This document shows positions 1 to 64,000 of a stretch of DNA of 64,000 nt, in pieces (the stretch's first letter is position 1; the number at the start of each line of letters is the position of its first letter). The notes below the pieces were generated by a model. That model was not told the origin of the DNA and ran no database searches. It saw only the letters and a list, made by a program, of their open reading frames with translations. The DNA lies in NCBI RefSeq assembly GCF_001447785.1, contig NW_015166495.1:36113-100112 (forward strand), given 5' to 3'. Both the position numbers and the translations under genes were made by a program. The stretch is from Gekko japonicus (taxonomy: Eukaryota).

Positions 1-368
1 GAGAGACCCAACAACAGCCTGGCCGTGGCATTCTGCACTAGCTGCAGCCTCCGGATCTGGGACAAGGGCAGCCCCATTTAGAGAGCATTGCAGTAGTCTA
101 ATCTCGAGGTGACCATTGTGTGGATCACTGTTGTGAGGTCATTGCGTTTGAGGAAGGGAACCAGCTGCCTAAGTGGTAAAAGGCCACCTTGGCAGTCGCT
201 GCTACCTGGGCCTCCATTGTTAAGGAGGCATCCAGGAGCACTCCCAAGCTCCTGACCCTCGGCCCTGGCACCAATGGGGCCCCACCGAAAGCCGGCAATG
301 GGATCCCTACCCTCGACCCGCTCCGACTCAAGAACAGGACCTCCGTCTTCATTGGATTCAGTTTCAGT
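1..368 (-). mobile_element. L2/CR1-group LINE RT fragment
   Basis: RLKLNPMKTEV..VRSLGVLLD..SRLDYCNAL. Related pieces at ~22200-22440 and ~38000-38480. Confidence 0.75.
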
Positions 369-1032
369 CGGCTTCGCCCGATTTTCCCCGTGGTTTCGTG
401 ATCCCGTTTTTTGAGGATCATGAAACCGTGGGGAAAATCGGGTGAAGCCGCAGGTCAAAATGCAGCCGTGTGGCTTCAAGTGAGAAATTGACCAATAGAA
501 GCGGGGCAAAGGGAGGCGCAACTGCGGCGCAGCTCTTGTGTGAAAATAATCTCAGAATCTAACCCTTACACTGTTAGATATCTTAGACAGAACGATATAT
601 GTAGAGATTTAATGTAAGTAATTAATTCAATATTTTTGGATTTTCCCCCCCTGATTCAGTATGGTTTGTAAGCCATAGTAAAAGTTGACTGACATGACTG
701 ATATTCAAAAGTTGGAGAAATTTTGTAAAGATGTTTCTGGTTTGGGGCAACTTTGGTTTTGCACTACCCCTGAATGCAAAGTCAACTAAGACTTTGCAAA
801 CATTGGTAACTAATAGAATTTTGCCTTTTAAACAAGAAAAAAGAAGGAAATTTCCTATTTGCTTCGTTCATATATTTATTTATTATGTAAAACATTATGT
901 ATACTGCTATTGTGATATTAATAACATAAACAATGTTAAGATCAATAGACATAGCATGCAGCATCCCAGAAAAATGGCTAGACATATTTGTACAGAAGGG
1001 ATATCAGTATGGACATTGAGTCTGGAAGTGGT

Positions 1033-1968
1033 TTATTTTTCTGCTTTCATCCCAATCAGCCTTGATAAAGCTCCCTTCACATCCCTGTTTCTCAGGCTGT
1101 AGATCAAGGGGTTGAGCATTGGGGTTACAACCCCATAAAAGATGGCCACTATTTTTTCCCTATCTGTGAATGTCTTGGCCTGAGGCCTCAGGTATGCAGC
1201 CATGGCAGTGCCATAGAAGATGCCCACCACAGCCAGGTGAGAGCCACAGGTGGATAAAGCTTTGCCCCGGCCTTCAGCTGAGCGGATGCGCAGGACAGCC
1301 AGACCAATGCACCCATAGGTCAGCAGGATGAAAGCAAAGGGGAACAAAAGAGTGAAAACACTCGTTATCAGCATGCTAAGCCCACTGGCGTGAGTGTCAG
1401 AGCAGGCCAATTTCAACACTGCTTGGAGCTCACATGTAAAATGATTCACCACGTTGCGGCCACACAAGCGTGCCTGCATGCTAAAAAAGGGGACAATGGT
1501 CAAGAAGAAAGAGCTGAGCCACAGGCTGACGGCCAGGATGATGCACACCTTCTGGCTCATGATCATACTATAGTGTAGAGGGCTGCATATTGCCACAAAG
1601 CGGTCGTAAGCCATGACAGCTAGTAAGAGGCATTCAGTGATTGCCAAAAAAAGGCCGATACTCATTTGGGCAAAGCACCTGCCCAGAGGTATAACGGGCT
1701 TGTCTTTGAAGCCATGTGCCAGAATCTGTGGGACAGAAGTAGTGACATAGCAGACATCGATGAAGGAGAGGTTGCTAAGGAAGAAATACATGGGTGTGTG
1801 GAGGTGAGAATCCACCACAATCAACAATACAATGAGACCATTCCCAGCTATGGCACCTATATACATTACTAAGAAGAAGACAAACAATGCAGCGCGCATG
1901 TGGGGTTGTCTGGGGAAGCCCACGAGCACAAACTCAGTCACAGTGGTTCCATTATCCCAATCTTCCAT
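1033..1968 (-). CDS. Olfactory receptor, class II (OR2/OR13-like), intact single coding exon (OR-A)
   Basis: 311-aa ORF from MEDWDNGTT with GN, LHTPMYFFLSNLS, MAYDRFVAIC, KALSTCGSHL and [12 protein letters not shown] motifs. A polypyrimidine-CAG acceptor lies 5 nt before the ATG at 1968, so the longer ORF-track start is probably intronic. Confidence 0.95.
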   Translation of the reverse strand: MEDWDNGTTVTEFVLVGFPRQPHMRAALFVFFLVMYIGAIAGNGLIVLLIVVDSHLHTPMYFFLSNLSFIDVCYVTTSVPQILAHGFKDKPVIPLGRCFAQMSIGLFLAITECLLLAVMAYDRFVAICSPLHYSMIMSQKVCIILAVSLWLSSFFLTIVPFFSMQARLCGRNVVNHFTCELQAVLKLACSDTHASGLSMLITSVFTLLFPFAFILLTYGCIGLAVLRIRSAEGRGKALSTCGSHLAVVGIFYGTAMAAYLRPQAKTFTDREKIVAIFYGVVTPMLNPLIYSLRNRDVKGALSRLIGMKAEK

Positions 1969-2217
1969 GTTTCCTGCAAAAGGGGAATGGGGAATTATAA
2001 TAATATCTGTATTAAATTCCATCTTGCAAACATGTCAATGCATCCTTTGGTTAAATGTCCAAATGGGGGATCAGATTAACACCTTTTTTTGGTCACTGAG
2101 TTGGACCCAGAGCGGGGAGAGTATGAATGCAATACAGTTTGTATGCCTTTTCAGTCTCAACCACATCAACTGTCCCAGTGCACAATTTATCATACATTAC
2201 TAAATGAATCTGATTTT

Positions 2218-2488
2218 TAGAAGAAGAGATTGGATTCATACCCCGCCCTTCACTCGGAGTCTCAGAGTGGCTTACAAATTCCTTTCCCTTCCCCTCCCCA
2301 CAACAGACACCCTGTGAGGTAGGTGGGGCTGAGAGAGCTCTTTCGAGAACTGTCCTTGAGAGAACAGCTCTGACAGAACTATGGCTTTCCCAAGGTCATC
2401 CAGCAGCTGCAAGTGGAGGAGCGGGGAATCAAACCCTGTTCTCCCAGATTAGAGTCCACACACTTAACCACTATGCCAAACTGGCTCC
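2218..2488 (-). mobile_element. tRNA-derived SINE with (CTT/CCT)n tail (Squam3-like)
   Basis: Head GAGCCAGTTTGG..TAGTGGTTAAG, B-box GGTTTGATTCCC, tail TCTTCTTCT. Other copies at ~12623-12918, 14228-14511, 19341-19604, 21912-22188, 22460-22728, 26807-27078 and 30548-30830. Confidence 0.75.
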
Positions 2489-2830
2489 ACTGTTTTTATC
2501 CACCGTTATCTACATCTCTGGAGAAAGCGAGCTTATATTAATAAAGGAATTAAATTGCAGCGGGAAAGAGATCTGTTTTCAGATGAAACCAGATGAAACT
2601 GTGCATTTGTTTCGAATATGTGTCCCTTTTGTACTTTGACTGTTCCCCAATGATTGAATAGCTCCGTTTTTACAATATCGGTACAATGTTTATATGGACT
2701 CCTTGTTGCATCATTGAGGGAAATCATTCCATGTTTTGCAGGGAGTGTGAATAAGGTTCTCATACTGTGTTCCAAACTGGTCAAGATAATTCTGTTTCAA
2801 GCACAGGAGGGAGAAGAATAATTGAATGTA

Positions 2831-3415
2831 NNNNNNNNNNNNNNNNNNNNNNNNNNNNNNNNNNNNNNNNNNNNNNNNNNNNNNNNNNNNNNNNNNNNNN
2901 NNNNNNNNNNNNNNNNNNNNNNNNNNNNNNNNNNNNNNNNNNNNNNNNNNNNNNNNNNNNNNNNNNNNNNNNNNNNNNNNNNNNNNNNNNNNNNNNNNNN
3001 NNNNNNNNNNNNNNNNNNNNNNNNNNNNNNNNNNNNNNNNNNNNNNNNNNNNNNNNNNNNNNNNNNNNNNNNNNNNNNNNNNNNNNNNNNNNNNNNNNNN
3101 NNNNNNNNNNNNNNNNNNNNNNNNNNNNNNNNNNNNNNNNNNNNNNNNNNNNNNNNNNNNNNNNNNNNNNNNNNNNNNNNNNNNNNNNNNNNNNNNNNNN
3201 NNNNNNNNNNNNNNNNNNNNNNNNNNNNNNNNNNNNNNNNNNNNNNNNNNNNNNNNNNNNNNNNNNNNNNNNNNNNNNNNNNNNNNNNNNNNNNNNNNNN
3301 NNNNNNNNNNNNNNNNNNNNNNNNNNNNNNNNNNNNNNNNNNNNNNNNNNNNNNNNNNNNNNNNNNNNNNNNNNNNNNNNNNNNNNNNNNNNNNNNNNNN
3401 NNNNNNNNNNNNNNN
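2831..3415. other. Assembly gap (N run); others at 9747-9905, 19605-19735 and 37092-37120
   Basis: Runs of n. Confidence 0.99.
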
Positions 3416-4699
3416 ATAGCCTTGAGCAGAACAAATAATGAAATGAAATAAAATAATGCGTTACTTAATATTCTTCTGCTGCTGTTTAATTATTGCCCCT
3501 ATTTTTTTGTCACAAACAGAGTAACAGAATCATTTGTGTTGACTTAAGTAAATGAATGTTGAGCGAGGGCCAAATAAGACTATCCATTCTTTAAAAAATA
3601 GCCAAGCATGGGTAGCCCCAGCTGAAAAATGGGGGAAGATATTTCGGCTTGGGAAAAGGGCATGGGGGGGAGGTCTTCCATACCACAGTTCCAAGCCAAA
3701 TTGGGTCCTCCCTCATTTTGAAAGTGATATTCCTCACATCTGTTGTGTGGCTGCAGAGAGAGTGAGTCGGGTTGGGTTCAGGTTCTCTTTAAAAAAATGT
3801 AATGTTTAGTTTAGAAATTAGACTTCAGGATGAAGGACATTGCTTCTTGAGAGATGTGGGTGCACTGTGTGAATGCATTAATACCATACAAATGTCATTC
3901 TCTGACACATGGCGGTGGAAAGTGCCATCACGTTGCAGGTGACTTATGGTGACCTCATAGGGTTTTCAAGGCAAGAGATGTGGTTTGCCATTGCCTGTCT
4001 CCGAGTCCCTATCCTGGTCTTCCTTGGAGGTCTCCCATCCAATACTAGCCAGGGCCAACCCTGCTTAGCTTCTGAGATCTGACAAGATCAGGCTAGCCTG
4101 GGCTATTCAGGTCAGTCTGACACAAAGAGCTGCCTTATACTGAATCATAGAATGTTAAAGATGGAAGGGACCTTGCAGGTAATCTAGTCCAACCCCCTGC
4201 ACTCTGCAGGAGCATAGCTGAAAGATAGCCCTACAACATACCTGAAAGATGGTCATCCATCCTCCACTTGAAAATGTCCAACCCACTGCACTCTGCAGGA
4301 GCATAGCCAAAAGATAGCCCTACAACATACCTGAAAGACGGTCATCCAGACTCTACTTGAAAACATCCAGTGAAGGAGCATCCACCACCTCCTGAAGCAG
4401 TCTGTTCCACTGCTCAACCACTCTTACAGTTAGGAAGTTTCTCCTGATATTTAGCCGGTATCGACTCCCTTGTAATTTCCACCCATTAGATCTAGTCTTG
4501 CAATCCGGAGCAAGAGAGAATAGATCTGCTCCATCTTCTACATGTCAGCCCTTCTCTTTCCCATGCTAAACATACCCAACTCTTTCAGCCTTTCCTCTTA
4601 AGACTTGGACAGACGCTTGGTCTTAAGCAGGAGTCTTTCACATCATCTTGTTACTGTTAAATCATTTTTAAGTGTTGAGGAAGTCTCTTTCCCCAACAC

Positions 4700-7600
4700 T
4701 TGGATAGGACAGTCCAAAGTGTTCAATTTGGCTACGTCTCCCTATCTTAAGATACCTCTGGGTGTTCATGTGTTCTAGATGTCTCTTTCTATTTAGCATT
4801 TTATTTCTAAATACTGTTGACATGTGATGATTATAAAGAAATCACTGACCTTGCCTGTTGTTAAGACTCCGACAGAATCATTCTGCAGTCCTTTTGTGAT
4901 GGAGTTTCGCCACAGCTCGATCCCTGCAACTGGTTGCACACCAAGTGCCAGGTCAAAGAAGAACTCGTGCAGTATAAGCACCCACTCATGTGAACAGCTG
5001 TAAATGGGGGGAAACCCAAGTCTCGTCACTTGTCCAACTACAACTGGTGCAATATTCTAAGATAGTGAGGCTGGTACTCTTTTAGGACTAAAGGAAACCA
5101 GTTTCTCTGACAGGAACTCTTATAATTCCAAAAGCAGAGGATGTCAAATATCATCTGACCCCTCCTGTTATCATCCTGTTACCTCTTTGTTAGTATCTAT
5201 ACCATGGTCTTTAATCTTCGAGGACACAGATTGATAACTGCCCTGGTTTACCTAAGGTAGGATACTTATAATCTGCAATCCTTTATGGGGTCTAGCCCGT
5301 TCTGCCTTTACTTTTCTAACACCAAGGCACCATTGTAATAGTTGTGACACGGTCCGATCAGCATCATTGAAGCCTTACGTTTGTAATTTTAATCTTGATT
5401 TTATTGCTTTATATTAAATGTTGTAACCCGCCCTGAGCTCACTTGCAGGAAGGGTGGGATAGAAATTGAATCAATCAATCAATCAATCAAATAAATAAAT
5501 AAAAGAACATATAGGATGGATCTATCAGTTGGTATTAGCTTTGAGAGCCAACTGGAACGTCCATATTTGGAAGCTTTGGACACTAGCCCCAGAGCAGAAA
5601 CAACCTCCTGTAATTTCTCAAATTTATGTCTAAATTGAATCCAATGACTGCCAAGGGTTATTCTGGCTCTCTCCTTCCTGAAAAGGGGGGTTAATTTTTG
5701 CGGGCCACTACTGGAAACAGAGCTGCGGTGGCTCAAGTGGTTAAAACGCTGAACTGCAGGCTGTGGAAGGTCGGTAGTTTGGCAGTTCGATACCCATGTG
5801 TGCCGCATGACGGAGTGAGCTCCCGTCTCTAGTTCCAGCTCCTGCCAACCTAGCAGTTCGAAAGCAAGAAATTGCAAGTAGATAAATAGGTAATGATCTA
5901 CGTATAAGCAATTTTTTTGATGCACATGGAAGACCAGGCATCCTCAATCCAAGTTTTTGCCAAACTTTCTCCCTAAACCTCAGCTGGGATAAAAACTCCA
6001 AAAAAACTCCAAAATACTCCAAAAGGCGAGATGCCAATTCTGAGTTACGACTATTAAAATTTCAAAGTCTAAGCATCTCAAAGTGATTTTTTGGATTAAT
6101 TATATTTTCACATAGATCTTCGCAGATTTGGACAAATGGGGTCTTAATGGCAAATGGCACAATCACTTTTGGAATGACCATTTTTTAGATGCACATTGAA
6201 GACTGGGCATCCTCAGTCAAAGTTTTTGCCAAACTTCTTCCCTGAGCTTCAGCTAGAAAAAACTCCCCTATATACTCCAAGTGGTGAGATCCGAATTCTG
6301 ATTTATGACTCTAATAAGATTTCAAAGTCTAACCACTTCAAAGTAATCTTTGGATTAATTATATTTTCACACAGAACTTCATAGATTTGTACATCTTGAT
6401 GGCAGATGCCCCAGTCGCTTTTGGAATCATTAGCGGAGGGAATGTTAATTTTTTTTTTGCAAATCTGCCCGATACAATTGTGAATGAACTCAAAAACTCT
6501 GGAATACGTTCTGCAAATGAGTCTTATATTCTGGAACTTAAAAACAAAATAAAGATACCTTATGTCTTACTTCATCTTCTATTTTGTTGCAACTGAAAGT
6601 TTCAAGCAAAATCTAGGATGGTTTCACCAAAGCTGTTATATTCTATCCATGACCATGTTAAAAAGCTATAATTCCATTCTGGAGATCACAATTGTCTTTG
6701 GGAGCCCAGAGGACGACATCCCATGGAGACAATTAGCCAAGAGCAGAAACTCAAATAAGAAACTCGAAGTTGCATCACTTCAGATTTAACCAGTTAATGG
6801 GGACATTTCTCCCGATGCCTTCAAAATCCAAAAGGTGGTAAAGGGTTTCATTCCAGTCCCCAAGCCCTGATACAAAGTTTAGGTGGTTTTTTCCCCCAGA
6901 TCATCATTATCAGGATATCATCTTCATCTTCATCTTTCCCTCCCAGAATTAGAATTCCCAATGAAACTTAAGAGAAATGAAAAACTCATGGATTCCTATG
7001 CATACAAAATATAGAAGTTAAAAATATAATGACCTGGATTCACTGGAAATTCCCACGGACAGCAGGGATTTCTATCTGTGGGGTGTGAGTTTCTTGTCCC
7101 TAGCATTCTGCTGAGGGTCCAAATGCCTCTTTGAATGCTGGTCCTTGTGGACGGGGAACCTCCAGGAACAGAGGGGAGGGACTGGAAGTCTGTAGTCGGA
7201 GAAGGATGTGAAAAGGTCCCCTCCTATCAGCAGAAATCCACACAGGATTCATCCTTTGATAAGGTTATCAAAATATTTCATGGGGGGGGATTTGGTGGTG
7301 ATGGAAGGTGAGGTCAAGACAAAGCTAGGTTACGGTGACGTCTTAGGGTTTTCAGGGCAAGAGACATTCAGAGGTGGTTTGCAATTGCCTGCCTCTTTGG
7401 CATGACCCTGGTATTCCTTTGGTGGTCTCCCATCAAAATCCTAGCCAGGGCCGACCCTGTTTACCTTCTGAGATCTGAAGAGATCAGGCTAACCTGATCT
7501 ATCCAGTTTGAGGGGGAATTTATAGACAGCCCTGGCTCTTTGGCTTGGAAATGGAGATGAGCACCGCAACCCTAGAGTTGGATTTGACTGGCTTTCGAGC

Positions 7601-7830
7601 AAGGGAAACCTTTACCTTTACTTATTCCTCCCCCCTCCCCCGCTCTGTGGTTTCTGTAGGTTCTTGTTCACATTTGCTAAAGAGAAATCTTTCATATATC
7701 ACATTTCTGTTAAGTTCCAGATGCTTTTGCAGGGCTTCTTATGATTTGAAGGGATGTTTGCTATCTGCTGCTGGTATATCTCGATGTTGCTGGAGTAAGT
7801 AAGATTTCCTTTCAGTTCATAATTAAGCTA
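4700..7830 (-). mobile_element. Ancient degenerate Gypsy relic, copy upstream of OR-A (RT, PR and gag fragments)
   Basis: Blocks are paralogous to those upstream of the other ORs. Minus-strand remnants include VPFAIK, GIELW/GIKL and a gag-like block at ~7640-7800. Internal ~260-bp tandem duplication (~5920-6185 and ~6186-6410). Confidence 0.65.
5720..5895 (+). mobile_element. Sauria SINE, 5' part (a 3' part lies at ~7525-7620)
   Basis: Near-identical to the 5' half of 15309-15652. Confidence 0.7.
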
Positions 7831-8233
7831 CAGTGTCAAAATAAAGTGGGATCTTATTATCATATGTGATGGTTATGTGATAAAGCAAAAAAGTATTGGT
7901 TTTGGATTCGTGAAATTTTACAAAAAATTGTTAAAATGTTCTGTACCCTTTGTTCCAGAAATATTTTTATTGAATATTTTACCTGAAAACTGTAAAAAAT
8001 ATGATTCTTATCTTACATTACACGTAATTACAACAGTGAGAATACTTCATGCTAAATACTGGAGAAGAACAGAAACACCCTTGAGAGAAGAAATCCTAAG
8101 TAAAATTTTGGAAACTGCAGAGATGGGCAAATTAACTTTAATCCTGAAAGGACAACCAGAGTCAACATTTGACAATACATGGTCAAGATTTTATAAGTGG
8201 TTTGAAGACTATAGTAAAGAACTTACCCAGATC

Positions 8234-8957
<724 letters not shown>

Positions 8958-10763
8958 CTAAGTGGAGGAAATATGTGCACAGAGGAAGACAAGTGATTGG
9001 GGGAAAGGGAGAATAAAGCACACTCAGAGAGAAGAAGTTCGAGATTGGAAAGGGGTATGCCAGTGCTCTGCTGCTCCGCAGCCACCTCCACAGCTGATCA
9101 GTGAGCAGCGGGTTGGATCCAAGTGAGAAGCCCCTTCATGCAGACACTCTGTCACTGGTTCATCCTTCACAATGACCCACAATGGCCCTGCTGATCAGAC
9201 CAATGGTCCATTTGTCCAGCATCCTATCTCACATAGAGACCAACCAGTTCCTCTGGAGGGGCAATAACTGGGCTTAGAGGCCAAGACCTTCCCCAGATGT
9301 TGCCTCCTGGCTCTGGGATTCGGAGGCTTAGTGCCTCTGAGTGTGGAGGTTCCCCTCAGTCACCACGGGTAGTGGCCATTGATACTTATCCTCCACGAGT
9401 AAAGCTGTTTATTCCTGTGGTCTTCACTATGTCCTCTTGCAGCCTTCCTGAAGCACATGGCCAGGATGCCTACAGGTGCCACATTGGAGAACATAGCAAG
9501 AAATGATGTCTGACTGACAGCGAGCATGTCCAGAACACTAAAGAAGCCCTATCAAGTGGGGAAACATGGCATACAGTGATGACAGATCAGGATGAAAAAA
9601 CTGGTGGGAAAACAGACAATAAAAAGGGTTTATCTCAGGGAATGTCTCAGTCACATTTTCACTACACCCGCCCTGGAAGGAGCTCAGTATGGTGTACATG
9701 GTCATTCTCTCCTCTATTTGACCCTCACAAAAACCTTGTGAGGGAGNNNNNNNNNNNNNNNNNNNNNNNNNNNNNNNNNNNNNNNNNNNNNNNNNNNNNN
9801 NNNNNNNNNNNNNNNNNNNNNNNNNNNNNNNNNNNNNNNNNNNNNNNNNNNNNNNNNNNNNNNNNNNNNNNNNNNNNNNNNNNNNNNNNNNNNNNNNNNN
9901 NNNNNNAGAGCAGTTGGACCAATGTGTTTTATGGCTGGATGGGGATTAGAATCTGTGGCTCCTAATTCTTAACCCATCTTTCAATATGATACTTGTCAGA
10001 ATGCAAGAGTACGCGATGCACTGCTAATATCGATTTAGTCTCTGAAGCCTTTGGTGTAACCTCTTAGTCCTCGTCCCTGCTGAAAGATCTCATCCATCCC
10101 CTGGTATCCTTGGATTATCTCCTCTTCCTCAGTCATCCTCATCTTTCAATTTATTAGCATCAAAAGTCAAATTTTCAGTTCCTTGGAGCAGGGCTCTAGG
10201 CTCATGTTATCTATGTGAATCACAGTGGTTCTGTGATTAGCGGCAAAAAAAGAACACTGAGCAAAAGAGAAATTGCATACAGCCGCCCATAAAGACGGTG
10301 GTACTTATGCTTGCCGAGAGGATAACTGTCAATATGGATAGATCCTGGTGGTCAGCCGTGTTGGTCGGAAGTAGCAGAACAAATTTATACCCCCGTGGCA
10401 CCTTTAAGACCAATAAAGTTTTATTCAAGGTATAAGCATTCGTGCACATGCACACTTTTTCGAATACACTGGAATGGCAGGTAAGGTTCAGACTTATAGC
10501 GAGGGGCTGAACAGCAAATTAACAAGTGACACAATGAAGACGCGCAAAGAAAATACTAAATAACAAGCTAAGGTTATAAGGCCAACAATTGTAAAGCAAT
10601 AAATATGTCAAAATAGCAGATAGATGTGTAAAGGTGTCTTTTCAAATTGTGGGGAGACTGATACTCCCCATTCTCTCCTCTCAGGCATGGAGGTCACTTA
10701 ACAGCATTTTTCCCCGAGGTGGGTATTTTTGAGGTCAATAGGGATTGTGACTTTGGAAGCAGT

Positions 10764-12423
10764 TCATTCCTCTGCTTTCCTCCCAATCAGTCTCCAAAAG
10801 GCTCTCTTCACAACCCTGTTTCTCAAGCTATAGATCAGGGGGTTGAGCATTGGGGTCACAATCGCATAAAAAACAGCCACCATTTTGTCCCTATCTGTGA
10901 ACGTCTTGGTTTGAGGCTTCAGGTATGCAGACAAGGTGGTTCCATAAAAAATGCCCACCACAGCCAGATGAGAGCCACAGGTGGATAAAGCTTTTCCCCG
11001 GGCTGAGCGGATGCGCAAGACAGCCAGACCAATGCGCCCATATGTCACCAGGATAAAGGTAAAGGGGAACAGAAGAGTGAAGACACACGTTATCTGCCAG
11101 CTAAGCCCATTGAGGTGAGTGTCAGAGCAGGCCAATTTCAACACTGCCTGGACCTCACATATAAAATGATTCACCACATTGCGGTAACAAAAGTGAACTG
11201 GCTGGCTGAAAAGAACGACGGCGGTCAAGACAAAAGAGCTGCACCACAGGCTGACGGCCACTCCAACACACACCTTTCTATTCATAATCAAGGTATAGCG
11301 TAGAGGGCTGCATATTGCCACAAAGCGGTCGTAAGCCATGACAGCTAGCATGAAGCACTCCGTGAATGCCAAAGAAGTTGTTGTTCAGTCGCACAGTCGA
11401 GTCCGACTCTTCGCGACCCCATGGACGAGCTCTCTCCAGGCCTTCCGGTCTTCTGCCGTCCTCTGAAGTTGGCTCAACTTCATGTTCGTTGCATCGATGA
11501 CACTGTCTAACCATCTCATCCTTTGCCGTCCCCGTCTTCTTTGACCTTCAATCTTTCCAAGCATCAGGGTCTTCTCCAGTGAGTGCTCCCTTCTCATTTG
11601 GTGGCCAAAGTATCTGAGCTTCAGTTTCATTATCTGGCCTTCCAGGGAACAGTCAGGGTTGATTTCTTTGAGGATTGACTGATTTGTTCTTCTTGCAGTC
11701 CAAGGGACTCTCAAGAGTCTCCTCCAGCACCATAGTTCAAAAGAATCTATTCTTCGGCGCTCGGCCTTCCTTATAGTCCAGCTCTCGCAGCCATACATGA
11801 CTACTGGGAATACCATTGCTTTGACCATGCGGACTTTTGTTGGCAGGGTGATGCCTCTACTTTTTATCATGCTGTTTAGGTTCGCCATCGCTTTCCTCCC
11901 AAGGAGCAGGCGTCTTTTAATTTCATGGCTGCAGTCACAGTCTGCGGTGATCTGGGATCCCAGGAACGTGAAGTCTGTCACTACTTCCACAGCTTCCCCT
12001 TCTATTTGCCAAGGAGTGATGGGGCCGGATGCCATGATCTTAGTTTTTTTGATGTTGAGCTTCAAGCCCACTTTTGCGCTCTCCTCTTTTACTCTGAGCC
12101 AAAGAAGTACCGATGGTCATTTGTGCGAAACAGCTGCCCAGAGGGATGATGGGCTTGTCTTTGATACAATGAGCCAGCATCTGTGGGACGGCGACAGTGA
12201 TATAGCAGATGTCAATGAAAGCGAGGTTGCTGAGGAAGAAATACATGGGTGTGTGGAGGTGCGAATCCACCACCGTCAGCACCACGATGAGACCATTCCC
12301 AGCTACGGTGGCTGCATACGTGACTACGAAAAAGACGAACAAGGCAACACGCACATGGGGTTGTCTGGAGAGGCCCAGGAGAACAAACTCGGTCACTGTG
12401 GTTCTGTTATCCCAATCGTCCAT
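10764..12423 (-). pseudogene. Olfactory receptor disrupted by a Bov-B LINE insertion (OR-B)
   Basis: The N-half (MDDWDNRTT...MTIGTSLA) and C-half (FTECFMLAVMAYDRF...GRKAEE) are separated by a LINE. TSD GCCAAAGAAGT at 11368-11378 and 12098-12108. Removing 730 bp restores a 930-bp in-frame ORF. Confidence 0.93.
11379..12097 (-). mobile_element. Bov-B (RTE clade) LINE, 5'-truncated
   Basis: Open RT C-terminal ORF (GLKLNIKKTKIM, YGCESWT, ELWCWRRLLRVPWTARR, LKLRYFGH, GRQRMRWLD), a (CAA)n tail and an 11-bp TSD. Confidence 0.93.
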
Positions 12424-12622
12424 ATTTCCTGTAACAGGGAAATTGAGAATCATCGTATCATCTGCATGCGATTTCACCCTGCACACATGTTTACTCATCC
12501 GTTTGTTAAATTTTAAATTGGCGATTCAGATGAATCACGGTTGGCCCTGCTTAACTTCTGAGATCTGACACGATTGGGCTTGCCTGGGCAATCCAGGCCA
12601 GGGCTACAATGAAAACTTTATT

Positions 12623-12918
12623 GAGCCAGTTTGGTGTAGCCAGTTTGGTGTAGTGGTTAAGTGTGCGGACTCTAGTCTGGGAGAAATGGGTTTGATTCCC
12701 CACTCCTCCACTTGCACCTGCTGATGTGACCTTGGGTCAGTCACAAGCTCTGGCACAGCTGTCGTTGAAAAAGAGCAGTTTGTGTCAGATTTCTCTCAGC
12801 CCCACCCACCTCACAGGGTGTCTGTTGTGGGGAGGGGAAGGGAAAGGAGTTTGTAAGCCGCTCTGAGACTCCAAGTGAAGGGCGGGGTATAAATCCAATC
12901 TCTTCTTCTTCTTCTTCT
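12623..12918 (+). mobile_element. Squam3-like SINE
   Basis: Same family as 2218-2488; duplicated head and (TCT)n tail. Confidence 0.75.
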
Positions 12919-15110
12919 AATAGATGAATCTAATTTTAATAATTTAATAATCTGCATCTCTAGAAAAAGCATGCAGAAGCTAGAAAAGATATTAAATTAT
13001 AGTGAGGAGGAGATCTTTAACCAACTGAAACTGGGTAATTCATTCCAAATACGCATTACTTTTCATATTGATTGTTTCCCATTGTTTGGTTTCTACCATA
13101 CAGGGACCATTTTCTTGCCGAGACATTTGAGAAAATTATTACCCTGGTCTGCAGCGAATGTGGGCAAGCTGCTCATACTGTGTCCCAAGTTAGTTGAGGT
13201 ATTTCGTGTTTCAAGGGTGGGAGGGAGAAGAATGGTTGATTGTAGACTTCACCAGACTTATTGAATGTTCAGTCAGGGCCAAACTAGACACGGCATTTTT
13301 TCGACAGTCAGGTCTGGGTAGCCCCAGCTGAGAAGGAGGGTGGGGCGGGTTTTTTTGGCACCATTTCAGCTCGGGAAAATGGTGCGGAGAGGAGTCAAGA
13401 GCCCCTTCTTCTCCTGCATACTGCAGTTCAGAGCCAGATTGGGAACTCCCTCATTTTAAAAGAGATATCCCTCACATCTGTTGTGTGGCTGCAGAGAGAA
13501 TGAGTTGGATCTGGGGAAAGTGGACCCAATCCTAGCTTCAGGCCATGCTATGGAGACAGACTCCAGTCTAAACCCATTGAATATAACAATGGGGGAAACT
13601 CTGTTTATCCTGCCTGATGCTTAAGCAATATTCTGTCTCTGAAAACTTATTCAAAAACATCACTTTGTTTCTATAGGTATGTGGATGCACTATGTGACTC
13701 CATTAATACCAGACAAACGTTCTGACGCATAAAGGCAACTTCTACTGAATCCGATGCTTGGCCTAGAACAGAGATCTTTCACATCATCTATTATAACTGG
13801 AAACTTTTTAAAGTGGAGATGCCAGGGACTGAACCCGGGGCCTGCTGCAAACAAAGCAGATGCTCTACCACTGCCCCACCCCTCGCTATCATCAAGAGTG
13901 AATGAATTTTATTGTTACAGCGCATAGCCAGCAATTATCATCAAGAGAAAAAGAACATCATTCGCTGTCCTCAAAGTGGTGAGATGAATTAATTCTTAAT
14001 TAGCTATGAATTCTGTGTTGTCCTGTTTTGTTTTGTTTTTAAAAATCTTATCTTGTGTAATGAATACTGAGGATCTCTGGGTTCCAGTTCTCTAGCAAAA
14101 AAGGGGGGGAAGTAAACAACAGCACTTCTGTCCCCTGACATACATTTGAGAGCATTATAAAGTGACTGATGCCCCACTCAAAAGAAAGAAATAAACACCA
14201 CAGTTATATTCAAGTACAGTAGTGGCGGAGGAAGAGAAGGAGATTGGGTTTATACCCTCTCCTTTACTACCCGAAGAAGTCTCAGAGCGGCTTACAATTT
14301 CCTTTCCCTTCCCCTCCCTACAACAGATGCCCTGTGAAGTAGGTAGGCCTGAGAGAGCTCTTTCGAGAACTGCTCATGAGAGAACAGCTCTGAAAGAACT
14401 TGTGACTGACCCAAGGTCACCCCAGCAGCTGTATGTGGAGGAGTGGGGAATCAAACTCGGTTCTCCCAGATTAGAGTCCATGCTCCGAACCACTACACCA
14501 AATGGGCTCTCCTGTAGAGACCAGCTAGAGTTTCAGGGTAGTTGAGAGTCAATGCTCCCTTCGTCACAGGATGTGGTTCTCTAAAGTGCTACTGGATTCG
14601 AATCTAACTGTTCCCCTCTGAAACTATAAACACCACAGTTAAATTAAATAAAGTTCCTTTAATTAATTAAAATTATTGACAATAATTCATAAGTAATTAA
14701 TTATTTTAGGTAAGCTAGAGCAGGATGCTGAAGAGGATGCCCAGTGGGTTTGCGAGAATTTGAGAAGTCCCACCTCAGCTTTAAGTATTTAGCCACTAAC
14801 GTATCAGCTCTTCTCTTGTCTCTGCCTGTACATCAAAAAAATGTACTGAGAGATGCCATTGATCAAGGCCATTCCCCTACATTGGTCAGCATGAAGATTC
14901 AGGAGTCAACCAGCAGCACTGAGAAAGTATCTTTCCCAGACTCTTCAATTAGAGAGCCCAAAAGCGTCCAGTCTGGATACATCTCCCTATCCTAAGATAC
15001 TTGAGGGTGTCTACATGTTTTAGGCACCTCCTTGTAACTGGCCTTTAATTTCTAAATACTTTTGGTATCTCATTAATTAAAAAGCGGTCCCTGACCTCAT
15101 CAGTTTTTAA

Positions 15111-15946
15111 CAAGGGACAACAAGAAACAACTGTGAGCTGAATTCCCCGCAGAAGTAAATCCAAAAGGAGACTTCAACACAGTGAAATGCACATGTAATC
15201 AGAAATGAATCTATACATATAATCCATCATTGGAAAATACAGACGTTCACAGGATCCATAGAAGGAAAAAAAAACAAAGTCCAGAGTAGATAGCCAACAC
15301 TTTTCCTAGGCTCAAGTGGTTAAGACGCTGAACTGCAGGCTGTGGAAGGTCGGTAGTTCAGTAGTTCAAGACCCGAGTGTGCCGCATGACGGAGTGAGCT
15401 CCCATCTCTACTTCCAGCTCCTGCCAACCTAGCAGTTCGAAAGCAAGAAATTGCAAGTAGATAAATAGGTACCACTTCGGTGGGAAGGTAACAGCGTTCC
15501 ATGTGCCTTGGTGTTTAGTCATGCCGGCCACATGACCACAGAAACGTCTTCGGACAGCGCTGGCTCTTCAGCTTTGAAACAGAGATGAGCACCGCAACCC
15601 TAGAGTCAGATTCGACTGGCTTTCGAGCAAGGGAACCTTTACCTTTACCTTTATGCAGTTTCAAACTTCTGGTCCTTCCTCAGGAACAAAGAACAACATT
15701 AGGAAGTCTCATTCCAATTTCTTTACAGGACAATACTATTCAGTTTCTTTATGGGCCAGTTCTCCTAAGCTTTAATATGCACCTCTCAAGGTTGCTTCTA
15801 TGGATCCTGTGAACGTCTGTATTTTCCAATGATGGATTATATGTATAGATTCATTTCTGATTACATGTGCATTTTACTTTGTTGAAGTCTCCTTTTGGAT
15901 TTACTTCTGCGGGGAATTCAGCTCACAGTTGTTTCTTGTTGTCCCT
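15111..15946. repeat. Element with 152-bp inverted arms and 16-bp flanking direct repeats; contains a Sauria SINE
   Basis: 15113-15264 is the reverse complement of 15795-15946 (about 2 mismatches). CCTCATCAGTTTTTAA at 15095-15110 and 15944-15959. Confidence 0.8.
15309..15652 (+). mobile_element. Sauria SINE
   Basis: tRNA-like head GGCTCAAGTGGTTAA, body shared with 32276-32627, (ACCTTT)n tail. Confidence 0.8.
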
Positions 15947-16824
15947 CATCAGTTTTTAAGACATTGGCAGAATCATTCTGTGGTCCCTTTATGATGGAGC
16001 TTCACCACAGCTTAATCCGTGCATCTGTTCGCATCAGCGACATGAGAGGTCAAAGAAGAACTCATGCAGTGTAAGCACCGACTCATCTGAATAGCTGTAA
16101 AGGGGGGAGGGAATCAAGTCTCCTCACTTGCAGAAGCACAACTGGCCCAATATCCTAAGACAGCAATAATGGTTCCCCCTTAGGGGAAAAAAATAACATT
16201 AATTTCTCTGACAGGAACTCCAGCTGTTCCATCAGGGAAAGACAATAATTTTAAATAGGGGTATTAAACAAAACATTGGAACCTGATTTCAGTTACTCAT
16301 ATTCTACTTCACTGTCCTATGTTTCGTAAGATTCGTCAGCAATATCTTGATCCTGCTATTTCTAACCTTTCTGGTTCTCCAGAAAGAATTGCCCAGTATT
16401 TACTTGCTGATAAATCCTCTCGACTGATGGAATTAGTGGCTGAGTACTTGGCTATAGTATTGCACAACAGCTATCCTTTTCTAGGTAAAGCCAATGAATA
16501 ATTGTCTGTTTTTGCTTTTAGGCACTGTTTTCTCGATATTACTCTAATTATCCTTTTAGATTGTACTTTTTATCTGATTTTATTTACTTAGACCCTGTTT
16601 GTATCTAATTCTAATTTACCCTCATATGCCATTAAAGGTTTTGAATTTGATTTCAAAAAAGATAGGATGAGAATCGTTTTTTGAATCATTAGCAGTTGTA
16701 ATGCTAATATCTTTGCAAATCCACCCAACACGTGAACGAACTCAAAAGCTATGAACTATATTCTGCAGACATCATGTGAATGGGCCTTGTTTTCTGAAAT
16801 TAAAAAGGAAAGATGCCTCATGGC

Positions 16825-17136
16825 CAGGGGTCTTGTTGTAGAAAAAGAGCTGCCGGAGCTCATTAGCATAACTCATTAGCATAACTTATTTGCATATGCC
16901 ACGCCCCCTGACATCACCGGAAGTGACAGAAGGCCACACCCCCTGACATCACCGGAAGTGTGTCAGAAGGCCCGGCTACTTACCCTCCTGCTTCATCCTC
17001 ATTCCCAAACGGAATGAGGATCGAAGAGAGGGCGGGGTAAAGAAGGGGGCGGGGCTTCACCACGTGACCGCCCCGCCCCCTAGAGGTTCTCTTCCGGAGC
17101 TCCGTACCTGAGAGCTCCCCCCCGACTAGAGCCCTG
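16825..17136. mobile_element. hAT-type non-autonomous DNA transposon
   Basis: CAGGG...CCCTG ends; 8-bp TSD CTCATGGC at 16817-16824 and 17137-17144; tandem CTCATTAGCAT motifs. Confidence 0.85.
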
Positions 17137-17517
17137 CTCATGGCTCTTACTTCATTTTCATCTTCTATTTTGTTGCAATGAAGGGCGTCAAGCAAAATCC
17201 AGGATGGTTTCATTGATGCGGTTATATTCTATTCATGACCATTCAAAGAGGCGAAATTCTATTCTGAAGATCACAACTGTCTTTGGAAAACCAAAGGGAC
17301 CACCTCCCATGGAGACAATTAACAAAGGAGCAGAAGTTAAGATTAACAACCTGAGGTTGCATCACTAAAGTACTCATTTCAGATTTAACCAGTTAATGGG
17401 GACATTTCTCTAGATGCCTTAAAAATGCACAAGGTGATGGGGTGTGAATTCTGCCTTTAACAAGATTTCAAACTCAAAGTCCACTTTTAATGATAAATGA
17501 ACAAACTTGGAGCTCAG

Positions 17518-17622
17518 TGGCACCTTTAAGATCAACGAAGTTTAATTCAGATACCTGAAGAAGTGTGCATCTACACAAGAGCTTATACCCAGAATAAAAC
17601 TTTGTTCGTCTTAAAGGTGCCA
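17518..17622. mobile_element. Penelope-like terminal hairpin fragment
   Basis: TGGCACCTTTAAGA...TCTTAAAGGTGCCA inverted ends enclosing CTGAAGAAGTGTGCAT..CAC. Related ends at ~10395-10470, 30103-30175, 31245-31390, 44873-45058, 50560-50637 and 63976-64000. Confidence 0.6.
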
Positions 17623-18158
17623 TTAGACTCCAACTTTGTGGTGTGAATCTATCTTAATAGCAAAAGGTGCATTTGCTTTTGGAATCATTAGCAGATGTAA
17701 TGCTAATACCTTTTTGCAAATCCATCCAACACGGTTATGAAGGGACTCAAAAACTCTGAAATATGGTCTACAAACATCATGTGAATGGGCCTTATTTTCT
17801 GAAATCAGAAAATAAAAATGCCTCATGGTTCTTACGTAATCGTCACCTTCTCTTTTGTTGCAGCCAAGGATTTCAAGCAAGATCTTGGATCACTTCATCA
17901 ATGTGGTTATATTCTATCCATGACCATTTGAAAAGGTATAATTCTGTTCCGAGGATCACAGGTGTCTTTGAGAACCCAGAGGGACCACCTCCCATGGAGA
18001 CAACTTGCAAAGAAGAGTGGAGCCCAAGTTCAAAGTCAACAACTTAAAGTCACATCAGTAGGGTATTCACTTCAAATTTAACAAGTTAAGGGAGGCATTA
18101 GTCTAAATGCCTTAATAATACATAAGAAGAGGAAGGGATTCAGTCCTTGAGTTCTGAT

Positions 18159-18521
18159 CAGGGGTTGCTTCGTAGAAAAAGAGCTAGGGGAACTCATTAG
18201 CATACCTCATTAGCATATGCCACACCCCCTGACATCACTGGAAGTGTGTCATAAGGCCACACACCCCACCCCCAATGGTTCTGGCCGGCGGGAGTGCAAG
18301 GAAGCCCCGCGAAGGCCCTCCCTGGCCCCAGGCAGGCAGGGGTGGGGAGAGGCAGGGAGGAAGGAACTTACCCTCCCTCTTCTCCTGCCTCCTCCTGGCT
18401 GAATGAGGGCCGGAAGCGGGGCGGCCGGAAGCAGGGGGCGGGGCTTCGTCATGTGCCCCGCCCCCGTACCTCACCTGGGGGAGCTGCGATCCCCCGCGAT
18501 CCCCCCCCGAAATGACCTCTG
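18159..18521. mobile_element. hAT-type non-autonomous DNA transposon (related to 16825-17136)
   Basis: 8-bp TSD GTTCTGAT at 18151-18158 and 18522-18529; shared left end. Confidence 0.85.
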
Positions 18522-18576
18522 GTTCTGATGCAAACTCAATTTTTTCACCAGATTGTTATATCAGCACATTATCTTA

Positions 18577-18882
18577 GGACTTTTCTGCACTCTCCTTTTA
18601 ATCCATGTTCACCGCAGTGTCTTCCAAATAATTTTGCACTAAAATCGAACTCAACCTTCTTTTTAATTCAGTTTCCCACCCATTCTGCACTAAAATTGAG
18701 TTCAACCTTCTTTTTATTCCATCCCCCCCCCATTCTGCATTACATTCTCTCCCTTCAGTGGCCAGCCCAGTTTCTGCCTGCTGTTGCCCCAGGTTATTTG
18801 GATGCTGTTTTGCCCTGGACTTAAATTGCCTCGACTTGAACACTGAGAAAATCCAGAGTGGCAGGCAAATGCGGAAAGGGCC
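18577..18882. mobile_element. Harbinger-like MITE
   Basis: GGACTTTTCTGCA/TGCGGAAAGGGCC imperfect TIRs; TTA TSD. Confidence 0.6.
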
Positions 18883-21800
18883 TTAAGTCTTCCTTTCCCA
18901 CCCAGAATAAGAATTCCCAATGAGATTTCAGCTCAAGAGCTATTCAAAACTTGGAGACTCCTCCACAAACAAAGCATACAAGGAACATCAAGAGAAATTA
19001 AAAACATAACGGCTTGGATCCACTGGAAATTTCCACTGACAGGAGGGATTTCTGCGAGTGGGTTGTGAGTTCCTTGATTCCTGCATTCTTCTGAGGCTCC
19101 AGGTGCCCTCTTAAATACTGTTCCTCATGGACAGGGAACCTCCAGGAAAGGAAGGGAGGAACTGAAAATGCCCCACTCCTATCAGCAGAAATCCTCACTT
19201 GATCTATCCTTTGATAAGCCTATCAAAATCTTTTTTTGGGGGGGTGGGTTATGTATCCCTAATCGTGTTGCTTCTCTTGAAATAACTAACCAGCAACATA
19301 CTGGTCTGTGGTTTCAGTAGGTTTTTGTTCACATTTATTAATTTGGTGTAGTAGTGTAGTTTGGTGTAGTGGTTAGGAGTGTGGACTCTAAGCTGGGAGA
19401 GCAGGGTTTGATTCCCCACTCCTCCACATGTAGCTGCTGGTGTGACCTGGGTTCAGTTACAAGTTCTCTCAGAGCTGTTCTCTCATGAGCCGTTCTCGAG
19501 AGAGCTCTCTCAGCCCCACCTACCTCACAGCATATCTGTTGTGGGGAGGGGAAGGGAAAGGAATTGTAAGCCACTCTGAGACCCCTTTGGGTAATGAAGG
19601 GTGGNNNNNNNNNNNNNNNNNNNNNNNNNNNNNNNNNNNNNNNNNNNNNNNNNNNNNNNNNNNNNNNNNNNNNNNNNNNNNNNNNNNNNNNNNNNNNNNN
19701 NNNNNNNNNNNNNNNNNNNNNNNNNNNNNNNNNNNCACTGGGACTCAAGGCAAAGAGCAGAGTGAGTTGATACAATCAACAAGATGGGACATTCAAGAAA
19801 CAATGCAATAGGATTTGGGTAGCAGAACCAACCAGAAGTCTGAAAAACAGAACTAAAGCAAAGCATGAGTGTTAATCTGACACATCGCATGATGCAAAAT
19901 CACACAATGGGAGCAAACATTACACCGTAGGACAGCAAACTATACACCGTAGGACAGACCACAGTCCTCAGTAATTTATCCAATTACCTTTGTGAAGCTT
20001 TTCATACAGTGCAAACGTATTGCCCATGTTGAGAAATGGACTAATTTATGGTTTTATATCTGCTACACACGCAACACATGGACTGTGCACACGTATCTGT
20101 ATACCATAGGCCAAAGGAAGCTGTTTGCATCACCTACTGTGAGAGAGAATTCACATAGGGAACACTTGCCTGCATTTTATGTTAATGTAGCTTGCACACA
20201 TTCAGCTCAAAGGCTCATGGGAAGAAGAAGCACATGTTAGCCATTGTGAGCAGAGACAACAACCAAGAAGGAGAAATTCCCCCATTACTGAAAAGACGAG
20301 ATGTCACGCAGGACACGGACTTGATATGCATCTGAATTGCCATTTCCTGTTGATGGTACCTTGTTCGCCTGGGAAAGCCAAGATTCATCTGTACTTCAAA
20401 GAGGATACAGGAAGCCGAGACTTCACACTTGGCCAGATGGTATTCCATGAGATAGAGTGTAGAGTTTCAAATATCGCCCCACCCATAGAATACCTGCCCC
20501 TTTTCTACATGCACCAATGAGGGAGGTCATGGGATGGACTTGTAAGTAGGTGGGATTGCAGTTTGGCAAGGTGCCACCCACCTGGAGATTCAACTATAAA
20601 ACGCAAAGGTCCTGGGCTAGCCACATTCTTCCATCAACTCAAAGACCATGCTTCAGGCTAGCCACCTCTCCTCTCATCAACTCCTTTATACTTTGAATTC
20701 CTTTCTTGCTATGCAACAATCCTTTCTGTCTATTATGGATCTCTTTGGACTGCAGCCAAAGAGATACACATACACACACTCATACACTTGACCGGCTGGT
20801 TCTGGAACAGTGTGATTCAGGTAAAACTTCTAGACACTATTTTCTGTTCCTTTATTTTTCATTGCAACAGACAAGACTTCTGAAACAGGCAAGTATGAAC
20901 TGATTTACCTACCTACCTCCTAAGTAACTAAACTATTTTCTGTTTCTGTAACTCTAAAGGAAACTTGAATGTATGCGAATGAGAAACTGATTATTTTGTA
21001 TGGGTGACTTTGATATCCTTCAGTAAAAAGATTATTTGTTTTGGAAAAATAACTGTCTCACCTCCATTACTGGAACTCTGGGTTCAGACACGACTTTGGT
21101 ATAGCTGGCCAGGACTCACATTAAATTTAGTTAGCCTCTGCTGTAGATAAAGCAGTTGGTGTAACACCCACATGTAAAAGCCCTCCTGAATGGTTCAGTT
21201 TTGCGTACTTTGTGGAAAGCCAGGGCAGTGAGAGCCTCCTGATCTCCTCTGCAGGCCATTCTACAATGTGGTTGGCTACAATGGAGGAGGAGGAGGAGGA
21301 GGAGGAGGAGGAGGAGAGGGAGGAGGAGGAGGAGGAGGAGGAGGAGATTGGATTTATACCCAACCCTTCCATGACTGTATGAAGGGATTTTCAAGAAACT
21401 TAGGCTAAAGCCCACCAAGTGTGTTCTCCCCTTCTATTCAATTTAGCTCCAATGACCCCACATCAATATGCACATTCTCTTAGCAGAAGATGCTCCAACG
21501 AAAGGATTACTGTATTGACCAAAGAATTACTGTATTGTCAATGAAAATATGAGCCAAAATAACGTCCTGTGTATAATTTACTCAGATTCTAACCCTTACA
21601 TTGTTAGATATAATAGGATGAATGATCTAGGTAGAAATTTTATGCCAGTAAGTAATTTAATATTTTTGGGTATTTTTCTCATTCTCACTGGAGAAGACCC
21701 TGATGCTGGGAAAGACTGAAGGTCAAAGAAGACAGGGACGGCAAAGGATGAGATGGTTAGACAGTGTCATAGATGCAATGAACATGAAGTTGAGCAAACT

Positions 21801-22842
21801 TCAGAGGACGGCGGAAGACTGGAAGGCCTGGCGTGATCTGGTCCATGGGGTTGCGATGAGCCGGACTAGACTGTGCGACTGAACAACAACAAATGGCTTG
21901 TAAGCCATAATAGAAGAAGAGGAGGAGGAGGAGGAGATTGGATTTATACCCCACCCTTCACTTGGAGTTTCAGAGCGGCTTACAAGCTCCTTTCCATTTC
22001 CCTCCCCACAACAGACACCCTGTGAGGTAGGTGGGGCTGAGAGAGCTCTTTCCAGAACTGTTCTTGAGAGAACAGCTCTGACAGAACTATGGCTTGCCCA
22101 AGGTCATCCAGCAGCTGCACGTGGAGGAGTGGGGAATCAAACCCGGTTCTCCTAGATTAGAGTCTGTGCACTTAACCACTACACCAAAAGGCACATCTGC
22201 GGCAAACCAGAAGGTACATCTACGGGCAGTTGTTGATTTTTCCCATTTTTGGGTTAGCACCTGCGGAAGTCTCTGCTCAGATGAGTGAAGCGGTTATGGC
22301 AGAGCATAGGGGGGGAGATGGTCTTGCAGATATGAGGGTCCAAGGCCATGATGGACTTTGTATGTGATGACCAATACTTTAAATTGACTCTGGTAACTGA
22401 TGGGCAGGCAGAGTGACTGTAGAATGGCTATAATATGCATGCTCCATCTAGCTCCCTTGAGAGCCAGTTTGGTGTGGAGGTTAGGAGTGCCGAACTGGGT
22501 TTGATTCCCCACTCCTCCACATGCAGCCACCTGGGTGACCTTGGGTCAGTCACAAGTTCTCTCAGAGCTGTACTCTCAAGGGCAGTTCTCTCAGAGCTCT
22601 CTCAGCCCCACCTACCTCACAGGGTGTCTGTTGTGGGGAGGGGAAGGGAGATTGTAAGCTGCTCCAAGATGCTTTCGGGTAGTGAAGGGTGGGGTATAAA
22701 TTCAATCTCCTCCTCTTCCTCCTCCTCCTAGATATATCTTTCATATATAACACTTCTGGTAGGCTCAAAATGGTTTTGCAGTACTTTGAATATTTTGAAG
22801 GGATCTTCCCTCTCTGCTGCTGGAATATCTAGATGCTACTGG

Positions 22843-23110
22843 CAGATAATGAAACTGAAGCTCAAATACTTTGGCTACCAAATGAGAAGAGAGCACTCAC
22901 TGGAGAAGACCCTGATGCTGGGAAAGATTGAAGGGCAAAGAAGATGGGGACGGCAAAGGATGAGATGGTTAGACAGTGTCATAGATTCAAGGAACATGAA
23001 ATTGAGCAAACTTCAGAGGACGGCGGAAGACCGGAAGGCCTGGCGTGATCTGGTCCATGGGGTCGCGAAGAGTCGGACTCGACTGTGCGACTGAACGACA
23101 ACAACAACAA
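22843..23110 (+). mobile_element. Bov-B 3' fragment
   Basis: LKLKYFGYQMRREHSLEKTLMLGKIEG...VAKSRTRLCD and a (CAA)n tail. A shorter copy lies at ~21683-21893. Confidence 0.85.
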
Positions 23111-23133
23111 CTGAAGTAACTAAGAATCCCTTG

Positions 23134-23350
23134 CCCTGACCTGGATAGTCCAGACTAGTCTGATCTCATCAGATCTCAGAAGCTAAGTAGGGGTGACCTT
23201 GGTTAGTATTTGGATGGTAGACCACTAAGGCAGTCCAGTGTTGCTGCATTGAAGTGAGCCATGGCAAACCGCCTCTGAGTGCTTCTTGCCTTGAAAACCC
23301 CATGAAGGGTTGCCACGTCAGATGCAACTTAATAACATTTTCCACCACCA
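23134..23350 (+). mobile_element. 5S rRNA-derived SINE
   Basis: GATCTCAGAAGCTAAG..GGTTAGTATTTGGATGG resembles the 5S internal promoter and is followed by a non-5S body. Other copies at ~3915-4115, 7290-7513, 12540-12604, 40330-40512 and 42295-42510. Confidence 0.7.
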
Positions 23351-23895
23351 TGAGTCCCTTCCCATAACAATCAATTAAAGTTGCCATTCTGATTTTTTTC
23401 CCCTGCCATCGAATCATGTAGCATTTCATAATTCTCTCACTGTGCCTCCAATAACTTCCAGTTGTTGAAAATATTACCTTTCACATCCATCAACCCAGGA
23501 ACTGGAATTAGACTGGCTGCCATGGCTGGAATATCTGCTTTTCCCTCTATTTGGTTCATACTGCTTGAAAGCTATGCTTCTTTAGCTGATTCTACTTTTT
23601 CTAAAAGTACTTGCACTTCTGACACCATGTTCTAATGGATCGTTTAAAGACAACAGAGACATAGTTTCATTAACTCCGGATTTATTTTAGGCCACTCTGG
23701 AATACACACGTAATAACTGCAACTCATCCCGTTGTCCTCTGACCTAGTACCTGAAGCTGCATTTCCAGTTCCTTATAGTGAATAGAGCCTCTCTTTTTTT
23801 CAAGTTCCTTGGTTGGTCAGCATAATTATCTGTTCTCTGTCTGAGATGCTGTGCCCTACTGAACTCCATAAGCAGAAGTCTATTACTTTCAAGAT

Positions 23896-24760
23896 TGTCA
23901 GGCATGGTCTAAAAAACCCCAGGGATCCAGGGGGACATTGGGATGCTTAGCTGAAATCACTATCCATCTGCATACTTTACACTGGCAATGAGGATGGGAT
24001 TTGCACTCCCATGAACAAAGACCCGGACGCTGATTCAAGCACCGCATCGAGCCCCGACACTGAGACCGCCGCAAGCCGCTCCTCTTCGCACCCGGCTTCT
24101 CCATCAACTGCTCATCGCTCCGCTCCTGGCTCCCAAAACCGCTCTGCTGACCCCGAGAGCAGCAGTAGCAATCCCGGCAGTGCTCCAACTAGGCCGCTAC
24201 CCTCACCACGCAGTCATCGGGCAATGGCGACCAGCCGGGGCAACATCGACGCCTTCAACATCTCCCGCCCCACCGAGTGGGAGTCCTGGCTAGAGATACT
24301 GGAAAATCACTTCGACTGTAACGACATTACGGATGAGGGAAAGAAAAAGGCTCATCTCCTGCAGTTGTGCGGCATGGACACCATCCTCCTACTTAAGGAC
24401 CTCATCATGCCCAAGAAGACTAAGGAGGAGCCCTACCCCGTGCTGGTGAAGGCGTTGACGGATCACCTTTCGCCTAAGCCCACGAAATTCGTCGAGCGCA
24501 CAGACTTTTGCGCGAGGGTCCAAGGGCCGGACGAGTCGGCCTCCGACTTCTTGGCTGGACTCAGGCGAGTGGCCACCAACTGCGCCTTCCCGCACCTAGC
24601 GGACACCCTGCTGACCCAGTTCCTGGTGGGCCTATGAGAGCCCAAGATCCACCGGAGGCTGGTCAGCCAGGACGACCTGGACCTGGATAAAGCAGTCCGG
24701 GAGGCCTCAGCGTACGAGAAAGCCCACCACCAAAACACACACCCCACTCCCCGATAGGCT
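23896..24760 (+). mobile_element. Gypsy 5' fragment (short LTR remnant, tRNA-Ser-type PBS, gag)
   Basis: TGTCA...TTACA then TGGCAATGAGGATGGGAT (~23984-24001). gag MATSRGNIDAFNISRPTEWESWLE...QGPDESASDFLAGLRRVATNCAF is homologous to the gag of the 45-kb element; premature stop at 24637. Confidence 0.8.
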
Positions 24761-24989
24761 ATTTACAGTAACCGAGAGACCTATTGGCCTCACGGTTTGG
24801 GACCTAGCCTTCTGATAGGGCCGGCTAGGATCCTTCTGGCCCATTGTCTTTAGATACGAAGCTTGAGGTTTTGTCCCTGGGCAAGTCCGGACATGCCCGG
24901 CCTTGTCAGGGCTGGACACACTACACATAGTTATGCCTATGCTTGCTGAAGAGATATCTTTCAATATGGACATTGATGTTGGAAGTGGT

Positions 24990-25925
24990 TTATTCCTTTG
25001 CTTTCCATCCGATCAGCCTCGATAAGGCTCCCTTCACATCCCTGTTTCTCAGGCTGTAGATCAGGGGGTTCAGCATTGGGGTCACGACCACATAAAAAAC
25101 AGCCACTATTTTTTCCTGATCTGTGAATGTCTTGGCCTGAGGCTTCAGGTATCCGGCCAAGGCAGTGCCATAGAAGATGCCCACCACAGCCAGATGAGAG
25201 CCACAGGTGGATAAAGCTTTCCCCCGGCCTTGGGCTGAACGGATACGCAGGACAGCCATACCAATGCGCCCATATGTGAGCAGGATGAAGGCAAAGGGGA
25301 ACAGAAGAGTGAAGACACTCGTGACCAGCATACTAAGCCCACTGGCGTGCGTGTCAGAGCAGACCAATTTCAACACTGCCTGGACTTCACATACAAAATG
25401 ATTCACCACATTGTGGCCACACAAGCGGGCCGGCATGATAAAAAAGGGTACGACGGTCAAGAGGAAAGAGCTGAGCCACAGGCTGACGGCCACGATAATG
25501 CACACTTTTCGATTCATCACCAAGGTGTAGTGCAGAGGGCTGCATATTGCCACAAAGCGGTCATAAGCCATGACCGCTAGCAAGAGGCACTCAGCCACTC
25601 CCAAAAACAGAGAGATGTTCATTTGTGCAAAACAGTTGCCCAGAGGTATAATGGCCTTTTCTGTGAAGCAGTGCGCCAGCATTTGTGGGACAGAGGTGGT
25701 GACATAGCAGACGTCAATGAAGGAGAGGTTGCTGAGGAAGAAATACATGGGTGTGTGGAGGTGAGGATCCACCACAGTCAGCACCACAATGAGGCCATTC
25801 CCAGCTACAGTGATGGCATACATGACCAAGAAGAGGACGAACAAGGCAGCACGCACATGGGGCTGTCTGGAGAGGCCCACGAGCACAAACTCAGTCACTG
25901 TGGTTGCGTTATCTCCACCTTCCAT
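24990..25925 (-). CDS. Olfactory receptor, class II, intact (OR-C)
   Basis: 311-aa ORF from MEGGDNATT with all canonical OR motifs; acceptor ...ctcttgcag|gaaatATG. Confidence 0.95.
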   Translation of the reverse strand: MEGGDNATTVTEFVLVGLSRQPHVRAALFVLFLVMYAITVAGNGLIVVLTVVDPHLHTPMYFFLSNLSFIDVCYVTTSVPQMLAHCFTEKAIIPLGNCFAQMNISLFLGVAECLLLAVMAYDRFVAICSPLHYTLVMNRKVCIIVAVSLWLSSFLLTVVPFFIMPARLCGHNVVNHFVCEVQAVLKLVCSDTHASGLSMLVTSVFTLLFPFAFILLTYGRIGMAVLRIRSAQGRGKALSTCGSHLAVVGIFYGTALAGYLKPQAKTFTDQEKIVAVFYVVVTPMLNPLIYSLRNRDVKGALSRLIGWKAKE

Positions 25926-25959
25926 ATTTCCTGCAAGAGGAGAATTGAGAATCTTAGTA

Positions 25960-26277
25960 GTCACGTTTAGTTTATTGTCTTAGCCATTGGCCATAACAAC
26001 ACAAAATAAATCAAAGCACAACCAACAGTATACATCAGTAACTTACAGTAAGTCCTACACCCGGTCTTATCTTTTTCGCCGCCAGTGCAAACAAAGCCAT
26101 TCTGCTAGTATCATGTGTACCAATATCAGAGAGCAAGAAAACGGTCAAATCCTGTTCTGAAATTCCATTATACAGTGGTACAATAGGACAAATAAACCTT
26201 TGCCTATGTGATTCGTGCCATGAACATCTCAGAATGTAATGCTCAACATCATCCACTTCACCCATACCACAGAGGCA
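25960..26277 (-). mobile_element. 5'-truncated LINE 3' end (CCHC-like C-terminus)
   Basis: CGMGEVDDVEHYILRC; 14-bp TSD TGAGAATCTTAGTA at 25946-25959 and 26278-26291. A sister copy lies at ~53935-54310. Confidence 0.8.
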
Positions 26278-27188
26278 TGAGAATCTTAGTATTATCTACA
26301 TGATGTTTTATCCCACAGACTTATTTATTCATCCTTTTGTTCAATGTTAAACTGAAGAATCAGGTGAAAATCTTTTTTTTGGTCATCAAACTGGTCCCAG
26401 AATGGAGAGGACATGTGTGCAAATACTGCTGATACGGCTTCTCACACTCAAACAACTGTTCCAATTCATTTAAAAAAAACAACGAAAGCTTTACTAGATA
26501 AATCTGATTTTATGCTTTGAAATTTGCATCTCTGGCAAAAGCATGCTGATATTAGAAAAGATACCAAATTATAGCTGAAAAGAGATCTGTAACTGGATAA
26601 AACTGAGTAATTCATTTCAAATACTTGTTACTTTCCATTTTGATTGTTTCACACTGGTGTAATAGTTTATTTGTAGAATATTGGTAAAAAAATTGCATGC
26701 ATTGTTTAAAAAGAGGAAGTACAAAATTAAGAGCTTGACCAAATAATTTTTTCAGTTTTATTTTCCTTCCCTGGTTTTGTGGCCTTATCTTTGGAATGTT
26801 TTTAAGGGAAGAAGAAGAGTTGGATTTATACCCCACCCTTCAGTCAGAGTCTCAAAGTGGTTTACAGTCTCCTTCCCTTCCCCTCCCCACAATAGACACC
26901 TTGTGAGGTAGGTGGGGCTGAGAGAGCTCTGAGAGAACAGCTCTTGAGAGAACAGCTCTGAGAGAACTGAGACTGACCCAAGGAGACCCAGTTAGCTGCA
27001 TGTGAAGGAGTGTGGAATCAAACCCGATTCTCCAGATTAGAGTCTGCTACTCTTAACCAGTACACCAAACTGGGTCTCTGAAGAATCTATATGAACTTCA
27101 TAAATGTAATATAGAAAGAGAAAATTATTTGATAGAACAAATTCAAGAAGCATAAGTGTTATCAAATGGAAGAAATATGGGAGTTTTA

Positions 27189-28636
27189 AGTTTGGTCTGT
27201 GTCTGGTTAATTGCTATTGCTTTCCTTTCAGGTTCATTGCTACTGCATTCCTTTCTGCGCTTTCTCTGCTTTGCGCTGAAACACTTATCTTTACAGATGT
27301 GCAGGAGGGTGTTGTAGTGTCTGGGATCTCCCTAGATACCGTGGGAGAGCGTTCGTTCTCAGCTTCAGCTACCTAACGGTCTCTAAGCTTTATCCCGCAT
27401 GCGGGAGGGTGCCTAATTGGCCAGTGCTGTGGGGGGTGGTGCATAAGAATACCCTGTCTGGTTAATTGCTATTGCTTTCCTTTCAGGTTCATTGCTACTG
27501 CATTCCTTTCTGCGCTTTCTCTGCTGTGCACCGAAACGCTTATCTTTACAGATGTGCAGGAGGGTGTTGTAGTGTCTGGGATCTCCCTAGGTACCGTGGG
27601 AGAGCGTTCGTTCTCAGCTTCAGCTACCTAACGGTCTCTAAGCCTTATCTTGCATGCGCGAGGGTGCCTAATTGGCCAGTGCTGTGGGGGGGTGTTGCAT
27701 ACGAATACCCTATATCCTATTATGCCCATGGAGCCGCCGCCATTCTTAACAGTGCTTATGTAACTGCATCTATAGCTCTGCAATAAATGTATTACCGTTC
27801 CTGAATGTGTGTACTTTGTTGTTGGCTGTGGGTTCTGACATACTGTTAAGAATCCTCCATTCTCTATCTCTGTGCATCTCTCCAAAACCAAGATGAGTGA
27901 CAGAGAGGAGAAACCAATTCCTGAAAAGGACGATGCCGGGGGGGTCCCGACGCCTACCACGGCCGGTGAGGGGACCCCCACGACCCAATACACTGTGCCG
28001 GTGACTACCATGCCACCGGTAACGGCAGCTGACGCGGGAACCGTTCCTAAGACAACATCGACCCTGGTGTTCCTGACCCCGACAGAGCCGAGGCAGCCGC
28101 CCGGCCATGGTTATAGGCCAAGCTCCAGCTGGAGCCAGTTTCACCTGGACTCTACTGACTGGGAGATTTCCCGGAATGGTCGGGAGAAGCTGATTTTTGA
28201 GAGGGCAGTATGTCAGCTATGCTGCCATGATAGTTGGGGAGTTTGGTCTGTGTCTGGTTAATTGCTATTGCTTTCCTTTCAGGTTCATTGCTACTGCATT
28301 CCTTTCTGCGCTTTCTCTGCTGTGCGCTGAAACGCTTATCTTTACAGATGTGCAGGAGGGTGTTGTAGTGTCTGGGATCTCCCTAGGTACCGTGGGAGAG
28401 TGTTCGTTCTCAGCTTCAGCTACCTAACGGTCTCTAAGCCTTATCCTGCGCACGCGAGGGTGCTTAATTGGCCAGTGCTGTGTGGGGGGGGTGGATACGA
28501 ATACCCTATATCCTATTATGCCCATGGGGCCACTGCCATTCTTAACAGTGCTTATGTAACTGCATCTATAGCTCTGCAATAAAAGTATTACTGTTCCTGA
28601 ATGCGTGTACTTCGTTGTTGGCTGTGGGTTCTGACA
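27189..28636 (+). mobile_element. Miniature internally deleted LTR element (TRIM-like)
   Basis: 3' LTR 28211-28636 (TGTCAG...CTGACA) preceded by purine tract GAGAGGGCAGTA. 5' LTR ends at 27840 and carries a ~265-bp tandem partial duplication from 27189. Only ~370 bp of internal sequence. Confidence 0.78.
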
Positions 28637-30100
28637 GCTATTGGTTATTCTGAGATCTGTGAACTCTGAGAAAATGATGAGTTTTCTTGGGCAACAGAAT
28701 GCTGAATTTGGTAGCAAGCCTTTAAAGCTATTCTGCAAGCTATTAACACATGAACAGAATAAAAGTATGTTTAAGATTCCTGTTAACAACAGAGATTTTA
28801 CTTATACAAAAGAAATATTTACTGAACTTTCCAAGTATTACAGCAAACTGTACGCTTCGGATAATCCTGTTATGTCAGATATTGGTCAATTTGTTTCCCT
28901 AGTTAACATGCCTAAATTAACTGCTGAAGACATAGATGTACTAGAGGATTCTTTTACCGTCTCTGAAGTAGTTGCATTAGTTAAGAGTCTTAAAACTAGT
29001 AAAGCAGCAGGACCTGATGGATTCATTCTAGAACTGTTGTAAACTTGTTATTGACTTATTAAATTATATTAATAGGTCTCAACAGATTCTTCTATCTTGG
29101 AAGGTGGCTAATATAACATTAGTACTGAAATCAGGTAAATGTTTTTTTTTTTTTTTTAAATGAACATAAGAACATGAGAAGCCTTGTTGGATCAGGCCAA
29201 AGGCCCAAAACCCAGGTGCCACCAGGAGGTTGACCAGTGGGGCCAGAACTCCAGAAGCCCTCCCACTGTTGCTCCTCCCCAAATGCTGAGAATATAGAGC
29301 ACCACTGCCCCAGACATAGTGTTCCATCTATACCTTGTAGTTAATAGCCATTGATGGACCACTGATGGACATCTATCATCCTATAGCTCTCTTCAATCAG
29401 GATTTGAAGATTTGGTCCATTTAAATCACTCAAAGAATTAACATAGTTATTTCTAAAATTATACATCAAGATCAGACTGGATTCATTAAGGATAGATTTA
29501 TAGTATAGTATTTAGAAAGATTATTTTGGGTTATGAATCATGTTAAAAAGCAAAACAACCCTGTTCATGTCTTTTTTTGATGCTGAAATGCATTCGATCA
29601 TGTAGAATGGGTTTTCATTAAAGTAATGTTATCTCAGTGCAATCTCCAGGGTTTATTTACTATTTGGATATAACTGAAGTATAGGAATCGAAGAGCAAGA
29701 ATTGTGATTAATTGTGAATTATCAGAAGAGATTAATCTTTATCCAGCAACAAGGCAGGGTTGTTCTTTATCCCCACCATTACCTGTTATTCTGATAGAAA
29801 CATTAGCAGTTGCGCTGAGGAATTCCCCTGAACTTAAGGGTGTGCAGTTAGGGAGAGGGTTAATTTAAAAAAAATCTTCTTGGATGGCAATTAATATGTC
29901 TCTAATGGGAAAAAAAGTTTTAGGGAAAAATTATGGTATACTTCTCAGCCTATTAGATATTTAGGTATTTGGGTACAGAAAGATATGTATACAGTAGCAG
30001 AATTTAATTATAAAATGTATTTAAAGTTCTGGAGGAAACTTTCTCTTTTTTGGTTAGGTAGAAGTATAAAAATGCCTGTACTACCCAGATTTTTTTATTC
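28637..30100 (+). mobile_element. Degenerate L1-type LINE ORF2 remnant
   Basis: YYSKLY...KAAGPDGF, DQTGFIKDR, AFDHVEW-like and TRQGCSLSP motifs with stops and frameshifts. Confidence 0.75.
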
Positions 30101-32275
30101 CAGTGGTACCTTTAAGACCAACAAAGTTTTTTTCTGGGTATAAACTTCTGTGTGCATGCACACTTCTTCAGATACATTGAAATGGAGTCACTAACACTAC
30201 ATATAGTTAGCAGGTGAAGAGAATGTTGCCAGAAAGTTCCAATTAGAACTAAGACTGGATTATGGCAATTGGCAAAACCAGTGAATAGCAACAAATATAA
30301 CTAAGATTGGATTAAGACAATTGATAACACCTGTGAATAGCAGCAGTTAATGCTACCCCATACTATGTTCCATGTTGGTCAAGGTAATTCTGTCTCAAGG
30401 ACAGGAGGGAGAGGAATACGTCAATGTTGACGTAAACAGACATAATGAATGGTCACTTGCATCACTTCAGATTTAACCAGTGGTGGGACAGCTCAAAGGA
30501 CCCAGTATGGATACATCTCACTATTTTAAGGTACTTCAAGGTGTGCACAGTTTGATGTAGTGGTTAAGTGTGTGGACTCTAATCTGGGAGAACTGGGTTT
30601 GATTCCCCACTTCTCCACCTGCAGCTGCTGGATGACCTTGGGCAAGCCATAGTTCTGATAAGAGCTGTCCTTGAAAGTGCAGTTTCTGTCAGAGTTCTCT
30701 CAGCCCCATCTACCTCACAGGGTGTCTGTTGTGGGGAGGGAAAGGGAAAGGAGTTTGTCAGGCACTCTGAGACTCTGAATAAAGGTCGGGGTATAAATCC
30801 AATCTCCTCCTCCTTTTCCTCCTCCTCCTTCTGTGTCTCTTTCTATCTGGTATTTTATTTCTAAATACTTTAATATTGAATTAGAAAGAAACCACTGACC
30901 TCCTCTATTGTTAAGGCTTGCACAGAATCATCCTGTTGTCCTTTTATGATGGCATGTCATCACCATCCAATCCCCACATCCATTTGAAGTGAAGTGCCAG
31001 GTCAAAGAAGATTTCATGCCATGTAAGCACCAACTTGTGTGAATAGCTGTAAAGAAAAAAATATCAAGTCTCCTCCCTTGTAAAACCACAACTAGCCCAA
31101 CATTCTAAGACAGCAAAGCTGATACGCTGTTAGGACAAAAGGGCATCCTCTGACAGGAACTCCAGCTATTCCAAACACAGGGAAAGAGCATTATTTTAAA
31201 CAGGGATATCAAAAAAAAAAACAGCAGAACAGCTATATTTGAGCCCAGTAGCACCTTCAAGACGAACAAGATTTTATGGATATAAGCTTTTGAGACCCAA
31301 AACTCCCTTTATCAGATACCTGACCTCATCTGTTATCTGATGCAGAGAACTTTAACTCTAGAAAGCTCATCTGAAAATCTCTAAGGTGCTTGTGTTCGTA
31401 TGTGAGTTAAGTACCATCAAGCCATTTCTGATTTATGGCGGCCCTATGAATTAATGTCATCCAAAACATTCTTGCTCACTCAGGTCTTGCAAATGGAGCG
31501 CCCTGGCTTCCTTTCCTGAGTCAATCCACCTCATGTTAGGTTCTCCTCTGACAGGACTCAAATTTCGCTGTTCTACTGTAGACCAACACGGCCATCCTCT
31601 GAAACTATCCAGAAGATATTAACTATGATAGGTAACTAGAACGTCCATATTCTGAAGCTCTGGATACCAGCCCAGAGCAGAAACAACCTCATGTAACATC
31701 TTAAATTTCTCTCTGAAGTTGCCCCAATATGTGCCGAGTGTTATCTTGGCTCTCTCTCCTGAAAAGAGAGTTTTTGCGAGGCAGAGTTATAATGGCCATT
31801 TGCAGATTTGGGTTTTCTGCAGAATGTAACTGTTTTTTAGCCTCTTCCTCATAAGAAGCTGGGTGTTCCCAGAAGGACTTATCTTCAACTATAATGGAAA
31901 GAAAGAAAAGATTGACTCTGCCAAAAAAGCAAAAATGTTCCTGGACCAGCAACAATCAACCTCTAAAGTCAAAGAGAAAGCAGAAGACAATGCACAAGCA
32001 GAAGAAAAGTCATGACTCAGAAGCCAATGAAAGTATTTTTTGGCAGTTCTACAGAAGAGTCTGATTCTGAAAAAGGAGTATTGGCTCCTCAAACTCTTAA
32101 AGTCCAACTGAGATTTGATAAAGCTAAGCACAGGAAATAATGATTGCAATAAATCTGAAACTCTATTTGTGTTTTAAGATACTATGATGTACCCAATAAG
32201 GCTAAATGGGCTTGACTTAGCTTTAGTGATATAAGATAGTATTATTCTATTATATGCTTTATTCTAACATTGGTA

Positions 32276-32627
32276 AAGGTAAAGGTAAAGGTTCCCCTGC
32301 TCGAAAGCCAGTCGAGTCCGACTCTAGGGTTGCGGTGCTCAACTCCATTTCAAAGCCGAAGAGCCAGCGCTGTCCGAAGATGTTTCCATGGTCATGTGGC
32401 CGGCATGACTAAACACCAAGGTGCACAGAATGCTGTTACCTTCCCACCGAAGTGGTACCTATTCATCTACTTGCAATTTCTTGCTTTCGAACTGCTAGGT
32501 TGGCAGGAGCTTGAACTAGAGACGGGAGCTCACTCTGTCATGCGGCACCCGGGTCTCGAACTGCTGAACTACCAACCTTCCACAGCCTGCAGTTCAGCGT
32601 CTTAACCACTTGAGCCACCACAGCTCC
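32276..32627 (-). mobile_element. Sauria SINE, full length
   Basis: (ACCTTT)n tail and tRNA-like head; 13-bp TSD TCTAACATTGGTA at 32263-32275 and 32628-32640. Confidence 0.88.
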
Positions 32628-32974
32628 TCTAACATTGGTAGGAAGGACTAATAGGTAACTTACATGTAACATGATCCTTGCTATATCTCTGTTTTATTAG
32701 TATTAGTATCCCTTACGTCCCTTCCCTATGTAGTTTGTAGTAAAAAGAAGAAGAAGAAGCTGGGTGTTACCAGATACCAGCATCAGCTCTGCATCTAAGT
32801 ACTATGTGGACCACAATGGGACCTTCGAATCATGTACTAGCAATTTCTTTTCCTATTTTTATTTTGTTTTATTTTATTTCCATAGCATCCAGCCTGAAAG
32901 CTTTCACAGTTTTAAAATGTATACCATCAGTCTGCATCTTCAAGTCCTCTCTCCCATCATCCTTCTATAAGAAC

Positions 32975-33229
32975 TACAGATGGGCACGAACTGCATTGTT
33001 GCAATTTGTTTCAGTTCGTGGTTCACGGCCAAACCATGAACTGAACGAGAAATGGATTCAAACCGGGAGGCTGGTTTGTGAACCGAACTGGTTCATAGGG
33101 TGGTTTGGCCATGAATCATGAACTGAAATGAACTGCAAACTGGTTCATGAACCATGAATGAGCCAAAACCATGACCTAGTCAAACGTCATCACAGACTTA
33201 CAATGTGAGCTGGTTTGTGCCCATCCCTC
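32975..33229. mobile_element. hAT-type MITE
   Basis: GATGGGCAC/GTGCCCATC TIRs; 8-bp TSD ATAAGAAC at 32967-32974 and 33230-33237. Confidence 0.78.
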
Positions 33230-34894
33230 ATAAGAACTTCTAATAAACTTTTAAGAATAATAACTACGTGTTTTGTGTCAAATACAGTCTCTTTGGAAAA
33301 TGTTAACTAGACTTGTGGGTTATGAGGTTTAATCCTTGTACCCCACAAGTTTAGTTACCAAATTTTGAAAACCAGTTAATATGAAAAGAGAATATGTGAG
33401 TTTCACAAAATATGTCATGTATTTGATGCTAGATTAACATCCTTGCTAGGAATTCAGTGGCAGCCCAAGATCTGGGAATCAGGTTCTTTACCAAATACAT
33501 TAAGCCTAAGAATTGCTTATTCCTCCCCAATTCCACAACATTACGGACATAAGAACGTGAAGCTGTATGAGAGTCTATCAAGTTCAGTATTGCCTACTCT
33601 GGGATATTAGGTAAAAGAGTTTCACATCACCACATACCAGATCATTTTAACTGGAAACGCTACAGAGTAAGCATGGAACCATCAGCAAAGAAGATGCTCC
33701 CTCACTGACTTAGGGTCCATTTCAAAGGGGATGACATTGAGCTATGGCTCACTCCCAAGTGGAACATAGGAAAAGCCCTGCAAGGGTCCATTGCCCAGCA
33801 TCCTGTTCTCTCCTGTTGCCAATATAATGTCAAACAAAGCCCACAGACAAACTAAGGCTGCCCCTTCCTCTTAACCACCCCTAAGAAATCACAAGAGTCC
33901 CCATACCAACCACTTTTTAGATGCTTAATGAAGACCAGGCTTCCTTGATCCAGATTTTTGCTCAACCTTGTCCAAAAACCTTACCTGCAACCCCCCCAAA
34001 TGAAAAACACCCCCCCAATCTTCCAATTGTTGAAGTATGAATTCCAGGTTATCCCTCTAATAAGAATTCAAAGAATAAGCATCTTAAAGTGAGCTTTGGA
34101 TTCATTATAGTTCCACATATAACTTCATAGATTTGTGCACATTAATTCTTGACGGCATATGGCCTGACGTTTTTGGGAACCATTGCCAGACGTGACGTAA
34201 ATACCTTTTGGGAAATCCACCTAATATGATTGTGAACTAATTCAGAACCTATGAAATGTATTCTGCAAGTATCGTGTGAAATGGACAGTTATTTTCTGAA
34301 ATTTAAAAATACCTTTTGTCTCAATAGTTCTTACGTAATCTTCATCTTCTATCTTGTTGATGCCAAGGGTTTCCAGCAAAATCCAGCATGGTTTCACCAA
34401 AGCAGTTATATTCTATCCATGACCATGTTAAAAAGCTATGATTCCATTCTGAAGATCACACTTGTCTTTGGGAGCCCACAGGACGACATCCCATGGAGAC
34501 AAAGAGCAAAGAAGAGGAGAGCAGAAACTCAAATCAGAAACTTGAGGTTGCATCACTTCAGATTTAACCAGTTAATGGGGACATTTCTCTAGACGCCTTA
34601 AAAATCCAAAAGGTGGTGAATGAATTCACTCCAGTCCCTGAGCTCTGGTATGAACCCCCCTCCCAGGTTGTCATTACTTTAGTCTTTGTTTCCCTCCTGG
34701 AATGAGAATTCCCAATGCAATTTCAGCTCAAGAGAAATTCTAAACTTGGAGATTCATCCGCAAACAAAACATACAAGGAACTTCAGTTAAAAACATAATG
34801 AACTGGATCCACAGCTGGGACTTCTGTCTGTGGGGTGTGAGTTTCTTGACTCCTGCTTTCTGTGGAGGCTCCAAATGCCCCCTTGAACACTGTT

Positions 34895-35690
34895 TGCCCC
34901 CCAAGCCAGAAATAATGAGGCAGACACAAGTGTTGGGTTTAACTATAGGGCCACTTTATTAACTGACACTTTAGCTGGAACCAAAGGCAAGGGCAAAACA
35001 GATTGCGTTATGGTCAAGGCCAGAGGTCAAGGACCCCTCCCTTACCTCGTCAATAGGGCGAGCCACCCTGCCCCGGGTGGGAGCCCACTACCGGGGCTCC
35101 GCCCCGGCCGGCTAGCCATTGCAGGACAACCCTGTAGCCCCATCCCCCAAGCCGCAAGGTTCAAAGAGAGGACCTAAACAGGGCCGTCCCGAAGGCAGTC
35201 CGTTTTCCCCGCCCCATGCCGCAAGGCACAAAGACTGTACTCACAGGACCCCTTAAAACCCAAATATGGGTGTCAGCTGGTGCTCACCGGACCGCAATCT
35301 GTATACCGCATAGCAACCTGCCTAAATGGAAGTGACCAACCTGCTAACACAGCTCACCCCCATAAACACCTGCATCACTGCCGCAGTGCAGGATAGGCGA
35401 AAACACCCCCTCCAAGTGCCAAACAGGAAGGGGTGAAAAATTCCTACCCGGCCCCAAAAACTGGCAACCAGCAAACGCCTGCACTACTAACAGGGCGGGA
35501 GGGTGGGCCGCCGAACAGCGCGGGACTGCTGAGGAGGAGAGGCGGGGCCAGGCTTTAAGCCCATCACTGTCCCGCCCCCTCCCAAGTCCCGTATGTGGCG
35601 CTTTTGGCGTCAAAGTTCCTTGCCTCTTCCGGCTGGGAGGCAAAGGCACTTTCCCAGCCCAACGGCCGGAATGGCCATGGGCTGTTAAAT
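34895..35690. mobile_element. ~800-bp GC-rich insertion (solo-LTR- or DIRS-terminus-like), unclassified
   Basis: Interrupts a block that is contiguous in paralogues (7120-7160 and 19095-19140); AATAAA on the minus strand near the left end. Confidence 0.45.
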
Positions 35691-38600
35691 TGTGTTCTTG
35701 TGGATAGTGGACCTCCAAGAACAGCAGAGGAGGCATTGGAGGTCTGCAGCTGGAAAGGGAATCAAAATGCCCCTTCTATCAGCAGAAATCTTCACTGGAT
35801 CCATCCTTTGATAAGTCTATCAAAATATTGGAGGGATGAGATTTACACATCCCCTGTTTCATTTCTCTTCTTGAAATAATTAACCAGCAACATACTGGTC
35901 TGTGGTTTTAGTAGGTTCTAGTTCACATTTATTAAATCTTTCATATATAGTATTTCTGGTAGGTTCAAAATGCTTTTGCATGGCTTCTAATGCTTTAGAG
36001 AGATTTCCCCTGTGTGCTGGTGGTGGATGTTGACGCTGCTGGAGTAGGTAATTTCCCCTTGCCATTACAAACAATAAAGTTGGAGTTGTGACTCTTTTGT
36101 CCTTCCATCTAATCCTGTAGCAATGTCATAATTCTTTCACTGTGCCTTGAAAAACATCCAGTTCCTGATAACATCACCTGATATGCAGTGAACACATGAC
36201 ATATCTATTGAGATATACGTCAGAGTAATTGAGGTAGCAAGCAGTTACTGTAGATAAGTTTGATCTGTTTGTCAGACCTAGCTGTCATGCTAGTAATCAT
36301 GTAATTACAGCCAGGTGTTTTCTAGCAGGTGTTGCTCTTTCAGGTCTTGTTAGAGTTAGTGATTGCATCACCTTGTTAGAGATTGGCTGGGGTTTAGCAT
36401 AATAGCTATCAGCTTAGTAAGCTGGTGGGGACTCAGTTCTCATAGACGAAGGCACGACATGCTGTTCAATAGCCTGTAAATATCTCTGCATATATTCACC
36501 TTTATAACTATATAAACTCTCTGTGCACCTTCATAACTGGTCAGTGTCCCACTTCTTATTTACAACACCCAATAATATCTCCCCCCCCCCAACAGGGAAA
36601 ACAATGTCAAGAGCTTGCCATTTTTATTTTTATTTAAAAAAACTCCTCTTTCTAGAATGCCCATGTTCTGACATATAAAGTTCTTATTTAATGGCTGAAA
36701 AAGAGACGAACACTACTTCTGAAGTCTGATCAGGAAGAACTTTGACCTGGCAATTTGATGGACAATAAACTGGACCTCACTTGTTGCATAAGGTATTCAA
36801 TGCGATTTAATACACAGAAATGTTTTAACATCAGTACAGTTTCACTGAAAGATTAATCTTATTCCCAGTATGACCACTGAATCCGTTTACATTTCTTTCT
36901 CAGTCTAAAAGAGTTGCTTTCATTGTTGAAAACCACACCAAGAAATGTAGCCTCTTGAACACCATGCAATTAAACCAATAAATCCATGTTCTGCTCAGTT
37001 GTTCGGTAAAATAGAAGCACCGCAGTATCACAAAATTAAGTGTCAGCCAAAGTGTGCCTTGTAAAGCACTATATATATATATATATATATANNNNNNNNN
37101 NNNNNNNNNNNNNNNNNNNNATATATATATATATATATAAAGAGCATTGCTTTGGATGCTGAAATGGACAGATTTGGTATCCATATGTGGAGATTTGATA
37201 GCGACATATGCCCTCACAGAGATAGTAACAAATGATAATGACAAGTGCCACTTCAAAATGGCTGCTTCAGGAGGCACATGTACTGACACAAGAGAAGGCT
37301 CTGGCCCCGGCCTGGTGGAATTCCTTACTGGGTGAGATCAGGGCCCTGTGTGCAGGGCCTGCAAGACGGAGTTGTTCTGCCGGGCCTTTGGGTGAGGCAG
37401 TGGGTGTCCAGTTATATTGGCCTCCCCTGCTCCACCCATCCCTCTCATTCCATCTTAATGGTGTTTAGCACCCATCCCCCAACCAACCGTTCCATCTGGG
37501 CATACACGTGGCGTCCTCTGCAAGCTTCCTTAATACTTCTGCCATCTTGTGGTTATGCCATCGGGTTTCTTTTTTAATTGGATTATTGTTTGACTGTTTT
37601 AGAAATGTTTTGTTCCATTTGAATTTTGTTGTGAACCACCCTGAGCCCGCTTGCAAGGGAGGACGCATTATAAATATAATTAAAAAAAATAAAACAAATA
37701 AATAATGGGGAATATAAGCATACACACACCCCGAACAAGCATAAGTGGGGAAAACATATACACAGAAGGACACAAACAATTGGGGGAAAGGGAAGACAAA
37801 ATATTCACAGAGAGAGAAGGCATCCTAGAGAGGAAAGGGGTGCTTCAGCTGATCTGGTGCTCCCTAACCTCCACCTCCTCACAGTTGATACAGGGCTCCC
37901 AGATCCTCCCCGAGTGAGCACTGGGGCAGATCCAAGTGAAAAATCCTTTTATTTGTATGAAGGCCCCCAGTCACTGGTTCTTCTTTCACAATGGTGAACA
38001 CTGGTTCTTCTTTCACCATGTAGAACAGTGCCTCCCAATCCCACCCAGATAGACAGTCTGGAAGGATACTATGATCAATGGTACTGAAAGCCGCTGAGAT
38101 GTCCAGGATAATTGACAGAGTCACTCTCCCTTTGTCCATCTCCTGGCACAAGTCATCCCTCAGGATGACCAAGGGCTGTTTCAGTCCCATAACCAGGCCT
38201 AAACCCAGATTGGAAGGCATTTAAACAATTTGCCCCATTCAGGAAATCCTGGAGTTGTCCAGCCACTACCCTTTCCATCACCTGACTGGAAAATGGAACA
38301 TTTGAGACTGGTTGATAATGAATAAGATCTCCTGGGTCCAGTGTAGGCTTCTTTAGCAGTGGACACATCCTCTTTCAAGGTTCCAGTGACCAACCTGTCT
38401 CTTAAGAGAGCATTAACTAGCTCTTCAGCCCAGTCAGCCATCCCCTTAGCAGATCTAAGTCACCTGGAAGGGTGATATAAGCAGGGGATAGCTGCAGACT
38501 TCCAGAGATCCTTCACATCCTCAGACCAAGTAAACTGAAGAGTATCGAAAACAAATGGTTGGCACCCCTCTCATAACCTCTTTTTTGTCTTTTATATTAC

Positions 38601-38746
38601 ATGCGCAATCGTTACAGTTTTGAATTAGTGTGAATGACAACATTAGCACGAACCATAGCACTGAGTATAAAAGAACTTGCATACAGACCCACCGAGACAC
38701 AAATATATATCTGCTTGTCAACACAAATTTTGACGTCAGAAGCAGT

Positions 38747-39692
38747 TCATTCCTCTACTTTCCTCCCCATCAGCCTCTGTAAGGCTCCCTTCACATCCCT
38801 GTTTCTCAGGCTGTAGATCAGTGGGTTGAGCATTGGGGTCACGACCCCATAAACGATAGCTGTGACTTTTTCCCTATCTGTGAAAGTTTGGGTTTGAGGC
38901 TTGAGGTTTGGGTTTGAGGCTTGAGGCTTGAGGTACATGGCCAAGGCCTACCACAGCCAAATGTGAGCCACAGGTGGATAAAGCTTTCCCCCGTCCTTGG
39001 GCAGAGCGGATGCGCAGAATAGCCAGACCAATACGCCCGTATGCCACAAGGATGAAAACAAAGGGCAACAGAAGAGTGAAAACACTCGTTATCAGCATAT
39101 TAAGGCCAGTGGCTCGAATGTCAGAGCAGGCCAATTTCAACATTGCCTGGGCCTCACATGCAAAATGATTCAACATATTGCGGTCACACAAGCGGACTGG
39201 CATAATAAAAAAGGGAGCAATGGTAAAGAGGAAAGAGCTGACCCAAAGGCTGACCACCAGGATTATGCACACCTTCCAATTCACAATTAAGCTATAGTGT
39301 AGAGGGCTGCATATTGCCACAAAGCGGTCATAAGCCATGACAGCCAGTACGAGGCAGTCAGCCACTCCCAAAAATAGAGTGATGAACATTTGTGCAAAAC
39401 ACCTGCCCAGGGGGATAGTGGGCCTGTCTGTGAAGCAATGCGCCAGCGTCTGTGGGACAGCGTTGGTGCCATAGCAGATGTCAATGAAGGAGAGGTTGCT
39501 GAGGAAGAAATACATGGGAGTATGGAGATGAGAATCTACCACGATCAACACCACAATGAGACCATTTGCAGTTACGGTGACGGCATATATGACTAAGAAG
39601 AGGACGAACAAGGCAGCACGCACATGGGGCTGTGTGGAGAGGCCCATGAGCACAATCTCAGTCACTGTGGTCGCATTCTCCCAATCTTCCAT
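38747..39692 (-). pseudogene. Olfactory receptor pseudogene, frameshifted in TM6 (OR-D)
   Basis: OR reading frame up to GSHLAVVG, then a 17-bp deletion relative to OR-C (agtgccatagaagatgc missing at ~38949), plus a 27-bp local duplication at 38886-38932. The C-terminus ([12 protein letters not shown]) is in another frame. Confidence 0.9.
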
Positions 39693-40684
39693 ATTTCCTG
39701 TAAGAGGGAAATTGAGAATCATAGTATCATTTGCATGAAATTTTATCCTACAGACCTCTTCAATCCATCCTATTGTTAAATGTGTGAATGCGGAATCCAG
39801 CAAAAAACTTTTTTGGTTCTCAACCTGGAGCCATCCCACAGTAGAGAAAAAATGCATGTAAATAAAACTGGTGTGCTTTGTCGGTCTCAACTACACCAGT
39901 TGGTCCAATTGCAAAACTTACAATGAAAGCTTTACTAGATGAATCTGATCTTATCCCTCCAAATCTGCATGTTTAGATAAAACATGCTGATATCGGGAAA
40001 GATATCACATTGTAGTGGCAAAGATTTCTGTAACCAGATGAACGCTGAGTTAACCCATTACAAATATCTCTTCCTTTCCATCTTTATTTTTTCCAGTGGT
40101 CTAATTGTTTGGTTTCTACCATTTTGGTTCAAAATTTTATGGGTACTGTGATGAGTCATTAAGGAGAATTATACTCTGCTCTGCAGCAGGTGTGGGAAGG
40201 CTGTTCACCTGCTAATGGGAGAATGGGCATGATTCAGAGGATGGTCCAAAGTGAACTTCAATTATTTAACTAAATAAGTCTGGCACCACAAACTTTAAAT
40301 TTCCCAGGAATTACACATTTGGTGGTTGCTTACTGTGACCTCATACGGTTTTCAAGGAAAGAGATGAATAGGGGTGGTTTGCCATTGTCTCCCACTGTGT
40401 AGCAACCCTGAGATTCCTCAGTGGTCTCCTATCCAAGTACTAACCAGGGCTGATCCTGCTTAATTTTCATGATCTGATGAGACTGGTCTAGTCTGGTCCA
40501 TCCAGGTCAGGGCAATAGCACACGGGCCACACATTTTTAAATGGAAAGTTGAGTCACACAAACTTTTAAAGAGGCAAAGCCATGTGTGGAAGGGAAGAGC
40601 CAGGGGAAGACCATAGGAGCAAGGAAAGGATGATGTATTTTCTCCTTCCCCACCATTAAGTCCAAATGACCTGCCTCTGAATTG

Positions 40685-40686
<2 letters not shown>

Positions 40687-40774
<88 letters not shown>
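40687..40774. repeat. (TTTC)n microsatellite
   Basis: Read directly. Other microsatellites: (GAG)n 21283-21345, (AT)n 37069-37139, (CA)n 56409-56437. Confidence 0.95.
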
Positions 40775-40776
<2 letters not shown>

Positions 40777-41679
40777 AAAAAACAACCTGTGTAATAGATA
40801 CTGAGATCTGTATATCCCATTATATGTCAAAAGAGTTAATCCAACAATTTTGCAAATTTGCACACAATTGTTTTCCCTTAACTCATTTTCTATAGGAGTG
40901 CATGTGTATGGTTGCGATCCGATGTGCCTTTAGATCCAATATAGCTGCTGATGCCAGAGGGATCTAAAGTGCATGATCAGACAGCAACATCTGGGAAATG
41001 TTCTGCATTCATCAGCACCCTGTTCTGCCCCGCCCCTGAAATGGAGTAAAAAGACACTGGGAAAAGTCTGGTTCTAACGCTTGCCGATGGATTTTCCATA
41101 GTCTAATCACTCAAGTGTGCTCTCAGGCTGTTGGGATGGTCTGCTCATTTCATCCCAACTGGGCATCTTTTTTTTTTGCTCGCTCAGCGATATGCGCATA
41201 ACCACATAATCATCCCCATCTCTAGGCCAGCTTTGAAAACAAACAGGAAAGGGAGAGATCTTTGTCAGGCGACCACGGCTCACTGTGAAACAAAGGGATC
41301 ACAGTGCTTCATGGAAGGATCGGCGAGTGGTCAAAGTGGAGACTCAACTCCCAGAAGTTGGAAAGCACATGAGCAAAAAACTGCACCCTCGTTTAGGCGC
41401 ATGTGCAAAAGCAGGCAATCCCCCTCGCCTGTCCATGCCATCTGATTGTACAGTGATGGGATGAGCCCACAGTGAAATGGATTATACTGGGATGTCTGAT
41501 CGAGCGACTCCGTTTCCAATACCAACGGATGAAATAGGAATGCCTTCTGACTGCGCCAAATGGCATGCCTGACCGCAGCCTATGTGTGTTTTAATTTTAT
41601 CTCCTATTCAGCACTTTATTTCTATATACCCCTTTTGATTATTAAAACAACAAAAAAGGCAAATTTCCACTAACCGCAT

Positions 41680-43790
41680 TGGTTGTTAGGAGTGTGACGG
41701 AATCATTCTGTTGCCTCTCTGCGATGGAGTTTCACCATAGCTTGATTCCTGCAGACATCTGAAGCAAAGTGTCAGGTCACAGAACCGTTCATGCATTATC
41801 CACAAAAGCAGCAACACTTGTGAATAGCTGAGGGGGGGGGCAAGTCTCTTTACTTGCAGAACTGCAGCTAACACAAACTTCTAAGACAATACCCTCTTTG
41901 GGCTAAATGATACCAACTTCTCTGATTGGAAATTCAGATATTCTAAAAGCAGGGGAAGAGGATAACTTAAAGTAGAAGTATCAAGCAATCAGTTTCCAGC
42001 TCTGATTCATTGGTTTAAATATATTTAGCTTGATTTTCTCCTCTCTCCTTACCAAGTTAGGACCCACACTTTTAAAAAAGAAAGATCTGAACATTAGATA
42101 CATGTGTACTTTTCATATCTAATTACTTTTTAAAGAACAAAGTATCCCATGATTAATTACACCTGTCTCCTACAATAGAACAAAATTGTCCTTTATATTT
42201 CCTGAAAAATCCATTGTTTTTACAGTCTTAGGCAGGAAACAAAAACTGGACATTTGCCGAGTTAAAAAATAAAATAAAATCATAATACTATCCACCCTGA
42301 CCTGAACAGTTCAGGCTGGCCTTATGTCATCGTACTGGCCTGGTCTTGTCATATCTTGGAAGCTAAGTTAGTACTTGGTTAGTACTTGGATGGGAGATCA
42401 TGAAGAAAGTCTAGGGTTGCTACACAAAGGCAGGCACCCACTTGTTTGTCTCTTGCCTTGAAAACCCTACGGGGTCACTGTAAGTCAGGTGCAACTTGGC
42501 AGCACTATTCTACTCCTAACGTTATCTATTATATATTAGTTTAGTTTCATATGATTTATTTATTTATGTCCCACCTTCTTCACCAATGAGGACTCAATGT
42601 GGGTTACCTTGGGTCAGTCACAAGCTCTGGCACAGCTGTTCCTGAAAGTGGAGTGTGTTTAAAAGAGAATTTGAGTACGTGTCAAGAGAACGCTAGTGTG
42701 GTCTCGAATCATGGGCAGAACATCTGTTAATCTCTGAAGTGTGGAGGCAGGGACAACCCTAGCTGTTTGCTGTGCTGTAATCATGAATCTTGGTTCAACC
42801 GGTGCTTTGTGCAAATCTATCTCCGTTTATAGAAGTCAAAATAACACCAATGGTGAGTTTTAGATTCCAACAGTGCCATACTAAGCAGAGTTACATCCTT
42901 CTCTGCTTATTTATTATTATTATTTATTAATTATATTTATACCCCGCCCATCCTGCGAACAGGTTCAGGGCGGCTAACAAAAGCGGGTAATACCACAAGT
43001 TGAGACAATGTCTGAATGTCCTTAAGTGATCTTTGAATTAACTATACTTTTGTCTGTAGTTTCATACATTTGAGCAGAACTATTTTTTGGAATTAATAAA
43101 AGGTTTATACCTTTTAGGTTATCTATCTGCCTAATATGATCGAGACTATGCTTAGAACCAATGTTCCCGCTAAGCTGAGTTAGTGTGAGCTAGCTCACAG
43201 TTTTTTAACCTCCCGCTCACACTTTTTTGTCTTAGCTCAGGAAGGATGGCTCCGGAGCAAACTAATTTATACAGCAGCCAAATTGCTCGCTCACAACTTT
43301 AATGCCAGTAGCTCACAAAGTAGGATTTTTGCTCACAAGACTCCACAGCTTAGAGGGAACATTTCTTAGAACCTAGGAGGTACACACGGCAAATATCCGC
43401 TATATGAATGGGCATCATTTTCTGAACCTTATAAAAAGAAGATCTTTGATTATTCTTACTCAGTCTTCATCTGGAAAAGACGAAAACACTACTGTGTTGT
43501 GGTCAGCACATTGTTTTTAAGCAAAATCCAGGATGAGTCCAATGACTGTTTTTGAAGGTATGATCTCATTCTGAAGATCAGAACTTCACAACTGTCCTTG
43601 GAAATCCAGAGGGACCACCTCCCATGGAGACAATTAGCTAAGAAGAGCAGAGCAGAAGCTGAAAGTATTAACTTGATGTTACTCCACTGAGGTTCTCACC
43701 AGTTAATGGAAACATTTCTGTCGATATGTTGGAAGGATATAACGAAGTAAAGGAATTCACTCTGGTCTTTGTGGTCTGCTGAAACTCCAG
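41680..43790 (-). mobile_element. Ancient Gypsy relic, copy upstream of OR-D
   Basis: RT-like block at ~41690-41980 and PR-like block at ~43380-43790, both paralogous to the other copies. Confidence 0.6.
43159..43364. mobile_element. hAT-type MITE
   Basis: AATGTTCCC/GGGAACATT TIRs; 8-bp TSD CTTAGAAC at 43151-43158 and 43365-43372. Confidence 0.85.
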
Positions 43791-45105
43791 GGTTGGGGTT
43801 TTTTCATATATAAGGATCTTGAATCTCTTTTTGCTCCCAGAATTTTAAAGCAAACTTAAAGGCTTCTCCTCATGCAAAACAGTTTTGATAATGACACCAA
43901 TATATAGGTTAACTAGTTTATTAATGACTGATTACTGGCAGGTCTACATAAGAACATAGGAGAAGCCAATGTTGGATCAGGCCAATGGCCCATCCAGTCC
44001 AACACTATGTCACACAGTGGTCAAAAATACCAGGCGCCATCAGGAGGTCCATCAGTGGGGCCAGGACACTAGAAGCCCTCCCATTGTTGCTCCCCCCCAA
44101 GCACCAAGAATACAGAGCATCACTTGCCCCAGACTGAGAGTTCCTATCTATACCTTGGGGCTAATAGCCACTGATGGACCTCTGCTCAATTAAATTTGAA
44201 TAAAATGCTCAATTAAACTTCCCTGAATTAGTGCAAAATAATCTCTTGCAGCTACCAGCATTTGGGGCAAGCACACCATGGCTACAAATTTAGCCAGCAT
44301 TATCACTAGCTTCATTTAACCTCATCTCCATGTGCTGTTCAAAAACTAAGAGCATGGCTGATGCTGCTAAATCACAAAGTCATTCCCTCCCCAGCCCAAC
44401 AGACAACTCAATCCAATTACAGGATAGCTAGGGAACTGCCAGCCCATCATTAGAAGGCTCAGGGTTGTTAGATTAAGGAAGGCCTAAACCCACCAAGACA
44501 GACCTAAAGCCATTTTTTCCTTGACAAGTTGTTTCCAAAAGAGAGAGAAAATTTTCACTGTTCCATCTGCTGTTCCATCCAGCCAAAGACAATATAGATC
44601 AGGGGTGTTAAACATATGGCCCGTGGGCTGGATCTGGCCCCTGCAGGGTTCCTATCCAGCCCATGAGCAACTGGCTCTCTGCTGCTTCCTTCTTCCTGTT
44701 CCTGCTTCCTGTTTCCTGCATCCACAGCACCTTTTGCCCAGTCTCTCCTATATCCTGCTTCACAGTGGAGAAAAAGAAAGCCAAGCCTCCCCTCTCTTGA
44801 TTGGCTGAGGGCTCCTCCCCCTTCTCCTCTGAGGAGGGAGGGGGTAGGAAAGAGTCAGAGAGAGAGAGAAATGGTGGCACTTTTAAGACCAACAATGTTT
44901 TATTTCAGGTATAAGCTTATGTGCGCAACCACATTTTTTTGGAGGGAGGGAGGAGAGTGAGAGGGTGAGCGAGAGACAGAGACAGTCTCCCATGGAACCT
45001 TTAAGACAAACAACATTTTATTCCAGGTATAAGCTTTTGTGTGTATGCACACTTCTTTGAGGGAAGGAGAGAGTGAGCCAGAGAGAGAAAGAGAGAGAGA
45101 GATGG

Positions 45106-48100
45106 TGTTAGATCGCGCTAACAAAGGACTCGTACAGTGATTCAGCAAGTGATTCAGCTTTATTGGAAGTAACGAGCAAGCACTAACTCAGTAAGAAACC
45201 AGAACAGAAAACAGTGGGAGCTTATGCTCCTTTTAAACATAACCGGGCTAATGTAGCCACGCCTATTTACAAATAACAACCAATGAGATTGCTAGAATAA
45301 AGACCAATGGGAGTCTTTCCCTCCTAGGGAATGGTATCGTTCTGATTGGTCGCTGTTACGAAGCGACCAATAGGAAGTTCGCTCAGAGGAGCCCTGGTCT
45401 GGCTCGAAGCTTAACAGGGGAGTCCTATGAGGTGATTCATGTAATCATTTCAATACATTACAATTCCTCCCCCCTAAGTTAAGCCATCATCCCAATTGTT
45501 TTATTATTTACAAACATGCAATCAACCTTTGTACATCAGTTATTCCAACAGTATTTACACTCATAGTCCTTCAGATAAGTCGGCATTTGCCGCGAACGCT
45601 GGGACCTGCGGAGCGGTGCAGGCTCCACGGGCAGACAAGGTTGTGGGTCAGAGTGGGGTTCACTACAGCCTGGATCAGGCACAGACTCGACTGGGATTTC
45701 AGCCCCGCACACAGGGTTCTGCCCTGACTCGGGGACAGTACCGGGCAGTTCGGTACTCACCGCCTGCTCTGGGGGTGTCCACTCGACATCAGGGGATTCA
45801 GCCGTCGGAGAGTCAGCGCTGTCCCTAGCCCAACGTCTCCTTAACTGATCTATGTGGCGCCGCCATATTCGACCGTCAGCTAACTGCACCACATACATTC
45901 GAGTACCCACAGAGTCGGATATAACCCCAGGAAGCCACAAGTGCCCGTTTGCATAATTTCGTGCGAAAACCTTGTCCCCTTTTTCAAACATGCGCACCTT
46001 CGGTTGCGCAGTGGTACGCTCGGACTGATCTTCTGATAGGTCTGGGTGCATACGGTTCAAACGGGTCGTGAGTCTCCGCCCCATTAACAATTCGGCCGGA
46101 CTACGGCCTGTAGCACTACAGGGGGTGGTGTGCTGCAGCAAAAGAAAGGAGCCCAGCCTCTGGCTCCAGTCCCCTTCGTCCATTTTACCCAGGGCCTCTT
46201 TGGCCGTCCTGACCATCCGTTCGGCTTGGCCATTAGATGCCGGATGGAAAGGGGCCGAAGTCATTTGGCGTATGCCATTACTCGTGAGGAAGAGCCTAAA
46301 TTCCTCAGACACAAATTGAGGCCCGTTGTCACTGACGATGACGTCAGGCAACCCGTGGGTGGCAAAAAGTCGGCGGAGCGCATGGATCACAGCAAGTGAT
46401 GTGGTCGATTTCATATGCACGACCTCCAGCCATTTGGACATAGCGTCCACCACAATTAGGAACATTTGCCCTTGGAGAGGGCCAGCAAAATCTATATGCA
46501 ATCTGGCCCAGGGTTTACCAGATGACTCCCAGCCTTGGGGTGTAGCTTGTGGGGGATCGGGTCTGACTTGCTGGCATTTGGGACACCCTCGTACCCATTC
46601 TTCGATCTCTTTGTCCAGCCCCGGCCACCAGACATACCCTCTGGCCAACGCTTTGGTGTGTACCATACCGGGGTGACCCTCGTGCAGCGACTCTAACACT
46701 CTCGTCCTGAGTTTGTCAGGAACCACCACCCTGTTCCCCCATAATACACAGCCCTTAGAAATGGATAGTTCATTTTGACGGCTTTTGTAAGGGCCGAACT
46801 CCGGTTCAACGCTTCCAACCGGCCACCCCCTCCAAACCCAGTTTAATACTCGGGACAGCACGCTATCCTTGGCCGTGTGTGCTGCAATGTCCCTGGATGA
46901 TACCGGGGGTCGAGGAAGCTCCTCAATTGCCAAGACCTCACAGGCGGGGGCAGGGTCTGCGCCAATGTCCGGCACCGGGCACCGGCTGAGGGCATCCGCA
47001 TGCCCAATCGCTTTCCCAGGCCGGTGCTCTAAGTCAAAATCATAAGCCTGCAAAAATATCGCCCATCTAAGCATGCGTGGGGACATGATGTTTGGCAATT
47101 GCTTATCGGGCGCAAAAATCCCCAGTAGCGGCTTGTGGTCAGTGACCAGCAAAAATCGTCTGCCAAAAATAAAATCATGGAACTTTTTGACAGCCGCTAC
47201 CAACGCCAGACCCTCCTTGTCTATCTGGGCATAGTTCCGCTCTGCCGCAGATAGTGATCTAGAATAAAAAGCGATAGGCGCTTCGCTCCCATCAGGCATC
47301 AGATGGCTTAAAACTGCGCCTACTCCAAACGGTGAAGCGTCAGCAGCTAACACCAGGAGCTTGTGTTCATCATAATGCGTGAGTACGGCATTAGATGTCA
47401 GCAGCTCCTTGACTCCCACAAAAGCCTTTTCCTCGGCCTGCCCCCACTTCCATTTTGCCTCCTTGTGCAAAAGCGCGTGCAAAGGGGCCGCCACTGATGC
47501 CTTATGCGGTAAAAACGCATGATAAAAATTCAGGAGTCCTAAAAAGGATTGGAGCTCCTTCTTACTCACCGGCCTGGGGGCGTTTTGGATTGCAGATACC
47601 TTCTCATCCGTGGGGTGGACTCCCTCTGCGTCAATGCGAAACCCCAGGAAGTCCACACTTTCCACCCCGAGCGTGCATTTTGAGCGCTTAACTCTGAGGC
47701 CGGCATTTTGAAAACGCCTGAGGACCTCTTTAACCCGGTCCAGTAGTTCCTGTTCAGACCCGCCCGCAATCAGCACGTCGTCAAAATAGGGCACTGTGCC
47801 AGGTACCCCCCTTAGTAGACGTTCCATGAGGCCCTGAAAAATCCCAGGTGCTACGTTGACCCCGAATTGCAGCCTGTTCACTTTAAAAGCCCCTTGGTGG
47901 GTTACAATTGTTTGGGCCTCGGCAGCCTCCGGGGTGACAGGCAACTGCTGGTATGCCTGGGCCAGGTCAAATTTGGCGAAAATCTTGCCACCCCCCAGGG
48001 AAGCCAAAATGTGGCTTATTACCGGGACCGGGTACGAATGTTGCTGCAGCGCCTTGTTAATCGTACATTTGTAATCGGCGCATAGTCGTATGGACCCATC

Positions 48101-50074
48101 TGATTTGACAGGGGTTACGATCGGGGTCTCCCATTTGCTGTATGGTACTGGCTCTAAAACCCCTTGCTCAACTAGTTTGTCAATCTCTTTTTCCACCTTA
48201 TGTTTGAGAGACACAGGTACTTTCCGATACTTCAACCTAATAGGTTTGACTGACGGATCTAAGTCAAACGCAACCGGGGGGCCCTTGTACCTTCCCAACC
48301 CTTCGGCAAATACATCAGGGAACAGGTCGTACAGCATGCCCCATTTATTTTCAGACATCCTGTTAATCCCAGAAATACCGATGCCCAATGGCTCAAACCA
48401 ATCTAACCCTAGCAGGTTAACCCGGTCTCCCTCTGCAATCAGGAATGACAGTTTAACACATTTCCCCTTATACTCAACAGTAACAGAGTCCCGTCCGGCC
48501 AAGGGAATTCGGTTGCCCTGGAAGTCGGACACTCTGGTTCCCGCAGGCTGGAGCCGCCGCCGGCTTCGGTTCGGGAACAACTGGCGCCAGGACGCGGCAG
48601 AAATCACCGTCACGGACGATCCTGAGTCCACCTCCATTGTACAGGGTCGGCCGTCGAGGAGTGGAGTCACGGTGATCTTGCCCTGGCTGCTGGTGCGATT
48701 TACGGCCGATGCGCTCGACAAGGTCGCCGTCAACTGGCAGCTTGCTTCCGATGCTGAGGAACGGGTCTTGCCTTGGGTGCTGACTGGAGTGCCCCTCTGC
48801 GCTGACCGGTTGTTAGTTGAGGGATCCTTCTTCGCTGATCTGCAGACTCTGGCCAGATGACCACGCCGCCCACACGCTCTGCAGTCGACATCACGAGCCC
48901 AACAGGAGCCGCGCTGGTGCTTCCCGCCACAACCGGAGCAAGGCTTGACGTTGGTAGTCTTCGCTGGGGTCCGCTTGCCTCGAACCGCGTTGACGTCATC
49001 ATCCGCGTCTTCGCCCTCGCTGTCTCGTTGAGCGTGTATACTGGGCTCTGCCACCCGCTGGCGGACCTCCTTCGTGGACTTCTCCGCTGCTTCCGCGGCC
49101 ACGGCCTCTTCGTAGGCCACTGCCCAGGTCAGGGTGGTGCGGGCGAACAGCCTCTGTTGCAGCCTTTCATCTTTGAGACCGCAGACGAGACGGTCTCTGA
49201 GGGCTTCCTCCACGTTGTGGAAATTACATGGCCGTGCGGCTTTGCGAAGGGCCGCCACGAAATCTGCGATGGTCTCGCCTCCGGCCTGGTTCCGCTTGTA
49301 AAAAGCGTGCCGGCAGGCGATCTCCGACGGTTGTGGAGAATAGTGAGCCTTAAGCTTCTCCGTGATGTCAGCGTAGGTGACAGTCTTTATATCAGTTGGG
49401 GCCACCAACGACCTGGCTATGTCGAAGGTCCCCTTCCCGCAGGAACTCAGGAGGCATGCTCGTTTCTTCGCCTCATCGGTGATGTCGTGGGTCTCCAGAT
49501 GGAACTCGAACCTGGACAGGTAGGAGTCCCAGTCTTCTGAGGAGGGTTCGAAGCACTCGAACTTCTGGCTTCCAGCCATCGGGGGAGACTTGGGCACCGG
49601 AGCTGGTGGCGCCTCCGCCGGATCGGCTGCTGTGCTCTGCCCGCTTTCTTCCGAGTCCGAAGTGTGGATGTCCGCAGGGCTGCCTACCTGCTCTAACATC
49701 CCATCCTCGTCGCCAATTGTTAGATCGCGCTAACAAAGGACTCGTACAGTGATTCAGCAAGTGATTCAGCTTTATTGGAAGTAACGAGCAAGCACTAACT
49801 CAGTAAGAAACCAGAACAGAAAACAGTGGGAGCTTATGCTCCTTTTAAACATAACCGGGCTAATGTAGCCACGCCTATTTACAAATAACAACCAATGAGA
49901 TCGCTAGAATAAAGACCAATGGGAGTCTTTCCCTCCTAGGGAATGGTATCGTTCTGATTGGTCGCTGTTACGAAGCGACCAATAGGAAGTTCGCTCAGAG
50001 GAGCCCTGGTCTGGCTCGAAGCTTAACAGGGGAGTCCTATGAGGTGATTCATGTAATCATTTCAATACATTACA
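45106..50074 (-). mobile_element. Full-length young Gypsy/Ty3 (Mag-like) LTR retrotransposon
   Basis: 357-bp TG..CA LTRs at 45106-45462 and 49718-50074. TSD GATGG at 45101-45105 and 50075-50079. PBS TGGCGACGAGGATGGGAT (49698-49715) is complementary to the tRNA-Ser(GCU) 3' end. PPT at ~45463-45477. Confidence 0.96.
45536..49699 (-). CDS. Gypsy gag-pol polyprotein (gag, 2 Cys/His knuckles, protease, RT, RNase H, integrase)
   Basis: Uninterrupted 1387-aa ORF: CSGCGGKHQRGSC and CRACGRRGHLARVC knuckles, VDSGS protease, YFDD RT, DASPFGVGAVL RNase H, HEGH..CPKC and D,D(35)E integrase. No env. Confidence 0.95.
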   Translation of the reverse strand: MLEQVGSPADIHTSDSEESGQSTAADPAEAPPAPVPKSPPMAGSQKFECFEPSSEDWDSYLSRFEFHLETHDITDEAKKRACLLSSCGKGTFDIARSLVAPTDIKTVTYADITEKLKAHYSPQPSEIACRHAFYKRNQAGGETIADFVAALRKAARPCNFHNVEEALRDRLVCGLKDERLQQRLFARTTLTWAVAYEEAVAAEAAEKSTKEVRQRVAEPSIHAQRDSEGEDADDDVNAVRGKRTPAKTTNVKPCSGCGGKHQRGSCWARDVDCRACGRRGHLARVCRSAKKDPSTNNRSAQRGTPVSTQGKTRSSASEASCQLTATLSSASAVNRTSSQGKITVTPLLDGRPCTMEVDSGSSVTVISAASWRQLFPNRSRRRLQPAGTRVSDFQGNRIPLAGRDSVTVEYKGKCVKLSFLIAEGDRVNLLGLDWFEPLGIGISGINRMSENKWGMLYDLFPDVFAEGLGRYKGPPVAFDLDPSVKPIRLKYRKVPVSLKHKVEKEIDKLVEQGVLEPVPYSKWETPIVTPVKSDGSIRLCADYKCTINKALQQHSYPVPVISHILASLGGGKIFAKFDLAQAYQQLPVTPEAAEAQTIVTHQGAFKVNRLQFGVNVAPGIFQGLMERLLRGVPGTVPYFDDVLIAGGSEQELLDRVKEVLRRFQNAGLRVKRSKCTLGVESVDFLGFRIDAEGVHPTDEKVSAIQNAPRPVSKKELQSFLGLLNFYHAFLPHKASVAAPLHALLHKEAKWKWGQAEEKAFVGVKELLTSNAVLTHYDEHKLLVLAADASPFGVGAVLSHLMPDGSEAPIAFYSRSLSAAERNYAQIDKEGLALVAAVKKFHDFIFGRRFLLVTDHKPLLGIFAPDKQLPNIMSPRMLRWAIFLQAYDFDLEHRPGKAIGHADALSRCPVPDIGADPAPACEVLAIEELPRPPVSSRDIAAHTAKDSVLSRVLNWVWRGWPVGSVEPEFGPYKSRQNELSISKGCVLWGNRVVVPDKLRTRVLESLHEGHPGMVHTKALARGYVWWPGLDKEIEEWVRGCPKCQQVRPDPPQATPQGWESSGKPWARLHIDFAGPLQGQMFLIVVDAMSKWLEVVHMKSTTSLAVIHALRRLFATHGLPDVIVSDNGPQFVSEEFRLFLTSNGIRQMTSAPFHPASNGQAERMVRTAKEALGKMDEGDWSQRLGSFLLLQHTTPCSATGRSPAELLMGRRLTTRLNRMHPDLSEDQSERTTAQPKVRMFEKGDKVFARNYANGHLWLPGVISDSVGTRMYVVQLADGRIWRRHIDQLRRRWARDSADSPTAESPDVEWTPPEQAVSTELPGTVPESGQNPVCGAEIPVESVPDPGCSEPHSDPQPCLPVEPAPLRRSQRSRQMPTYLKDYECKYCWNN

Positions 50075-51441
50075 GATGGAGTCCTGTGGCACTTGGACAG
50101 AACCCCTTTCCAGTTCTAACAGATGGGGAGGGGGAGGAAACCTAAAAGCACAGCTTCTATTCTTTATTAATGGAAGGGAGCAAGAGTCCAGTAATACCTT
50201 TATGACTAACAAAATTAGCAGCAGAGTAATAGCTTTTGTGATTCACTTCTCACTTCAGATACAGCTAGAATGTGAGTCCATCTGTCCTTATATCTTGGAG
50301 AGTGAAGTGATTTCAGATGCCAAACAACAATAGCAGGGATTGGTAATAAGAAACCTAGGTCTCAGTCCAGTCCAGGAGAATGCATTGTCTTGAGCTTCAT
50401 TATCAGTTGCAATTCAGCAGTCTCTCTAATCTCCCTTTGAAATTCCTTTGTAGGAGAACTGCTATTCTTAGGTCAGCAACTGAATGTCCTGGAAGGTTAA
50501 AATGTCCCCCCACTGGTTTTTGAATGTTGTGGTTTCTAATAGCAGTAGAAAGACTAAGAGTCCAGTAGCACCTTAAAGACTAACAACATTTGTGGTAGGG
50601 TATGTGCTTTCATGACTCACTGCTCACTTCTTCAGACTTATTTCCATTCATTCTTTGCATCTTCCTGGACTGGATACCTCCTGTACCAAACTGAGACCTA
50701 GGTTTCCTTGTGTTACATTCTATGGCACGTGTGGCTTGGCCAGAAAAAGTGACATTTATGACAGATCCGGCCCTTGTAACAAATCAGTTCAACACGTCTG
50801 TTCTAGAGAGTAAAAGGAAGTGGAAATACATCTCCAGTTCAACAGTCAGAAGATGAAAAGAGGAGTTACAGTTGTTACCGGTTTATTCCAGAGTTGCCTG
50901 TAATAAAGCCTGAGTTAATACATGATGTCTTTGAATTAAGACATGGTGTCAGAAGTGCAAGTACATTTCTAGAAGAAGAAGTGATAATAACAATCTGAGA
51001 AAAAAACTGATAATGACAATCTAAAAAAACAAACCCTGGAGTTTGCACCTGAGCTCAGGGACTGGAGTGAATCCCTTCACCACCTTTTGCATTTTAAAAG
51101 TGTCTGGAGAAATGTCCCTGTTAACTTGTTAGATTCGAAGTGATGTGACTTTAAGTTGCCAATTTGAGCTTCTGCTCTACTCTTTATGGATAATTGTCTC
51201 CATGGGATGCGATCCTTCTGGGTTCCATAGACAATTGTGATCTTCAAAATGAAATTGTACTTTTTTAAATGGTCATGGATAGAATATAATTGCTTCGGTG
51301 AAACCATCCTGGATTTTCCTTGAAACCTTTGACTGCAACAATACAGAAGATGAAGATGATGTAAGAACCATGCGGCATTCTTCTTTTTTAATATCAGAAG
51401 ATAAAGGCCCGTTCTGAATGGATTTGCAGCATATATACTTG

Positions 51442-51724
51442 GGGCGATTTCTCACTAGAGCTGCCTCGCAGCACAGCCCAGTTTGCCTCGACACAAACAT
51501 GTCAATTTCACACCCGAGGCTGCGGGGCTGCATTTGACTCGGGGCTTCGCCCGATTTCCTCCGCAGTTTCATGATCCTCAAAAACCAGGATCACGAAACT
51601 GCGGAGGAAATCAGGCGAAGCCCCGAGTCAAAATGCAGCCCCGGAGCTTCGGGTGTGAAATTGACATGTTTGTGTCGAGGCAAACGGGGCTGTGCTGCGA
51701 GGCAGCTCTAGTGAGAAATCGCCC
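51442..51724. mobile_element. Fully palindromic MITE (PIF/Harbinger-like)
   Basis: About 283-bp near-perfect hairpin GGGCGATTTCTCACTAG...CTAGTGAGAAATCGCCC with a 3-bp TSD TTG. A related partial copy lies at ~368-550. Confidence 0.85.
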
Positions 51725-51860
51725 TTGGTCTACAGTGTGGATCTATAAAGTGATAGGGATGGGTATGATTTACTGGGGGGCAAGTAAGAGCGAGGGGAGG
51801 CTTATGTTCACATGTGGGCCTTCTCTGACATAGGATTGATCCTTGAAAGGAACAGGATTC

Positions 51861-52070
51861 TGGACTAGATGGACCATTGGTCAGATGCAGCCAGGCTTTT
51901 CTTATGTTGTCCTTGGAAAAGGATTGTAGCTCAGTGATACAGCATCTTCTTTGTTTACTGTTCCATGGACTAGATGGACCATTGGTCAGATGCAGCCAGG
52001 CTTTTCTTATGTTGTCCTTGGAAAAGGATTGTAGCTCAGTGATACAGCATCTTCTTTGTTTACTGTTCCA
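51861..52070. repeat. Exact 105-bp tandem duplication
   Basis: TGGACTAGATGGACC...CTGTTCCA occurs at 51861 and 51966. Confidence 0.9.
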
Positions 52071-52361
52071 TGTTTAATCCCTAGCATTTCCAGTTAAAAT
52101 GATCTGGTAGTAGGTGATGTGAAAGACTTTTGCCTTTAAGTCCCGAGAGAACTGCTGCCTGTTAGTGTAGACAAAACTGACCTTGATAGATTCTCAAACA
52201 GCTTCACAGTCTTGCGTTCTTAAATTGTGGGTGTAGAAGCCCTTCACAGGATTAATATATTGTATGGAGAATCTGATTCCCAGGTCTTGGGTTGCTACTG
52301 AATTTCTAGTGCGGTTCTTATTCTGGCATCTAACACATGATAAATTCTTGGGAAACTCACA

Positions 52362-52980
52362 TAAGAACACAAGAGAAGCCATGTCGGATCAGGCCAGTGG
52401 CCCATCCGGTCCAACACTCTGTATCACACAGTGGCCAAAACCCAGGTGCCAACAGGAGGTCCAGCAGCAGGGCCAGAACTCCAGAAGCCCCCCCAGTGTT
52501 GCCCCCCAAGCACCAAGAATGCAGAGCATCACTGCCCCAGACATAGTGTTCCTTCTATACCTTGTGGCTAACAGCCACTGATGGACCTCTGCTCCATATG
52601 CTTATCCAATCCCCTCTTGAAGCTGCCACCACTTCCTGCGGCAGTGAATTCCATGTTCTAATTACTCTGAGGGTGAAGAAGTACTTTCTTTTATGTCTTC
52701 TAAGCCTATTGCTCATTGATTCCGTTGAGTGGCCACAAGTTCTTGTATTGTGAGAAAGCGAGAAATGTGCTACTTTCTCTACCTTCTCTATCCCAAGCAT
52801 AATTTTGTAAGCCTCTATCATGTCACCCCTCAGTCATCATTTCTATGAGCTAAAAAACTGCTTTAACCTTTCTTCATGGGGAAGGTGTTCGATCCCCTCA
52901 ATCGTTTTAGTTGCCCTTTTCCGCACCTTTTCCAATGCTATCGTATCTTTTTTGAGATACGGTGACCAGAACTGTACACA
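52362..52980 (-). mobile_element. CR1-type LINE 3' fragment
   Basis: MIEAYKIM..RKYFFTLRVIRTWNSLPQEVV. Further CR1 3' ends at ~4144-4600 and ~63770-63940 ((TTCTATGA)n tails), and short related pieces at 29163-29360 and 43947-44190. Confidence 0.8.
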
Positions 52981-55149
52981 GCCTGGTTGACCTCAGTGGG
53001 AACTTAAGTAAGCATGAATGAGACTGAACACTGTATATGTTTTCAATGCAGAACTTATTGTGTGGTTGGGAAATCATTTTGTTCACGTTTTTGGTATAGG
53101 GATGAGGAGTGGAAGGATTTAATGTTGTGACAAAGAAAGCATTTTGGAGAGAGAAAAGCATACATCTCTTTGTGGTTTTTTAAAATGAAACATGGTATGT
53201 AACATGAAGATCAGTTACGAAAGGCTAGATGTCTGCCTCAGTATCCAGAAATATGATGCTACTTCAGATGCAGCTATATCAGGCCCTTGATATTGGGTTA
53301 TTAGTAACAACTATTGCTTCTACAGAGATTATTAATCAAAGGGCAGAAAACTGGCTAACCTAAGAGGCTAAACCAAATTTCCACTGATTTCAGCATTCTG
53401 CTTCCATCAGTGGCTAGCAAAAGCTGGCATTCATTTTTCAGGAGAAGCAGCAATAATACATCACATTCATTGCATCCGTTTCAGGGATAAACTTGAGATG
53501 TTGCATGAGGCTGCTTCTACTCCATGGCTGGTGTCCAGAGAGCTTCAGAATATGATAGTCACAGTTACCTGTGATCACTAACACCCACTGATAAACCCAT
53601 CCTATCTGTTGTTCGATACCCTGTTTAAACTACTCCTCTTTCCTGCATTTGGAATAGTTCCTGTCAGGGAAGCTGATACTGTTTTGTCCTAAGGGGGCAT
53701 CAGCATTGCTGTCTTACAATACTGGGCTGATTTCAGGTCTGGAACTGGTCCCCTCCCTCTTTACAGCTATTCACACGAGTTGGTGCTTATATTGCCTGAG
53801 TTCTTCTTTGACCTGGCACTTCCCTACAAATGGCCACAGGGATTAAGTTGTGGTGAAATGCCATCATAAAGGGATAGTAGAATGATTCTGTTGAAGCCTT
53901 AGCAACAGATGAGGTAAGTGATTCCTTTTTAATTATCATCATCATCAAGTTTATTGTATTAGCCATTGGCCATAACAAAACATAAATACAAACACAATCC
54001 GTATGCATCACATTAAGTTATCCCTTCACTAACTTGCGCTGAATCCTAGGCTTAATCTTATCTTTTTTGCCGCCAAAGCAAACAGGGACATTCTGCTGGT
54101 AACATAAACATCCATATCAGAGAGCAAAAAAACAACTAACTCCTGTTTTGAGAATCCATTGTGCAAAGGTAAAATAGGGTATATAAATCTCTGCCTAAGT
54201 GATTCGTGCCATGAGCATCTCAGTAAATAGTGCTCAATATCATCCACTTCGCCCAAACCACATTGACGGATTCTTAAGGCAACAGGTAAACCCATAAAAC
54301 GACCAACACAGACCATTTAGAAATACAATGCCAGATAGTACAAGTTCCCTAAAATACATGAACACCCAGAGGTATCTTAGGATAGCGAGATGGTTCCAAA
54401 CTGGACACTTTGGGCTCTCCAGTCCAAGTCCTGGGAAAGAGACTTTCTCAGTGCTTCTCGTTTCCCAATGAAACACAGGTAGATTTTGCTATTGAGCAAA
54501 ATTTAGCTACCTTCTCCGTAATCTGATGGTATTTATCTGCTAGGAGGACATTAAGATTTTTCTGTTCTTCCTGGGAATTTTTGTAGAATGGGGAAAAGCA
54601 GCTCATATCAAATTTCTATGTAAAGAGGACAATGTAGAAGAACGTGCCCTGTCAGTTCTACTTCTTGACTACTGCAGGGCAATTCCATTCAAAATACGGG
54701 CTTTTTGATGTCCTCCTAGCAGATAATGTTTTACACTTTGATGTTTAACAACTCACAAAGGAGAACATTAAATAGACCCTGAGAAAAAGCAAATCTTGTT
54801 TTCAGAGCTATAAGATTCCCCAAATAGTTTGCTGGCACAAATTGCTTATGCTCAGTATAATAGTATCTCCTGGCAATGCTGAAATGCTATTGTAGCTGTT
54901 TATCTTGAATTCTTTGGCTGATCACAGATGAGGTTTTTGTATAACATAAATTCATGAGATCCCTAGGTGAAAGCCCCATTTTCTGTAGCTTCAGATAGAG
55001 GAGATTTTTCTGCCTTGATTGATGAACGGGTTGACATATTTAATATTACAAGACACCTTAATACCCCCCTGGGTTAAGGCTCTATAGAGGAAAAACTCCC
55101 TTATTTTGCCCTCACAAAACAATATCTGTGTTGCCTTGCCTATGACAAG

Positions 55150-56406
55150 CTACAGAAATGATAAAACAGAGGATTACAGATACTGATAGGCAGAACGATA
55201 TAGGTAGAACAGAGAAATGGCATACACTTCTTGATCCTATCAACAGAGTAAGTCCTATGGCCTATTTTCACCATCAGTCAAACCACGAATATAGGAGAAT
55301 GTTTACACTTATGGGCTGGGATGTTCTTCCTCTAGCGAATACAGAGAGAAAGTACAAGAAAATCCCCTTTGAGGAACGCATATGCCCCTGCTGTAACAAA
55401 GGCATTGAACATTTAGAACATGTTATGTTCGACTGTAAGGCCTATAATAATCTTCGTAAATCTCTTCCGCTCCCCAAGTCTTTTCCTCTCACTAGTAGGC
55501 AAAGAGTCTGTATTATGAAAAATCTTCTCGCAGAGAGGCACTCAGAGGTAACACATCAAGTGGCTAGATTTGGATGGAGTGCTTTAAGAATTAGAAAATC
55601 TATAATAGTGTAGCAAGTTAATCATCTTACAGTTAACTGTATACCTCTTAAGAATTTGTATTTTACTGCTGTTTTAAGCTTCTTTTACTTTCATTCAAAG
55701 GTGTTTTACTATTAATTTTGTTGTGTCTTAAATGTTAATTGCTGGCTTTGGCCATAAATAAAACTTAAAACTTAAAAACAATCAACAACACTGTTAAATT
55801 CCTTTGGGCATTTGTCTTGATACACTTTAATTGGGCATACCAGGTACCAGAACCATGAAAAATTACCCCTAAATATTTGTAACATTTAACCTGATCAATG
55901 CTACTTCCTGTAATTGACCATCTATATCTATTTTTCTCTTTGGCGAAAATAAGAAATTTAGACTTATTAAAATTAATTGTTAAACCTTTATCATAAAAAT
56001 CTGCCAACTCTCTCAACAATCATTTTAACCCTTTGCCCATAATCTATCTCTAGATATAAAGTCAAAGGCTAATTTAAAATCAATGAAAACAATGAGTACA
56101 GTTCCTCTTCTTGAATGACCGTATTTATCTACAAGGAGCTGTAGAATTAAGCCCTGGTCAATTGTTGAACATCCGCTTCTAAGACCTGCCTGTTCGTCTG
56201 CAAGAATATTTCCTCCTCAAGCCAATCCAACATCTTCTTTAACAGATGCTCACATACAATTTACTAATAACACTCAAGAGTGTAGGGCAGTGCAGGATTC
56301 TCCTGCCTGGAGATTGGGAACCCAGATGTATTTGTGTGCTAACAGCATGAGAAGTCTGGTGATTCCTACGCAGTCAGTGTTGTGACCTTGGCAGATAACA
56401 TAGAGC

Positions 56407-56441
<35 letters not shown>

Positions 56442-57020
56442 TTCCTTAAGGATGCTAGAATGCTTGAAACTTTCCTCTACGCAGATAGATGGAGGAAGAG
56501 AGGAGGGGGGGAGGAAAGGGGGGGAAAACGGAGCTTATAAATAAATGCTGGGAAGCCAAGAGGTTTCAGACAGTTCCTGCAAGCTTGTATCCTGTCGTCT
56601 TTGCTTCGCCTGCACCCCCACACCCCAAGGAGCAGCACCACACAAGAGGCTAACTGGTTGATAATTAGAAGGATCCGACCTACAGCCCATCTTAAAAATT
56701 GGAATAATTATAGCTAACTCAGAATCTGGCTGTACGATCAATCCATGTAAAATAGAGCCATTAACACTGGAACCCACCAATCCAGATTATCCTTTAACAT
56801 CTCAGATGGTATATTAACAGTTCAAAGAGTCTGCCCTGAGTTTAACTGAAGATTTCTAACTTCAGGGGCAGAAATCTGGGGCCATACAGGTAAGTCAATC
56901 TGCTCAGATGTAAAAGACTGGACAGCATCTTCTGCATAAATGCTCTGAAAATACATCTCCCAATCGCTTGCTGAAATGTATGCCTCGCGGTTAACAAAGT
57001 GTGTACATAAAGCTCCTGCC
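55150..57020. mobile_element. Degenerate LINE fragments on both strands
   Basis: ERICPCC..EHLEHVMFDC (+); GLTINFNKSK..YKYLGV and IIIPIFKMG..DPSNYQPVSLL (-). Confidence 0.7.
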
Positions 57021-57108
57021 ATTTAACAAAAGGGTGAATAAACATGTTCGTTGAACGAAATTTCCTGCGGATGAAACTATGCTTCTCAATCTTCCTCTTG
57101 CAGGAGAT

Positions 57109-58044
57109 ATGGAAAACTGGGATAACACAACTACAGTGACCGAGTTTGTGCTCGTGGGCCTCTCCAGACTGCCCCATGTGCGTGCTGCCTTGTTCGTCCT
57201 CTTCTTGGTCATGTATGCCATCACCGTAGCTGGGAATGGTCTCATTGTGGTGTTGATCGTGATGGATCCTCAGCTCCACACACCCATGTATTTCTTCCTC
57301 AGCAACCTCTCCTTCATTGACGTCTGCTATGTCACCACCTCTGTCCCCCAGATGCTGGCGCACTGCTTCACAGACAAGGCCCTTATCCCCCTGGGAAGGT
57401 GTTTTGCACAAATGACCATCTCTCTTTTTTTGGGAGTGGCTGAGTGCTTCTTATTAGCTGTCATGGCTTATGACCGCTTTGTGGCAATATGCAGACCTCT
57501 ACACTATAACTTAATCATGAGCCAGAAGGCGTGCATCATCCTGGCGGTCAGCCTGTGGCTCAGCTCTTTCCTCTTGACCATTGTCCCCTTTTTTAGCATG
57601 CAGGCACGCTTGTGTGGCCGCAATGTGGTGAATCATTTTACATGTGAGGCCCAGGCAGTGTTGAAATTGGCCTGCTCCGACACTCAAGCCAATGGCCTTA
57701 GCATGATGATAACAAGCGTCTTCACTCTTCTGTTCCCCTTTGTTTTCATCCTTGTGACATACGGGCGTGTTGGTCTGGCTGTCCTGCGCATCCGCTCTGC
57801 CCAAGGACAGGGGAAAGCTTTGTCTACCTGTGGCTCTCATCTGGCCGTGGTGGGCATTTTTTATGGCACTGCCTTGGCCGCATACCTGAAGCCTCAGACC
57901 AAAAGCTTCACGGACAGGGACAAAATAGTGGCTGTCTTTTATGGGATCGTGACCCCAATGCTCAACCCACTGATCTACAGCCTGAGAAACAGAGATGTGA
58001 AGGCAGCCTTATGGAGGCTGATTGGGAGGAAAGTAGAGAAGTAA
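57109..58044 (+). CDS. Olfactory receptor, class II, intact (OR-E)
   Basis: 311-aa ORF from MENWDNTTT with canonical OR motifs; acceptor cttcctcttgcag|gagatATG. Head-to-head with OR-D. Confidence 0.95.
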   Translation: MENWDNTTTVTEFVLVGLSRLPHVRAALFVLFLVMYAITVAGNGLIVVLIVMDPQLHTPMYFFLSNLSFIDVCYVTTSVPQMLAHCFTDKALIPLGRCFAQMTISLFLGVAECFLLAVMAYDRFVAICRPLHYNLIMSQKACIILAVSLWLSSFLLTIVPFFSMQARLCGRNVVNHFTCEAQAVLKLACSDTQANGLSMMITSVFTLLFPFVFILVTYGRVGLAVLRIRSAQGQGKALSTCGSHLAVVGIFYGTALAAYLKPQTKSFTDRDKIVAVFYGIVTPMLNPLIYSLRNRDVKAALWRLIGRKVEK

Positions 58045-58393
58045 ACCACTTCCCAAACATAATGTCCATACTGATATCCTTGCAGCACAAATATGTATAC
58101 CCATGTTTCTATGTCTGTTGTTTCTGTTGTTCTTAAGATTGTTTCTGTTGCTAATATTCCAATACCAGAGTACATAATATTTTACATAGCTTATTCAAAA
58201 AGCACACAATAGAACACTGGATCCAGAATAATCCTTTAAAATCCTTTAAAATTCTTGAAGCAGAAATTGTACATTTTCCTTGGCAAGTTGTCCCCAAAAT
58301 GTAAGCTACGGTCAGTTTTGTCAGTGTGTCAGGGCACAGCTGTAAAACACCACCTTGTAAATACTGCCATTTAAGAAAATTTTCCCCTACATC

Positions 58394-58924
58394 GGCTGCG
58401 GTCACACGGAACATTAGCCACCCTAGTCAGACGGAAGACATGCGGAGTTTCCGGACGCGATCTCACCGGCACGTCTGGGAAGCGTAGCACTCCCGTGGCT
58501 CAAACGAGGCTTCCCGCTGAAACCGCGCAGCAAAAAACTAGTACCTCGGAGGTACTAGTAACCGGAAACCGCGGGGCAAGGGCGGGCGTCTGATCGCGCT
58601 TCCGGTGGCATCCGACGCCCGCCCATGTTCCCGTCCTTGCAAAACAGTTTTTTCCCCAGGTCTTCGTGGATGCGCAAAAGCACCCCACGGAGCATGCGCA
58701 GTCCTGCTGTACAGAAAAAAAAACTATCCAGTTTGCCGAACCGCGCGCTTCGTTTTTGCGCACGGGATTGTCCTGCGATCGGTACCTCTCCCTTCCCACG
58801 GGACCTCCACGGTACCTCCACGGTACCTCCACGGGAGGTCTGGTCAGGTAACGGCGCCTTAGTTTGCCCTGGGGCACACTGCCATGCTTCCCCCCCGCGG
58901 TTTCCTGCTCGTGTGACCGGGGCC
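58394..58924. mobile_element. Harbinger-like MITE
   Basis: GGCTGCGGTCACAC/GTGTGACCGGGGCC TIRs, 3-bp TSD ATC, CpG-rich. Confidence 0.8.
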
Positions 58925-58954
58925 ATCATATGAAAATGCAACAAACTTAGATTA

Positions 58955-60790
<1,836 letters not shown>

Positions 60791-61749
60791 TTCAGTGTAC
60801 CATGGCTCCTTTTGTTGCAAAAATAGTAATCAATAATAAGGTGAATATTTCTACCAATGATCCCTAACGTGGTGCCCGGTGATACTATGATATCCACCAA
60901 TGTGTTTCTTGATGCTGGCTTGCTCTTTCCCCAAATCATCTCCTCATCAGTGCAAAGAGCCCTTTCTGTCTTTCCTTCACCTTGCTGGAGCAGAAGCTGC
61001 TCAGAAGAGCCCTTGTGGTATCACTTTTGTGTCTGCAGAGAGTACCCATTCAGAAACAGCTCCTTCCATGATATGAAGATGCTTTAGTTAGAACTGCCTA
61101 ACATTTTGTGGAACCTAGCAATGTTTTAAGACCAGACACCGCTTCCTTGGCAGCCATTTTTTATTGGTCCCTCCCATCCTCTGGCAGCCGTTTTGTTGTG
61201 CCCACAGGTTCAACAAAATTGCAGACTCTAACTTGTATCTGTCCCAGGGATCTTGCATTCTAATTTCCAATAATGGGATCAAACAGGAGGGAGTCTAGAG
61301 AGCAAGAGGGGAAGAAGGCAATAATATTCAAAGATGATTGCAAGCAAATTATGTTTATTGGACTGAGGAATGAAGGGGAGGTTAGTTGGTGACTTTCTTG
61401 GGAAGGGGAACTAGGCCAGGTGAATCTTGATCTGAACCTACAAGGCATTTCTTATGACCTTAAGCAAGAGTGTCTTCCCACGGTGTCATAGTCTTGCCCT
61501 TTTAGTGGTTGGATTAACAGTATTAAGGACACTCAAGAAAGGCCCATGTCCAGTTACCTGAAGACACTGATAGCCTTTGATCCACTAAGAAGAGAAAGAT
61601 CCATTGTGAATATATTCTCAGACAGTAAGATATTAGCAAGGAATGGTGGGTTAAGAAATATACAAGCATGGTGAAGCAGCTTTGATTTCTCTGAGTTCAA
61701 GGACCAGCTTTGGCCTTTTTTTCAAGAAAAAACCACAGTTCTCGAGTAA

Positions 61750-63760
61750 GTCACTTTGTCCCAGAGAGAAATTTCAAAATACACAGTAATTAACAATATG
61801 ACTTTCCATAGGGCCAGAAGTTTTCATAATACCTAGGCTCCTCCCAATGCCGAGAAATGGTATCAATGGTAAATATTCTAAAGTAGGCCTTCTGGCTCAC
61901 ATCCACCTGTGAGAAGGGGTAAGCAGTCATTCTCAAATGAGTGGGAAAACACCCCCCCAAACACTCCAAAATCAAAGGACTTCAAAATTTCCTGTAAATA
62001 ATTCAATTCAATACAATCAAATGCTTTCTCTGCATTTATAAAGTAGGAAAATGTATGGCAGGCAAAAAGCTAGGAGGATGTACTTCCTGTGGATGCAACG
62101 GAAGACCATTTAATAGGGGGCTACGTGGCAAGTCAGAGTTCCATGGGTGTCATAGGATTGTGGGAGAGTGGCAATGAACAGATTATATCCCTTCATTCAT
62201 TATTACTCCTGGTTGCTACTATTATTCAAATCTGTTCATTCCATTTGCTCCTGTTTCCTCACTTCCCTCCTCCACCTCATCTCAAAACAGCAATGGATCC
62301 AAACTGTTGGAAACTTACCAAACAAGAGGGTGGGAGTTATATTAGTCTTCCCTCCCCCCATCGCCCTGTCCCAACATTTCAGAAACCTTTGCTGTAGATT
62401 CTGAGGCACTACACCTTCATGATTCCTGGGGAAATACAGTCCCTGGGTGTCTGATCAACATCTAGCTGCAGTTTGTGGGGTGCATCAAGGCACATCACCT
62501 TGGAAAGTGGGTCTATGGTTCCTAGAACCCTGTTGACTGGGTTCCAGCTGGACCTGTATCTGTCTGGTTGATATTGCCCCCAGCGCTGGCCTGGAACCAT
62601 AGCAGCAGGACCACCTACAGCAAGTTAAGTGCAGTTGTGCGGATAAGGGAGAAGGGGAAATGCAATGAAAAGCAAAGAAAAATAATGGCTGCTGTCACAC
62701 GGAGCATTAGCCACGCTACAGAGACGGAAGATAGGCGGATTTTCTGGGCGCAATCAAACCACAACATCTGGGAAGCGTAGAGCTCCCATGGCGAACCCGA
62801 GGCTTCCCACCGAAGATGCGCTGTAAAAAACTAGTACCTCCAAGGTACTAGTTTCCGAAAACTGCGGTGCAAGGGCGGGAGTCTGATCACGTTTCTGGTG
62901 GTAGCTCGTGGCATCCGGTGGCCGCCCATGTCCCGTGGTGAAAAGGTTTTTTTCCCCTAAGTCTCCACGGGATGCACACAAGCACCCAACGGCGCATGCG
63001 CACACTTCGGGTCCCGCTTCTTTGCCGCGCCACTTCTTTGCCTCACCGCAGGATTTACGTATGATCAGCACCTCCCCCCGAACCACGGGACGTCAGCAGG
63101 ACATTTGAACCAGTGGCCGTGCGGTAATTTGCTCCAGGGCAAGCAGCCACACCTCCCCCCCCGCTATATCCAGCCCATGTGACCGGGGCCAATTAAAAGT
63201 AAAGAAATGCACATTCCTATCACTCACTCACTCACTATATCTGTGTAGTGCCTTTCTTTCAATGAAGGGAAGCAGATGAGAAGGCTGGAACTGTGGAGCT
63301 AAGGGTAATTTAGAAAGATGAGGGAGCAGGAGAGGAGGATGGTGACTAAAGATTCCTCTTCTTGATATGGAGATGTGGATGCCAAATAATTTTGGGGTTC
63401 TACAGACCACTGGGCACATCTTGATGTGTTTCATGGTGCCCTGTTCCTTCTTTCCAAAGCAAAAAGCCAATCCTGGCTTTCTCCACTTCATCAGAGCAGA
63501 AGATGCTCCAGAAGAGCCCAGAAGTACCGATGTGGAAATAACTGTCTCTGTCACAGAACAATGCTGGGTTTGGAACCTCTCAGTATTCTGTGGGACCTCA
63601 CAACATTTTGTGATTGGATCCAGCCCTAAAGGCAGACATGTGGTTGTGGCATTTACTACCTGGCCCGAGAAATCCAAAACTGCCCACAGGTTCAGAGCAG
63701 GATTAGGGACCCCCACTATACAGTTAGGATTCCCAGCCAAGGCTTCTTTCTCTTTTCTGT
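61750..63760 (-). mobile_element. DIRS-like (tyrosine-recombinase retrotransposon) RT/RNase H relic
   Basis: Frameshifted remnants LAFCFGK, KMCPVV..GIHI-PYQEE (at the YLDD position), GVNINQ..LGTID and VDVSQKAY, in the expected order. Confidence 0.45.
62687..63190. mobile_element. Harbinger-like MITE (same family as 58394-58924)
   Basis: Same TIRs and left half; 3-bp TSD AAT. Confidence 0.8.
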
Positions 63761-64000
63761 TTCACTGTGACAGTCATAGAATCATAGAACATTAGAGTTG
63801 GAAGGGACCTTGCAGGTCATTTAGTCCAACCCCTGCACTCTGCAGGAGCGTAGCTGAAAGATAGCCCTACAACATACCTGAAAGATGGTTGTCCAGCCTC
63901 CGCTTAAAAACGTCCAGTGAAGGAGCATCCACCACCTCCCAGTCTTTCCCTTGCTTTTCACACAAGATTCAAGCAATAGCACCTTAAAGACCAACAAAAT

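Follow-up and report, generated by a model that had tools for sequence, protein, structure and literature searches.

The OR cluster and its shared upstream blocks

The window analyzed here is a stretch of 64,000 nucleotides from Gekko japonicus (contig NW_015166495.1). All five OR loci proposed by the initial annotation are present, A-D on the minus strand and E on the plus strand. OR-A (locus 1033-2034, coding exon 1033-1968), OR-C (locus 24990-25979, coding exon 24990-25925) and OR-E (locus 57055-58044, coding exon 57109-58044) are intact, each with a predicted splice acceptor 5 nt before its ATG (1968, 25925 and 57109, respectively). OR-B (locus 10764-12525, coding part 10764-12423) is split at ~11377-12098 by a LINE 3' piece with a target-site duplication, which we take to be of the RTE type, and the reading frame of OR-D (locus ~38740-39700, coding part 38740-39692) is disrupted close to the C-terminus, where a short repeat has expanded (38886-38934). 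A sixth copy of the OR unit (Z) is located just outside the window; its upstream region is partly masked, and the Gypsy counts given below cover the five window units A-E. The whole contig (267 kb) contains 21 OR loci.

As had been described, co-oriented blocks recur upstream of all five ORs and are inverted at OR-E; they are colinear, read in OR sense and share 62-80% identity. These blocks are locus-specific, and the bulk of their DNA is non-Gypsy. Genome searches with the main (core) block gave ten matches, nine on this contig and the tenth a 399-bp duplicate of the A copy, and eight of the 11 matches to the second (exon-2) block were also on this contig. For the core, the whole genome was covered by DNA searches, which skip very common words, and by pattern searches, and the contig by a profile search. 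The core block is kept in 6/6 units (Z, A, B, C, D and E) and is followed by a ~265-bp internal tandem duplication. A Gypsy origin of the shared blocks is not supported; two much older ORs, both without any Gypsy piece, are likewise preceded by the main block.

A candidate promoter and two predicted non-coding exons

It is likely, judging from its motifs, that the core block represents an OR promoter and first exon. Predicted copies were located at 6564-6754 for OR-A (minus strand; TAATTG plus O/E-like site at ~6732, TATA-like box at ~6641, GTAAG donor at 6570), at 34327-34525 for OR-C (minus strand) and at 51171-51368 for OR-E (plus strand; the same elements at 51191-51207, ~51284 and 51361). 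OR-B has two predicted tandem copies on the minus strand, B1 with exon 1 (17828-18026) and B2 (17143-17336), and the TATA-like box is deleted from the predicted core of OR-D (43453-43656, minus strand). The core-to-ATG distance is 3.9-8.6 kb. The second shared block looks like a non-coding exon of 147-153 nt, predicted at 4850-4997 for OR-A (148 nt; pyrimidine tract with ACAG acceptor, GTCAGT donor), 15096-16094 for OR-B (with younger insertions inside it; acceptor 16101, donor ~15097), 30900-31046 for OR-C (147 nt) and 41675-41827 for OR-D (153 nt), all on the minus strand, and 53767-53913 on the plus strand for OR-E (147 nt; GTAAGT donor). Both the exon-2 acceptor and the final acceptor near the ATG are conserved in 5/5 units.

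The O/E-like site TTGTCTCCATGGGA is invariant in all seven in-clade cores (a run of 14, with p 0.0012 by shuffling) and is directly abutted by TAATTG in five of them. TAATTG is present in 7/9 cores, ATATAA in 8/9 and the GTAAG donor in 9/9. TAATTG fits the homeodomain consensus lines in the available text of PMC3247239, and the O/E-like site departs at 3/11 places from the MatBase consensus printed there. According to the same text, the average distance of mouse OR transcription start sites is 4.2 kb, O/E and homeodomain sites and some TATA sites being present, and the promoter can be included in OR duplications. The composite Lhx2/Ebf motif appears as a logo only, its letters being absent from the available text of PMC5608512 and PMC11643329.

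With the profile of the seven in-clade cores, only two more sites on the contig reached significance, one preceding OR X177 (E 7e-9) and one preceding OR Y108 (E 1.5e-4), each on the strand of its OR; a core was not found upstream at 13 of the 21 OR loci of the contig. The four-fold-site difference between X177/Y108 and the clade is 52-61%, compared with 22-29% among the gag pieces described below. Because the core lies upstream of these two far older, Gypsy-free ORs, it predates the Gypsy insertion.

One alternative is that the core is an unrecognized ancient repeat, or neutral DNA copied together with the gene, and not a promoter. Whole-block divergence (p 0.11-0.36 for the core and 0.24-0.35 for the exon-2 block, with 0.14-0.28 at four-fold sites) is in line with this idea, neither block being more conserved overall than four-fold sites, and no significant invariant run was found in the exon-2 block (p 0.35). 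A common repeat could also have escaped the DNA searches, and the tandem duplication behind the core points in the same direction. However, although the silent sites of X177 and Y108 are close to saturation, the cores upstream of these ORs can still be aligned at 48-65% identity, and the order of motif, TATA-like box and donor is kept in 8/9 cores. Moreover, the 2.49 Gb searched contain the exact homeodomain plus O/E-like pattern seven times, each time within one of these cores, although it was picked post hoc and a reversed control gave four. A repeat or neutral origin is therefore rather improbable, and we favor the promoter reading. RNA data comprised three raw runs (~3-12% of each) and one contig run, none shown to be from olfactory tissue; depth was seen on common repeats only, with no spliced reads and none on the LTR, the core motifs, exon 2 or the OR-E 5' end, so that these runs are uninformative as to the promoter.

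Remains of an old Gypsy element

Old-Gypsy sequence amounts to ~1.3 kb in the window. The family is presumably of the Mag type. The initial annotation placed a Gypsy element before every OR; with a profile of nine dispersed copies, pieces were detected at four of the five units (A, B, C and E), whereas D has no old-Gypsy bases upstream. The Gypsy-derived share of OR intervals A, B, C, D and E is 5.2, 6.9, 5.2, 0 and 4.9%, respectively. On the whole 267-kb contig, the profile matched only the window OR units.

The claimed gag N-terminus was recovered in three of the five units. The A piece (~7640-7811, minus strand) covers about residues 55-111 (E 6e-9 versus natural polyproteins) and that of C (about 35885-36184, minus strand) about residues 13-114, with the best E value against natural polyproteins (1e-19); both are without LTR or PBS. 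B retains most, all on the minus strand: an LTR-PBS-leader-gag start segment (23354-23836) with the whole ~210-bp LTR (23836-23628), the PBS (23627-23614) and the gag ATG at ~23523 (23523-23422 matching natural polyproteins at E 7e-7); a middle gag piece at about 22730-22847 (E 1e-4 for 22847-22749), cut off by younger insertions; and a last piece at 19289-19341, which ends at a break common to B and C. E keeps only the 3' ~140 bp of the LTR, the PBS (50944-50957) and ~20 bp of leader (50803-50977, plus strand), gag being absent. LTR and PBS are thus found in two of the five units, B and E, and the predicted tRNA-Leu-type PBS after the LTR end was seen in both as TGGTGTCAGAAGTG, which can pair with the 3' end of tRNA-Leu(CAG) of this genome; three of the six loci fetched for the pattern carry this tRNA-Leu(CAG) call by ARAGORN. 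A 3' LTR and target-site duplication were not recovered, no window unit having a second LTR. A homologue search with a 98-aa gag frame gave nothing (0 of 93 candidates).

The protease- and RT-like remnants of the initial annotation could not be recovered in the blocks by Pfam, polyprotein or family-pol searches. Pfam gave no family in any of 18 OR-sense block frames, and only three sub-threshold chance matches in 27 further frames, mostly of the opposite strand. Searches of the blocks with 14 natural Gypsy polyproteins and their profile yielded no PR, RT, RH or INT at E<=1; these polyproteins match only gag residues 1-123 in the window pieces. The decayed pol of the Gypsy family itself, compared with the blocks by blastn, tblastx and tblastn, reached a best E of 0.033, within the shuffle range (0.006-0.38). 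With the window's own young Gypsy polyprotein, tblastn found nothing in the blocks, and for one decayed frame the PDB yielded nothing beyond chance matches. As positive controls, dispersed copies of the same family gave pol matches to natural polyproteins down to 1e-62, their pol is 70-80% identical among copies, Pfam RT_RNaseH, Integrase_H2C2 and rve were present in three of the five dispersed loci scanned, and the RT-RNaseH-integrase domain order was seen in the dispersed relatives L013/L014 and L018. Only LTR-PBS-5' gag exists of the supposed LTR-PBS-gag-PR-RT layout. The block taken for PR/RT is locus-specific and was rejected as a Gypsy remnant; it reads as an OR promoter and first exon instead.

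It had also been suggested that the LTR supplies a promoter or 5' UTR exons for the OR clade. At B and E the LTR indeed points in OR sense, and in the intact OR-E a deletion places the LTR end ~250 bp from the core motif. The promoter and poly(A) motifs held in part: TATAA is present in B (23777) and absent from E, and AATAAA occurs in both (23686 and 50902), although it is a poly(A) signal also found in dispersed copies. On the other hand, the sole whole LTR sits at the broken OR-B, D has no LTR, the predicted exons are not Gypsy-derived, and the LTR is separated from the OR by an older promoter-like core that is complete. Promoter or UTR supply appears unlikely because two intact ORs, A and C, lack the LTR and because its divergence is that of dispersed copies, the B-E difference (0.34) equaling that between window and dispersed copies (0.34-0.35), without excess conservation; for the clade as a whole, we would give this idea very little chance.

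Duplication history and known systems

The view that one old Gypsy insertion predates the OR expansion and was carried along withstood the analysis. In B and C, gag breaks at the same point and continues into the same non-Gypsy flank, where readable dispersed copies continue in gag, and the gag pieces of A, B and C stop around residue 111-123 when compared with natural polyproteins. As the pieces stop at the same place, we infer one insertion before the duplications. Independent insertions, at least of E apart from A, B and C, would be compatible with the gag pieces differing among themselves (p 0.22-0.29) hardly less than they differ from dispersed copies (mean 0.258), with no upstream junction common to E and B, and with star-like gag and LTR trees, which neither resolve the window pieces as a clade nor reject one (p-AU 0.15 and 0.23); the core tree is unresolved as well. 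However, besides B and C having the same break and flank, the pieces in four units share orientation and position relative to the core, the B and E LTRs fall in one five-row subgroup (97/98 support), and the 267-kb contig has no other copy of the family. We consider independent insertions very improbable.

Thus, what is seen here is ordinary tandem OR duplication with a passenger Gypsy fragment. With fair confidence, we regard the blocks as tandem copies of the whole upstream region of one OR, which likely comprises its promoter and two non-coding exons; the Gypsy scraps are likely passive remains of a single truncated insertion that preceded the copying. An old dispersed Ty3/Gypsy family left an LTR-PBS-5'-gag fragment ~1 kb upstream of the core in OR orientation, the remainder of the element being absent. 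Homology shows that the unit from this fragment to the OR, with some 3' flank, then gave rise by duplication to six copies (Z, A, B, C, D and the inverted E), probably through unequal crossing-over. Each copy subsequently lost other parts of the fragment through deletions and younger insertions, the core staying in all six. The motifs and their conservation suggest that transcription would begin shortly downstream of the TATA-like box, driven by the homeodomain (Lhx2/Emx2-type) and O/E (Ebf-type) pair, that exon 1 (GTAAG donor) would be spliced to the ~150-nt exon 2, and that exon 2 would in turn be joined to the acceptor located 5 nt ahead of the ATG, with no role for the LTR.

A bolder reading, which we consider unlikely, is that the core is a Greek-Island-type Lhx2/Ebf composite inside a promoter, each duplicate of this reptile OR clade bringing its own enhancer-like element (doubled in OR-B) and raising the clade's chance of choice. 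The Gypsy insertion, which star-like trees put just before the burst, may then have seeded the duplications, and the OR-E LTR remnant, no more than 250 bp away from the core, may modulate it. As transposon co-option, the locus carries little weight, the Gypsy part being a small decaying passenger; as a marker, the fragment dates and delimits one OR duplication burst. The candidate promoter is a useful by-product: paralogue comparison yields a base-level prediction of a non-mammalian OR promoter and 5' exons with mammal-like homeodomain/O-E logic. In titles and abstract openings, a weak survey with most subscription journals outside its scope, no publication on squamate OR promoters or an OR+LTR duplication cassette was found.

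LTR-derived host promoters are known, such as mammalian ERV LTR promoters. The present locus resembles them in having a sense LTR upstream of a gene, but here most copies have lost the LTR, no excess conservation is seen in it, and a separate, older promoter-like element accompanies it. 'K02A2.6-like' Ty3/Gypsy elements (Branchiostoma, sturgeon, medaka) are similar in the gag N-terminus (44-59% identical to P0001) and, for the dispersed copies, in the short LTR, tRNA-Leu PBS, single gag-pol frame and PR-RT-RH-INT order; unlike them, the window keeps the LTR, PBS and first ~115 gag codons in pieces, with no pol and no 3' LTR. The Lhx2/Ebf composite of the 'Greek Islands', mouse OR enhancers (PMC5608512, PMC7804114), is comparable, by its description in the available text, to the homeodomain site beside the O/E-like site in 7/9 cores; there, however, it is reported as enriched in enhancers over promoters, whereas here it lies in a promoter-like block bearing a TATA-like box and a donor. 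From duplicated mammalian OR promoters, as presented in the available part of PMC3247239, the locus differs in its non-mammalian genome, its predicted start site and the Gypsy fragment ~1 kb upstream of the core, but it shares with them the intronless coding exon and a duplication that takes in the candidate promoter; its predicted 5' non-coding exons, likewise kilobases upstream, and its O/E-like, homeodomain and sometimes TATA-like motifs would fit the same pattern.

Olfactory receptor units and their upstream blocks

Five olfactory receptor (OR) loci are present in the window, including OR-A, OR-B, OR-C and OR-D on the minus strand and OR-E on the plus strand. Open frames were found in OR-A, OR-C and OR-E; OR-B is interrupted by a LINE 3' piece (presumably RTE-type) with a target-site duplication, and the frame of OR-D is broken near its end. 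The initial annotation had proposed that each OR is preceded by the same co-oriented fossil Gypsy element, whose LTR might supply a promoter or 5' UTR exons. Its observation was confirmed in part and its interpretation is supported in part. Repeated blocks are indeed located upstream of all five ORs (pairwise blastn, 62-80% identity), colinear, in OR sense and inverted at OR-E. Judging from the sequence, the window appears to be an ordinary tandem OR expansion, in which the unit comprises the gene together with its likely promoter and 5' exons, and the decaying Gypsy 5' fragment is a passenger of this duplicated unit.

The window corresponds to bases 36113-100112 of a 267-kb contig, the remainder of which was also read; the contig contains 21 OR loci. 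A sixth unit with the same upstream blocks belongs to OR-Z (G000:C6785 27893-33013; L003, L004), an intact sister of OR-A with 86% amino-acid identity to OR-E. Where its Gypsy piece would be expected, there is a LINE-like insertion as well as masked sequence. In the phylogenetic tree, these six ORs form a clade separate from the next-closest pair, X177 and Y108. In addition, a 255-bp unit occurs in several copies at ~95% identity upstream of OR-C (27189-28636), and two small contigs match portions of the unit A upstream region, L011 (C108456) at 100% and L035 (C39764) at 98% identity; they are likely allelic or duplicate assembly pieces.

Fragments of a dispersed Gypsy family

Genome searches returned 23 matches for the gag block and 22 for the LTR-PBS block. 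Most of them were on other contigs, and therefore these pieces derive from an old dispersed family. We fetched 11 dispersed regions (12 stretches), and RNase H or integrase domains (Pfam) were detected in decayed frames of three of the five dispersed loci scanned. The family, which we take to be Mag-type, has an LTR of ~200 bp and a PBS pairing with tRNA-Leu(CAG), and the intact sequences nearest to it are Gypsy polyproteins with the annotation K02A2.6-like. A profile of nine dispersed copies, run on the window and the whole contig, recognized gag in units A (7640-7811) and C (35885-36183), a whole LTR, PBS and gag start in unit B (23354-23836, with further pieces at 22730-22842 and 19289-19341), and the LTR end and PBS in unit E (50803-50977). 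With this profile, no old-Gypsy sequence was found in unit D or elsewhere on the 267-kb contig. Thus, old-Gypsy sequence precedes OR-A, OR-B, OR-C and OR-E, but not OR-D, and the total of 1295 bp in the window represents 0-6.9% of each interval previously assigned to the element.

Two other Gypsy sequences were observed. A third gag fragment (23951-24733, plus strand), opposite to the ORs, lies between the OR-C 3' end and the old LTR of unit B. A young unrelated Gypsy (45106-50074, minus strand) is located between the upstream regions of OR-D and OR-E; it has 357-bp TG..CA LTRs (99.7% identical), a 5-bp target-site duplication and a single 1397-aa frame in which Pfam detects protease, RT, RNase H and integrase domains.

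Protease- and RT-like remnants had also been reported in the shared blocks, and these were not recovered. Pfam identified no family in 18/18 OR-sense frames, and 14 natural polyproteins matched the cassette within gag residues 1-123 exclusively; the same polyproteins matched pol in the dispersed loci with E-values down to 1e-62 (positive control). The pol regions of the old family, 70-80% identical to one another, had no match to the shared blocks, and at the protein level their best E-value was 0.033, compared with 0.006-0.38 in 10 shuffles. Since no pol was matched, the layout is LTR, PBS and 5' gag, followed by non-Gypsy DNA.

The idea of one insertion before the expansion is supported by the gag ends. 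The gag sequences of units B and C break off at one and the same base, beyond which both continue into the same flank; at this break four dispersed copies run on in gag and a fifth is masked. Gag of unit A extends to the same residue, followed by a younger insertion. In unit E, the PBS and ~20 bp of leader are directly joined to the sequence preceding the core (the predicted promoter and exon 1 block), and a ~1 kb deletion would explain this junction. On the other hand, the gag and LTR trees are star-like and neither support nor reject a grouping of the window copies as a clade (p-AU 0.15 and 0.23, respectively). Gag differences are 0.22-0.29 among window pieces (4 pairs), 0.258 between window and dispersed copies (32 pairs) and 0.277 among dispersed copies (28 pairs); the simplest reading would be that the OR duplications came soon after the insertion, although these distances by themselves are no proof of a single origin.

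Co-option of the LTR across the OR clade is unlikely. The LTR is missing at intact OR-A, intact OR-C and OR-D and whole only at broken OR-B, and that of unit E is partial and lacks TATAA. The LTRs of units B and E are 0.338 apart, as far from each other as from dispersed copies (0.348 and 0.338, 9 pairs each). At OR-E, the LTR end lies ~250 bp from the core motif and may have a local effect there.

The core and the predicted 5' exons

The core is present in all six units. Nine of its 10 genome matches are on this contig, as are 8 of 11 for the proximal block (predicted non-coding exon 2) and four of seven for the block between gag and core, the other three being weak. The sequence TTGTCTCCATGGGA is invariant in 7/7 in-clade cores (run of 14, column-shuffle p 0.0012) and directly adjoins TAATTG in five. 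ATATAA follows ~85 nt past it in six, being deleted in broken OR-D, and GTAAG lies 70-80 nt beyond ATATAA in all seven. The exact homeodomain plus O/E-like pattern, picked after inspecting the cores that it matches, occurs seven times in the 2.49-Gb genome, always in cores (reversed control, 4). The O/E-like site is degenerate. As a whole, the core (difference 0.11-0.36) is not conserved above silent sites (four-fold difference 0.14-0.28).

A profile built from the seven in-clade cores alone revealed two further significant sites on the 267-kb contig, each on the OR strand: 4.1 kb upstream of intact X177 (G000:C6785 182206-182017, minus strand, E 7e-9) and 6.7 kb upstream of frameshifted Y108 (G000:C6785 102046-102190, plus strand, E 1.5e-4). 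It found no core upstream of the 13 other OR loci on the contig. At both, a homeodomain site, an O/E-like site, a TATA-like box and GTAAG recur as in the in-clade cores. Between these two ORs and the clade, 52-61% of four-fold sites are different (12 pairs), and neither X177 nor Y108 has old-Gypsy sequence by the nine-copy profile. The core therefore predates the activity of the Gypsy family and cannot stem from this insertion, which argues against the Gypsy origin suggested for the main shared block.

Two units have unusual cores. The OR-B core is present twice, with a partial third piece (16673-18168, minus strand), so that by sequence the predicted promoter of this now-broken gene has been duplicated in tandem. 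The core of broken OR-D (core, 43453-43656; frame break, 38886-38934) is the only one without the TATA-like box and has the longest in-clade branch (0.38 vs 0.004-0.19). Between the coding exons of OR-D and OR-E only 13.6% of four-fold sites are different, compared with 35.5% in the core, which hints at gene conversion between these inverted neighbours.

The proximal block contains a pyrimidine tract and CAG in 5/5 cases, with a candidate GT donor 147-153 nt after CAG in all four measurable ones; the OR-B donor is displaced by insertions. A putative CAG acceptor lies 5 nt upstream of ATG in 5/5 coding exons. The predicted exon-2 block (difference 0.24-0.35) is likewise not above silent-site conservation (0.14-0.28), and no invariant run in it is significant (p 0.35). 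The OR-E 5' end had zero depth in three raw RNA runs of unknown tissue.

Comparison with known OR promoters and enhancers

Among titles and abstract openings, no paper on an OR plus LTR cassette or a reptile OR promoter was found, and the portions consulted of PMC10463633 and PMC11643329 hold nothing specific. In OR enhancers, adjacent Lhx2/Ebf sites are described as forming a composite motif whose Ebf half is often degenerate (PMC5608512; PMC7804114, in part); the letters of this motif are given in figures only, so its likeness to the core is one of description. According to the portion of PMC3247239 consulted, mouse OR promoters contain O/E, homeodomain and some TATA sites, start sites lie on average 4.2 kb from ATG, and OR duplications can take in the promoter.
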